Positions 1-64,000 of a stretch of DNA of 64,000 nucleotides are shown piece by piece (positions within the stretch are counted from its first letter, which is position 1; every line of letters begins with the position of its first letter). Origin of the DNA: Amphiscolops sp. MND2022 (lineage: Eukaryota). The stretch is taken from the NCBI GenBank assembly GCA_964187785.1, contig OZ076409.1:54066001-54130000 (forward strand). The letters run 5' to 3'. The notes under the pieces were generated by a model. It was not told the origin of the DNA, did no database searches, and saw nothing but the letters and a program-made list of their open reading frames with translations. The translations under genes and the position numbers were made by a program.

Positions 1-1262
1 GCCGGAAAAAGATAAACAACCCCCACCTAGGAGACAAGTATTGCCAGTGATTCGAATTTGTCCAAAACCCGTATGGCCAGATATATCATGAGACGTTTCA
101 TAAAAACTACACATTATTTCTTTGCAGTTATAAATCCTGGAGAATTACGGAACTAAATGGAGTTTACAACAAGATTAAGCATAAATGGGGCGAAAAGGTT
201 AAGCAAAATTAATTCCCAATATTTGCTTTCGTGTTTGGATTGTTTCTTATGCCAAATTAGCCGCTGATATTTCTCTGGAACGTAGGGAGGCAGCTCAATC
301 GTTGGCATTTGTTGGATCTATATTGCGAAATATGGAGAAAGTATATTGAAAATATATTATGAGAGTCTTCAATGCAAAGAGTATGTACGTCAAATTTGAG
401 GCTCTTTGTAAGTGAAGCCGTGTCATTACACAGATTATGAGAGAGGTTGATTGTTGTGCGCACATTGCAGCGACATTTTGACAGAGGATTCGAAGTGGAT
501 CTGTGGTAAATTGTTAGAATCCTCCGGTTGGTAACTCACATGAGGTTTGGGGATATATTTATCGTTTTTTAATCCCCTCTTGTTTATTAATGGATTACCG
601 TGCCATGCCAGATCGCAGTGAAAGTTCCAGCTCCTGCATTGCTCCACATATACGGTGCCAGGGTGTCCGCCACGCAAGTAATTCGCCAGCAGTTTCAGCT
701 CAAGTTACACCGTTACAACTAATTTCATTACCCGGCGGTCCAGGTTTAAACACCAGCAGCCAAGGATCTACTACAGTGCCAGCTATTCCTCAAACTCTAG
801 CACCAGCAGTAGCCCAACCAAGTTTTCCCCGTCGCTTCCTCAGTAATAATGCTAACGTGGTCCTAGTTGACAACACTGAACGCCACCTACCTACCAAAGG
901 TCCTAGAAAATTTTGAAAAGTCACGACCTAGATATGAGCTCCAGCTGTCGGGAAAATTTGAAAGATCTGTGGAGAAAAAATTAGGGCTCTGGAAATTTCA
1001 AGCTGTGGATTCAATAAATCGCCACACAATGTACCTGTCAAATTAGAAGTTACGTCATTGAAAGTTTTGGAGCAGAAATTACAAGTCTTTCATAGAACTA
1101 CTGTTCAACAATTGTAAAATCTTTGAACTATGTCCTGAAAATTAGAAATACTTTTGCAGATTTCAGAAACTTGCCTTTCTTGAAATCGGCCTCAATTTAA
1201 TTCCAGCAAAAACTCATGAGAAACTTTGAGCTCACAGGATATTCAATAGTTGTCAACTAGGA

Positions 1263-1991
1263 ATGGAACAAGATTTTCTTCAACAAACAGAGCACCATAG
1301 CCAATCATCACAAGGTTTCGAAGATTTACCAGACGTGAAAGTTTACGCCGACTCTATTTCCTCCCCTGGAGATTCCGGAGTCTTGAGTTGCAACAATTCC
1401 ATTTACTCCTCCTCTGGTTTTACTCCCTGTACCCCTGGAAGTACCCCCGACGTTAACTCTAACCCCGCTTGCTCTTCGGAATCCAGGCACCAATTCGGCA
1501 TGAATAAAGAACATGGAATGAGTACTGAGTCTGTAAGTGCAACAAGTGGTTCACCCACACCGAGTCCCGAGGAGGGAACGTTCGAAATGCCCCGCCCCTT
1601 CATTTTACCTTCCGATGCAGCCGCTGCTGCTTCGGCCAATCAGCAGCAGGCACACCCAAGTGCATTCAAACCCTATTTACCTAAACCCCTCGTTTTACCC
1701 AACACCCTCCAGGAGTTAACAATGCCCTCTACAAGGTCAAGCACAGATTCTGACCCGAGAGGTAACTCAAATCCTGAGTCAATTTCATCCAATCACAGCA
1801 GCGGAAGAAATTCGATAATTAATTCGTTAAGGAACTCAATGGCTTCCTCGGAGTCGTCAAATTACTCAATTGTTTCCGAACACAGCAATCTCAGTGCAGG
1901 TCAAGACAGTCAACAGTTTTTACAACAAAACACGTTAAGAGACACAGATTCTGACAGTTTTTCTGCGTCTTTAACACCGACCGCTCGTATG
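1263..1991 (+). CDS. Probable first coding exon of the prickle-like gene: 243 aa Ser/Pro/Thr-rich, low-complexity N-terminus
   Basis: Long open, relatively GC-rich frame from ATG 1263 (in-frame TGA upstream at 1227). It ends at a strong donor ATG|GTAAGC (intron starts 1992, phase 0), which matches the phase-0 acceptor TTTCAG|AAG at 7306/7307. No domain homology recognised, so linkage rests on splice phase. Confidence 0.65.
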
Positions 1992-2879
1992 GTAAGCTCG
2001 CTCAAAATATATATATTTTCAAACAGTTTTTGGTGAAGTTGGTTTGTTTCTTTGGAATGAAAGACAAATTGCTGCTGTGGTTTTTTTAAAGACCAAGAGT
2101 TCAGTTATGGGTAGTTTCAGTCCCTAAAACTTGCGAATCGAATCGTTCGCTGAACAAATTTTTTACGTGCGAGTTCTTCAGTGCAGATGGTTTTGGCTTT
2201 TTTTCCAACAAAGCTTCAAACTCAACTCAACAAAGTGCATTCTTAAACAGGTGCTTCAGAAATCCGATTCCAATTGGTTTCGAACATTCTCAGTAATACT
2301 TCACCGACGGAGTTGAAAGAGTCTTTTTGGACACAAATCCTGATAAAGCTAAGTCATACAATTTAATACTCATTGGTAATAATGGCTGTCCGTTTTGCAA
2401 AAAAAAAGGATAAACATGGATTTGTTTTGTTTCAAAATGTTTGAAGACAAATGTTCTTAGCAGAATATTTTAGGCCTTGGAAAAATTGAATAGCTTTTAC
2501 TGTAGGATTTTATTGGCCTTCGTTGCAGAAACAAAAGGCACAAAAACGTTCATAATATGTCTAGTTTTTAGCAATTTGAGTGAAAATTGAATTCCCTGCA
2601 TTAAAGCGTTGAACAAAGTTGAAGGTTTTTGTTTAATTTTTGGCCTCGAAGGTAATTATTTTTCTTTAAAAACAATGAACAGATGATTAAAAAGGTGAAA
2701 GTGCGAATCAAAAATTGACAATCCCATTGAGGTTCGATCTCATTACTTGCATCTTGAACAAATTTCCTCTCGAGCCATCTCATTAGATGGAACCGATACG
2801 AGGAAATTTTGGAATTTTGATGTAATTATGAACTGTTTTGCAGTTTTCTCAGCCCGTAGTCACCCTTGGAGAAATGTCG

Positions 2880-2881
<2 letters not shown>

Positions 2882-2921
<40 letters not shown>
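2882..2921. repeat. (TC)20 microsatellite
   Basis: Direct reading of the perfect dinucleotide run. Confidence 0.95.
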
Positions 2922-2925
<4 letters not shown>

Positions 2926-5900
2926 TCTGGTCTAAATCCGCTTGGATGGCTTCGTAATTTTTCTGCTTGTTTTTTTGTTCTTCCAAAAGCCAAGATTGCT
3001 CAGAAAAATAGGCTGACATTAAGTTCTAAAGCATATTGACCGTCAAACACCAAAATACGAGGAAAATGATTCATCAGTTGAAGTGAAATTTCAAAAATCA
3101 GGTTGGATAAAATAATAATAAACAATAATGAATAGATGGTTTCATGTTATTAATTTTGATCCCAACACGATATCAAACAAATATAAAGAAAGCCCAAGAT
3201 TTTTTATTTAAAAATTGACCATTGTTATGATTTTTGAAAAAATACATATTTATTTTGAGATGAATTTTTTTATTTCTTCGTCAGTTTTTCTCTTTTCGAA
3301 CAAAACAGAAACCACTTTAGATTTACTTTGTCACTTTTAGTTTCTGGTTTCACTGAACCAGTGGCAATCCCTGAAACTAAAGCAGGATTTTCTCTCCAGT
3401 TTCTCTCGAGCAGTGATTCACCAATGACTATATTTGTTAGAACTTTACAAAAACACCAAATTTGGACATTCATTTTCTAGGCCCCTGAAATAACTAACTG
3501 GTCACATGTGTTGATTCCGCTAAAAAATCTGAGATTATTGTGGTGGCATGTGTTTATCGCAAGTCAGAGATTGTCAGTCAATTCACACTCTTGTTTTCCT
3601 ATGGAGGCTAAATTTCATCATTTTGTTCAAATTTACAAGGCGGTCCAAAAACGGACCAGTAAAAACTGGCACCGATTCATCGGCTCCAACTAAAAACGTT
3701 CCAAGACTATTTTCAAATTTTCCATTTTTTTGCAATTTGACAGGTTTTTTATGGAACAAAGAAGTGATTGACAAGGCGCTTCCCTAAAGACACGAAACCA
3801 TTCGTCACATAAAATTGACCTTGTTACTGTATTTAACAGGAGCTTTACAAAAGCTATGCAATTGGAACATTTTTGTCAAACTTTAATCGTGTAATTATTT
3901 CCTCATTTATGTTGCCATAAAATTGTTTCCGTGCGACATAAATTAACCATGGTCAGTTTAGTTCATTGGTCGACCATAATTTTAAAAAGCTATAATATGT
4001 TGCATATCGCTATGAGCAAATGAACTCAATTTTAGTGTCATGTTACTCCTCCCAGGTCGTAACATTGCGACAGCTCATGGTAAATTTGTAAAATTTTTGT
4101 AAATTTAGTAAAATTTTGCCGTAATATGGAAAAAATTGCTACAAAAAGTTCCAAAACACTCGAAAGTTCTGCACCATATCACTCTTTTCTATGCAAAATG
4201 AACTATCTCTTTTGTGTCTCAACAATTTGACTTTTTCTTACTACGGTTTTTAATTGGGAACATCGAAAAACTTTTTGAAAAGTGAACTGTAAGTTTGTGT
4301 TCGCACTTTGATTTCTCAGAAACTGCGTCTCAATGAGGGACTTAAAAAGGTTTTCATTTTTTGTCATCTTTGAAAATATTTGTTATTTGAATCTATTCAG
4401 AAACTGTCAATCTAAAAATTGTTTACAAACATTTTCTGTGATGAAAAGGTCAGCAAACGGAACAAATTTTCAGCATTTCTGGTGGCCACATTCTGAAAAG
4501 CTGTTTCATTATCGTTTGAAGCTTCAGAGAACTATTGAACCCTCCCCCTAATACACAAAAATAGTCTGACCACTTAAATTCCCAGAAGTACCACAGCAGC
4601 TGCAAAATGGCATTTTCTATGAATACATTAAAAGTTCCCTGCTTTTTTCAATTATAATCGAAGGAACCATGCATCTGGGCAGTTTTTCAGAGAAACGTTG
4701 AAAAAATTTTGCAAATTATATCTTTATCGAAGTGATCCATTTTTGAAATTACGAAAAAACTATTACAATAATTAATTGATGGCTGAGAAAAATCAATAAA
4801 TCGAGAAGCAGTTCGAGCTGTGTGGAAGAAAAATCGATGAATATGGAATAGATTTGATTGCTAACGTGGTTTGCATTAACAACGAATCATAAAATTTGAA
4901 GAAATTCTTATGAAGATATTGCGTTTCAAGAACCGATTCAATTTTTTTTAATCACGTGCTCAAGTTGTGACGTCACCGTTAGTCACATTGTTTTTTCTGG
5001 AAATTTGCCGACTGCATTTTCATGGAAGTGTAATAATGGACAAAAATGAAATAGTCAACTATATCTACGATGATTATTTTTAAATCTATCTGATGTTCAT
5101 GAATTAATGAACGAAACAAGAGTTTCCAGAAAGAAGGATTTATTTTTTTAAAACGAGAATCGGCATAGGAACATCAAATTAAAGAAGCATGTACACTAGA
5201 TGCATGATTTAACGCTCTCTTTTGATTTTAAGGCAGAACAAACTTCCTTTTTTACAGTATGAACTCATTACCCCCGGGAAGAAAAGTCTTAGAAAATCCG
5301 AAGAAAACCCTAGGGTTTTAAGCCCTTGTGAGTTCGCTTTAGTGTTTTCTTGCCACTCTAATATATGTATTGACAAAATTGGCGATTTTCGTTCAAAGCT
5401 CCTTGAAGATGCGAATTAGCTAATCCTTTTGTTTCTTAACGCAGTGAAAACTCATACCAACAAAAAAGACAAAGTTGATCAACAAAAACTGCATGAAACA
5501 GTCTGTATTTGAAAACTTGTACACTTTTTGGTTCATTTTATCCATCTTTTGCTGAAAAACAACGTATTTCTCTGTACGGGAGTATGCTTGGTACTTTTTG
5601 AAACGTCACTGCCTTTTCCGGATTATACCTCCCCGAAGCAAAATTTGGTACCATTTTGACAACCAAGTGGTCAAAGAATGAAGCTGTATTTTCAAACAGA
5701 AAAGCCCAAGGTCACAAACCTCTTTGCTCGTCGTTTCTCTTCTGTTTTCCCAATGTATTTATTTTTGGAATGCCCATACAACTACGCTAGAGATGAAGGA
5801 CTTGCTAAAAGCTAACACGGGTGAGAAATATTTGGAGCAAATACCGCCCCGATATAGGCTGAATTCTCTGAACCTACACCGTTCTCCCTGAATTAGGAAA

Positions 5901-6440
5901 TTCAAGTTCTTCTTGCACTTTTCACAAATTTTTGTAAAGGAGAAAAACTCAATATTTTCTCAAACAAAAATTTGCTAAGTAGCTATTGGTTTCAATTTTA
6001 ACTCTTTGGACGTTCTTACCCCCGAAAACATCCAAAAGTTGTACAGAATTGTATAAAACGTTCGAAAAATAAAAATTAACATTTAATGATTACTTACGCC
6101 CGACTTTTTGCAGAAAGCATGCTGGGTAGCTATTTTTTTTGTCGTGGAGCTCTGTGGAAATTTCAGACCCACTAAAATTTTCAAAAACTGACCAAAAACA
6201 GCATAAAACAGTCAAAAATGGAAAAATCGAGGATGTCGTTTTCGAGGTAAGTGGGGGATTTTTTGTAGACACTTTTTCATAATATGTTATATGAACCTGC
6301 GTTTACGGTAGTTGCTGCCTGTGGGAAAATCTCCGTATTTTGGCTTTGAAGTTGGAACATGGCAAAATATGGGGGAAAACGCACCCGAGGTAGTAGTTTC
6401 CTTTTCCATGAGGATGTGTGTACGAAAAAAATTACCTTCA

Positions 6441-7250
6441 TTTTTAGTCGGCGCTTTTTGTGAAGCAAAACATGTTCGACTCTTACAGTGATCCTTTTTT
6501 TCTCCAGACCACAGACCTCACACTGAAAGGTCCACTCTTTACAGAAACTACTAAAACTACTAAAGCCAAGTCCGGCCAGCAGAAACTTAGGGCAAAAGGT
6601 CCCCCTTTCATTTTCTTTTACTTTTTTAACGTAACCTACAAAACCGGACGAGACTTAAGGGTCCCCATTTCAATTTTTTTTCGGCGCTATGAGATTTTTT
6701 CGAAGTTTTTTTGTCTCCAAAGTTTCCCCCCTTCGATTTTATTGAAGTCCCCCCTTGTAATATCTGAAGTGAAGCGCTATATCCAAAAATTTTGAAGTTA
6801 TATCCGAACTATATTGCGTTTTATTAAAGAGGATGCGGAAGCTCGAAAACAGGAGTTTTTCATGAAAACGTCCTACGCATATTTCGTGAATTCTGAGCCT
6901 TAAATTTTTTGAGCCTTGAATATAGCGCCGACTTTGGACGTTCCCGTCTTGTTTTTATTCAAGACAGACTCGAATGCGACGAAAGTTTTGTTGTTTGTTC
7001 AACTAAACAAATACCTGGGAAACGCATCTAAGTTATTACAAAAGGTTTTCCTTTCATTTTTGATTTTTTAACAACCTACAAAACCGGACGAGACTAAAGC
7101 TTTCAATTTTTTAAGCTCTATGAGACTTTTTTATTAAGGAGGAGTCGGAGGTTCGAAAACAGGAGTTTCTCATTAAAACGTCCTATGTATATTTCAAATG
7201 TGCGCTTTGTGAGCCTTAGATATAGCGCCGACTTTAGACGTTCCCGTCTG
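6441..7250 (+). mobile_element. Helentron/Helitron2-like non-autonomous element (HINE family A), composite with two 3' ends
   Basis: Starts TTTTTAGTCGGCGC. The 3' module GCGCCGACTT..GACG-TTCC-CGTCT ends at ~6953 and recurs at ~7250. Confidence 0.75.
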
Positions 7251-7306
7251 ATTATTGATGAAAGTTTTTGTGTTCGGGAGTTTTATTAGCAGCTAGGATG
7301 TTTCAG

Positions 7307-7521
7307 AAGAAGTACGAAGATAGTGGTCGGCGCAACTCAGTTCCGAGTGTTGGTTCCTCTCCTACCTCGTTGACAGTGAGACCCAAGACTGGCAGCCAGA
7401 CCCAGACTCCAGTCTCGGAGTGCAGTGGCACCCGATTTAGACCCCAGAGTGCCAAGACTAATTACGACATGTGCGTCCTGTGTGACAAACAATGCAACAA
7501 CTTCCTCATGCACGAATGGAG
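7307..7521 (+). CDS. pk: prickle-like exon encoding the first half of the testin/prickle Cys-rich motif (CVLCDKQCNNFLMHEWR)
   Basis: Acceptor TTTCAG ends at 7306; donor AG|GTCAGT at 7521/7522 (phase 2). The peptide matches the C-x2-C-x3-C-x2-F-x2-H-x-W-R pattern of testin/LMCD1/Prickle3 N-termini. Confidence 0.85.
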
Positions 7522-9814
7522 GTCAGTATTCAACATACCATATTTCCATAAATAGGAACCTTTTTCAGGAAAATACCACCCTCCCCCTCCCCACTTTCTT
7601 GTATTTTGTGGTATTGCTTGATAAAAATATTGTTTCAATAGTCAACTGTATGATTTGACATGATGTCAGTGAAATAGAGAAAAAGATTTTTTAAAAGTAA
7701 TATCAAAAAGATATTATACAATTAAATTGAATTTCGTTCTAAAAAGGGGACAGAGCCCATCCTTCATTTCTTTTTTTTCAAAATACTCGCTCATTTGTTT
7801 CCCAGCTTCTTTGTTCACAACGAACCAAAAACTGAAATACCGATTCCGATTCTCTCAAAACTGATGGATGTGTGTCAGAACATTCATGGTTTCTTAAACT
7901 TCGTCTGTAAAATTAAAATGCCACCTTTTCATAATTTCACAAATTAATCACATATAATTCATCTTTTTAACAAGAGCTATCGTGAATCAATCGCAAAACA
8001 TCTGATAATGATTAATTCAAAGCAACTGTTTTTGCTGGCGAAATTATTGAGCAATTTTTGATGCTCGCGAAATTGTTGTTGTCAAAACAAATGTCTTAAT
8101 CGATAAGATGTCCGATTTAGATAGGAATCCACACAGTTTCGTCATATTCATTGCTACAGATATTTAATATTTTCGGTCACAATATTTGGTATGGTTGAAT
8201 ATTTGACATGTGCTGACAAAGGAGCTCAATTCAAAGTCCGTTGAATAAAAGTTTCTTTGAGCCGGCGCTTTAAAGCTGTTAAATAACTATTTTTCAGAAT
8301 CAAACTATTGAAACGTCAAATTGAAAGTTTCAGTTGTTGTGAAAAACAATTGTAGAAAATATAGAGCTAAACATCAGACACATTCGCCGGATAACTATTT
8401 AAAATGATCAAGTAAGCTGTTGAATTGAAAAAAACTTCCAACGAAACTTGTAGTTGGTGAAATGAGAACCCAATCAAAAGACTTGGCCGCCTTGATAGCA
8501 TTCATTCTTTGAGAAAAAAACAAATGGTGACTTTACTTTCAAATTCTAAAGTTCAAGTTATCTACGAGTTCTGCAAAAAAGTTTCGAGAGAAAAATTAAT
8601 GATGTTTGACAGAGGTCAAAATTTATGTTACGAAGTGTTCGCTAAGCACCGTGGTACTTTCTGCTTTTCGAAATGGCCAGAATTTAATAAATGTTGGGAT
8701 TTTCACTTGTGCTACAACCAAAAAAGTTCAAAATCAACCAATTTTGATTTAGTTAACTTAATACCTCTTTGAGATTTTTAACCTGCAACCTACAATGGAG
8801 GCTTATTGGAGGTCGTTGATTTGGAATTAGTAATATCCTAAATTGGGGAAACTTCACAACGAAGAATTTAAAAGGAAAATCCACTTGCTGCTTGGTCGAT
8901 ATTTCCTGTTTCCTTGTGCTTATGTTGAGTGCAGAGCAAAAATCACTCAGAAAAAAAATCAGCCCTTCCCTACCTTCAAGAGGCACTGAATATAAAACAA
9001 TAGAGTAAAAAGTTTTCCAAAAACTTTCTGAATTTTGAAAAATATTTTAGTGAACAAAATTGAATTTTCACAATGTAATGACTGGCAAATTTATGAAAAA
9101 CAACAAAACTCGAGCGTAGCTGATACACTGCTAAATTTGAACAAAAAATTATAATGTTTTAAAACTTTCTGGAGGTTTTGAGACAACCATTTGAGACATT
9201 TTTTTAAATGAAAAAGCATCTAATTTTTGCTGATTTGGCCTTTTCAATATATTAATATTTTTCAAAATGAAGTGCACATATTTTAACATAGACATATGCT
9301 GCGAACATATTTTTTAGTTGTTCAAGTCTGTGGGGAAAATTTCTTACAGCGCGGTCAAAAAGAAATGGGACATGAGAAATATTCTTGCGAACTTACGGTG
9401 CAAAGTGCTCAAAAGCACCCTCGAGTACCTGTTTTATGTTGACACGAAAATTTCCTAAAATTTCAAATAGTTTCGAAGCGTTTTTGTTATAAATTTTTGT
9501 TAGCAAAAATGAAAAGGTTTGAAAATGACGTTCTCGTTTGCAGTAAGATGGGGAGCTGTCTTTCAGATTCAAATTTTAATAGTTGGAAACTAAAAATTTG
9601 TTGATTTTCTTTCAATGTTCTGGATAGGTAGAGTGTTCTGTTCTATCTATAGAAGATTCAATTTTCTGGTGTTGAAAATGGCATTGAAAACATTACTTTT
9701 TCGGAGACGCCATTCTTTCTGTATGTTGTGAAGATGAAGTATACAAGTCGTCTTCCTCCGAGATCATCCATTTATGATGAAGTTTGGAAGGAAGGAGGGA
9801 AGTAAAGTGGGAAG

Positions 9815-12440
9815 TTTTTTCATTCAGATGCAAACATCAAAAGTTTAAATATACATAAATAAATACATTGATGGAATCTGAAAAGGACAGAGAATGAGCT
9901 TATACAGCTCGTCGAGTCTTTGCCCTGAGAATAAATTATGCAGCAACCTAATATACTATTTCCAACTATGGGCAGGTTTATCTTTTTATCTCGCATAAAA
10001 CGGGTAGAGAAAAAAAGTTTGGGTAACGAGATGAAGAAAACAACACGTTTCAGCAGAAAACATTTGAAAAACAAGTTTTTCAAGTCCTGACTATCTTTGA
10101 TGTACAAGTTACATATAGTTTTGAGATAGCGTTTTCTTTGATAATCAGGTAGTGATGAGGTTAGAGGGAAGCAGATCCATACTAGTCAACGAATTGTAGC
10201 ATTTGCGTAGATTGTTTTTCAATTATTTACTTTTCGTGGCTTTTCGACTGTAAATTATGGTTATTAATCATTTCGCAGAACGTCGAGTTTCATACAGATT
10301 CCGATTATCCATTTCATCTCGAAATCTAGCGCAGAGTTTGATCGCAAGTAATTAAAGATTTCGCGAAAATTTCCGATAATGAATATTTCGTAAATTGTCA
10401 GAATGTTCGTTTGTTCGTAAACATCCTCAGGCTCTCAAACTTTTTTTGAAAAAAATGCTCTAAGAATACATACAACGCCGAGCTTCGTCAATGATTTCAA
10501 AACTGTCGTTTTTGTGGTCACTCCCAAAAGTTAATAAACCATAACTGATGATAGTTTTAGCATAAGAATTATAAAAAGTTGAAAGACTTTTCTTCAGGTA
10601 CCTAAACCTGACTCTTTTTAACCCTGGGGGTTTGCCAATTCGGAACGAAATTCACATTTTGAAGAATTGATGGACAGTTTGTTGCAAGCAATCAATTTGT
10701 TATTTCATTTATATCATGTTGAATTGTTGATAAGTTTTGTTTTCGCAGTGGAACAGGGAAGTATCGTCTGAACATATTGCGATTTCACTTTTTGTTGAAC
10801 AAACAGCGGCTAGGTCCGTGAAATAAACTAGAAAAAGGAAAGGCCTTAAAATTGAACACTGAGGAACACCAACAACATTGTTTTGTGACCTGATAAAGGT
10901 TTCCGGAGTGAAACGATCAACACATTCAATCATCGTTCGTGAGAATTTCTCCGTTTCGATTATCGTACGGTGTAGTTCTGTTTAAATTTTTGATCTAACA
11001 AAAAAGAAACCTTAGTGCATTTTCGCCTTTATTACCACGAAGGTCTCTTGCCTTTCGAAGAGAGGGTTTAGTTTTAGTCCACCTGTTGATAGAGGCATCT
11101 CACTTAGAACATTAAAATGTTCACTAATTGTTGTGGGAATTGTCTGCATTTGCATTTGGAAGCTTGTGATGAAATGATCCAAACATTTGTTGGCTGATAT
11201 TTTTGCTGTTTAAAATCAAACGCGTACAGTAACTTTTCATAATCACTTCTGGAATTAGAATCTATAAGTGTATCAAAATTGAAGTCTCCAAAAACAACAG
11301 TCTCTTGTTTTTTCAGGCTTCTCAAACTTGACAATAACTCTTCAAACTGCTGCACAAATGTCTTCTAACTTGTGCCTCTGAGGTCTATAAACGACACAAA
11401 AGTACAGTATTTGGTTGTTACCTAAATCCACCTCTTTTGTAAGACATTCTCTTTTTGTTTCAAAGAGCAAGGGCTTGTACGTAACAGATTCTTGAACAAA
11501 AATGGCCACACCCCCTCTTTCTTGGCATGAGGTGCGAGGTTTGGACTCGAGAAGATGATACCCTGAAAGCGTTAGTTTGTTGATGGAGTCATTTTCGGTA
11601 AGCCACGTTACTGTTGAGGCCATGATTCTAGGCATCTTCGAGAACTTTTCTAGCTCATTGAGCAAACCATCATGAAGACTTTTCAATGATTTATTATTTA
11701 GGCCCAATAGAAGATTGTTGTTTGTTAATAAAGGCTGCTGGTAATTGATTCTTGAAACAAAACATAAAGTTCTCACAAGAAGATGGAGAGAGATGGAGTT
11801 TAATTGATAGAAACGCGATAGTTGCTACTAACAACTTTTTTACTAGCACATAGTTTTGCGTGAAATCTTATGTTAATTACCGAAAATTATAAACTTTCGC
11901 CTTTCTAAGCTACCGTTTTACCAGCTGTATCTGTGGTATTTTGGTCATTTGATTTTTTTGTTGTTGGTGTCTGTGCATCTTCCACTTCACAGCCAGCAAA
12001 GTTCTTCAAAAATACTCCTCATTTTTCATTTTGAAATAGACAAATGATAAGCGCTGGATAAATACCTTTTGGTTTCCCCAGGGGATGACAAGCTCTGAAG
12101 TCTTCAGGGGAGGCGCTCTTATTCAGATAATCAAACAAAATTTGACACTAACCTGGCCTACATTTTTTCCAATTGGAAAATTTGTGTAAAAAAAGAATCC
12201 TTTGATAAATAACACTCCAGTGCCCTTTTCTCCAAATCCTCCACTCTGTTAGTAAGTTGAATAATTTCTTGGTCTCTTTCGGTATGCTTTTGGAACATCA
12301 ATTTGTTGAATAGGTTTCGATAATTTTCATGATCAAATTTTGAGATCACAGTTTGCAAATTTTCAGAGTTGATTTCGGTCGTTGTTGATGTTAAGTTTTG
12401 CTAGAATCTCGTTGTTGATAAACACGACCGCTCAGTGCAA
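9815..12440 (-). mobile_element. Decayed, internally deleted non-LTR retrotransposon (CR1/L2 group)
   Basis: Minus-strand fragments: APE endonuclease (GGVAIFV, CVVYRP, VVFGDFN; 11104-11776), RT (GVPQCSILRPFLFLVYFTDL..SDDTSLF; 10709-10933) and a coiled-coil ORF1-like piece (12158-12358). Many stops and frameshifts; ends approximate. Confidence 0.8.
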
Positions 12441-13304
12441 CATGAATAAGTTGTTTGTTTGGGATAAAAGGGAAACTCACAGAAAAAGGATCAGTGAATG
12501 ATTAGTAGCCTTAGGGCATATCAAAAGCAAATATTGAATAAAGTTGTTGGACCTAAAAAGTAATGGTGATAGAAGTTCCAATTAAACATCATCGTTCACT
12601 AAATAAAATTTTAAGACGATTTCATCTAGCTATTTGTTAACGATTTCCAGGGTTTTTTGAATTGTATTGCTTTTTAATTCAAATCCTTTTGTCCTGTTTC
12701 TTTATCACAGAACTGTAATTTTAGAGTAACAAGATGGGGAGCTTTGAAAAAATGCGACTAGTACGTTACTTCTTTTTCTCATAAGGAATATGTAGGATAA
12801 CTAACGCACAACTGCCGAGTTTTCACAGAACCAGGGATCATGATGGAACACGAACTAACTTATTGAGTCCTTTTATTTTTTTGTATACTTAAAGTAACTA
12901 AGCATATATTCAATGTATAGTCTATATATACAGAATAATATCTCACTGGTGATGTTCGTGAAGTCGAAAAATCAAAAATTGAAACTTTTTTGTGATCTGT
13001 TTTGCTTCAACGACAATTTTAGTGACGGCGGTAAGTGGGAAGCGTCAAGAAAATTTCTGAGCATCATCTCCATTTCATCAAAAGCTGAAAGCAATGGTCT
13101 CTTCTCATTGATTTGCAAGGCATTGATACAAATTTTGATTCAAATGAAAAAGAGTTTGATTAGAATCAATTCCATTTGCAGCTTTAGATGTTTCAATGCA
13201 AACCCATATTCCAAATCTTTCAAATACTATCCCTATTCTACACCGGGGTACCAAAAAGTTCGAAAAACCCATTTTAGCTTGAAACAATTTGAGAGCGCAA
13301 TATA

Positions 13305-13804
13305 TTTTTAGTCGGCGTTTTCGAAGAAAAACCCGACTCTTACGGTGGCTAGTTTTTTTAGCCTGTTCAACGCGATCGGTCCACTTTTTGTGCATTATGC
13401 ACTTTTACCATATGTACTTAGTACTTCATTTTCAACGCATCGAAAGCCTCTAACAAGCCATTCCAAAGCAGAAGGGTCCCCTTTTCCTTCGGCACTGTGA
13501 GACTGTTCAAATTTCTGATTTTTTTCCGAATTTTTTTTGCTCCAAAGGGTCCCCCCATCAATTTTTTTGATATTTTGCAACAGAATGGATGTTCAAAAAA
13601 TTATAAAGGGTCCCCCTTTTTATATTTTTCGGCACTATGCGACTTACCCGAGACTTGAAAAAAAATTCGAAAAAAATCGGAAACATTTTTACCTCAATTT
13701 TTAGTTTTTTGAGAGCTTTTGTTGTCTACAGTTGTAGAAAAAGTGATTTTCGAGTCTTATTGAGCCTTAGATATGGCGCCGACTTAGGCCGTTCCCGGCT
13801 TGTT
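13305..13804 (+). mobile_element. HINE family A copy (complete, ~500 bp)
   Basis: 5' TTTTTAGTCGGCG...CCCGACT hairpin; 3' GGCGCCGACTTAGGCCG-TTCC-CGGCTTGTT. Confidence 0.8.
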
Positions 13805-14559
13805 ACAATATCATTCCACACAAAAGTGAAAAAGCTTTCTCGAATTTTAATCAGTATTACTACGGTACTTTTTTGAAATCAAATCAAAACTTAAGTATAT
13901 AAAAGGGGTTGCTTTCTGGCATCGAAAATGTTCCAAAATTATTTAGGATCGATCTATTATGCAATATTTTTTTTAATCGAACAATTGCGTAATGATATCC
14001 AGAGTAGAAAATAATTTGAGGTCAATCTTTGATTATGCGTCTTCAACTTATTTAGCACCTTGACTTGAATTGGCTTTGCTTGCCAACTTTCTTTGAAGAT
14101 TGCCGCTTTTGAAACAAGTACCAGTTGAATTAGTGATGTCAATTAGAATGTTGTTCGAAAGCGTCATTTCACGTTACGTGAAAACAATGGGGTGATTTTT
14201 TCCGGTATAACTCACAAACAATGTCAACAGCTAAAATCAATTAAAAACATTTAGGCTTCAACTTTCAATTAACCTTCCAACGTGCTTTGGAATTAAGGTT
14301 TATTATTCAGACCACTTTAATATCCGTATCAAAACTAAGAAAAATGGTTTGATGGTAGTGTCACTGCATATCATTGTTGGACATCGAGATCGATTCTTTT
14401 TCTTCGACATTTTTTCGACGAACTATGGAACCCATTGTATCCGGTTTCCTCTTACTTCTGGAAGGGGGAACTGGAAGAGGCAGGGTAAGATACAAAAAAC
14501 CTTCCAAAATGCCCTGATACTTTTGACAACTTTTGGGCGTTCAAATCGTACTGTGTGGG

Positions 14560-15000
14560 GAGAAAAACGAACTTTGTTGAAAATTGATGTTAATAATCAA
14601 GATCAAGATGTAATAACAAAAATCAAAACCAAAAGCTTTGCTGGCCTCCAATGTGTTTTCAGTAATTTTAGGTTGCAAACTTCCTCGCTGTTGGTACATC
14701 CCACTTTCAACATCAGCGAAGGTTACATGTGTCCGAAAGGCGATGTAGTGGTTACTTCGTTGAAAATTACTCAAAGGCCTTCTGTTTCCTGCTCAACCCG
14801 CTGTTTCAGCGTTGATTTTAGAATCCAAACAGCGACGTCTTCCTCATTGGCAAGATGGTTGTGGCCATTGAAGGTCTTGAAACCTAAAACAATCTGATTG
14901 AGCATTGCAGCTACAATATGGGTTTCTACGCTTCACTAGAGAACATTCTTGTGTATTGATTTTTTAACAGAAACGTGTTGTGAACGCAGAAGGAAGTTCT
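14560..15000 (-). pseudogene. Probable FLYWCH/MULE-type transposase remnant
   Basis: Manual translation: GHNHLANEEDVAVWILKSTLKQRVEQETEGL*VIFNEV..[frameshift]..VTFADVESGMYQQRGSLQPKI, resembling the post-FLYWCH segment of animal MULE transposases. No termini identified. Confidence 0.45.
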
Positions 15001-15129
15001 GTCGCCTTCAATTATGAAATACATCCAACAAGCGTTTTCGAAACTGTTAGGCTGCGTAAGTTCGATGATTTGTAATTCAAATGGAACATTACCAAGTTAG
15101 TTAGGTGCTACTTTCACACCTACCATAAT

Positions 15130-16165
15130 AAAACACAGAGGCGAAGCCGTGCTTCGCAAACACTTGCGAACATTTGAAGAAAACCAAATAAGCAATATCA
15201 TAGGGAAAACCAAGGGTAAAAGGAGATTAAAAATTCATCAATTTTACAGCGCCAAAAAATACCCGAAGGGATACGCGTAAGCCTCGAAAACCATTCTTCC
15301 CCAACTGAAAACAGCAAAAAACCCATTCTTTCTCAACGGAAAACATTAAACAGAAAATAGAAAAAAATTTCAAAATTTTTCGAAAACATTTTTGATGGTC
15401 TCCGGTAAGTCGCAAAGCCTTGAGGAGTCCTCTCGCAAAACGTTTCGTTTCTTGTAAAAATTGAGCAGGGGCTTCGGTGAAAACAAATTTTAAAAAAGTC
15501 GCATAGAAAAAAGATCGGTCTTTAAAAAAACGGTCTTTTAAAACTAAAAATTGAGAAAAATATTTCCGAACTTTTTCGAATTTTTTTTGAAGTTTCCGCT
15601 AAGTCACATAGTGCCGAAAAATGTGAAAAAGGGACCCTGTAGGATTTTATAACATTCGTTCTGTTGCAAGATATCAAAAAATTGAAATGAGGACGCTTTG
15701 GGGACATTAAAAATTTTTGAAAAAAATAAAGGAGTCTAAAAAAATTTTGAAAAAAATTTAGAATTTTGAACTGTCTCATAGTGCCGAAAATTCTGAAAAA
15801 AGGGACCCTTTGGGATTTTTTAACATTCGTTCTCTTGCAAAATATCAAAAAAATTGAAAGGAGGACTCTTTGGGGACATTTAAAAAATTTCGAAAAAAAA
15901 GTCTCACAAAGCCGAAAAAAGTCTCACAAAGCCGAAAAGTCTCATAGTGCCGAAAAAAGTCAGAACCTTCTGCTTCGGAATACTTGTAAAAAATTAGCGC
16001 ATACCCACGGGTTCGAACACGAAACCTCTGGGTTGAAAAGCAAGCAGCTTACCACTAGACCACGAACGCGTGAAACGTGCGAGTTGCCGCGTGAAATCAG
16101 AGAGTTGTCGCGCGGAAAACAAAGCACCCGCACTTTCCCATAACACTTGCTTATCGCAAGTGTAA
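15130..16165 (-). mobile_element. HINE family B: same architecture and body as family A, with different terminal sequences
   Basis: Inverted pair ACACTTGCGA (15160-15169) / TCGCAAGTGT (16154-16163). 5' hairpin ACACTTGC-TTATC-GCAAGTGT (16143-16163); 3' hairpin GCGAAGC-CGT-GCTTCGC (15141-15157). Body has the GGGACCC and AGTGCCGAAAA motifs of family A. Confidence 0.7.
15997..16069 (-). pseudogene. tRNA-derived segment with A-box and B-box inside HINE family B
   Basis: Minus strand reads GCGTTCGTGGTCTAGTGGTAAG...GTGTTCGAACCCGTGGGTATGCGC: A-box TGGTCTAGTGG and B-box GTTCGAACC at tRNA spacing; stems imperfect. Confidence 0.65.
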
Positions 16166-19100
16166 TTAGAACAAAAGCCGTGAACATTGAAACTACCTAC
16201 ACACCTGCAATTTTCACAATCTCATGTACTAGACTTTTGATTACTAGATTTATGTTCTACTCTAGAGTAAATAGATTCGCTTTCGATTCATCAAACTTCG
16301 ACTCTTTCTAATTCGATCCTATATAACTCAGCTTCGCTTTTCAATTCTGGATAATTCGATTCTAAAAAGGCTACTCTTTGAAAGTTATACTGTATCTTGC
16401 AAAAAATGAGATTTTCTAAACCTTTTCACGCAATATCTTGAAAAATGATGGTCAAAACCTCCCTTAATCAAAATTGTATCCTTAACAAACCGTTTTTCAG
16501 CTTTCACGGCAACTCTTTTTCTCGAAAAGATTTATATAAAAATGAATAGCCAAAAACAATTATTCGGAGTGTTTATCTATTCTTACCATTTTGTGATATA
16601 GTTCTGATAATAGTTTTCACTGTTTAACTTTAAACTTACAGAACTGAATCAAAGGTAGAAAGATTGTCGTTGGCTTTTTTCGTCATTGAACCGCGTTTTT
16701 CGAGATTATACATGATGATTATGCTAAAGTTAGGAGGGAGGATAAATCTTGGTGGGAATGAATGGAAGGTTCCTTATCAAGATTTTGTGATTTTTCACTG
16801 AATAGAAAGCTGAGAGTCTCTTTATGTATAGAAAGTGCTTTTATGTTTTATAAAAGGCCTGTAAGAATTGAAACAGGGTAATTTTTCCTGATACATATCC
16901 TAACAATTTAACAAATTTAAGTAGGAGAAACCTGAAGGATACTATAAATGCGCACTACTTGTTTGACAGGTATCAATAAACTGTTAAAACAAAGGTTTTG
17001 GAGTATTAAAAAAACTACAAAGCTTCCCCGTGGGGACAAAATATAGGTTATCGGTCTTTGATTGGGAAAAAGACAGAAGTTGAAAGCCCGCGCAAAAAGT
17101 GTTTGTTTCTTTTTCTTTCATCCAACGTCTTGTATGAAAAATGACAAACAGGCGACTACTACAAAAGCTTTTTTTACCTCTTTTACAAAAAAATAGTTGA
17201 ATGGAATGATTGTTTGTACTTTACAAAATACTATTGCACATGGTCCATTTGCTACCTACAGTTGAGCAAATTGTTGAACAAAAAACATAAGACCGACCCG
17301 TTCCCCTTCTTTGCCGCTTTCATTGGAAAACATCACTGTTATAGCAACCAAGGGTTATCCTCTTTTTCCACTCCACTAGGCGGGAACATTTCACCTTGAA
17401 AAGATGCACCAAAAACTATGATCTTTTGCACCGAATTTTTACTTGATGTCTTTTTCTTTTTAACCTAAAGCCGCCCTCTATAATGTTTACTTCAAAGAGC
17501 TCTGTAAAAACAGGATTGTCAAAGACCTTGAAAAATCTGAATATTCTGAAAATTATATCCTAGGTATCGTTCTGTTGTAAAGTGTAGAGCTCTCATCGCT
17601 TTTGAAGTGCGAATTTTTTTCCAATTCAAATTTGAAATTATTTGCTTGTAATTTAAACTCTAACATCGATTGCAGATAAAACCTCAGCTGAAGATTCTTA
17701 AAATTAATCAATTGTTGTTTGCATTGTGGAATATTTCGGTTTTCATCTTGTTAATGGAACGTTTACATCATACCGAAAAAGCCTTTCATCTTGCTGACAT
17801 TTTGTTAAGCTTACTTGGTAATGCACATTTTCGAAAGATACTAATTCGAAGCGAAAAAATTCTATGGCGTTATTCGACATACCAAGAAAAAAACGATATA
17901 ATCGTTAGAACTAGCATTATTTCACCTTTATCTTTGAAAACCATTTTCTGCCATCTTGAGCTGCTGAGAAAAGAAGCTTATTGCGGATCTTTTTGTTTTA
18001 ACAGGACGTAGCTTTTACCAAATGCTTTGAAAATTCGTCGGTGATGTGAAAAAAAAACGTTTCATGGCTGCAAATAAAAACAGATCGATCAAATAGATGA
18101 CCTGAATTTTAATGGTGGTTTCTCGACGCATCATTCAATCCGTTTGATCGCAGCACTACAAAGGCTTTTGGTACTTCCTAATTTACAGATATATTGATTA
18201 TGCTACACGTATAAATGCATTCAGATAATTTCACAACCGTGTCACTGGAATTTTTCGCCGTTGCCACACTGGGGTATTTCAGCTGTGATCAATAATACAT
18301 GCGGTGGTCCTCAAATTTTGCCAGAAGTTCAGATTCAAAGACCTTGGATAAGCATTTAATTTATGCAAATCACTTAAATATTCATTGATGCGTTAGAAAG
18401 ACATGTGATGCAAAAAGAGAAAATTGATGATACTTAATTCATCAACTAAAAACTCAGAAAATATAATGTTCTGAAAAAAAATCATATGAAGTGAAAAAGA
18501 TAAACTCAAAGTGAAAAATAAAGATTCATTTCAGAAACTGAACATTTGTGGCCAATTTTTACTGATTTTTCGCATACCAGGTTTCTTGAAGATTCAAAGC
18601 ACTACAAAAAATGACTACATAAAGCATGGAACTTAGCAGAAACGCTGCTTGCTGAATCAAGTCAGAAAAAGTACTCAAGTTGCGTACCAAACATAAACAA
18701 TACACTATGGTCATGACCACGCCTTAACCTTTCCACGACGAGCATATTTTACAACATGTCCATACCATAATTGATGCTTAAACGTAATGCATGGATTACC
18801 AGATAATCAGAAATAATCAAGTATTCAAAATAGAAATAAAATCAGAAACTGACAATTCTTTCTGAGTTTTCGAAAATTGATTTTGCATGTTTTCCCTGGA
18901 GAACAATTTTACGAAACTAAATTTTGACAATTTAGGGGTAATTTCAGAACGGCTTCTTCCTTCGTTGAAGAAAAGTGTCAATCCATTTTGTGGTGTTTTT
19001 CAAAAACTTTCGATAACAACTGTATCCATGCATATACGATGCATGAACAAGCACTGTGTACAGAAATTTAACCTGGTCAACACGGTTCAATCTTTGTCAG

Positions 19101-22040
19101 TTGATGCTTCATTTCTTCTGAGGGAGTGTTAGGTGGAGTGGTTGAAGCATTAGGCACTGCTCTAGGGTGGCATCAGATTCGAATGTCTTTCATCTCACCA
19201 TAATCCTACATCCCTAGCCTAATGGTATGGGCACAAAAATATCGCACTTGATGGAGAAAATAGACTAAAGAAGAACAATGGTGAGCGGTCAGACATTTTT
19301 GACGTTGAGTAAGTCACTTTGAAACTACAGCTTCCAGCCGACCACTTGGCTGCAATATTAGTCCCATAGATTGACTTTCTTCTTTTTCAAATCTTGACTG
19401 CAACTTTGTAACGCCTCAATGCAGCAATGGAAATGTTAAATACATGTTTTAAACCAGAAAAAAATTGGAAATTTCTGCTGAAAACTTTTCTTTTTCTCTG
19501 ATTCAGAATTCTTTCGAACTGATGCAACAAAAAACGTTCGCTCCTAGCAGATAAAGCGATTCAAGTTTCTCCCGATTTCTGTTCACACTGTTGAAATTTC
19601 TTTACTTTTCTGTTGAAACATTTTACAAAATTTTACTGGCTGCAAAGCAATTTTATAGTGATTTTATTGAAACTACCGGAAACGTTCACCCAAAGTTTCA
19701 CTATCATCACTTTTCAGTGTTTTGTGTCAATTTCACAGGCAGCTTTTTTACCGCCTGCTTTAAACTAGGCAACTTCAAACACTCAAGAAACAGCAAATTA
19801 GCGTCACCTTCAGCGTAAAATAGGAGTACCGGTCAAAGCTTGGGTTGAGTAGTTGAGACGCAAGATTGTGATAGTAAAGTGATTGGGTCAGTCTTGGAAT
19901 CAGAAAAGCGTTGCATACATGGCTGCAGCATGTCCAAATAAGAACTTTTCCATAAAATCCAGTTTACCAATTGTTATTTTCTGTATTTAGAAAAAACTTT
20001 CTTCTCACGTTTTCCTTCTAGTTATCTTTTCTTATCAAACGTAACTGCAACTTCGCGTCATTCTATCATGAACACTTTGTTCTTTTTCAGCATCAATATG
20101 GTTGAAAAAAAATCAAATCACTCGAATGAGGGACACATTTTACAAAAATACCGTGTAGTGTGGAAAAAACTTGAAAAAGCGTCCACTCTTCTGTCTTTTC
20201 TAGTTTAGTTTGTGTCTGTGAAATGTTTTCCACAAGCGTAAACTTTATGCTGAATTTGTAACACCAATACCAATATCAGATGCCAATTTTCGTTCAGCAA
20301 AAATGACAATGTTGCAGTATCAATGAGTTTCTTGTAACTTCAAAACATCTAGCATCTTACTTTCTAAATATATGTTTATAAACCTCTATTCAACTGTCGA
20401 TCAACGAAAGTTTCCAAGTAGTCAATAAAAGAACGTTTTTCAGCACTTTCAAGGTATCGAACGGTGCAGATTGCAAATTTTCACAATCAAAATGAATCAT
20501 TGAAATCATGATGAAAATATTACTGCCTTGATTATACCAGCCTGTACACTTTTTAATTCATTGTTTTTCTCCTTCATGTCGGTTTTTCTAGAGAATTAGA
20601 GCAACTAAAATTTGCATAAGGTGGCACCATGATACCATCGGCCAAACTTTTCTATGCTTAGGATCAAAGGACTGATACACCAACAAGGAAAATGATGACT
20701 AATGATTATTTCACTTTTACACCTGATCCTAGCTGCGGCAAATTATCTCCCCTGACGCCCATTTTTACAAGCCTCTCCCCTGTGGTTTTTAGTTTTTACT
20801 ACTACTATGGTCTTACTAACAGCCTATTTGTAGGCTCAAAACAACCATTCGTTCACATTTCCCCACTTTTGGTACACTGGACATTTTTAAAAATGTTTCC
20901 CAGTGTTGGGAGCAAAGTCATTAACATTTCCCGTCGAGTTTACTTCACGTGCAATACCTAGATTGCAATCCCCTGATACTTACCCCTGATTTTTCCACCG
21001 GCCGTCTTAGAACTTTCCAGCCGCGGGAGAAAAAATCAACTTTTCCATACATTCCCAATTTTTAGTTGTATACATACCAATACCCAGCTTATTGCAAATT
21101 TTTATAAATGTATATGAAATATATACGTTTGAATTTCCGTTCGGATGCGTTCAGTAATTTTCAATCAAGCAGCCCCTATAAAATTCTGCGCGATTACATT
21201 TTCTTCACAGTTCCCAGGGGAGGGGTGAAAAGGGGTGGTACCTATTTGTGTAGACTCTTGAGGTGCCTTGACGGTGCGGTGCAGTCATAATTTCATCTGT
21301 TTTATCGCCCTAAAATGTGTATTTTGAATTCAGCTCTAATATATTCTCTCTTTCACTCGAACGATGAACGCGCCACCAAGTTCCTGAGCTTCTTCCCCAT
21401 TGTACAGAAAAAGCCATGTTTTCTGACTCTTTCACATGTTTCCCGTATAAAAATCGAGAAATCAATTATAAGCAGACAAATTGCTATGAAATAGGCGCCT
21501 AAATGTCGAAGGGGAGTTACCTTCTTTTGATTTTGAAAAACAAAGACAAAAAACAGCTTGAGAAACATTTCGCAGACAATTTCTCTTCATATGCTTTTTG
21601 CCATTATATTCAGCTCCCAATATATTTCAGCTTCAAAGGCATTTTGTATACAATGAGGCATGCCTAAAAGTTATGTACAGTACTGAACCAAAGTTGCAGA
21701 AATCGATGTATTATTCAAATCTGAACACGTACTTGAAATTTCGCAGCTGAAGGCTCCGTTTTTCTATGTTCGCATACTGTCTGTCTTATCATTCTGGCTC
21801 ATCCTCTTCAGAAACAATAAAAATCATTGATTAGTGGTACTTGATAGTCTAAGCTTGCATACTGCTAATTTTACTTGATTACAAATTTTCTTCAACCTTT
21901 CAAGAGTTTCAATAATTGCGTAATTAGTTCAATGAAGCAAAAACGCATAAGTGTGTTTATAAAACTCTTCATGTGAAGTGTAAGAAAATAAACTAAAGAT
22001 TTCGAGAGTTTATCAATCATTTCATGCCCGAAACATGCTT

Positions 22041-25000
22041 TTCGTGTCTCGCTCATCAATTGAAAGAAAAAACGAATTCTAATAAAGGCTTCATTATATC
22101 TGTAGATCTACAGGGTTAACATGCTTGCAATTCAAATAGGGCAAAAAATTAAAGCTGAAATTTCTCTATCAGCCTAGGCCTACTGGCCAAAGGTCAAACT
22201 TTGAATTTTATACATTTTTGATTCAAACACAAAGCAATCTGAGTTCAAAAGAGCCTACTTTTGGGACTCTTAGAACACTTTGAGATTGTTGAGAAGTGTA
22301 TGAAAACACCCTGGGCATATGTTACAGACTTTCTTCTTTTTGGTCGGCGTTTTTTAAACTGAAAACTGCGACTGTTTCAGTGGCTTTTCGTTGGTTTTTA
22401 ATTTTTTTCAATCAACACGAACTGACCAAAACATTTCTACAAAATGTTAAAATCTTCAAATGTACCATTTGGCACAGCACGCTATTTCAGAATTTTTGAT
22501 GTAATATCCGAAGTAAATTGCGTTTTACTAAGGAGGTGGCAGAGGTTCCAAAATGCAGCGCTGTATCCCAATTCTGGCGTTATATCTAAAGTTATTTTGT
22601 TTTTTTTCCGCTACTGTGAAATTTAGAAACTATTCAAAAAAAACTTTGAAGCTTTATGTACTTTTGCGCTTTTCGAGCATTAGGCGGGGCACCGACTTAT
22701 TCCGTTCCCGGCTTGTTGATAATTAAGACGGCAGTCGACTTGTGATGTTAAAAGTGTGCCCATGTTGACCATTCATGGATTTCCATCCATGATTCATCCA
22801 TGATTCATGGACCCACCATGCCGAGAATCATTCCATGGGAATGAAACTGCCTGATAATTTCTTGAGCAATTAAAATCCTAGTCGTGACTGCTAGAACTTT
22901 TCCAAGCTGCGTTGATGCATACAAGATATTTTTTCCGAAACATGGAAAACTCTAGGAGCCTGTTTGGAAACGTTTTCCTAGGATTACAATCCAGCATTCA
23001 CTAGTTCAATTAAATCTTGGGAAAAGCTACTTCACCTGATTTTTTTTCACCATTTTGAATTTTGTCTCATATATCCAACTTATCTAATCAGCGTTAAACA
23101 AATTGTACGCTACTTTGAAACCGATAACATGACTGAAGTTGAATTGCACCAAAACGGAGGTAAAAATTATCTGGTCTCAGCTGCATTTCGAACAACAAGA
23201 CGGGAACAGCTCAAGTCAGCGCTATACCTAAGACTCAAAACGCTCAAAAAATGTTTGAAACATGCGCAAGACGGTCTGAAAAACATAAAAAGTTCCTTTC
23301 GTCCTCGGAAAACGCTTCAGAAGTACGGATATTGCGTGTTGGAATAAAATGGAGCATTTTTTGAACCTGCGCCTCCTCCTTTTTAAACGCAACATAGTTC
23401 GGGTATAACGTCAAAAATTGGGATAGAACGCTTCTTTTCGGATGTTGCGTCAAAAATTTGGATATTATTGAAGCAATTATTGGACATATATTGGCAAAAC
23501 CTATTATCAGACAAAAATAAGAATTGTGAACAGTCTCATAGTGCCAGAAACTTTGGCAAAAGGGGACTCTTTGGTAGTTTTTAACATCCATTCTGTTACA
23601 AATTATCAAAAAAATTGACAGGGAGACACACTGAAGACAATAAAAAATTTCCGAAAAAAATCTCTTGTCGAAAAAAAAATCAAAAGGGGGACCCTTTAGT
23701 TTCGTCCGGTTTGTAGGTTACGCTAAAAAACTAAAAGGAAATCGGCGACCTTTTGTGTTAACTTAGATGCGTTTCCCAGGTATTCGTTCAGTTGAACAAA
23801 CTGAACAAAAATTTTGTCGCATTCGAGTCTGTCCTAAATAAAACAAGACGGGAACGTCTAAAGTCGGCGCTATATCTAAGGCTCGAATAGCTCAGTTTTC
23901 TAAATATGCCCAGAATGTATTCATGAAAAGCTTTGAAAACACTTTCGAGACACCCAAAGTGTGCCTTTCATGCTCGATATGACTGGAAAATCACTTTTCT
24001 CGACTGGAAACAAAAAAATTTTTGAAAATTTTTTTGAAAATTTTTTTTGAAAAAAATTTTTGAAAAAAACTTCGAAAACGTCGCATAGTGCCGAAAAATG
24101 AAAACGGGGGACCCTTTGGGATTCATTAACATATTTTCTGTTGCAAAATATCAAAAAATCCGAAGGGGGGACTCTTTTGAAAAATTGAAAATTTTCGAAA
24201 AAAAAATTCGCACAGTGCCGAAAAAAAATTGAAAGGGGGGACCCTTTGGAGTCTTCCGGTTTTGTAGGTTACGTAAAAAAGGTAAAAAACGAAAGGGGGG
24301 ACCCTTTGCAGTAAGTTTGCATTGGTGGAACTTGGCCTGAGTGAACTTATCAGTTTCTGTAAAAAGTGGTACATACGCGATGAGCTCTGTGGTCTGACGA
24401 AAAAAAACAAGACGGGAACGTCCCAAGTCGGCGCCATATCTTAGGCTCAAAAATATTCAAGGAACAACTATTGTAAAAATTTGTAAAAAAAAATTTTCAA
24501 AAAAATTATTTTTGAAATTTTTTTCGAAAAAAAAGTATTTTTTAAGTCGCAAAATGCCGAAAAAAATCCAAAGGGGGGACCCTTTGGGCACGTCCGGTTG
24601 TGTATGTTTCCTTGAAAAAGTAAAAACTGAAAGGGGGACCCTTTGGAGTAAAGTTTGCCTTCTGCGCAGAATTGCAGAATTGTAAGAAAAGTGGACCACT
24701 CAGAGTGAGATTGTCAACTGAAAAAAACAAAAAAAAAAAAACTACTCACTGTAAGAGTCGGGCTTTTTTCCTTAAGGGAAAAGGCGCCGACTAAAAAAAA
24801 CTACTCACTGTAAGAGTCGGGCTTTTTTCCTTAAGGGAAAAGGCGCCGACTAAAAACTAGCCACTGTAATAGTCGGGCTTTTTTCCTTAAAGGAAAATGC
24901 GCCGACTAAAAACGAGTGACTGTGCTAGTCAGGCTCTTTTACTATGAAAACTAACGCATGATAAAACTTGCGAAATTTTGTGGCACCGTTTTGCAGCCAA

Positions 25001-28000
25001 ATCTTTTAGTGAAAAATTTTTGCATGAAATTTTTTGTAAATCTTTCGTAGTCATGATAAATTTGATTGACAACCTGCGAAATTTTTTAGAGTTTTTAAAC
25101 AATTTCAACCAAGGAACTGCTGCAATTTCCGCTGAAATATCGGAGGTTAAAAATAACAAATAACAGGTAATAAATCATTCGTGTCTCGCTCATCAATTGA
25201 AAGAAAAAACGAATTCTAATAAAGGCTTCATTATATCTGTAGATCTACAGGGTTAACATGCTTGCAATTCAAATAGGGCAAAAAATTAAAGCTGAAATTT
25301 CTCTATCAGCCTAGGCCTACTGGCCAAAGGTCAAACTTTGAATTTTATACATTTTTGATTCAAACACAAAGCAATCTGAGTTCAAAAGAGCCTACTTTTG
25401 GGACTCTTAGAACACTTTGAGATTGTTGAGAAGTGTATGAAAACACCCTGGGCATATGTTACAGACTTTCTTCTTTTTGGTCGGCGTTTTTTAAACTGAA
25501 AACTGCGACTGTTTCAGTGGCTTTTCGTTGGTTTTTAATTTTTTTCAATCAACACGAACTGACCAAAACATTTCTACAAAATGTTAAAATCTTCAAATGT
25601 ACCATTTGGCACAGCACGCTATTTCAGAATTTTTGATGTAATATCCGAAGTAAATTGCGTTTTACTAAGGAGGTGGCAGAGGTTCCAAAATGCAGCGCTG
25701 TATCCCAATTCTGGCGTTATATCTAAAGTTATTTTGTTTTTTTTCCGCTACTGTGAAATTTAGAAACTATTCAAAAAAAACTTTGAAGCTTTATGTACTT
25801 TTGCGCTTTTCGAGCATTAGGCGGGGCACCGACTTATTCCGTTCCCGGCTTGTTGATAATTAAGACGGCAGTCGACTTGTGATGTTAAAAGTGTGCCCAT
25901 GTTGACCATTCATGGATTTCCATCCATGATTCATCCATGATTCATGGACCCACCATGCCGAGAATCATTCCATGGGAATGAAACTGCCTGATAATTTCTT
26001 GAGCAATTAAAATCCTAGTCGTGACTGCTAGAACTTTTCCAAGCTGCGTTGATGCATACAAGATATTTTTTCCGAAACATGGAAAACTCTAGGAGCCTGT
26101 TTGGAAACGTTTTCCTAGGATTACAATCCAGCATTCACTAGTTCAATTAAATCTTGGGAAAAGCTACTTCACCTGATTTTTTTTCACCATTTTGAATTTT
26201 GTCTCATATATCCAACTTATCTAATCAGCGTTAAACAAATTGTACGCTACTTTGAAACCGATAACATGACTGAAGTTGAATTGCACCAAAACGGAGGTAA
26301 AAATTATCTGGTCTCAGCTGCATTTCGAACAACAAGACGGGAACAGCTCAAGTCAGCGCTATACCTAAGACTCAAAACGCTCAAAAAATGTTTGAAACAT
26401 GCGCAAGACGGTCTGAAAAACATAAAAAGTTCCTTTCGTCCTCGGAAAACGCTTCAGAAGTACGGATATTGCGTGTTGGAATAAAATGGAGCATTTTTTT
26501 GAACCTGCGCCTCCTCCTTTTTAAACGCAACATAGTTCGGGTATAACGTCAAAAATTGGGATAGAACGCTTCTTTTCGGATGTTGCGTCAAAAATTTGGA
26601 TATTATTGAAGCAATTATTGGACATATATTGACAAAACCTATTATCAGACAAAAATAAGAATTGTGAACAGTCTCATAGTGCCAGAAACTTTGGCAAAAG
26701 GGGACTCTTTGGTAGTTTTTAACATCCATTCTGTTACAAATTATCAAAAAAATTGACAGGGAGACACACTGAAGACAATAAAAAATTTCCGAAAAAAATC
26801 TCTTGTCGAAAAAAAAATCAAAAGGGGGACCCTTTAGTTTCGTCCGGTTTGTAGGTTACGCTAAAAAACTAAAAGGAAATCGGCGACCTTTTGTGTTAAC
26901 TTAGATGCGTTTCCCAGGTATTCGTTCAGTTGAACAAACTGAACAAAAATTTTGTCGCATTCGAGTCTGTCCTAAATAAAACAAGACGGGAACGTCTAAA
27001 GTCGGCGCTATATCTAAGGCTCGAATAGCTCAGTTTTCTAAATATGCCCAGAATGTATTCATGAAAAGCTTTGAAAACACTTTCGAGACACCCAAAGTGT
27101 GCCTTTCATGCTCGATATGACTGGAAAATCACTTTTCTCGACTGGAAACAAAAAAATTTTTGAAAATTTTTTTGAAAATTTTTTTTGAAAAAAATTTTTG
27201 AAAAAAACTTCGAAAACGTCGCATAGTGCCGAAAAATGAAAACGGGGGACCCTTTGGGATTCATTAACATATTTTCTGTTGCAAAATATCAAAAAATCCG
27301 AAGGGGGGGACTCTTTTGAAAAATTGAAAATTTTCGAAAAAAAAATTCGCACAGTGCCGAAAAAAAATTGAAAGGGGGGACCCTTTGGAGTCTTCCGGTT
27401 TTGTAGGTTACGTAAAAAAGGTAAAAAACGAAAGGGGGGACCCTTTGCAGTAAGTTTGCATTGGTGGAACTTGGCCTGAGTGAACTTATCAGTTTCTGTA
27501 AAAAGTGGTACATACGCGATGAGCTCTGTGGTCTGACGAAAAAAAAACAAGACGGGAACGTCCCAAGTCGGCGCCATATCTTAGGCTCAAAAATATTCAA
27601 GGAACAACTATTGTAAAAATTTGGAAAAAAAAATTTTCAAAAAAATTATTTTTGAAATTTTTTTCGAAAAAAAAGTATTTTTTAAGTCGCAAAATGCCGA
27701 AAAAAATCCAAAGGGGGGACCCTTTGGGCACGTCCGGTTGTGTATGTTTCCTTGAAAAAGTAAAAACTGAAAGGGGGACCCTTTGGAGTAAAGTTTGCCT
27801 TCTGCGCAGAATTGCAGAATTGTAAGAAAAGTGGACCACTCAGAGTGAGATTGTCAACTGAAAAAAACAAAAAAAAAAAAAAACTACTCACTGTAAGAGT
27901 CGGGCTTTTTTCCTTAAGGGAAAAGGCGCCGACTAAAAACTAGCCACTGTAATAGTCGGGCTTTTTTCCTTAAAGGAAAATGCGCCGACTAAAAACGAGT

Positions 28001-28265
28001 GACTGTGCTAGTCAGGCTCTTTTACTATGAAAACTAACGCATGATAAAACTTGCGAAATTTTGTGGCACCGTTTTGCAGCCAAATCTTTTAGTGAAAAAT
28101 TTTTGCATGAAATTTTTTGTAAATCTTTCGTAGTCATGATAAATTTGATTGACAACCTGCGAAATTTTTTAGAGTTTTCAAACAATTTCAACCAAGGAAC
28201 TGCTGCAATTTCCGCTGAAATATCGGAGGTTAAAAATAACAAATAACAGGTAATAAATCATTCGT
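22041..28265 (+). repeat. Near-identical tandem duplication: 22041-25177 (3137 bp) and 25178-28260 (3083 bp)
   Basis: Duplicated ORF translations at offset 3137. TTCGT is present at 22041, 25178 and 28261. Copies differ by one 59-bp unit, homopolymer lengths and a few SNPs. Confidence 0.95.
23194..24957 (-). mobile_element. Triple-nested HINE family A cluster (repeated at ~26331-28040 in the duplication)
   Basis: Three 3' modules (AACAAGACGGGAAC at ~23194, ~23842, ~24406) and stacked 5' heads (GCGCCGACT at 24784, 24843, 24899, plus a degenerate head at 24913-24957). Confidence 0.8.
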
Positions 28266-28399
28266 CTGGAGAAATAGCGCCCTTTTATCAACAAGTGTAA
28301 GACAGGCTGAGAATTAGCAAAACTTGATCAACTAACACAAACACTTGTTTAGGTTATTATGTATTCTTGAACAAAAGTGATGACTCCCTTGGTTGAATC

Positions 28400-28870
28400 C
28401 TGCTTCAAAAGTTTACTAACTTTTTAGGCTGCCATGCACTTTCATCGTGATTTTGGAGAATTCTCGTAGAAACTTTCATGCATTGAAAGTTCACTCGGGC
28501 TGTTTTATTTGAAAATCATCAAGCTGCCCAGAAGTTCCATTCCAATATTGGCGGCTATATGTGGAATAATTTTAACGTGGATTAGGTCTATGTTTCTACG
28601 CAGCTGAGATTGTGTCGGTTTTACCGGCATTTTAATGCAAATCACCAATAGTCACATTATAAGTTCCAAAGTACATGTATTACATACTTATGTAGTAGTA
28701 TGATGTAGTATCATCATCGCCGTGCAATTTTGACTAATGGTGATTACATACGTTCATTATTTGAGAAATAAGAGTGTGAAAACCAAGTGGTATAAACGAT
28801 GAAGACGTCGAAAGTATTTCGATTGAAATTGTGGACGCTGCATTGTCATCCTGCAAAGATTTTCCAATCA
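28400..28870 (+). repeat. Unclassified dispersed repeat, paralogous to ~47800-48224 plus 49488-49510
   Basis: Shared blocks such as TTTTACCGG..AATGCAAAT, AGTCACATTATAAGTT, TTGACTAATGGTG, GCTGCATTGT(C/A)ATCCT. Ends approximate. Confidence 0.65.
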
Positions 28871-31465
28871 GGCTCGTGTGATTTTCCTTGTAAAAAAAAT
28901 ACCCTTGTATGCTTGAAAGCAGCATCGAAAACGTTCCCTCTGATTCAACAAAGTTCAAACCTGATAACTGCAAAGTTTGTCGTAAGTTTTTTGGAATTCA
29001 ATACCAGTTTTTCAGTAATTGATCCAAAATGATGCAACATAGACCAAAAGATTTTGGTTCGAAGCAATTTTGTTTATTGTTTCTGATGACTTTTCATGGG
29101 TTTCTAGTGCTTGATTACAATCCAGTCAAAGTTTCCAAAAATGATCTTCAAAAATCTACAATACTACTACCAGCTTAAGATGGTCCAAATGGTCCTGCTT
29201 TCATTTTTTGACGTTTTTCTTCGAATTATCAAAATAAGTTTTTTCGGCATTGTGCAGTTTCTCTCAAACGTTTTACAGTCTCGCGAAATGTTTTTTAAAA
29301 ATGTTTTCAGATGCAAAAGTTCTTTTCAAGCCCAAGGCACCCTCCTTTTGAACATTTTACGGCACTGAGTCAGAATTTCCTCAGAAACAGTCTTAAGCAA
29401 CTTGAAGTACTCAACGCGTTTTGAGCCTCGCGCGAGACACCGACTCATTCCGTTTCCGTCTTGTTAGTCGGAGGCTTGTTATGGTCCCAGGCTTGTTATG
29501 AATTTGATTGTTTCCAGCTCATATTTCTTTAAAACTGATATTTATGGTCGGTTATACATTGTCTACTCATTTCATTCAAATCCAGTGTTGCAGTGCTGTT
29601 GTTGCGAAACAATAAAAATAAAATTTTTGATGTTAGAGCAATCAAAGTTTAACAGCGTTTCACTCTGATAATATTACGAACAAGTTGCAAATTACTATTT
29701 CCTGTATTTTTCTCATTCTGAGATAATGTCATTATCATTTAGATATTTCATTGTATGCTTGTAGACGCACCACTCTTGTCTATTCTTTGCTTTGTAGAGA
29801 GAAAAATTTCCGAAAAAGTTGCGGAAAATATCAATCTGAATAATACAAAAACTGAAATATTCTTTCACAAAGTGACAATAAAAGGATGTTTAAATAAGTA
29901 ATCATATCTTTCCAATATTTTGCAGTGCTGTTTCAATTTTCCAAGAGATTTGGTGGTTCGGCATTAAAATGAAAGGCGTTTGGTGTTTAATCTAATTCTG
30001 GACACCTGCTGAAACGCAACCAGCTAGACAAAGGAGCACGATCGTTTTAGTGCCTTGTAGAAACAACTATACTTGTAAAATTGTTCTATAATAAGGGCGG
30101 TGCCTGAATCAATAAATAACCATTGTAAATGAATGACTTGAAAAACCTTTTTTATGAATGTGTACTTTTAGAGGAGTACCAGATTCATTCGAAGAAGAAG
30201 GATTGAAGAGTGTAGATTCAAACAGCGGGGAAAAGAGTCATTAATAAGAGAGAAAATAAATGTCCATTTTGGCAGGTTTTCCCCTGCTCGGGAGAAACTG
30301 TCACGAAATTTTCCAAGGGAACTTCACAGCAATCACTGATGTGTTCTTAGCAATGGTGATGCCCTTTTTGGAGAGTGAACTTAGGAAAAGTGGATCTGGT
30401 TCGTGCATTTCTTTAATTGCATTAGATAATGCAATATTCAGAGCACACGAAGCGTACACTGACTACCAACGGATTTTACTTCGACTCTGAATAATTTATG
30501 ATGCGCTAATGCTCATCAAGTTTGCATAGCTGAATGTTTCCAAACCGGAAAAGCGTTTTTTCAAGAGGAGCCAGAGGCATGAATGCGAAAGATGGTAAGC
30601 AAAATGGCCGAGCGGTCTTCATGGAAAGGTTCATCAACTAGATTACAATAATTTACAGATATCAGGACCTCCGATCAGCTATCAGGGATGTAAAAAAAAT
30701 ATATTGTATTTAAATACATTGACTATAAATAGAAAATATATTTATTTTTGGTTTTGTACAAAACAAAATACTTTTTGTTCCAATTTATTGGCGTTTTAGA
30801 CCAATATATTTCTTTGATATTCAATTTAAGGTTGAGAAGTATTAACAAAGATGTATTATTATAATCGTATACGCTATTATTGACTATTATTGACTATTGA
30901 ATTTAGTTACTAATTGTTTAGGAAAATCATTCAGGAAGTGTTACCTTCAAAGTTCGGGCACCATGTCATCTATCCCCCGGGTACACCTTGTTGGGAATCT
31001 CCCCCCAACACGAAAGCACATTTTGTTCTTGAATAAAAATATTTCACTAATAAGAGAATATTATATGAATGTATATACTTAAAAGATTGTCTCTACAACT
31101 GTTTGGACACTTCAGGTTAAAAAAACTACCATAATTTTTTGATATTATTGTCCAAAATAGCAGAAATTCACGTTTGGAACAGATAAAATCGTATAAAAAG
31201 GCAGCTATTTCAGCGCAAATATTTGTCAGCTATAGAATCTAATGAGCAACTTTCAACTGACCGTCAATGTAACGGATAGGATTATATCGACATCGATTAT
31301 TTTATTGAACCAACTTCAACGCAAACGATGTCGACATAATGGTATTTGAACCTTCTGTCTTATCTCCCCGTCGCAGTTTGGGGGGGGGGGGGATAGATGA
31401 CATGGTCCAAGTTTGGTATTATTATGATGGGTAATAATACAGTACAAGAAATGTAATCATGAACT

Positions 31466-31665
31466 NNNNNNNNNNNNNNNNNNNNNNNNNNNNNNNNNNN
31501 NNNNNNNNNNNNNNNNNNNNNNNNNNNNNNNNNNNNNNNNNNNNNNNNNNNNNNNNNNNNNNNNNNNNNNNNNNNNNNNNNNNNNNNNNNNNNNNNNNNN
31601 NNNNNNNNNNNNNNNNNNNNNNNNNNNNNNNNNNNNNNNNNNNNNNNNNNNNNNNNNNNNNNNNN
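31466..31665. other. Assembly gap (200 N)
   Basis: Run of exactly 200 N, abutting a HINE 3' end. Confidence 1.
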
Positions 31666-32276
31666 AGACCGGCCCAAGTCGGCGCCATATCCAAGCCTCA
31701 AAAATAGCAAAAGGACTTCCAAGATTCAATTTACAGTACTCGAAAATCGAAAAAGCAAAAACAATGGATCGAGTGGCGCGTCGGGGCCCGCTAGCGCGAG
31801 CCCCTGGCGCGCTAAAAGGGGGACACTTCCGAAATTGTTAACATTTTTTGTCGCAGTTGAAGGGGGACCCATTGGAGAAAAAACAAATTCAAAAAATTCG
31901 AAAAAAAAGTCGAAAAACAATGCTCACAGTGCCGAAAAAACTGAAAGGGGGGACCCTTTGGGATTTTCCAACATCTATTCTGACGCAAAACAGCAAAAAA
32001 AATTGAAGGGGGGACCCTTTGGGGAAAAAATTTTCCGAGAAAAAGTCTCACAGTGCCGAAACAAATTGAAAGGGGGGACCTTTTCGTCTCGCCCGGTACG
32101 GTATGTTACGCGGAAAAACAGGAAAAACCTTTTTGGTTCAGTTCGCTAGGCCAAATGGTGCAATTTGGTGTAATAATTTTTGTAGAACTTTTAAGAACTA
32201 TTTTGGTCAGTTCGGGTGGGTAGAAAAAAAGTCACTATAGTAGTCACGTTTCACATCATGAAGCGCCGACTAAAAA
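31666..32276 (-). mobile_element. HINE family A copy (3' tip cut by the gap)
   Basis: CCGGCCCAAGTCGGCGCCATATC at the left end, AAGCGCCGACTAAAAA at the right end; GGGGACCC-rich body. Confidence 0.8.
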
Positions 32277-33762
32277 TATCATTTTATGTATTTTTACATC
32301 CATGTCTTCAATAGTATAATTTTTTTAATAATGCTCAAAATCTTGTATAAAAGAGAAAACTTGGTGAAAAGTTGCGAAAATTGAGAATGTTCTAAAAAGA
32401 AGGCTTCAACTTTGCAATTCATTTTAAAATTATAATTTTCGATATAGCCTTCTTTTGAAAAACGAAAGGCGTCTACTGTTAGAGACGTGAAATCATTTAA
32501 AGTATCGTCGTCACTCCGAGAATCGAAAATGTCCTTTCATAAAAACGAAGCATTTGATCAATTAGCCAACAAGGATGTAAACAGAAATATTTTGATGTTT
32601 TAGCAAAGCTAATTAGAACATGAACCTGATATCAAAGGAGTTACATATGAGATTAAAGTTTCCGAGTGTTTCAGATTACCAATTCCCACGGTTGTTTACG
32701 ATAACATTTCATTATCTAACAGAATAGATTGTTTAAGCCTTGAAGCTTTGACCAACATTTTGTATCAAGCATTCGGTACTAATTTTTCTGACCCTCTGAA
32801 AGGTCACTGACCAAAACAAATTATCCAATTGTCCTGTTACTATACCCCTAATTTTGCATTCCATTCTTTCAATTCATTTTAAAAGCTCTAAAAAGTTAAA
32901 TTAATTTCAAATTGTGTATACAATATTGGATTATTACCAAGGAAATCATAAATTTGGTTCGGATAGTAGTCAACACAAAAGTAAGTTTTTGTAAGTAAGT
33001 AAGTAAGATAAATTGTAATTACCAAGAGATAGCAAGCATTTCGGATTTGAGAAAAGTTGGATCAAATATGAGTTTTAAAAATTTTGCTGTATTTAACAAC
33101 ATTTTATACAAGCCGCACCATGTTTTCACTTGTTCCTTGCCGTTGGAATCACTTTTACTACCCATCATTAACGCAGGTGCGTTTTTTCATGAATCATCAA
33201 TTAATTTTACTCAATTTCTTTCAATTTCCTCACTAAAGAAACTGCTCGAAATTAAGAACGGGCAATTAGGTCTTTCGGCTCGAATTTCAGGTAGAATCAA
33301 TTTCATCAATTTTGTAAACAAGGTCGATTAATCAGGATTACAGGGCAAGTATTATGTGTCCAGGTCTGCACCGATGGTCAATTGTCCGTTGACGAGATAA
33401 TTGGATACAGGATTTCATCAGAGTAGCCTTGAAAATTTTGATTACCTGATAAAATTTTAATAGGAAGTAAGGTTCATGGGATTAGTTCTGTCGCGAAAAC
33501 AAAGAAGAGCAGATTCTGCTTCGGCTCTGGATTTTTTATTGAATTCTACACTCTTGTGTAGGTTTTTTCAGCTTGCGCAACACACATTTTTTACATTGAA
33601 TTACTAATCAGAATCTTACTGAAAAAATATTATATTGACAAAAAATTATACCCTCAATTTAAAATATTAGAAATTTCAGAATTAACCCTAATCAACCCAG
33701 CGTTTTTTCATTTTCTGATCAGTTTTGCCAGTACCTCATATTCTCTAGCACAGTTTTTTCTC

Positions 33763-34866
33763 GATTACCAGAAAACTCAACACAAGAAAACTCAACACAG
33801 GACAATTCACAACAGAAAACTCAACACACGAAAATTCAACACAGCAAACTCAACACATTTTAAGCATTTAATAATCGTGATATATATTACATCTATATTC
33901 CTTGTTCGTACTGCTCATAATTTATGCATTTGACACAATTTTTCTAAAATATTTGTGTTTGCGTTTAAACTTTTTCTATTGTTTTGTTTCATGGTTGGGC
34001 CAATGTAAACGTTTCAGCGTGAAAAACAGTTTAATATAGGAAAAAGTCGCAATCATGACTATGTGTAAAGGAAATTATACGTCTTTATATGTCTTTGAAA
34101 TCAGTCGCAATTGTGACTAAGTGTAAACGGAAATAATACGGATTTAACAATTAGTTAGATTTCGGAAAATTTACCCAATTGAGGTGTTAACTAAAATTAA
34201 TTAAATGTGTTGAAATGTGTTGAGTTTTTTTGTTGAGCTTTCTGTGTTGAGTTTTTTTGTGTTGAGTTTTCTGTTTTTTTTTAAATCGGCGGGTTTCAGT
34301 AGAAAATGTGCCCGACTATTACAGTGGGTAGTTTTTTTAGACACGAAAGGTCCACTTTTTTGTTCATTTGTTCAACAACCTCAAACCTCAACAACTTCAA
34401 ACCTCAACAACTCCAACCTCAGAAGCGCGTCCAAAACGAAAAGAAAAAACAAACAGACGTCCACAACCTCGAAAACACACTAAAGATCCCACCTTAGCCC
34501 CACTTTTTTTCGGCACTATGCGACTTTTTTTGAAGCTTTTTGGATTGCACCAGAGGGTCCCCCCTTCATTTGTTTCGATATTTTGCAACACAATGGATAT
34601 CAAAAAATCGCAAAGGGTCCCCCTTTTACATTTTCGGCACTGTTACACTGTTCAAAAATCGCATTTAAAAATTTTTTTGGAAAATTTTTTCATGTCTCCA
34701 AAGGATCCCCCTTCAATTTTTTAATATTTTGCCACCAGCTGGAGTTTCACAAAGCCCGTAGGGTCCCCCTTTTTACAATTTTGAGCCTTAGATATGGCGC
34801 CGACTTTGGCCGTTCTCGGCTTGTTTACTTTGTGTTGAGTTTTCATGTGTTGAGTTTTTCGTACCC
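33763..34866. mobile_element. MULE-like/foldback non-autonomous element with AAAACTCAACAC arrays at both ends
   Basis: Tandem AAAACTCAACAC motifs at 33771-33858; inverted arrays at 34207-34272 and 34831-34860, split by a HINE. Imperfect 9-bp flanks TTTTTTCTC / CTTTTTCGC. Confidence 0.6.
34274..34826 (+). mobile_element. HINE family A copy inserted in the right array of the MULE-like element
   Basis: T-run then AATCGGCG...GCCCGACT head; 3' GGCGCCGACTTTGGCCG-TTCT-CGGCTTGTT. The GTGTTGAGTTTT array resumes after it. Confidence 0.8.
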
Positions 34867-37495
34867 CTTTTTCGCAACAATACCTCGGTAACTAGATTGG
34901 TTTGAATGGCACAAGCATTAGGAAAAGTGCTAATCAACCCCATACACTTGCACAACAAGTTCTTACGCAAAAAATCTCAATAGTATTCTGTTGTTACTAC
35001 AAGCCCCTGCGTAGCGGGCCGTACGAAGTGCGGAACTGCCGCGAAGCGGCGGTACCGGAAAAAGAGACTAAAATTCTGAAGGAAGGGGCGGGCGTGCAGC
35101 GACATGGGCTCATCTGATTAAAATAAAAGCCCAATGCCAGACCTTTCAAACGCGCTATAGTTCGTTTCTCTGGTACGCGTAGTTGTGGAGATATTGATGA
35201 TTTAACTTTTTTAATCATTTTTTTTGAAAGTTTGCAAAATCGCGTGGGTCAATTAGGGTTAAGTTGACAAGTATACCGCATTTTTCATATCCAACATCTA
35301 ATTTTTTTCATTATTGTTTGCATTAAAATACTAAGCAAGAGTGGAGACTTCGCGCGCTTTATAATTGATAAGTGAATTGATTAAGAGGTAATTGATATTC
35401 GAAAAATTACTGGTATTCAAAAAGTCTTCAATGTTGATCAAAAATCAATACATAACAATTTGATGACGCGACTCGAAAAGTATCTAGTCAATTTTGTTTA
35501 TTTAGTTTAATACTTTCTTCACAATATTTTTGTGCAACTTTTTACGAGTTTGCACTACTATTACTACAGTAGGACGCTGAAAAATTACAACAGTTATTGT
35601 ACTTCTTTATACCTCCTATAACTTCTTCATTCTTATGAACAGCTGGTGAGTTTCACTCTACTTCTAAATACGGAGATCTTTTTCAAGTTCAAAGACAACT
35701 TTGAAAATATATTATGGCCGGTGTAAAGAGATGCGAACTTTTTTCATGAACGAAGAGTTTGAAAATAAAATGTCCTATGAATTGAATAGATTATCCAAAC
35801 AACTGTTCGATGCTTCCTAAAATTTGACAATATTTGAGTTTTTTCATTACTTGGAAGCGTTTTTCTCAACTTTCATGCATCAGCTCCGCAAGAGATTTGA
35901 CAGATTTTTTATTCTCTTGTGAAGTCTATTTGCTACACTAGCTGTTTCATACTTGAACAAACCCACTTTCATTATCAATTTATCAAATCTACAAATCAGC
36001 CATTGAGCCGACAAGGACATATGCCATGTGAATGGATCAAAGAAGCCGGAAAGTCTTCGATTCGTGTCGTCTTTTGATAAATCGCTTGACCCAAAAACCT
36101 ACTAGAGTTGTAATGACTACAAAAAGAGGCACCAAAACTTGCGGGTTATTGAAATATGAGCCCGAATCTTTGGAGAATGATTTACAGTTTATAGAAACCG
36201 ACTCATGTGTTTGTTCCGGTGACATGAAAGCGTCATTGGTGTTGGCTCTAAGGAATTGTCTTTGATCGTGAACAAATTATGACACGCCTTCAAACGCGCA
36301 CTTGCACTGATAGACTGACCTGCATGTGTCGCTTTGTCGCCAGAGAAACACTGCATGACCTAGACATCAATTGTCGGGCGAAACTACTGTCTGTTTGTAA
36401 ACAAGCATTTGAAACTTTCAAAATTTTAACTTGATCCATTGAACTTTTAATTGAAACTGAATGCAACTTCTCATTTGACTTTGAACATATATAACTATTG
36501 TAACATGGTCTACAAAGTTATCGACAGCTTCTTAATTGAGCAAAGTGGGTTTTTGGTTTCAAATAGGTGAAGGATTAGAGGGAAATAATGCTATAGCATA
36601 TTATACTTCGAATTTTAAATATAACACTTTTTTTTATAAAAATCCTTATACGCATACCAATTGAATATAACCAATTTATTGATCTTTATAAACTAGCCGG
36701 TGGAACTCAAATGTGCTTCCTTGTTCAACTGGAAGTTCTCAAATCTTGTTTAACCGTTCAACAGGTGGAAGAAAGACTTTCGGCAAAAAAAGCTAAAATG
36801 TAACACAAATAAACCTTTTTGAAAGATAAAACGAGGATTCGAGACTACAAATCACAGCTTTCATATCCAGTATACATGTATTTGAAGTTGATGTGACAAT
36901 TTCAAAAGCAAATTCTATTCTGAAGATCCAAAGTTGAATTTTTCTAAAGTAATGCATGACCGGTTATCTGGAACACAGAATACAAGGAATGCTCAAGAAA
37001 AAAAAATCTGATGTTATTCAGAGCATTGTTACATTTAAAAGGCTTCTTTTTAAAACATGAAATTTGATCCACTTGTCAGTAAGATGAGGTCAAAAATGGT
37101 ATTTATAGTACGTAAGAAAAACATTCTTTAATTCGATATTCTGAAAAAATAAAATCTAAACACAGGCTCCAATATCGCGCCCGTTATCCTTTGATATGCC
37201 GAGTTTATCTTTAAAACGTTTTTATTCCTTTGAAACGCCGACTCAATTTCTAAACAAAGAAATTTTTTTAAGACAAACGGCGCCTGGGGAAACGAATTCG
37301 GAGTGATGGTTTTTTGCAGCTCAAATGCTTGCTTTTTCTTTGATTAACAAGGAAACACAAAATTCAATGTTGAAAAATGTCTCATCCGAGTGGTTTTAAG
37401 TATTTATGAGTAATAGTGGCTACGAAGTGCATGCTGTAGTTGATATCGCCACAAGTGGGATTAAAATGGCGTAAATTTTGTTGATATTTTGCAGA

Positions 37496-37929
37496 GGTAC
37501 GCGGAAAACTCGTCGAAAACAACTCACCGAATGCAACTCGTCGAAAATAAAGGGCGGAAAACTGGTCGAAAATTAACTCGTCGAATAATAATTGAGTGCC
37601 AAGTCGTCGAATAATTACAGATAACAAACAAAGATTATTCAGGATTTTAACAAGTCCAAAAATAATTAATTTTATTAAGTTGAGTGCAAAAATAAATTAT
37701 TTTATTTTCTTTATTATAAATATTCTTACCCATAATTATTTATCGAACACCCCTGGTTGGAACTTAATAACACAGTACGATCACAAAGTTAGCGCTGTAT
37801 TTGTCTGAGATTATTTTCGGCTCTTGCGACGAGTTTTCCACCGAAGAATTTTCGGCAAGTTGCTTATGTATGAGTTTTCTGCCTAGTATTTACGACCACT
37901 TGTTTTCGGCGAGTTGTTTTCCTAGATTA
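37496..37929. mobile_element. MULE-like MITE with AACTCGTCGAAAA arrays
   Basis: Starts GGTACGCGGAAAACTCGTCG, ends ..GAGTTGTTTTCCTAGATTA. 9-bp flanks TTTTGCAGA / TTCTGCAGA. Same end family as 42145-43959. Confidence 0.75.
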
Positions 37930-39739
37930 TTCTGCAGAGATCTGATAAATGAGAAATTCAGTTTTCTAGCAGCACTCATCCCACAGAAATCATTTGATAG
38001 TCAATTTACATTTTTATTTGAACTATTTTCCCCCCTTATTTCTTACTTGAAGATGAGTGACGCTTTTAGCTGGCCCTTTTTGAAAAAAATGCACAACTCT
38101 TACAGTGGCACCCCGAAGTTCCAGGCACCCCGAAGCATTCCACTTTTGTGAAATTTTGAGTAGCTCATAAATTTTAACAAAAGTGGGCCCGCCATTTGGT
38201 CCAGAGGTCAACGCGGATTTCCGGGCCTGGCGATAGAGTTTGAGAAGCAGGACTCCCGCACGTAAACCATTTTTAGGCTTACAAACTTAGAGGGAAGAGT
38301 AAAGCGTCCCCCTTTGGATTTTTTCTGTATTATTCGAGTTTTTTTCTGAATTTCCTAAATAAAGCCCTCCTTCAATCTTCAGCAGGAACAAAGCGTTTTG
38401 CGAGCATGGAAGAACCCCTTAAAATTTTTCGGCACTATGCTATCTATCGAGAAAAAACATTTCCCATACACTTTTTGTGTTTTTTTAGGATTTCTCTCAA
38501 AGAACTGTTTTCCGAGTCCTAAGGGTGACAATTTTTTTCTAGGTCCCGTGGGACTGATTAGTTTTCTCAATACCTGTGGAAAAGACACGGTTTTAGCGGC
38601 AATGTGCGACTTTTTTTGATAAAAACTTTGAAAAAATCCATTTCGCTTTCAAAAATACGTTTTGCGTACTTACAAAGGTCTCTTTTTGGGTTTTTCTTCG
38701 GAACTTAAAGAATTTTTCCGGAACGAAAAAAATTGACTTTTTTAAACAAACATCCCATATTGAGCTTTCCTTGAAAATCTGTAAAGATCTGTGAGCCAAT
38801 TTTCCTTGAGGATCTGTAAAGATCGTGCCACTGCTACGTAAGGACAACTGCAGATCTGCAAGGATCTTTACAGATGTTCAAAGAATTTCTGTACAGATTT
38901 TTCAGGCAAATTTTTTCCGCACCTTCTAGTGAAACTATGCATTTCATTTTTTAGCTTCTTCAGTAGATATTTTTGCTGACCAATGCTCAGACAGATGAAA
39001 CTCTCCATCACTCAAAATTCTTGAGCAGGAAATCTTGTCCCCATCACGGTAATTTTGGTGTCTGGGGAATGTTCGGTGTTGGTTATACGCTGTAATTTAT
39101 CCATTTCATTTGAACTTTCCAGAAGTAGTTTTTCAACTTTGAGATGCTCGTTTGCCATCTTGACTCCGTTTTGACGGATGAAATTTGACATGTGACAACC
39201 TTCTGGGTTGGTAGAGGTGTTGATAGAGTGCTGTGGTTGTATTATTTCGGGAACATGGTTTGCTGGAGTAGTTTTAGTACTGCTGGAAACTCGGAATACG
39301 TTATACTAATTTATTGGTATGGTTAATTTTTAACAAATCCTGGAATATCTGCAAGGATTTGTACAGATCTGTACACATTCGCACAGAAACTTTTTTTAAA
39401 ACTTCAAATAAGAGGCGTGTTTTTTTCGTAGAGCACTTTTTAAACAACTAATTTCTTTTTCGAAAACTGAATTTATGACTATTCACTTTTCGAACAACCC
39501 TGGAATATCTGTCAGGATCTGTGCAGATCTGTACAGATTCGCAGGGAGTGCTCAACATGGGATTGGTTTTCAAAATATTTCGGTTATTTTTTGGTGTGAT
39601 ATAGTTTTTCACGAAAAAGTCCCTTCGCATATTCTAAACACTTTTTGCTTTTTGAACCTTGAGCTTTTGAATCTTTGAACGGGCGCCGACTTGGGCCGTT
39701 CCCAGTTTGTTTTATCGATGAAAATTAGGCAAACACGAA

Positions 39740-41510
39740 GAAAAATTTTTTTCTCAAAAAACGAACAGTTGGGGCCAGAGATGAATGAAGACGGAATGAA
39801 CGAATTTACGAAAACACCCCAACAAAATTACTAAAAGACGTGAAGTCATTTCTTGCGCCCGATTCATCATAATTGACATTGAATTTGTTCAGCAAAACTA
39901 AAGACAAACTGAAGCGACTGCTAGGCAATAGTGAATGCAACAATGAAAGGCAGTCACGGCTTCGATGCTTTGAAAAAGATATAAAAAGATTCCGAAACTG
40001 GTGCATTTTTTCCTTTTCCCTGACTTTAGTCAAAACGGATGACATCACTCTCCTTTTAAGATCCGTTTATTGGCAAGAGAAAAAATTAAAGCCCTAGAAA
40101 CGATATACTTCCAAACTGTTTCCTGAACGACGCTGAGAAAACGTACTCGATAAACGAAATAGAACTACTAGTTTTTTTCATTTTGAACCAAAATCATGCT
40201 CAAAACAAATCACAAATCGCTACAACTGCTTCTACGAGAACAATTGAACGCACGAACAGCATAATGCAAGCAGGACAGGTAGAGTGCAAGGCCCAAAAAG
40301 ATGGATTGCCTATAGTAATTTGATGCATCGATGGTTAGTCCCGTTGGTTAATCGGAACAGTCGAATAGAAAACAAGCCGGGAACGGCCCAAGTCGGCGCC
40401 ATATCTAAGGCTCAAAAATAGCAAAAGGACTTCAATGTGTCAGGTATTCTCTTCTACAAAACCCACGTGAGAAAAAACTAGAAAAAAAATTAAATTTTTT
40501 TTTGAATTTTTTTTTGATTTTTTTTTGGTCCTCGGTAAGTCGCATAGTGCCGACAAATGTAAAAGGGAGCATTTGGGAGTTTTTGAACATCCATTCTTTG
40601 GAAAAATGGGGAAAAATGAAGGGGGACCCTCTGGAGACATTAAAAAAATTTGCGAAAAAAAGTCTCACAAAGCCGAAAACAAACCTGCACAAAAAAATTT
40701 TGGTCATGGCGGGACTCGAACCCATGTCATTTTGCTTGTCAGACCTCGAAAAAGCCGTAGTGGCCAAGTGGCAGTGAAGTAGTGTGGCACAGTTTAGTGT
40801 TAGTGCCGGTTTAGTGCCAACTTATAAAATTTATAAAATCTGTCAGTTCGTTGGTCTTGAAAAAAAAAAGAAGTCACTACTATAGTCTGCGTTTTTCTTC
40901 GAAAAGCGCCGACTAAAAATGCAGAAGAAGGGACGAACAAGCAGTAGTACCTGCAACGATTGCAGATCGCTAAATCGAAGAAGGGTGGGAACAACATCCG
41001 GGTCATGGAAAGACCTTATGATGGATCTAGAGCACCTCATGAAACAAACTAGAAAAATCACGGAACTGTGGATTGGGATAGACGTCATCACAAGAAACAA
41101 CTTGAATGACTACAGTTTGCACTTAGATCAATGAGAAAAACATACGAGAAATGGGAAATCACTTTTCCAACTGCTTTTGGATCACAAAACTGAGGAAAAA
41201 AGATTCATTTGAAATTTGATAAAAATTGAAAAAGCATTAAAATGGTTAAAATCAAAGAATGCATTTTGCCCCTAATGGAGAAACATTGGTAGCACCAGTC
41301 AAGGACGATTCGAAGCCTATGGAAACTTCGACAGCCACCAGGAAACCATCTTCCAAAGATACTGTGGATTTCACGAAATCAACATCGGGTGCGAGCAACA
41401 AAGGAGAGACACCTCAAAACCAGGGCCCGTTTAACCGGAAGTTACGAGGCAGTCATCTAGTGAACATATTCTAGTCTTAACATTGGGGGCAATTTATATG
41501 TCACAGATTA
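39740..41510 (+). mobile_element. Highly decayed Ty3/Gypsy pol remnant, interrupted by a HINE
   Basis: Translated pieces LKDVKSFL, FLNDAEKTYSINEIELL (40120-40170), TNHKSL and KDLMMDLEHLMKQT parallel the RT-RNase H and linker of the intact element at 51863-56563. Ends approximate. Confidence 0.6.
40371..40919 (-). mobile_element. HINE family A copy with tRNA-like B-box module
   Basis: AACAAGCCGGGAACGGCCCAAGTCGGCGCC...AAAAGCGCCGACTAAAAA; GGCGGGACTCGAACCC at 40708-40723. Confidence 0.8.
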
Positions 41511-41520
41511 TAACAAAAAT

Positions 41521-41985
41521 AACAATCCGGGACCGGCCCAAGTCGGCGCCATATCCAAAGCTCAAAAATAACAAAAGGACATCAAAGTTTCAAAGTATTA
41601 TCTACAACACTAAAAATTTTTTTGAAAAAAAATTCACAACGCCGAAAAAAAATTGAAAGGGGGCCCTCTGGGATTTTTTTATACCCAGTCTGTCGCAAAA
41701 CCCAAAACAAATTGAAGGGGGACCCTTTGGGGAAAATTTTGTTTCCGAAAAGAAGTCTCGCAATGCCGAAAAAAACTGAAATGGGGACCCTTTGGTCTCG
41801 TCCGGCATTGTATGTTATGCGGGAAACTTTTTGGTTCTCTTCCCTGGGCCAACAGGTGAAATTTGAAATTTTGAAGAACTTTTGGTAGAACTATTTTGGT
41901 CAGTTCAGGTGGTCTTAAAACAAAACACTGACGAAAAGCCATGACTATAGTCGACTCTTTTCTCTAGAAAAGCGCCGACTAAAAA
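41521..41985 (-). mobile_element. HINE family A copy
   Basis: Both terminal modules present (CAAGTCGGCGCC ... AGCGCCGACTAAAAA). Confidence 0.8.
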
Positions 41986-42351
41986 GGTGGATTTTGTTGC
42001 AGGATACCTCTCCATTGATAACAAGTAAAAAAGGAAGGACTCCTCAAAAAGAGAGCCCAGAAACCCACCGGTTTCCTCATCTCAACTTTAGACAATCCGT
42101 GTGCTCAATTGATGGAAGTGTAGTTGAACACACTACTCTTAACTGGTATGCGGAAAAGTCGTCGAAAACAACTCGCCGCAAAGAAAGGTAGGAAAACTCG
42201 TCGAAAATTAACTCGTCGAAAATCGAAGAAGTGCAAACTCGCCGAATAATTAAGCAGCACCAATTAAGCACGAATTAAGCAAACGCGTCTCGGGTAAATT
42301 GAATAATTGGTTGCCAATTTTATGAGTCCAGCTAAAGATAACTCCAGATTG

Positions 42352-42885
42352 AAACAAGCTGGGAACGGCCCAAGTGGGCGCCATATCTAAGGCTCACAAA
42401 TGGCAACAGGACTTCAAAGTGTCAAGTATTCTCCTCTACAGTACCCGCATAAAGAAGAAACTGAAAAAAATTCGAAATTTTTTTGTACTCCGGTAAGTCG
42501 CATAGGGCCAAAAAATGTGAAAAGGGGCCCTTTGGGAGTTTTTGAACATCCATTTTTTTACAAACTAGAAACAAAATTGAAGGGGGACCCTTTGGAGACA
42601 TTTAAAAAAGTTGCGAAAAAAGTCTTGCAAAGCCAAAATAACCTGCACAAAAAGTTTTTTGGTCCAGGGCGGGACTCGAACCCACGTCCTTCTGCTTGGT
42701 AGAATTCAAAAAAGCCTAATGAACCTCTATGCCATGTTCCAGTGGAAGTAGTTTGGCAGTTAGTAATAGTGCAAGTCAGCTTATAAAGCTTATAAAAACT
42801 GTCATTTCGTTGGTCTTAAAAAAAAAGAAAAAAAGAAAAGTCACTGCTATAGTCTGCGTTTTCTACGAAAAGCGCCCACTAAAAA
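42352..42885 (-). mobile_element. HINE family A copy with co-mutated ATIRs, inserted in the MULE
   Basis: AGTGGGCGC (42373-42381) / GCGCCCACT (42872-42880); B-box module near 42668-42683. Confidence 0.8.
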
Positions 42886-43007
42886 CAAAAGGTGGTAATT
42901 GAAAGAAGAGATAACTTTGCCGCTATTATGTTCCAAAAATCCAAATCATTGTTGTTGCTTACATTGCCATCATTCAGCTTTATTATTATCAATCGAAATC
43001 ATTCAAC

Positions 43008-43533
43008 ATGAGCATTGAATACGTGAACTTGCAAAGGTCAAAATACTTGATATTCAATCATTTTGTCTATCTGAAAGATAGAGAATGACAAGGTACCACG
43101 TACTGGAGATGTGAAAACAGAGGCTCTTGCTCAACAAGAATCCATATGCATTGCCATACCGTCGTGAAAGACACCGATAGCCACAACTTTGCCCCAGATG
43201 CTGCAAAAATTGAAATCCTGATAGCTCTCGCAAAAATGTACGAGCTAACAACGACCTCTGATATGATACCGCTGTGCATATTCAGCTCTGTTTCTCTGCA
43301 GCTACCGGACAGTGCTAAAGTGAAACTTCCGGAAGTTTTTTTCCCTGATAAGATCTCTCCGCAAGAAACGAGTTGATACTATTGCGGCACCCCATAAATA
43401 CGAGCGAGACAGCTTCAGATTTCCGGATTCAACCAAGAACCTGCCTTCCTTCGTGCTGTCTGACAGCGTTGGCAATAATCTCCGCTTCATAATCTTTGGC
43501 ACCCCGGCCTCAATAGCTGCTTTGACGTCTTTT
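43008..43533 (+). pseudogene. N-terminal remnant of a FLYWCH-type MULE transposase
   Basis: MSIEYVNLQRSKYLIFNHFVYLKDRE*QGTTYWRCENRGSCSTRIH..SHNFAPDAAKIE (FLYWCH-like), then after a frameshift LIRSLRKKR..FVLSDSVGNNLRFIIFGT; truncated before the DDE core. Confidence 0.75.
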
Positions 43534-45740
43534 TCCAACTTTTTTCCAACTTTTTACCCTTAACGGTTTATTCGGGGATATTACTTTAATGTTCTTGTTT
43601 GTTACCAGACAAGCAGCAAAATACGTACAATCGACTCTTCTGTGCGATAAAATTTTTTCGCCCCGATTTCAACCCTGTGACAATCAATATAGACTTCAAA
43701 TCAGCGTCACTGTCAATCAAACGTAATTAGGTCACATGTGTGTCCTGTAAGACGCTCTCACTTTGATACTTTTATTTTCTCAATGGCTGAGTCAATTATC
43801 CACTCGACTGAGGTTAGTTTACTTTGGTATTAGACGAGCTTTCCGCTGTTGTCTTTTCGGCGAGTTGCTTTTCGACGTGTTTTCCGCCTTTTAATTTCGA
43901 CGTGTTGTTTTCGACGAGTTGTTTTCGGCGAGTTGTTTTCGACGAGTTTTTCTAGATTCGTCTTAACTACGAACGAATAAACCTTATCCCTCGTCTCGAG
44001 CTTTTCATGTTTTTGACATCTCAGCTTCAAGTATAGCTTTCTCTCAAGTTTTTCCAAAACTTTGTATGTTTCATCGGTGCGAAACCAAGTACTCTTTTTA
44101 CATTACTGGTACACTGTGAAATTTTAATTTTCTGAAAGTCAGTTTTTGCTATATCTCCTTCTGATCAAAGCTTATCGTCTCTGCGTGCAGGGCTCATAGA
44201 ATTAGTACACATTACACTACAAGTAAGTTTTGAAAGTCCGAAGTATTTATGAGGTCAGGTTAACTTCAAATCAAACGCTTATTCTCTTGTTCAATCTATT
44301 GAGGGCAAAAGCAAGTAGATCCTGTGATCTATCATAAATTAAACAAGCTTTCAGTGCTAGACAAGCAAAATTTCGTGGTGTCTTCAAATGTTCTTGAGTA
44401 CTTCCTTCCAATCCTGCTGAGCTGCGTCAGATATTCAATTAGACCGAAATTATGACTCCAGAAATTCATATTTCCAATTGCCTCTATTGAATTAAAGCTG
44501 CAAAATCATAATTACTTTTGTTGTCGTAAGTCTGCATTATCTTTATAGATGCGCACTGTCAAATTTTGTAACAATAATTCGAAACGTCCGAAACAAAAAA
44601 TTGTCATAATGGAGTACACTCAGGTTGACCATCAGGGCTCGTTTTCTAATATTCCTCAATTATGTCCGAGTTTTCATGGCTGTACATTCATTTTCAAAGC
44701 AAATCATGGATGGAATCAAGCTGTATCTGACCCATGGATAATATCATGCATGATGATCATCCATGCTTCTTCCATGGATTTGATGAAACTAAGTTTCATC
44801 AAAAAGAGTTTTTTATTTATTATATAAATATAGATATAGATAATTTATAGCTTCTAAGCCCAATGTAGTCACCAATATAGCAGCAGTGTTACAAACATGT
44901 AACATACATTTTTTGTTGACTGGTCATTTTTGATATATATTTTCGAGTTACTCGTTTCCTAACATGCTTGCTCTCTGCTCTCTATCCTTGAGGAACAATC
45001 CATCTAGTCGAAATTATGCGATCTCTGTTCTACCCTGAGGCTCATTCAGTCCCCTCCGGGCTAGCTGCATGTACTAATCAATCACACTTGACAGCGATTC
45101 AAAGAAGTAGAAATACTTGTTAAAAAATTTGCACAGTGATCTCTTGATTTAATTTCATCCACTATATAACCTTGCATTTCTTATCAGTCTTTCTCAATTT
45201 TTGCAATATTCCAACAAAAGACGTCGATTACGGCTGCTAGTGAACTTTGGGAATGTCAATTTCCTCTCATTAACTTGACTTCGCATTCCCGGAGGTCTTT
45301 TGTGCTAGAAAGGAAAAACGTCAAATTTCAAGTGAAGCCTCCTGAAGAAAGGCAGCCAGCTTTTGTGGGCCTAGATTCTAATGTTATAACTTATTATAAC
45401 TACTCTTGTAATGTTATGTTATTATAACTGTGATTCAGCTAAGAGGAAATGTATCATCTGAGGTTACATCCGCTCTTGGAGAAATGAGATACTTTTCCCG
45501 GATTAATTTACGCAGTCAATTTGCGTACAAAGGAGATGGTTGGAAACAAATGAAGGAAACGAGGAGCTTGACATTACAAGAATGATTGAAAAAAAGATTG
45601 TATTCACTTATTTGTACATGTATGAAGAAGGAGCAAGATAATATGCAAACCAGATATGTTTCCATTACATTTTCCAAGTTTTTCCATCCATGCTTTTCCT
45701 TCCAAAATTGTTTGATAGATTCAAGCCAGTTTCGAATGCA

Positions 45741-46182
45741 AACAAGCCGGGAACGGCATAAGTCGGCGCCATATCTAAAGCTCAAAAATAGCAAAAAGAC
45801 TACAAAGTGTCAAGTATTCTCTTTTACAGTACTCGAAAAACAACAACCGAGAATTGGCGCGCCGGGGGACTCTTTCGAATTTTTCAACATCCATTCTGTC
45901 GCAAAACATCGAAAAAATGAGGAGGGACCCTTTGAGAAAAAAAATCGAAAAAGTCTCACACTGCCGAAAAAAAACTGAAAAGGGGATCCTTTAGTCTCGC
46001 CTGATGTTGTATGCTACACTAAAAAAACAACTTTCATATTTCAGTTCCTTGTGCCAAATGGTCTAATTTGGAACCTTAAAGTTCCGTAGAACTTTGTAGA
46101 ACTATTTTGGTCAGTTCGTGTGGATTTATAAAAAAGTCACTAGTATAGTCGCGTTTCACTTTATGAAGCGCCGACTAAAAAA
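45741..46182 (-). mobile_element. HINE family A copy
   Basis: AACAAGCCGGGAACGGCATAAGTCGGCGCC ... GAAGCGCCGACTAAAAAA. Confidence 0.8.
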
Positions 46183-48224
46183 TACAGTTGATGCTAGAGA
46201 AACTGTCATTCCTTGTCAAATCACTCCAACTATCAAAAAACCTAGTAGATAGCAGAGTTACAAATATGACAACTCTTTTCTGGACTTTCAAGAAGTCATC
46301 TATGATATTCATTTCAAGCCAAAACAAAATCCAAGGGGTTTCCTCTGGAATTTCAATTTGGTTTATCAAGGTCCCAGAGATTAGCAGTGAAACATGTGTG
46401 ACTAATTCTCCTGACCCAAATCCCAATCTTGCAGAGGTGGCGCGAACCCACTTTCAATTATTTACATGCGTAATAATCGATCTAAAGTGACTCGAGGGAA
46501 GTTTTGAAGACTGGGGTAAACACCCAAACATTGGTCGTTACTCTTCTAAACGTAAAGTCGCAAGAAGGAATGCCACTCCTAGCAAATGTAATAACGTAAA
46601 TCCAGCTATTAACAACATGCGTTTAGTCGATAAAGGAATAAACATGAAAGAAGTGGTTTATTGCTTGATTTATTAACTATTGAACTGAAGTGTAATTGGT
46701 TTTATATCTACGATTATAAAGTCGAACACCTTTATCAAAATTGAGACTTCTTTCCGCAGTCTTGTCAGTTCGAAAATGGTGGCTAGGAAGTTTCGATGAA
46801 ACTTGAAACTTCAATCACTCTTAACATTTCGTTTCTAAGTCCAGCTAAAACGAAGGGGTCTCAAAAACTTTTAAGAACTCGTATATGTTCCATTTGAGTT
46901 GAAACAACTCTGCTTAAATGAGATTTGTCAATATATTAGGTAATTTCTTTTCATTGTCTCAATTGAAAATATAAGTAATCAGTATTGATGTTCGGTGATT
47001 TGAATCACCCAAATTCAGTAATAAAATTTATCACCAGGTCCTAATTTCTAATTTAGCTAAGCAATGTTTCATCACGGAAGTATTTTCTCAGAAAGCTTTT
47101 TTATCAACTTAATCAAATCAAGCAAATTTTCCCGCGAAAGCGAACTCAAAACCATACTAAAGATTATAAGAGTAGGTTATATGAAAAATAAGTCATTTTT
47201 GAATGAGCCTGAAAACATTTAATTCGTGACATCCCCCTTTCGTTGATTCCGAAGATGCTATGACAATTTGGTGCAGCAATACGAAAAATCCCCAAGCACC
47301 TGAAAGTTTTACGCTCTGTAGAATTTTTCATGGTAATGTAGTTGTTATTGGCCATCAGATATATGTCCGTGTAGATGATGATTTTGGAGACTTCCTGTTT
47401 CAAGCCATCAAACCTAGTGCTGGAGTCATAAATACATTTGTGGTTCGATTTTTTCGGCTCAAAAGGAGTTTCTTTGGACAAAGATTTCGTTTCAAAGGGA
47501 GGCGGAAATTTCGTCGTCAGAAACTTTGTCGTAAGAAATTTCGTCGTCTTGGCAAATCCAGTAACTTCGTCGTCAGAAATTTCGTCGTATTGATTAGAAT
47601 TAATAGCGTTCACAAAAAGATATCATTTGAATTATTCAATTAATTAATTAATAAAATGAGTTCTTAGGAAATACTTTCATTTTGACACCAAAATTGAGTC
47701 AAAAAGTTGATTGAAATCAATCAACTCATCAAGCCGCCTACTGAGCAATGGTATATTTTCAGTCCTACCGGTGAAACTACTTACCGGCCCTGGATGGAAC
47801 TGCTTGAACTTTTTCCAAGTTTTTGTAGGCTACCAAGCTAATTTTTCATGATTTTATAAAATTCTCCAGGAAACGTCCATGCATTAAAACGTCACTGATG
47901 CAATTTAATTTTATCAAGCTGCCTATAAGATGCATCCTAAATTTGGCGACAATTCCGAGCCGCGAAGTTTAGAAGGTTTCATCAGACGCCGTTCTAGTTT
48001 TGAAAGCAGCTTAGACCTTCATCAATTTTACCGGGTTTCAATGCAAATACTTTTCAGTCACATTATAAGTTTCAAAGTAGCGTCATATTCAGCGTGCTAT
48101 TTGACTAATGGTGTTTACATAAGGTAGTTGCTTGAGGAACTTACGCGTGAAAACAAAGTGAACGTGGTGATGAAGAAGTGGAAATGTTTTCAGTTTTAAC
48201 TCAAATAGTGAAAGCTGCATTGTA

Positions 48225-49487
48225 CAGTCGTGATTTAAAAGAATGCGACCGATTAAGCTGAACTAAATCTACAAAATTGGAATTATTCACGCGAATAACA
48301 AAGCCTCTTGAGTAAAGAAAGTCGTCAATCGACAGATAATTAAAGTAGTTATCTCCATGTTACTTTATTTACTAACAACTATGCCTGAAAGAAGTCTGAA
48401 AACACGTGCAAATGTTATAAAACTTAAGTCACAAAATTTTACTTTTTGTCAAAATTCCAAAATTACCAAAGTACATAAAGCAACTGTATCACGCATTATC
48501 ATTCGCTATGAAAAACGTGGTCATGTGGAAAACACAAAAAGTCCCGGGCGACCAAGAAAAGTGACCGGAAGAGTAGAAAGAGTAGTCACACTGGCGTCAA
48601 AAAACACCCTTTTTTGAAATCAACGCAGTTAAGAAATTTTACAAAAGTCGATCTGTCCAGCTCTACCATGCGAAGAATCCTTGTTAAGTATGGCCTCCGA
48701 AGCAAAATATGTCCCAAAATCCAAATTTTGGACAAAAATTGTGAAAAACGCAAGCACTGGGCCAAGCAGATGGTAATGGAGAAAACCCCGGATTTCTGGA
48801 ATAGTGTTATTTTTTCGGACGAAGCAATATTGGAGTTGAATTGCAGAAAGCAAAATCTTGTTAGACGGCAGAACAAAAAAGATACGACCCCCAATTTATT
48901 GTTAATTCTAGTAATTACGCACGGAAGAAATTGATGGTTTGTGGCTGTATTCGGTCAAATGGCGATCGACTTCTCATTCCGAATAAAAACAAGGTAGATT
49001 CCGATGTGTATATCAAAATATTGAAAGACAATGTTGTGGACTTTCTTTATATGCATGAAACCTTCCAGCAAGACAACGCACCAGCCCAGACGTCGCTAAA
49101 ATCCCGAAACTTTTTTTTGGAAAATGGATTCACTATCCTAGAAAATTGGCCACCACAGTCCCCAGATATCAATATTATAGAAAATATGTGGAGCATTTTG
49201 AAGAAGAATGTTCACAAAAGGAGACCCGAAACAGTGGATGAACTTTGGACCATTGCACAAGAAGAATTTCATAAAATTCTTCAAACTTATGTGGCAAAAC
49301 TTTATGAGTCAATTCCTCGCAGACTTGAACCAGTTGTAAAGTATTCTGGACATCCCACAAAATATTATATTAATCTTTTGGGTTGCGTTTGCTATTTTTT
49401 TGCCTAATTTTGACTTTTATCGCAGTTTTTCTGTAAATTCTGGCATCCAATTCAGTTTTTTAGTCGCATTCTTTTAAATCACGACTG
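48225..49487 (+). mobile_element. Tc1/mariner-superfamily DNA transposon, 1263 bp
   Basis: Perfect 25-bp TIRs CAGTCGTGATTTAAAAGAATGCGAC (48225-48249 / 49463-49487), with TA duplicated on both sides. Confidence 0.95.
48381..49407 (+). pseudogene. Tc1-like transposase, broken by frameshifts
   Basis: HTH with GRPRK, VIFSDE, FQQDNAP and WPPQSPDINIIENMW spread over three ORF pieces (48357-48617, 48614-48934, 48931-49407). Confidence 0.9.
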
Positions 49488-50970
49488 TAATCCTACAAAA
49501 TGTTTCCATGAATGGTCCCTGAATTTTCCATTTTTCATAAAAAATTAGCCGGCAATTTTTGAAGGTGCCTGTAAAACTTCGCGGCAACTTTGACTAGGGG
49601 GGCTTTACAATAAAATTTAAGCTCGTTCAAGGGAAAATTTTTACTTTTTTGTCAGAAAATTATCAAACAATCCTGGTAACTTTTGCTTGTGTTGAAACAA
49701 CTTCGTGTTGGGGGATAAGCAAAAAGGTGTATATGGGGGGGGGGTTTCAAGGAACATGGTCCAAAACGTTTTCTCTCAAAACCATTACTAAAAGTAGTCA
49801 ATGATAGTAATAATTGCGCAACTATCGCAAGACTCGATTATTATTAAGACTCAATAGAAAATGCGACGTTTTATAGAACGTAATCACCCACAGTGAAAAT
49901 TCTGACGACGAAATTTCTGGTAATCGTTCCAAACCAATATTATCCTCACAATATTGTTTGCTGTTTTCATGAACCTCTAGTACTTAAATACGGTGTCTCA
50001 GTCGTTTTAGCAATCAAAATTTTCATTATTTTTTGTTTTTAGTTAGGGAAAATTGTTTTCGTGTCTCAAAAGTCTCCTCTTGGGTATTTTTTGGTACTGT
50101 GATGTTGATGAGAGCTCGTCAAAAATTATCATTTGCATATCCCTGCTATTTTTAAGCCTTAAGCGGGGCGGAAGACTTGGGCCGTTCTCGGCTTGTTTTA
50201 ACCATTTGTTGACTTACTTGGCACTATTAAGGTGTGAACATATTTTTTCAATCAGTGTGTTCTCAGCTTTCAACTTTCCACCGCAAGAAGGCGTTAATCA
50301 AAGTGTGAAAACATTTGCACATTTGGTTTATTTTGTTCAAATGGATTGCCAAAACAACCAAAGTGTCAGTCTGATTCTTTGCTTCCTTTGGCATGGTTTC
50401 TGGCACTGACTCCCAGTCAAAACAAGAAAATTTGTCACGCTATGTCTTGTCCTGTTACAATCAGAGGCAGTTTAAAGCCATTGAAAGCTTTCAACACAAG
50501 CTTCAAATATTTTCTCTAATTTCACCCCCTTTTCAAGATGAATTCACAATTTGACCTTTTATAGCTCTAGTTGAAAGACAGTAACAGGTTACAATAGATT
50601 TACTCTTAAGTCCAGAATTTGAAAGCTTCAATAGGCGTTAATCGGGTGTCGCACTACAATGTTAACAGTCCATGCGATAGAATATAGCAGGCAAGTTTGA
50701 TTTCGAAATATCTTTTGCGAGCTGTCTGATATTATATCGACTATAGAAACTACTGAATACAGACGAAATTCTCTGAAGCAGATCGTAACAGCACCTTTAA
50801 TGAATTTTTGTTGACCAAACATGTATATCAGAATATTCCGCTCTTATTGCTTTGATTTTTTTTTTCGGTTCAATGCACGTTTTTTTCCTTCCAGAAAAGA
50901 TAACAACGTTCTGATCCTTAAGTCAGGAGAAAAATTTAGTTCTCAAAGGTAACACGCTGATTTAGAGGTG

Positions 50971-51189
50971 TGAGACACAAGCATCGACATGTGTCAATCC
51001 AACAAGTGTCTACGATAAACCTTGGCGAACGATGTGACACAAAACTACCTGCCAATGATCTTATGTTCTGAAGTCATGTACTTACAAGATAGATACACAT
51101 ATGATGATAAAGTACAGTTGCTTGACATAGTTTATGTTACTTTGAATCATTCCATTTTAATTCACTCTTTGAACTTTTCCTGACTTACA
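50971..51189 (+). repeat. 5' LTR
   Basis: TGAGACAC...GACTTACA; reads identical to 56693-56911. Confidence 0.95.
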
Positions 51190-51203
51190 TGGCGCAGTCA
51201 GCA
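51190..51203 (+). promoter_or_regulatory. Primer binding site, likely tRNA-Ser
   Basis: TGGCGCAGTCAGCA directly follows the 5' LTR; complementary to a tRNA 3' end ..UGCUGACUGCGCCA, as recalled for invertebrate tRNA-Ser(AGA). Confidence 0.75.
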
Positions 51204-51217
51204 ATCTGATCAAAACA

Positions 51218-51913
51218 ATGGATAACAACAACACTAATCCGAGCCTAAATGAAGGTGAGCCGAATATATCGGAACGATCATCCAGAACAAACAACACTAC
51301 AACATCGTCAGAACGGATGGAGAAAACCAAATACAAAATTCCCATACCATCAGACAGGGAAACAGACCTCACCAAAATCAATCCCAAAATGTGGTGGGAG
51401 CAGATTTCGGAATACATTTGACATATAACCGAAATCTAGAAGAAATTATCGATGAAGGGACAGAATACATGGATCCCCACACAGTCTTTCACATTAAAGG
51501 TGATGTTATTTGGGCACTTGGCCCAAAGGCCAAGCATGAAATCATGAGAGGCCAGTGGGGCCGTGAACTGAAAGAAGTGAATCTTCCCGAATTACGAACC
51601 CTATTCAAGAAAACTTTCCTCCCTGCAAGAAATGTTTTTCATAGCCGGGCACAGTTCTTTAACATGAAGCAAGAAGATAACGAAACACTCGATGAATACT
51701 GGAAGAGACTCGTAGACATCAAGAGAAAGTGCGACTTTGGCAACATCACAGCAGAGGAAATTATTACATACAAATTTGCATCAACAATAAAAGACAAAAA
51801 AGCCCGTGATAAATTCATAAGAGGCCCCCTGAAATTACAACTCGTTCTCGACACGATAGAACTTGATAATTACAACCGAAAGTACGGTGACAAGAGGCCG
51901 AAAAGCAAAAAAA
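51218..51913 (+). pseudogene. gag: gag (capsid region), disrupted by frameshifts near 51415 and at the A7 run 51907-51913
   Basis: ORF 51218-51421 continues in ORF 51391-52104 (FFNMKQEDNETLDEYWKRL..CDFG, retrotransposon gag-like), then shifts to the pol frame before the zinc knuckles. Confidence 0.8.
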
Positions 51914-54900
51914 GCCCGGAAAGATTCATCAAACAGCTCAACATCCACCGAACTGATCGGTCATACCAACCAGCCACGGAAACGCAAAACAAATTTTACC
52001 GAAAAGAAAAAATTTTCAAACCGGGATTGCCGCTTTTGCGGAAAACCAAACTGGTCAATGGAACATATTTGCCCGGCACGGAAGGCCCAATGCAACAATT
52101 GTAAAAAGATGGGACATTTTGCCAAAGTATGCAAATCCAAGACCGTCAGCCGGATAAAAGAAATGGTTTCATCGGACAGCAGTACCGAACCATGGCCGGA
52201 AATCGATCACATTCAGTCCGTCAACGGTGTGAACCGTATTGACTTTTACAAAGCAATCCTATTGGTCCATGGCCAACCAATAGAATTCATCATTGATACA
52301 GGCTCACCCGTAACCATCATACCTCCAATTATCACACCAAAAGACATAAAGAAAACGACAAAAACTTTTGTTGACGTGAATAAAAACCCCATCAAATTCA
52401 AAGGCGAGGCGATGGTCGAAGTGAAAACGGAAAAAAGTAAAGAGACACTACCTATCCTGATCACAGAGAACAAAAACACGCAACCACTGTTGGGATTAGA
52501 CTGGCTGGACAAATTGGAAATTGGATTACAAGGCAGCAAAAAGACAAATGTGATCCGCTATGTGGAAGAAGACGATAGACGAAAAAAAATTATCAGCGAA
52601 CACGAAGACTTATTCAAAAATAACCACACCATAAAAGACCTAACGATTGACATCCAGCTGAAGGAAGATGTAAAGCCCATACAACAAAAGGGACGACCAG
52701 TTCCCATACACTTTCAAAAAAATGTCCGAGATGAACTAGAGAAACTTATCAAATCGGGACACATCGAGAAAGCGGATGAAACCACAGAAAATTGCTTTAT
52801 TTCCCCCGCTGTCATTACCATCGAAAAGGACAAGTCGGTCAAAATTGCTCTGGATTCAAGAAAACTTAACGAGGCATGCATAAAGCGAAAAGCAGCACTG
52901 CCAAATATGGAGGAATTAATCAGCAAAATCTCCGCTAAAATAACTAACGGCGAAGGCGAAATCTGGATGTCTAAGATAGACCTAGATTACGCCTATGGTC
53001 AGGCAAAATTGGCAAAAGAAACAGCCAAACACTGTGTATTTTCAATTATTGGCGGAGACTTCACTGGTCACTATCGCTTCAAGAAAGGCTTTTATGGATT
53101 ATCCGACATCCCAACGGTATTCCAGGAACACATCGACAAGGTGCTAGAATTCAAAACCCCCGTCTGGCTAGATGACATCATCTGCGTGACGAATGGAAGC
53201 ATTGATGATCATGAAAAAGAATTACGAGAAGTCCTGAAGAAATTGCAAAACGCCGGATACCGAGCCAGTGAAAAGAAAACGGAATTGTTCAAAAAAGAAC
53301 TAACCTGGCTCGGCTACTTTATTAATCAGAAAGGCGTAAAACCAATCAAGGACAAGACGGAGGCGATCACGAAATTAGCCGCACCGAAAAACGCGAAGGA
53401 GTTAAAATCCTTCCTTGGATCGATACAACACTTATCCAAATTCATCAATAACTTGTCAAAGAAAACCGACCGAATGAGGAGATTACTCAAAAAGGATGCC
53501 AAATGGGAGTGGACAACAGAAATAGACGATGACTTTGAACAATTGAAGAAGGAAATTACGGAAGCCCCGTGTTTGGCCCACTTCGACCCAAAAAGGGATA
53601 ACTATATCACAACAGACGCTTGCAACACTGGACTGGGAGCGACCCTGTGGCAGAGGGAAGGTATAGTATTCAGGCCCATCGTTTTTGCCAGCAGATTTTT
53701 AACCGATTGCGAAAGAAAATATGCAATAAATGAACTAGAGCTTTTGGGAGCCATATGGGGATTAGAGCACTTCCGATATTACGTTTACGGTAAAAGAGTT
53801 AATTTGCTAACAGACCACCAGGCACTACAACCGTTACTGAAAAAGAATCGGGCACATAAACAATATAGCGCACGGTTGACTCGTTGGCTGGATAGATTGA
53901 GCCACTTCGATGTTAATATTCAATACACGGCCGGCAAAAACATTCCACTTACGGATTACCTAAGCCGTCATCCGATCGTACCGACCGAAATTGCCGAATT
54001 AGAAAACAAAGCGGACGGACAAAACGAAGCGGAAGCCGACGAAGAGTTCGTCGTTAACCAAATATACGGTCTGTTTGAATTCAATCGAGAGCGAGGAAGC
54101 ATAAAGCGATTCACCGAACAACTGAACGCGAGAGAAAATTCCGACCAATCACAGCGCGACAAAATTTCATGCGAACAGAACTCAAACACTCACTTGCTCA
54201 AAACTTCACCGCCGCCAGTTAACATTATCAATCGCGAATCATTAAATTCAAAAATGGACAAAGTCAACGGCATTGACATGAATTTTATTTTCAAGAAAAG
54301 GGGCCACTCCCCAGAAACTAAACGCCTGTGGATCGAAAGAAACCACCTACTAAAGCCGGATCGGACACGAATTGTCGGGAAAGGCAAGGAAAGTGAACGG
54401 ATACAGGAGTATCGACCAAATCAGGCCAGCAGAAAAAGGATCGCAGAGATCAACATCAAAATCTACAACCGCTTCTTCCGATACTGCGAAACACTCGAGA
54501 CGACACCCCTGTTAGAATACCAGCAAAACAACAACGAATCTTGGCTGCAGAATAATCAATCAGATGGAGAAAGCGAGACCAGCCACATCAAACGAGACAA
54601 GTGCCCCACAAACGCTTTAAAGAAATTCAAGAAGCACGAAACTGTAAACTTGATCCGACTTAAACAGACAGCAATAAAAAACACACTCAGCAGCGATCAA
54701 AAGCAAGGCACAGAAGAAGCCATCAAAAGAGCGGAAAAGGATTTCGCGCTAGGTTTTCCACTACTTGTCGACGAAACAGCACGAGATATAAAAATGCTCA
54801 ATGCAATCGCGGCCATCGAAAACCAACAACCGGATAGCATTTTCTATCCCTATCGCCCACACCGGTCACATCTGTCCACGAGATTTGGCCTATTGTTCTA

Positions 54901-56563
54901 CAACGACAGGATAGTGATCCCGGAGAACATGCAGACAACGGTGATAGCCATGTTACATCACGGACACATATCGGCGGGAAAAATGGAAAAATTAGCCGAA
55001 GCCTTCTGGTGGCCAGGAATGAACCGCGAAATCCCCGAGAAAACCGAAACCTGCCCAAGCTGTAGAGCCGCAGGTAAGAATCTTGTTACTCAAATTCCGT
55101 TCACGGAGAAAAACAATTTAGATATTTTAACGGAACCCAATCAAGAAATTCAATTGGATTTCGCCGGTCCAATCAAATCAAAAACACGCGGCGACGTATA
55201 CATTTTAGTAGCAATTGACCGTTTTAGCAAATGGCCGACCGCACATATTTGCAAAAGCGCGGACAAACGGACCGTCAAAAAATTTTTAACTAAATATTTT
55301 ACGGACAACGGGATACCACGGGTTATTCGAACCGATAACGGTAGCTGCTTTAAAAGCATCGAATTCAAACAATTCTGTAAAGATCAAAATATTAAACGTA
55401 TACGGTGCACTCCAAACTTACATACCGGCACCGGTCTGGTCGAACGAGCTATCCGGTCGATTAAATCACTTACACGAGCAAACATGGCAGACGGCTTAAC
55501 CTTTGAAGATAGTGTCCAATTGGCGATAAGAACAATAAGACAAACGCCACACAGCAAATTGAAAATGACACCTTTCCAAATGCACTTAGGTAGAAAACCG
55601 CGCACCGCTCTGATCAATTTAATAGACAAGCCGGAATGTCTACTCTCTAATTGGAAGAGAACGTTGACCAATTACGTTTTAGCCCAACCAACAGAACTAC
55701 AGGTCGTCACTATCAATGATGCAGGAGGAGAACTGGCCGACTACCTGGTGCTAAACGAATCAAAGAAAAAAGGACGTTCGGTAAGCCGGGATTTTAAAAA
55801 CTACCAATTTTTTGAGAAGGAGAATAAACCGAATTCCATGAAATGTGGTTTTAAAACAAATAAGGTTTTAACAGCGGTAGCAGAAACAGGGCATACGGTA
55901 ACTACCTCCGAAGGGAGGGTAATACACAAAAAATTGGCATCAAAACCCCTGAAATTTCAGACACAACGAAAACCTGAAGAACAAAGACGACCAACCAATA
56001 GATGCCGCAGATGCGGAAAATTCAGCAGTGGCGAGTGGTGTGAGACGCACTTACGTCTCGAGACGGCCAGACAGGACAGTAACAACAACGAACCCAGTAC
56101 CAGTCATACCACAATTCCGACCATGCCGTCAAAGAAGCGACCATACAGCCGTGTGGTACTGTACGACTCCTCCAGCAACGATTCCGGACCGACAAATAAT
56201 CAAGCCGATACGACCACCTCAGAAGAGGAAGACGCCGACGACATCACACTCAAGGACATGATCGGCCGAGAAGTCGAACGCATACGGTCGGAAACACCGA
56301 TGCCGTCCTCCCCAATCGGCTGTAGCACGGAGCTGATCCCGCCCGAAGATACAGCACAACCGGACACATCCGGAACGCCAATCCGCAATCAAAGCACTTC
56401 CGGCATAGAAACCGCACCTCAGGATGTCACAGGTAAAATACGGCTAAAACAAAATGCTAACGGGGAAAATAATCCACTAGATTTAACCATAGAACCACGC
56501 AGATCCGAAAGGATAAAAACTGCAAAAAGAACAGTTAAACTAGGCGGTGTTGAATATTTTTAA
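51914..56563 (+). CDS. pol: NC-Pol polyprotein: Cys/His knuckles, aspartic protease, RT, RNase H, integrase
   Basis: Open ~1550 aa: CRFC..H.C / CNNCKKMGHFAKVC, IDTGS, KIDLDYAY, WLDD, TDAC..ELE..TDH..DYLSR, H-H-C-C, and QLDFAG / RTDNG / VER. Confidence 0.93.
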   Translation, partial: ARKDSSNSSTSTELIGHTNQPRKRKTNFTEKKKFSNRDCRFCGKPNWSMEHICPARKAQCNNCKKMGHFAKVCKSKTVSRIKEMVSSDSSTEPWPEIDHIQSVNGVNRIDFYKAILLVHGQPIEFIIDTGSPVTIIPPIITPKDIKKTTKTFVDVNKNPIKFKGEAMVEVKTEKSKETLPILITENKNTQPLLGLDWLDKLEIGLQGSKKTNVIRYVEEDDRRKKIISEHEDLFKNNHTIKDLTIDIQLKEDVKPIQQKGRPVPIHFQKNVRDELEKLIKSGHIEKADETTENCFISPAVITIEKDKSVKIALDSRKLNEACIKRKAALPNMEELISKISAKITNGEGEIWMSKIDLDYAYGQAKLAKETAKHCVFSIIGGDFTGHYRFKKGFYGLSDIPTVFQEHIDKVLEFKTPVWLDDIICVTNGSIDDHEKELREVLKKLQNAGYRASEKKTELFKKELTWLGYFINQKGVKPIKDKTEAITKLAAPKNAKELKSFLGSIQHLSKFINNLSKKTDRMRRLLKKDAKWEWTTEIDDDFEQLKKEITEAPCLAHFDPKRDNYITTDACNTGLGATLWQREGIVFRPIVFASRFLTDCERKYAINELELLGAIWGLEHFRYYVYGKRVNLLTDHQALQPLLKKNRAHKQYSARLTRWLDRLSHFDVNIQYTAGKNIPLTDYLSRHPIVPTEIAELENKADGQNEAEADEEFVVNQIYGLFEFNRERGSIKRFTEQLNARENSDQSQRDKISCEQNSNTHLLKTSPPPVNIINRESLNSKMDKVNGIDMNFIFKKRGHSPETKRLWIERNHLLKPDRTRIVGKGKESERIQEYRPNQASRKRIAEINIKIYNRFFRYCETLETTPLLEYQQNNNESWLQNNQSDGESETSHIKRDKCPTNALKKFKKHETVNLIRLKQTAIKNTLSSDQKQGTEEAIKRAEKDFALGFPLLVDETARDIKMLNAIAAIENQQPDSIFYPYRPHRSHLSTRFGLLFYNDRIVIPENMQTTVIAMLHHGHISAGKMEKLAEAFWWPGMNREIPEKTETCPSCRAAGKNLVTQIPFTEKNNLDILTEPNQEIQLDFAGPIKSKTRGDVYILVAIDRFSKWPTAHICKSADKRTVKKFLTKYFTDNGIPRVIRTDNGSCFKSIEFKQFCKDQNIKRIRCTPNLHTGTGLVERAIRSIKSLTRANMADGLTFEDSVQLAIRTIRQTPHSKLKMTPFQMHLGRKPRTALINLIDKPECLLSNWKRTLTNYVLAQPTELQVVTINDAGGELADYLVLNESKKKGRSVSRDFKNYQFFEKENKPNSMKCGFKTNKVLTAVAETGHTVTTSEGRVIHKKLASKPLKFQTQRKPEEQRRPTNRCRRCGKFSSGEWCETHLRLETARQDSNNNEPSTSHTTIPTMPSKKRPYSRVVLYDSSSNDSGPTNNQADTTTSEEEDADDITLKDMIGREVERIRSETPMPSSPIGCSTELIPPEDTAQPDTSGTPIRNQSTSGIETAPQDVTGKIRLKQNANGENNPLDLTIEPRRSERIKTAKRTVKLGGVEYF

Positions 56564-56692
56564 CAGTGATCCATTTAGGAACTGAGTATACATTCACCAC
56601 TCCGAGGAGATACCCAATTACTCCTTTTCCCCGAATCAAGAACTACCCCCCTCAGCACGACTGGTTTCCCTGAAACGCCACGGAGGAGGGAG

Positions 56693-56911
56693 TGAGACAC
56701 AAGCATCGACATGTGTCAATCCAACAAGTGTCTACGATAAACCTTGGCGAACGATGTGACACAAAACTACCTGCCAATGATCTTATGTTCTGAAGTCATG
56801 TACTTACAAGATAGATACACATATGATGATAAAGTACAGTTGCTTGACATAGTTTATGTTACTTTGAATCATTCCATTTTAATTCACTCTTTGAACTTTT
56901 CCTGACTTACA
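56693..56911 (+). repeat. 3' LTR
   Basis: Preceded directly by the polypurine tract GGAGGAGGGAG (56682-56692). Confidence 0.95.
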
Positions 56912-57929
56912 AGGTGTCATTTCTTTGTTGCACCGTGGAAGATTGCGGCAATAAGGTAAAATCGAGTGATAATTTTAGATTTAAACTCAATATTACAACT
57001 GTTTGCTTAACCAAATTATCATGATTACCCGGGTGATCAGTTATGCAGCCAAAAACTGGAAAAAAATTAAACTCTTGAAAACCTAGATATTAGTGTTTGA
57101 AATATAGTCGGAAATAAAAACTAAGCGCTTTGAAAGTAAACATCAAAGAAAATATAGAATGAAAAGCGCAAATCCAATAACAGTAATTTCACTGACAATA
57201 TGCTTTTGGCCATTCCTTGCCTCGGAAAAATACTATTTTTAGGAAAATGTACAATTAGTGAGGAAATTTCGAAATGAAACAAACAATCTTGATCAAAAGG
57301 CCGCCTGTTGACAATAGTCATTAGTATTAGTGATTTGTTTTAGTTTTGTTCGTAAGTACAGATCGCAGACAACGTGTTATGGTGAATTTTCAAATCAGAT
57401 TAGACTTGAGAAGTCCCTAGAGTACATGCGATAATCCTCCTAAGGGTGACTCTGTTTATGCATAATCAAGGAGACAAATTTGTGAGTTTCCTGTTGCGTG
57501 AGGTTACCTAGAAAAAAAACTAGTTTTCAGATTTGCCGCGGCATTCATTTTAATTAGATTGATTTTTTCACTGTTCCTTTGTAAAACAAAGGCTGGTAGA
57601 ATTTTGTTAAGGTCTAAAACAACTCTAAAACAAAGCAAGCGTGTTTTTACATCTTCCAGTAGGACTTGGTGGATCATCGGTGAGCAGCGGCGGATTGCGA
57701 TTGATTGCCAACCCGGGTTTTCCCCTGAAAATATACTACTTATTAAAGGACATTTCACATAATTTATATGGATATTTTTTTCTAAATTTTGAATATACCA
57801 TACTAACGTTTTTAAAAAACATTTTCAATTTTCGTTTTCTTGAGAAACGAAAAATCTTAGTTTAAGCACGGGAACTTTTTCAATCTTTACTTCAAACTAA
57901 TTATGCCAATATCAATTAGAATACAAAAA

Positions 57930-59209
57930 GTACTTTCCACTTGGACTACCTTACGACCGGACCTGAAAAGCAAGAGTACCTGGGTTCGAGTCCCGCATTA
58001 AACCAGAAAAGTGTCAAGCTTGCAAAGAAAGACTAAAGACCCCCCCCCCCCTTTGTGACGTTTTCAGCATAATGCGACTTTTTCCTGATTTGTTTTAAAA
58101 ACCTGGAGAGCGCCTTCTTTGACACTTAGCAGAAACAAAAAAAAACGTTTCGCAAGCATAGAAGGTACAGTGCGACTTACAGAAAAAATTTTCCTCCGCA
58201 TTTGACAAAAGACGAGTTGGAAGTTCAAAAATATTACGCTATAACCATAATTGACGTTTTATCCGAACAATATTGCGTTTACCTACGGAGCAAACGAAGG
58301 TTCAAAGAAAAGCGCTCTCATTTGTCCCAGCACACTTTTATCCAAATTTTGACGTTAAATCTGAATTAAATTGCGTTTTATTAAGGAGGGGCCGAGGCTC
58401 AAAAAAGCACACTCCAATATGGCGCAGCACGTTATATCCGAACTTTTCACGATATATTCGAAGTAATTCACGTTCTACTAAGGAGTGGTGGAGGTTGCGC
58501 TATATCAGAAATACTGGACTATAATCGAATTTTGTTTTTTGTAGGACCGGTGAATTGAAACATTTCTAAGGACATTTCTATAGCTTTACTTAGTATGATC
58601 TAACTACCACTTGGCTTTGGGGATTAACTCAGACTTTCAGGCCTGGTTACAAGGTCTTAAAAACGGCAGTACGAGAGTTCAAGTCTCAGACTAACCCAAA
58701 AAAATTGTCTCCAACAGTAGAGGGCAGACCAATGTGTCCCCCTTTGGGATTTTTTGGCACTGTGCTACTTTTTTCAGCAGTTTTTTTTCAACCGAAGTGT
58801 CCCCTTTAGTTTTTCAACTAAAACAAAGCGTTTTGCGAGAGTAGAGGGTCACCGTAGGTTTTTCAGCACAATACGACTTACCGATTTTGAAATTCCTGTA
58901 TAAAAACGTTTTCGACTTGTTTTTCAACTTTCCGTTTCATGAAGTCTTCTGTTTCCTAAGGGTAACCTCGCTGATGATTTCTTTGGTTCTGTGAAAATGA
59001 TGCGAGATTTCTCAATAATTTCGGAAATGACTTACGGTATATTTTGACATTGCGAATTTTCCCAAAGTGTACCACTTGCACTTTCATGAATGTTTCCATT
59101 AGAGGGGAAAATGGTTTCTCATAGGTATCTTTTGGGTATCTTCGGCACTGTTAAATTGAACTCATTTGAACCTTGAGCGGGGCCAACTTGGGCCGTTCCT
59201 GGCTTGTTT
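57930..59209 (+). mobile_element. Cluster of degenerate HINE-related copies with tRNA-like modules
   Basis: GGGTTCGAGTCCCGC at 57982-57996, GAGTTCAAGTCTC at ~58675, body motifs, and a degenerate 3' module GGGCCGTTCCTGGCTTGTTT ending at 59209. Confidence 0.55.
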
Positions 59210-59784
59210 GAGCTTATGGGGCTGATGAGTTATCTCAATATTTGTAGAATAAACCTACTGTTTTTCGGTTGTTTGCGACTTTTTATGAATTATTTTCCTT
59301 TTACTAGACGTTCGCGGCAGCGTGTTTTAAATGTTTTCAGTTCAGAAAACGCGTCTTTTGAGCCTAAAAGGTCAGACCTTTAGCTGAAAAATCATAATTT
59401 TGTGTTTTTTGATGTTTTCAGTCGGAAAGTCATTTTCTTTACTCGGAAACATCTTTTCTGTCCTCCTTTGGAAATTTCCTATTGTGACAGTATACGAGAA
59501 ATATCGCAGTGCCACTGTGCCTCTTGTACATCCAAGTTTTTTTTCCAAGGAAACGTTCATTGTGCTCTAATGCACACAATTCTGACAAAAGAGATCCGAG
59601 ATTCAGTCCCGGGTGGTACCATTGTTGTCCTGTTTCAATTTTTAAATTGAATTTTTGGTTTAAATCTTTTTCAAATACATATTTTACAACTGATGGTAAA
59701 AAAGCGATTGATCCATGGGTCCATTGTGAAGAGTGTTTTGAAAGAAAGGATACTATCCAGCTTCAAAAGAAGTAGAAGCATGTT

Positions 59785-60563
59785 TTTATAGTCGGCGCTT
59801 TTTGTTACAAAATGTACCAGACTATCACTTACAATGGCAAGTTTTTTCTCAGACCACAGACCTCACACTGACTAGTCCACTTTTTGAGCCACTTTTATGT
59901 CGCTTGGCCGTCAGTTGGACACGTTAAGATGCGTGCTTCGCAAGCAGGAGGTCGTGTGTTCAAATCCCACTCAGGACTAAAAAGTTTTTCGTTTGTAGAT
60001 CTTGGCGGGATGGAGTGGTTGAACTTTTTTGGCACTGTGCGACTTTTTTTTGAAAAAAGTTCCACATATTTTAGTTTTTAGACGGCGCTTTTCTTAAGAA
60101 AAGAGCCCGACTATTACAGTCACTCGTTTTTTTCTTTAAGACAGACTCGAAGCGACGAACGTTCAGTAACTAAAGGAAACTAAACGAATACCCGGGAAAC
60201 GCAACTAAGGCCCCCTTTGGTTTTTTACTTTTTAAACGTAACCTACAAAACTGGACGCGACTAAAGGGTCCCCCCTTTCGGTTTTCTGGCACTGTGCTAC
60301 TTTTTCTCGAAATATTTGTCTCCATAGGGTCCCTTCTTCGATTTTATTTCAGCCTTAGATATAGCGCCGACTTGAGACGTTCCCGTCTTGTTTGATATTT
60401 TCAGTTACCGAAAAAATGTTTTTCAAGCCCATAAGACACCTTTCCGTTTTTGGTAAACTGAAATCCATGATAATATCCCAGAAAACCACCCTGAGCACAA
60501 TAATGCGACTGCGCGTTTCTAAGCCTTAAGCGAGGCGTTAGGTTGAGACGTTCTCGTGTTGTT
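59785..60563 (+). mobile_element. HINE family A copy with tRNA-like module, containing a second complete copy at 60075-60392
   Basis: Head AGTCGGCGC at 59790; inner head TTTTTAGACGGCGC at 60075 with 3' module AGACG-TTCC-CGTCTTGTT; degenerate outer 3' module at ~60520-60563. Confidence 0.7.
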
Positions 60564-61925
60564 TGTTAATTATCTTGATAACTATCCAAACCAAACCAAA
60601 ATTTCCCTCCTTGAACCAAAATTTCTCTAGGGCGTTTTTTAGAGCAAGATGAAGGGCATTTTATTTTACAAAAATGATTTGACTTGAATTTACATAACAG
60701 GTTTCGGGAGTTTAGTTGGGCAGACGTATTTACACGTGAAATTCCACCAAAGTGGTTTAGGGGTCCATAGGTAATGAATGCACAAAATGACGTCATAGAT
60801 TCCCATGCGTGGTTAATGGTCCATATTTCAGCCTTCTCAGCGGGACCACCAAGTATTGCGTAATTCTCCTTAATTATGTGCTAATCCTTTTCTAACTACT
60901 CCTTCTAAAGATTTTATAACTATTCCACCAAAAACTGTATGTATATTGTTGCGCAGTATAATTAACAAGGCGCAAAACAGAATCTACTATCTCAATTATA
61001 CCATTCAGCAAGTTATTTGGAATTTATGCAAAAAGCGAGCAACATGTGATTCAACAGTAGTCCACTAATTTCACAAAAATGTACTTTAATTGAAAAGTAT
61101 GTATCTGACAGGAGTTTGTATCTAATTCTGTTCGTCTCCTAGACTTGAATTTTCTTGTCAAACCCCCGTTGCTAATGTTTTTGTTACTCTCGTACCTCTA
61201 TTTGTAAACACAACCGGCTGCGGATCAAACTGGGGGTTGTTACACGCTGAACTACCCTCTGCCACCAGACGCCCTGGGCGGAAATGACTGGTTCCGTTTC
61301 GAAAGTACTTGTCATTTATAACAACACAGTCCACGTGAAACAGTCAATCACGTACTTTTTGTACATCTTATCTCAGCACTGTCAATTAAAACACTGATTG
61401 CATTTTTGTAATTCTACTTGTAGTCTGAAACGCGTCATGGCGCTCTGAATGGCTCTCGTGCAGACCTCCCGCAGACACTGGCTGATTCGCTTTTACTAGC
61501 GTTCAAACACTTGATTAGTTAATTTCTGCTCGAACTTTGCTTTAATTATAATTGCTTGAGTTGAGGCTTCAAAATTTTTCTGGTCCCAATTAGACGCTGA
61601 AGAAGAAAGCTCTGCGTTTCGCAGCGGTTTCAAAACTCCAATTACTATCAATTGTGCAGTTTGTCAGCCAATTTGTATCAAAGTTATTTGTCATTATAAC
61701 ATAACTACTGTATTACTCAATTATAAATCAAAATCATGTCTCGTCAAAATACCTCGCAAATACCAATCGGACCTTTTGCTCAATTTCAAATATTTTGTCA
61801 TTAGCTCATTGGCATACGTAATTTTCATTACCAATACTACACATATTACTGCTTCGATTGTTATAAATACACGACCATTAAAAGTTGTAAATTATAACGA
61901 ATCAAAAAAGTTATAACTTTTACAG

Positions 61926-62130
61926 AAGACAGTGTGTCACGTGCGGTTGCCCGTCTTCCGGTCACATGGCGCAACAGGTTCACATGAACAAAGTGATCAA
62001 TCACCTGTTCAACGATGGGGGCATCCAGGCACCCCAGAAGCAATCCATTTCGTCTCTCTCAGACACTGACAGCGGATGTTACGTCATGGAAGATTACGCC
62101 TGGGTACCAGCTGGTCTCAACCCCAAACAG
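61926..62130 (+). CDS. pk: prickle-like exon: second half of the Cys-rich motif (RQCVTCGCPSSGH) and start of the PET domain (SDTDSGCYVMEDYAWVPAGLNPKQ)
   Basis: Acceptor CTTTTACAG ends at 61925. The first base completes the AG-A Arg codon left by the 7521 donor. The peptide resembles Prickle SDDDSGC..EEYAWVPPGL.PEQV. Donor CAG|GTATGC at 62130/62131 (phase 0). The rest of the gene is not seen in the window. Confidence 0.9.
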
Positions 62131-62539
62131 GTATGCTTCAAAACATTTCCCAACTTCTCGAATTTCATATTTCAAAGCTGATTGGTCCCGAGGCAGTCAT
62201 TGCGGTGAGCAAAGTAAGGATTTGAACATCATAAAAACTTTAATTCTCTCTTTTGGTTCTAATGGTTGTGTAATTTGACACCCAAGTTTAGACCCCATGT
62301 AGTCCACCGGTCACGGTCGACATATATGACCTCTTTTGGGCATCGGCCCATTTTTATCTTGTCCAATTTCTCAGCGTAGTTTCTTTTCTCCAACTGTCCA
62401 AAGATGCTTACTAGGGGACACCTAGGGGCTCAAAGGGCTTCTTTCTCTCTCAAAGGGCTTCTCTATTCTCACCAGAAACATCAAAAACCAAAACTTTCCT
62501 GCTTCTTTTCCACCAGAAACCATAAAACCAAATCCAGAA

Positions 62540-62944
62540 GCCTTTTGTGAAAAAAAATCCAAAAAATTCAGGCAGTGCCGAAAAAACGCAAAAGGTGATC
62601 TTTTGGACTCAAAAACGTTTTCTCCAATTCAAAAATATAAAAAGGGCAACTCTTTTGAAAAATACTTTTTTTCGAAAAAAAGTCTCACAGTTCTGAAAAT
62701 AACCTAGGTTTGGAAAAAGTCTATTTTATCCGAATAGGTAAGTGAAAGAAGGAATGGGGAGACCCTTCAAACTAACTTGTCAAATTTCTAGAATTTTGGA
62801 TTTTGGCATTCGGCATGAAAAAGGTCACTGCCACAGTTAAGGTCACTGCCACAGTTAAGGTCACTGCCACTATTGAGAAAGAAGGAAAAAACGAAAAGTC
62901 AAGACAATAGTGGCGTTTTATTTCACAAAGCGCCGACTAAAAAA
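62540..62944 (-). mobile_element. Degenerate HINE family A copy including an 18-bp tandem repeat (62821-62870)
   Basis: AAAGCGCCGACTAAAAAA at the right end; AAGGTCACTGCCACAGTT x2.8. Confidence 0.6.
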
Positions 62945-64000
62945 TGTCTCTTGATACATTTTTCACCATGTGTCAGAACAATGCACAAGTCAAACTCTCA
63001 TTTCCTAGAAGTATTATTACCCTTGCTCACATACTTACAGTGACCTAAATGCTGTATTGAAGCCGAGCAAAGCAACCTACAGCTACAGGTGTAATAGATC
63101 TTATTATAATATATACCTCAGGCCTTCATAGAGGGCTGCAAAGCGCCCCATAAAGATTCCACGTATCTACTCGCTTTTTTGGCGAACTTTCCAGGGAACA
63201 AAAGGATTGAAATCACTTTATGAAACATTAAAATACAAAAATTAAAACGGATTCAAATAGGCTCTTTTCGTTTCGCAACGTTGCAAATTCAAATATAAGT
63301 ACAAACAATACATCGCACAAATGACGTCAGCAAGTCCGACGTTGTTGCCTGAATTGTTTGTGGGATAGTGCACAGTTTATTGATTTTATTTAAAAATTCA
63401 TCAGCAACCGGGAATAAATTTAAATAAAATTATCAGCATATCAACATGGAGAGTTCCGCCTCAATTGCTCCTCCTAATTACAAAACACATGTTCCTTTTG
63501 GTCCTGTATTTCAAAAAGCGGGCCCTTGTAGAGCATCAAATATTTAACAACGGTGCATTAGAGCCCTACAGAACGCGATGCGCCCACACGTGAAACAGGC
63601 TTCTTGCTGGTTTGATTGACAGCTGATGAACAACTTGCACTCGCGCTTGAACAATTCGAATTGACACTTGAACAAAATTTCACTTGATGCAAAAACTGTG
63701 AACAGAAGTGAGTGACTGATCGGCGCTAATGCAACCAGTTGTAAAATAGTTGTCCTATGATGACAAACAACCACAAACTATTGACTGGTATAACCCCAAC
63801 AAGAAGATGAGTCATCGGAAGGTTGTCAGGAAACGTCACTCAAATGAAGTTGACATGAGCACACTTCGCTGTAGGGAGCATTCTATTTGAAGAGGGCATA
63901 GTCTCCGTCTTCCGGCGTTTACAAATGTGCCAGGGAACAAGAATTGTTGAAACAAGAAGGCGAAGTTCGCATATTTTGGGTCAAGTTCTATCTCCTATCG

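Follow-up and report, generated by a model that had tools for sequence, protein, structure and literature searches.

Probable non-autonomous Helitron2/Helentron-type elements, with apparent self-nesting, in the introns of an acoel Prickle-like gene

The window analyzed here, a 64,000-nt stretch of contig OZ076409.1 from a marine acoel worm, raises the question of which type of mobile element gave rise to the short repeats that make up ~16% of its sequence. By homology, all copies of the family in the window are housed in introns of a Prickle-like gene, and their intronic position, claimed in a preliminary description of this DNA, was borne out by the likeness of the flanking exons to a Prickle-like protein. 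The exon at 1353-1991 (forward strand) shares 47% identity with P0002 residues 313-507 and is followed by a GT donor at 1992, the exon at 7293-7521 (forward) matches P0002 residues 622-638 weakly (E = 0.03; acceptor position approximate), and the exon at 61926-62130 (forward) holds the start of the PET domain and splices in frame to the previous exon over an intron of ~54.4 kb. We assign the family, with a probability of roughly 0.88, to the non-autonomous Helitron2/Helentron-type (HLE2, HINE) rolling-circle transposons, as a set of old subfamilies that share their ends, apparently nest within one another and in some copies carry tRNA-like cargo.

Ends and units of the family

Scoring by weight matrix revealed 23 3′ modules in the window (scores 32-85; best of 20 Markov shuffles 6.2), four of which sit in the second copy of a 3.1-kb tandem duplicate (22041-25177 and 25178-28265, 99.2% identical), so that 19 are independent; one module is cut by an N gap at 31466-31665. 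The preliminary count of more than 20 thus stands only when decayed and duplicated copies are included, but was inflated because the tandem duplicate had been counted. The 3′ pattern given at the time is one base short and, typed literally, has no matches even with three substitutions; when any two bases are allowed behind GCGCCGACTT, it returns 19 matches at no more than three mismatches and none in 100 shuffles. Profile searches (sense hits, E < 0.01) located 21 5′ heads, 16 of them independent after removal of four in the duplicate and one exact 59-bp head duplication, in agreement with the many heads described before. Exact GCGCCGACT sites number 26 in the window, 14 in tails, 12 in heads and none elsewhere. 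Absent from the preliminary description were the count-inflating duplication, the self-nesting, the internal tRNA-like segment and a ~60-bp central subrepeat.

A head could be paired with 15 of the 19 tails, and the pairs mostly bound units of 313-610 bp. The size range first proposed, 300-650 bp, describes the simple units (313-544 bp, and one of at least 607 bp that is cut by a gap) but not a unit of ~1.65 kb or the compounds of 0.8-1.7 kb. ATG-initiated open reading frames reach 107 aa inside elements and 172 aa in a nested stack; those included in the Pfam scan returned no domain match. The search for Rep-helicase ORFs suggested earlier was carried out on the window, where neither a Rep nor a helicase domain was found in 60 scanned ORFs. 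Endonuclease-like and RT-like fragments at 10709-11824 were considered as a Helentron endonuclease and rejected, with no Pfam hit; judging from their motifs, we take them to be a LINE remnant. DNA pattern scans gave no matches in viral contigs, none in a first set of metagenomes and one (L001) in a second, which was dismissed as chance, lying inside bacterial-type ORFs and resembling the window over only 27-36 bases.

The HLE2 assignment is a structural one, drawn from the sequence of the ends, and was made with criteria from PMC3627910, PMC4067079 and PMC11417382. All terminal features of Helitron2 in Bao and Jurka (PMC3627910) were tested and found in the family. The inverted repeats (ATIRs) are 9-10 bp long, one copy at the 5′ terminus and the other set back ~19 bp from the 3′ end, much as previously described (terminal 5′, ~20 bp subterminal 3′). 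Over 12 head-tail pairs they agree at 9/9 positions in seven and at 6-8 in four more, the weakest being an outer head-tail pair with 4/9 matches, and the element at 42354-42881 bears a complementary change at the same position of both repeats. Comparison with an empty site places a single T before the 5′ repeat, and a 5′ hairpin of ~35 nt is built on this T and the ATIR (z below -1.5 in 11/14 heads, mean -2.7). The small hairpin noted behind the 3′ repeat was recovered as a stem of 4-5 bp in which 87.8% of cells are paired, compared with 32-50% in slid controls. One of its pairs is C-G in 10/18 tails and A-T in 6/18, a compensatory change confined to one pair among related sequences; on three of five measures the hairpin is equaled by 6-8 of 500 shuffles, and on the other two it does not rise above them. 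With ATIRs, 5′ and 3′ hairpins and a T start all present, the Helitron2/Helentron non-autonomous layout proposed at the outset is supported. In place of the 5′ TC, 3′ CTRR and A/T insertion of canonical Helitron1, the elements begin with T-AG.. and end with ..CTTG-T, within T-runs.

The same ends could be read as those of a MITE that is moved by a DDE transposase through cut and paste and duplicates a TT target, which was the first reading of pearl, DTC84 and DINE-1. Short inverted repeats, noncoding interiors, T on both sides and an empty site that differs by exactly two T would all suit such an element. However, in none of the 12 pairs examined is the 3′ repeat terminal, unlike the DDE-type arrangement; it lies ~19 bp inside the element, followed by a conserved, covarying hairpin; the 5′ repeat is hidden in the 5′ hairpin, and DINE-1, which has the same layout, has since been reassigned to the Helentrons. 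We therefore regard a MITE as very unlikely.

Insertion sites and copies

As had been noted, the elements sit in T-runs: five T precede the ATIR in 10 of 12 heads and six in the other two, and at least two T follow 18/18 tails, where the TT belonged to the seed motif. The reported lack of a target-site duplication (TSD) held for 8 of 10 flank pairs, the remaining two having near-repeats of 6-7 nt, compared with 2% of native T-runs (post hoc p ~0.016); in a gapped version of the test the figures were 3/10 and 8%. When joined flanks were compared with the window, the nested and minisatellite cases were the only spanning matches among the matches listed. The single good empty site in the window is that of the inner elements of the stack, whose joined flanks align with 60099-60159 of an intact copy over 64 columns (86%, E = 4e-15) and differ there by two extra T only. 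These could equally be T's of the element or a 2-bp TT duplication, the same ambiguity that has been discussed for DINE-1 (PMC4067079, PMC2374699). The flanks are consistent with T^T insertion without TSD, as in HINEs (PMC4067079).

Complete elements lie at 13309-13803 (forward, 495 bp, flanks with a 6-nt near-repeat), 22341-22716 (forward, 376 bp, a divergent subfamily, duplicated at 25478-25853), 34283-34824 (forward), 41522-41981 (reverse) and 45742-46177 (reverse). The copy at 34283-34824 sits within an arm of a 14-15 bp minisatellite, of which the inverted arm at 33770-33857 provides a rough empty site. One element (31666-32272, reverse) has lost its 3′ end to a 200-N gap, another (62450-62939, reverse) comprises a 5′ head and body for which a tail was not found, and two decayed 3′ modules (29416-29465 and 50148-50197, both forward) are present for which a head was not found.

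The mechanism that we propose follows HLE2 biology. A Rep-helicase encoded elsewhere in the genome would nick the 5′ end and peel off one strand as far as the 3′ repeat and hairpin, and the copy would go in between T and T, leaving the target unduplicated.

Bodies, tRNA-like cargo and apparent nesting

The subfamily bodies are 68-85% alike and the ends are common to all. A central motif spaced at ~60 bp occurs in 0-5 copies per element and in 17 of 19 spans, and all 38 of its matches fall inside family spans. A tRNA-like segment, homologous among the five copies that carry it, always has the same internal place, 167-198 bp into the element; most copies lack it. Two complete elements on the reverse strand carry it, at 40372-40915 (B box 40711-40723) and 42354-42881 (B box 42671-42683), as does a forward element at 59789-60562 (segment at 59913-59970) that is split by a complete 313-bp element at 60079-60391. 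An old forward element at 38064-39711, with a decayed head (E = 6e-5) and extra internal DNA, retains a tRNA-like remnant near 38210-38270. An old decayed cluster at 57900-59208 (forward) has two tRNA-like segments, at 57982 and 58675, together with central subrepeats; its weak head (E = 3.3) lies near 58490-58530, and its tail occupies 59159-59208. ARAGORN found no tRNA genes in the window, and Rfam gave seven weak matches over the whole window, none at the gathering score. Of four 151-base pieces, two matched only the tRNA model of Rfam, at 14.7 and 15.5 bits against a gathering score of 29, while in the other two tmRNA models were matched by the T-arm only, beside unrelated weak matches, one of which, to a microRNA model, outscored tmRNA. 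The segments can therefore be no more than decayed relics of tRNAs and are not genes. The tRNA-derived segment would have been captured once, by an ancestor of some of the subfamilies, and carried since as cargo.

The tRNA-like segments and the 3′ hairpin raise the alternative that the family is a SINE of tRNA origin that has a LINE-type 3′ stem-loop and multiplied by retrotransposition. This reading would also accommodate the four of 19 tails without a clear head, the LINE remnants nearby and a reverse-strand fragment at 15400-16070, in which central subrepeats but not ends of the family were found and which is preceded by a tRNA-like head at 16008-16069. That head was rejected as a homologue of the other five segments (profile E = 6.1). 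What was found is not the 5′ tRNA head, A-rich or repeat tail and TSD of such a SINE: the tRNA-like part is internal by 167-198 bp and missing from most copies, a sharp 5′ head complementary to the 3′ repeat accompanies 15/19 tails, TSDs are not consistent, and, of the four tails that lack a head, three rank with the most decayed. An A5 run follows none of 18 tails, in line with the earlier observation that a poly(A) tail is lacking. A SINE origin is accordingly extremely improbable in our estimation.

Returning to the HLE2 assignment, the segment would be significant only if transcribed or under selection. We consider doubtful, but worth stating, a reading in which the family has retained a working Pol III module (a tRNA-derived B box, then a T-run), through which its copies, by being transcribed or by binding TFIIIC, reach the germline or the Rep-helicase, and in which it favors the T-run behind its own head as a safe place to insert. 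Were this true, the family would be a DNA transposon with a SINE-like promoter that forms new subfamilies via site-specific self-nesting.

Nesting is clearest in a three-deep stack, in which three heads come first and three body+tail units follow. In the second copy (26331-28049, reverse) the heads H0, H1 and H2 occupy 28049-27880 and the inner, middle and outer units extend to 27546, 26980 and 26331; the first copy (23194-24965, reverse) has four heads, one an exact 59-bp duplicate, before its three body+tail units. Each of the three bodies is of a different subfamily, joining the outer head to the outer body restores an intact-type junction, and the tails differ from the consensus by five mismatches in the outer unit and one in each of the inner two. 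The intact reference for the outer element is the 313-bp copy at 60079-60391, whose head is the nearest to the outer head (89%); a rough comparison over 45 nt scored the start of the outer body at 71% with another copy and 67% with this proposed reference. In the stack, newcomers appear to have entered the T-run that directly follows the head of an element already in place. The T-run behind each ~55-bp head would serve as a target for related elements, and repeated insertion there would generate head-head-head/body-tail stacks, while use of inner ends as start or stop would yield compound copies. One compound, at 6445-7252 (forward), stops ~40 bp short of an exon and consists of a head, body and tail (6445-6952) and a second, headless body and tail (6953-7252) that begins directly behind a T-run.

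A family of HLE2 type might instead have acquired its stacks by tandem duplication of heads and body-tail units, through slippage, unequal exchange or rolling-circle concatemers, as the exact head duplicate in one of the two duplicate blocks, the 89% likeness of H1 to H2 and the two tails with one head in 6445-7252 would suggest. H1 itself may be a head duplication, because it is nearest to H2 (89%) and not to the heads of elements whose bodies match the middle unit. Yet the bodies come from three different subfamilies, the outer head and body rejoin to an intact-type junction, and concatemers would be expected to repeat one sequence head to tail, in full or truncated at an end, and not to show a row of heads with the bodies behind them. 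Tandem duplication as the source of the stacks is thus rather unlikely.

Significance and relation to known systems

Taken simply as an HLE2 family of known type, the family is unremarkable; self-insertion of Helitron2 has already been proposed for Fusarium. It would extend the range of the HLE2 group to the Xenacoelomorpha, in whose genome papers, as searched, the word Helitron was not found and LTR elements are emphasized. That ~16% of the window belongs to the family suggests that repeat libraries for such genomes have missed a large class. The three-deep stack would be a clear case from nature of what the self-insertion model proposes for multi-headed Helitron2, and makes that model testable via genome-wide stack counts.

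Helitron2 elements have ATIRs of 8-15 bp, the 5′ copy 0-2 bp from the end inside a 5′ hairpin and the 3′ copy 20-30 bp from the end before a hairpin, with a T start and T/T insertion, and Helitron-1N1_CRe of Chlamydomonas inserts after TTTT (PMC3627910, PMC11417382). The acoel family resembles Helitron2 (Bao and Jurka 2013; HLE2 in HELIANO) in repeat length, placement, hairpins, T start and T/T insertion. Its 3′ repeat stops ~19 bp short of the terminus, which puts it at the bottom of the published 20-30 bp range. According to their descriptions, HINEs, DINE-1 (PMC4067079, PMC2374699) and oyster Cg_HINE (PMC7492417) are likewise noncoding, with subterminal inverted repeats, a 3′ palindrome, T-rich targets, central tandem repeats between conserved end modules, and shared ends with divergent bodies. 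Helentrons and HINEs in the strict sense are distinguished by an autonomous partner whose Rep-helicase is accompanied by an apurinic endonuclease domain. The repeats here are 9-10 bp long, compared with 12-15 bp in mite HINEs and 13 bp in DINE-1, a microsatellite is absent from the elements and the central repeat is ~60 bp and decayed; DINE-1 reportedly has neither tRNA similarity nor Pol III boxes, whereas some acoel copies have a tRNA-like segment. The stack is closest to the composite FoHeli elements of Fusarium oxysporum, in which serial short 5′ termini were attributed to self-insertion and the subsequent use of either the inner or the outer ends (PMC5148889), and the likeness lies in the several short 5′ termini in a row. 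FoHeli has multiple 5′ ends, one 3′ end and one nested example, whereas the acoel stack has three heads and three tails, and its insertion point, unlike that in FoHeli, is the T-run behind the head.

Terminal modules and hairpins

The short non-coding Helitron2/HINE-type (HLE2) repeats of the window are most probably a non-autonomous family that relies for its copying on a Rep-helicase acting in trans (probability roughly 0.88). The 3' pattern given in the preliminary description had one base missing and, as written, returned 0 matches even when three substitutions were allowed; once corrected by leaving two bases free behind GCGCCGACTT, it was found at 19 sites (≤3 mismatches) and at 0 in 100 shuffles. 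A weight matrix built from the pattern seeds located 23 3' modules (tails), the weakest genuine one scoring 32 against a top score of 6.2 in 20 Markov-shuffled windows. Four of the 23 belong to the second copy of a ~3.1-kb tandem duplicate (99.2% identical), leaving 19 independent modules; the earlier count of "more than 20" thus stands for the total and falls for independent modules. The two duplicate copies (22041-25177 / 25178-28265) differ mainly in homopolymers, plus an extra 59-bp head (5' end module), and may have arisen by recent duplication or, as an assembly artefact, from two haplotypes. A head profile gave 21 sense matches at E<0.01, 16 of them independent, and all 26 exact GCGCCGACT sites fall in tails (14) or heads (12), none elsewhere. 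When we paired ends from module, body and head matches, 15 of the 19 tails were joined to a head; the tails at 7253, 29465, 50197 and 59208 lack a clear head, and the head at 62943 lacks a tail. Family-related DNA amounts to 10.5 kb (16.4% of the window), ~2.1 kb thereof inside the duplicate. A 200-N assembly gap (31466-31665) interrupts the 3' hairpin of one element.

Of 12 head-tail pairs, seven have 5' and 3' repeats that agree at 9/9 positions and four have 6-8 matching positions; one outer pair, which is decayed, has 4. The copy at 42354-42881 carries a complementary change at the same position of both repeats, a single case that is only suggestive. DNA folding places a 5' hairpin in the first 42 bases, the 5' repeat pairing with bases ~25-35 downstream; the 14 heads have a mean z of -2.7, and 11 of them fall below -1.5. 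In the 3' hairpin, 87.8% of cells are paired over 18 tails versus 32-50% in slid controls, and one pair is C-G in 10 tails and A-T in six. Compared with 500 shuffles, three measures were equalled by 6-8 shuffles and two were not above shuffles; because the tails are mutually related, these statistics represent few events.

Target sites and probable self-nesting

The T-run ahead of 12 well-preserved heads comprises five T in 10 and six T in two, a preference for exactly five that is not significant (p=0.06); this count omits the altered heads at 34283, 38064 and 59789, the outer head of the nested stack discussed below and the duplicated head. All 18 tails have at least two T downstream, TT having belonged to the seed motif, and an A5 run follows 0 of 18. 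After T-run removal, eight of 10 flank pairs share no repeat longer than 3 nt, and the other two (13309 and 60079) show 6- and 7-nt repeats displaced from the element ends, compared with 2% of 865 native T-runs reaching 6 nt (post hoc p ~0.016); a gapped flank test scored ≥6 in 3/10 pairs versus 8% of controls. Across these flank pairs no consistent TSD is seen. Occasional short target duplications are compatible with these figures, and are reported for some Chlamydomonas Helitron2 (PMC3627910).

The best empty site is internal to the family. When the inner elements are removed from a stack of nested copies at 26331-28049 (-), the rejoined head and body align with an intact copy (60099-60159; E=4e-15, 86% across 64 columns) apart from two additional T. 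These are equally explained by a T^T site that received an element beginning and ending in T, or by TT duplication; the DINE-1 literature sets out the same ambiguity between own T's and a TT duplication. A TT-duplicating MITE would account for the two extra T just as well, yet it is a poorer fit than HLE2 and very improbable. A second junction is offered by the copy at 34283 within a minisatellite arm, whose inverted partner arm aligns through the junction at 80% with four extra bases. These 14-15 bp minisatellite arms (33770-33857 and 34216-34860), an inverted pair with one family copy inserted, are probably a foldback-type element; a second foldback or MITE family is likely represented by other tandem units of 14-15 bp that contain GC and form inverted pairs (42156-42248, 43828-43948, 37507-37585, 47505-47548).

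The stack consists of three heads followed by three body+tail units, every body beginning directly behind a T-run. Its outer head is nearest to that of the intact copy (89%), and its outer tail is the most decayed (five mismatches versus one and one). Against clean nesting count the middle head, which is nearest to the inner one (89%), one extra exact head copy in the duplicate block, and a crude 45-nt test of the outer body in which the reference body ranked second (67% versus 71%). The same tail-to-body junction recurs at 6445-7252 (82% over 211 bases) with the outer head missing, suggesting a compound copy that starts at an inner head and ends at an outer tail, and a further nested copy (60079-60391) is inserted at a different T-run. 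Formation of the stacks by duplication rather than by insertion is considered unlikely. For Fusarium Helitron2 that carry several 5' ends, self-insertion had already been put forward (PMC5148889, section 16), and Xenopus is known to have elements with twin left ends.

Element bodies and the tRNA-like segment

Element bodies are 68-85% similar across aligned stretches, with modules mixed among copies. A central motif at ~60-bp spacing, resembling the central repeats described for HINEs, is present in 17 of the 19 spans, with as many as five occurrences in one element; every one of its 38 matches at ≤1 mismatch lies inside family spans (21% of the window). A Pfam scan of 60 of the 127 window ORFs detected no Rep or helicase domain.

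Five homologous tRNA-like segments (B boxes at 40711, 42671, 57982, 58675 and 59956), all in the element's own direction, are each recovered by a profile of the rest (E=1e-9 to 3e-3); a possible remnant at 38210 reaches E=0.04 at best. Measured from the 5' end, the B box is at 167-198 bp in the three copies that have a clear head; two decayed copies have it at about 179 and 185 bp. These segments supplied four of six matches in a neutral T-arm scan and five of 11 in a looser B-box scan. Rfam support is weak: tRNA is the sole match of 59913-59970 (14.7 bits, below the gathering value of 29), and two other segments match only the tmRNA T-arm. Since position and strand are fixed, the segment appears to be a single inherited capture, of only putative function, rather than separate SINE insertions. 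A tRNA SINE as the identity of the family is a poorer fit than HLE2 and very improbable. A short conserved motif, which on the opposite strand looks like the A box of a tRNA, stands immediately upstream of the segments (40372-40915, 57925-57950, 58605-58625 and others) and also in several copies without one. A sixth tRNA-like stretch (16008-16069) is not homologous to the five. In the region 15400-16070 (-), a head that resembles a tRNA and has both an A box and a B box precedes family central subrepeats, without family ends; the region is possibly a SINE of its own, or else a fragment revealing the source of the body modules.

Genomic setting and relation to known Helitrons

Of 10 candidates, two proved to be relatives of exon 61926-62130, and the one that carries a name is a Convolutriloba macropyga protein with PET and LIM domains, from which we read the host gene as putatively Prickle-like. 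This protein matches three collinear exons in the window (1353-1988; 7472-7522, weak; 61921-62130) at 47-76% identity, with GT-AG borders and the reading frame kept across the join; from the ordered matches, borders and in-frame join, most family copies would lie within a single ~54.4-kb intron. By the same matches the host is an acoel akin to C. macropyga but not that species. Neighbouring elements include a young full-length Ty3/gypsy LTR retrotransposon at 50969-56911 (+), with LTRs of ~220 bp (99.6% identical), TG...CA ends, a 5-bp target duplication and a gag ORF overlapping, in a different frame, a 1567-aa protease-RT-RNase H-integrase ORF, and a Tc1/mariner element at 48223-49489 with identical 27-bp terminal inverted repeats and its transposase across three overlapping ORFs. 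Broken endonuclease-like and reverse-transcriptase-like frames at 10709-11824 (-), which from their motifs we take to be a LINE remnant, had no Pfam match; nor had a short frame at 43000-43400 (+), whose YWRC..C..RIH motif we presume to be FLYWCH zinc finger-like, perhaps a Mutator-type remnant.

The ends and flanks, the part of the mechanism visible in the sequence, agree with the Helitron2-type reading of the preliminary description, which was correct and its observation real. Following the literature, a Rep-helicase partner would act in trans by nicking and then strand displacement, and copying would stop at the 3' repeat. Titles and abstract openings, with most subscription journals outside the search, contained no description of Helitrons in acoel genomes (an acoel may figure in the species table of HELIANO) or of tRNA-derived parts in Helitrons; either may already be in print. 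A term search of the PMC9911081 supplement, an excerpt of which gives LTR elements as 51.75%, found neither "helitron" nor "rolling", and PMC4224331 has no whole-word match for tRNA, SINE or pol III. The literature consulted comprises PMC3627910, PMC11417382, PMC4067079, PMC7492417, PMC3879986, PMC2374699, PMC9911081, PMC13650328, PMC10565955 and PMC5148889. The family is a further member of the already known Helitron2 group, to which the stack and the tRNA-like cargo are modest additions.
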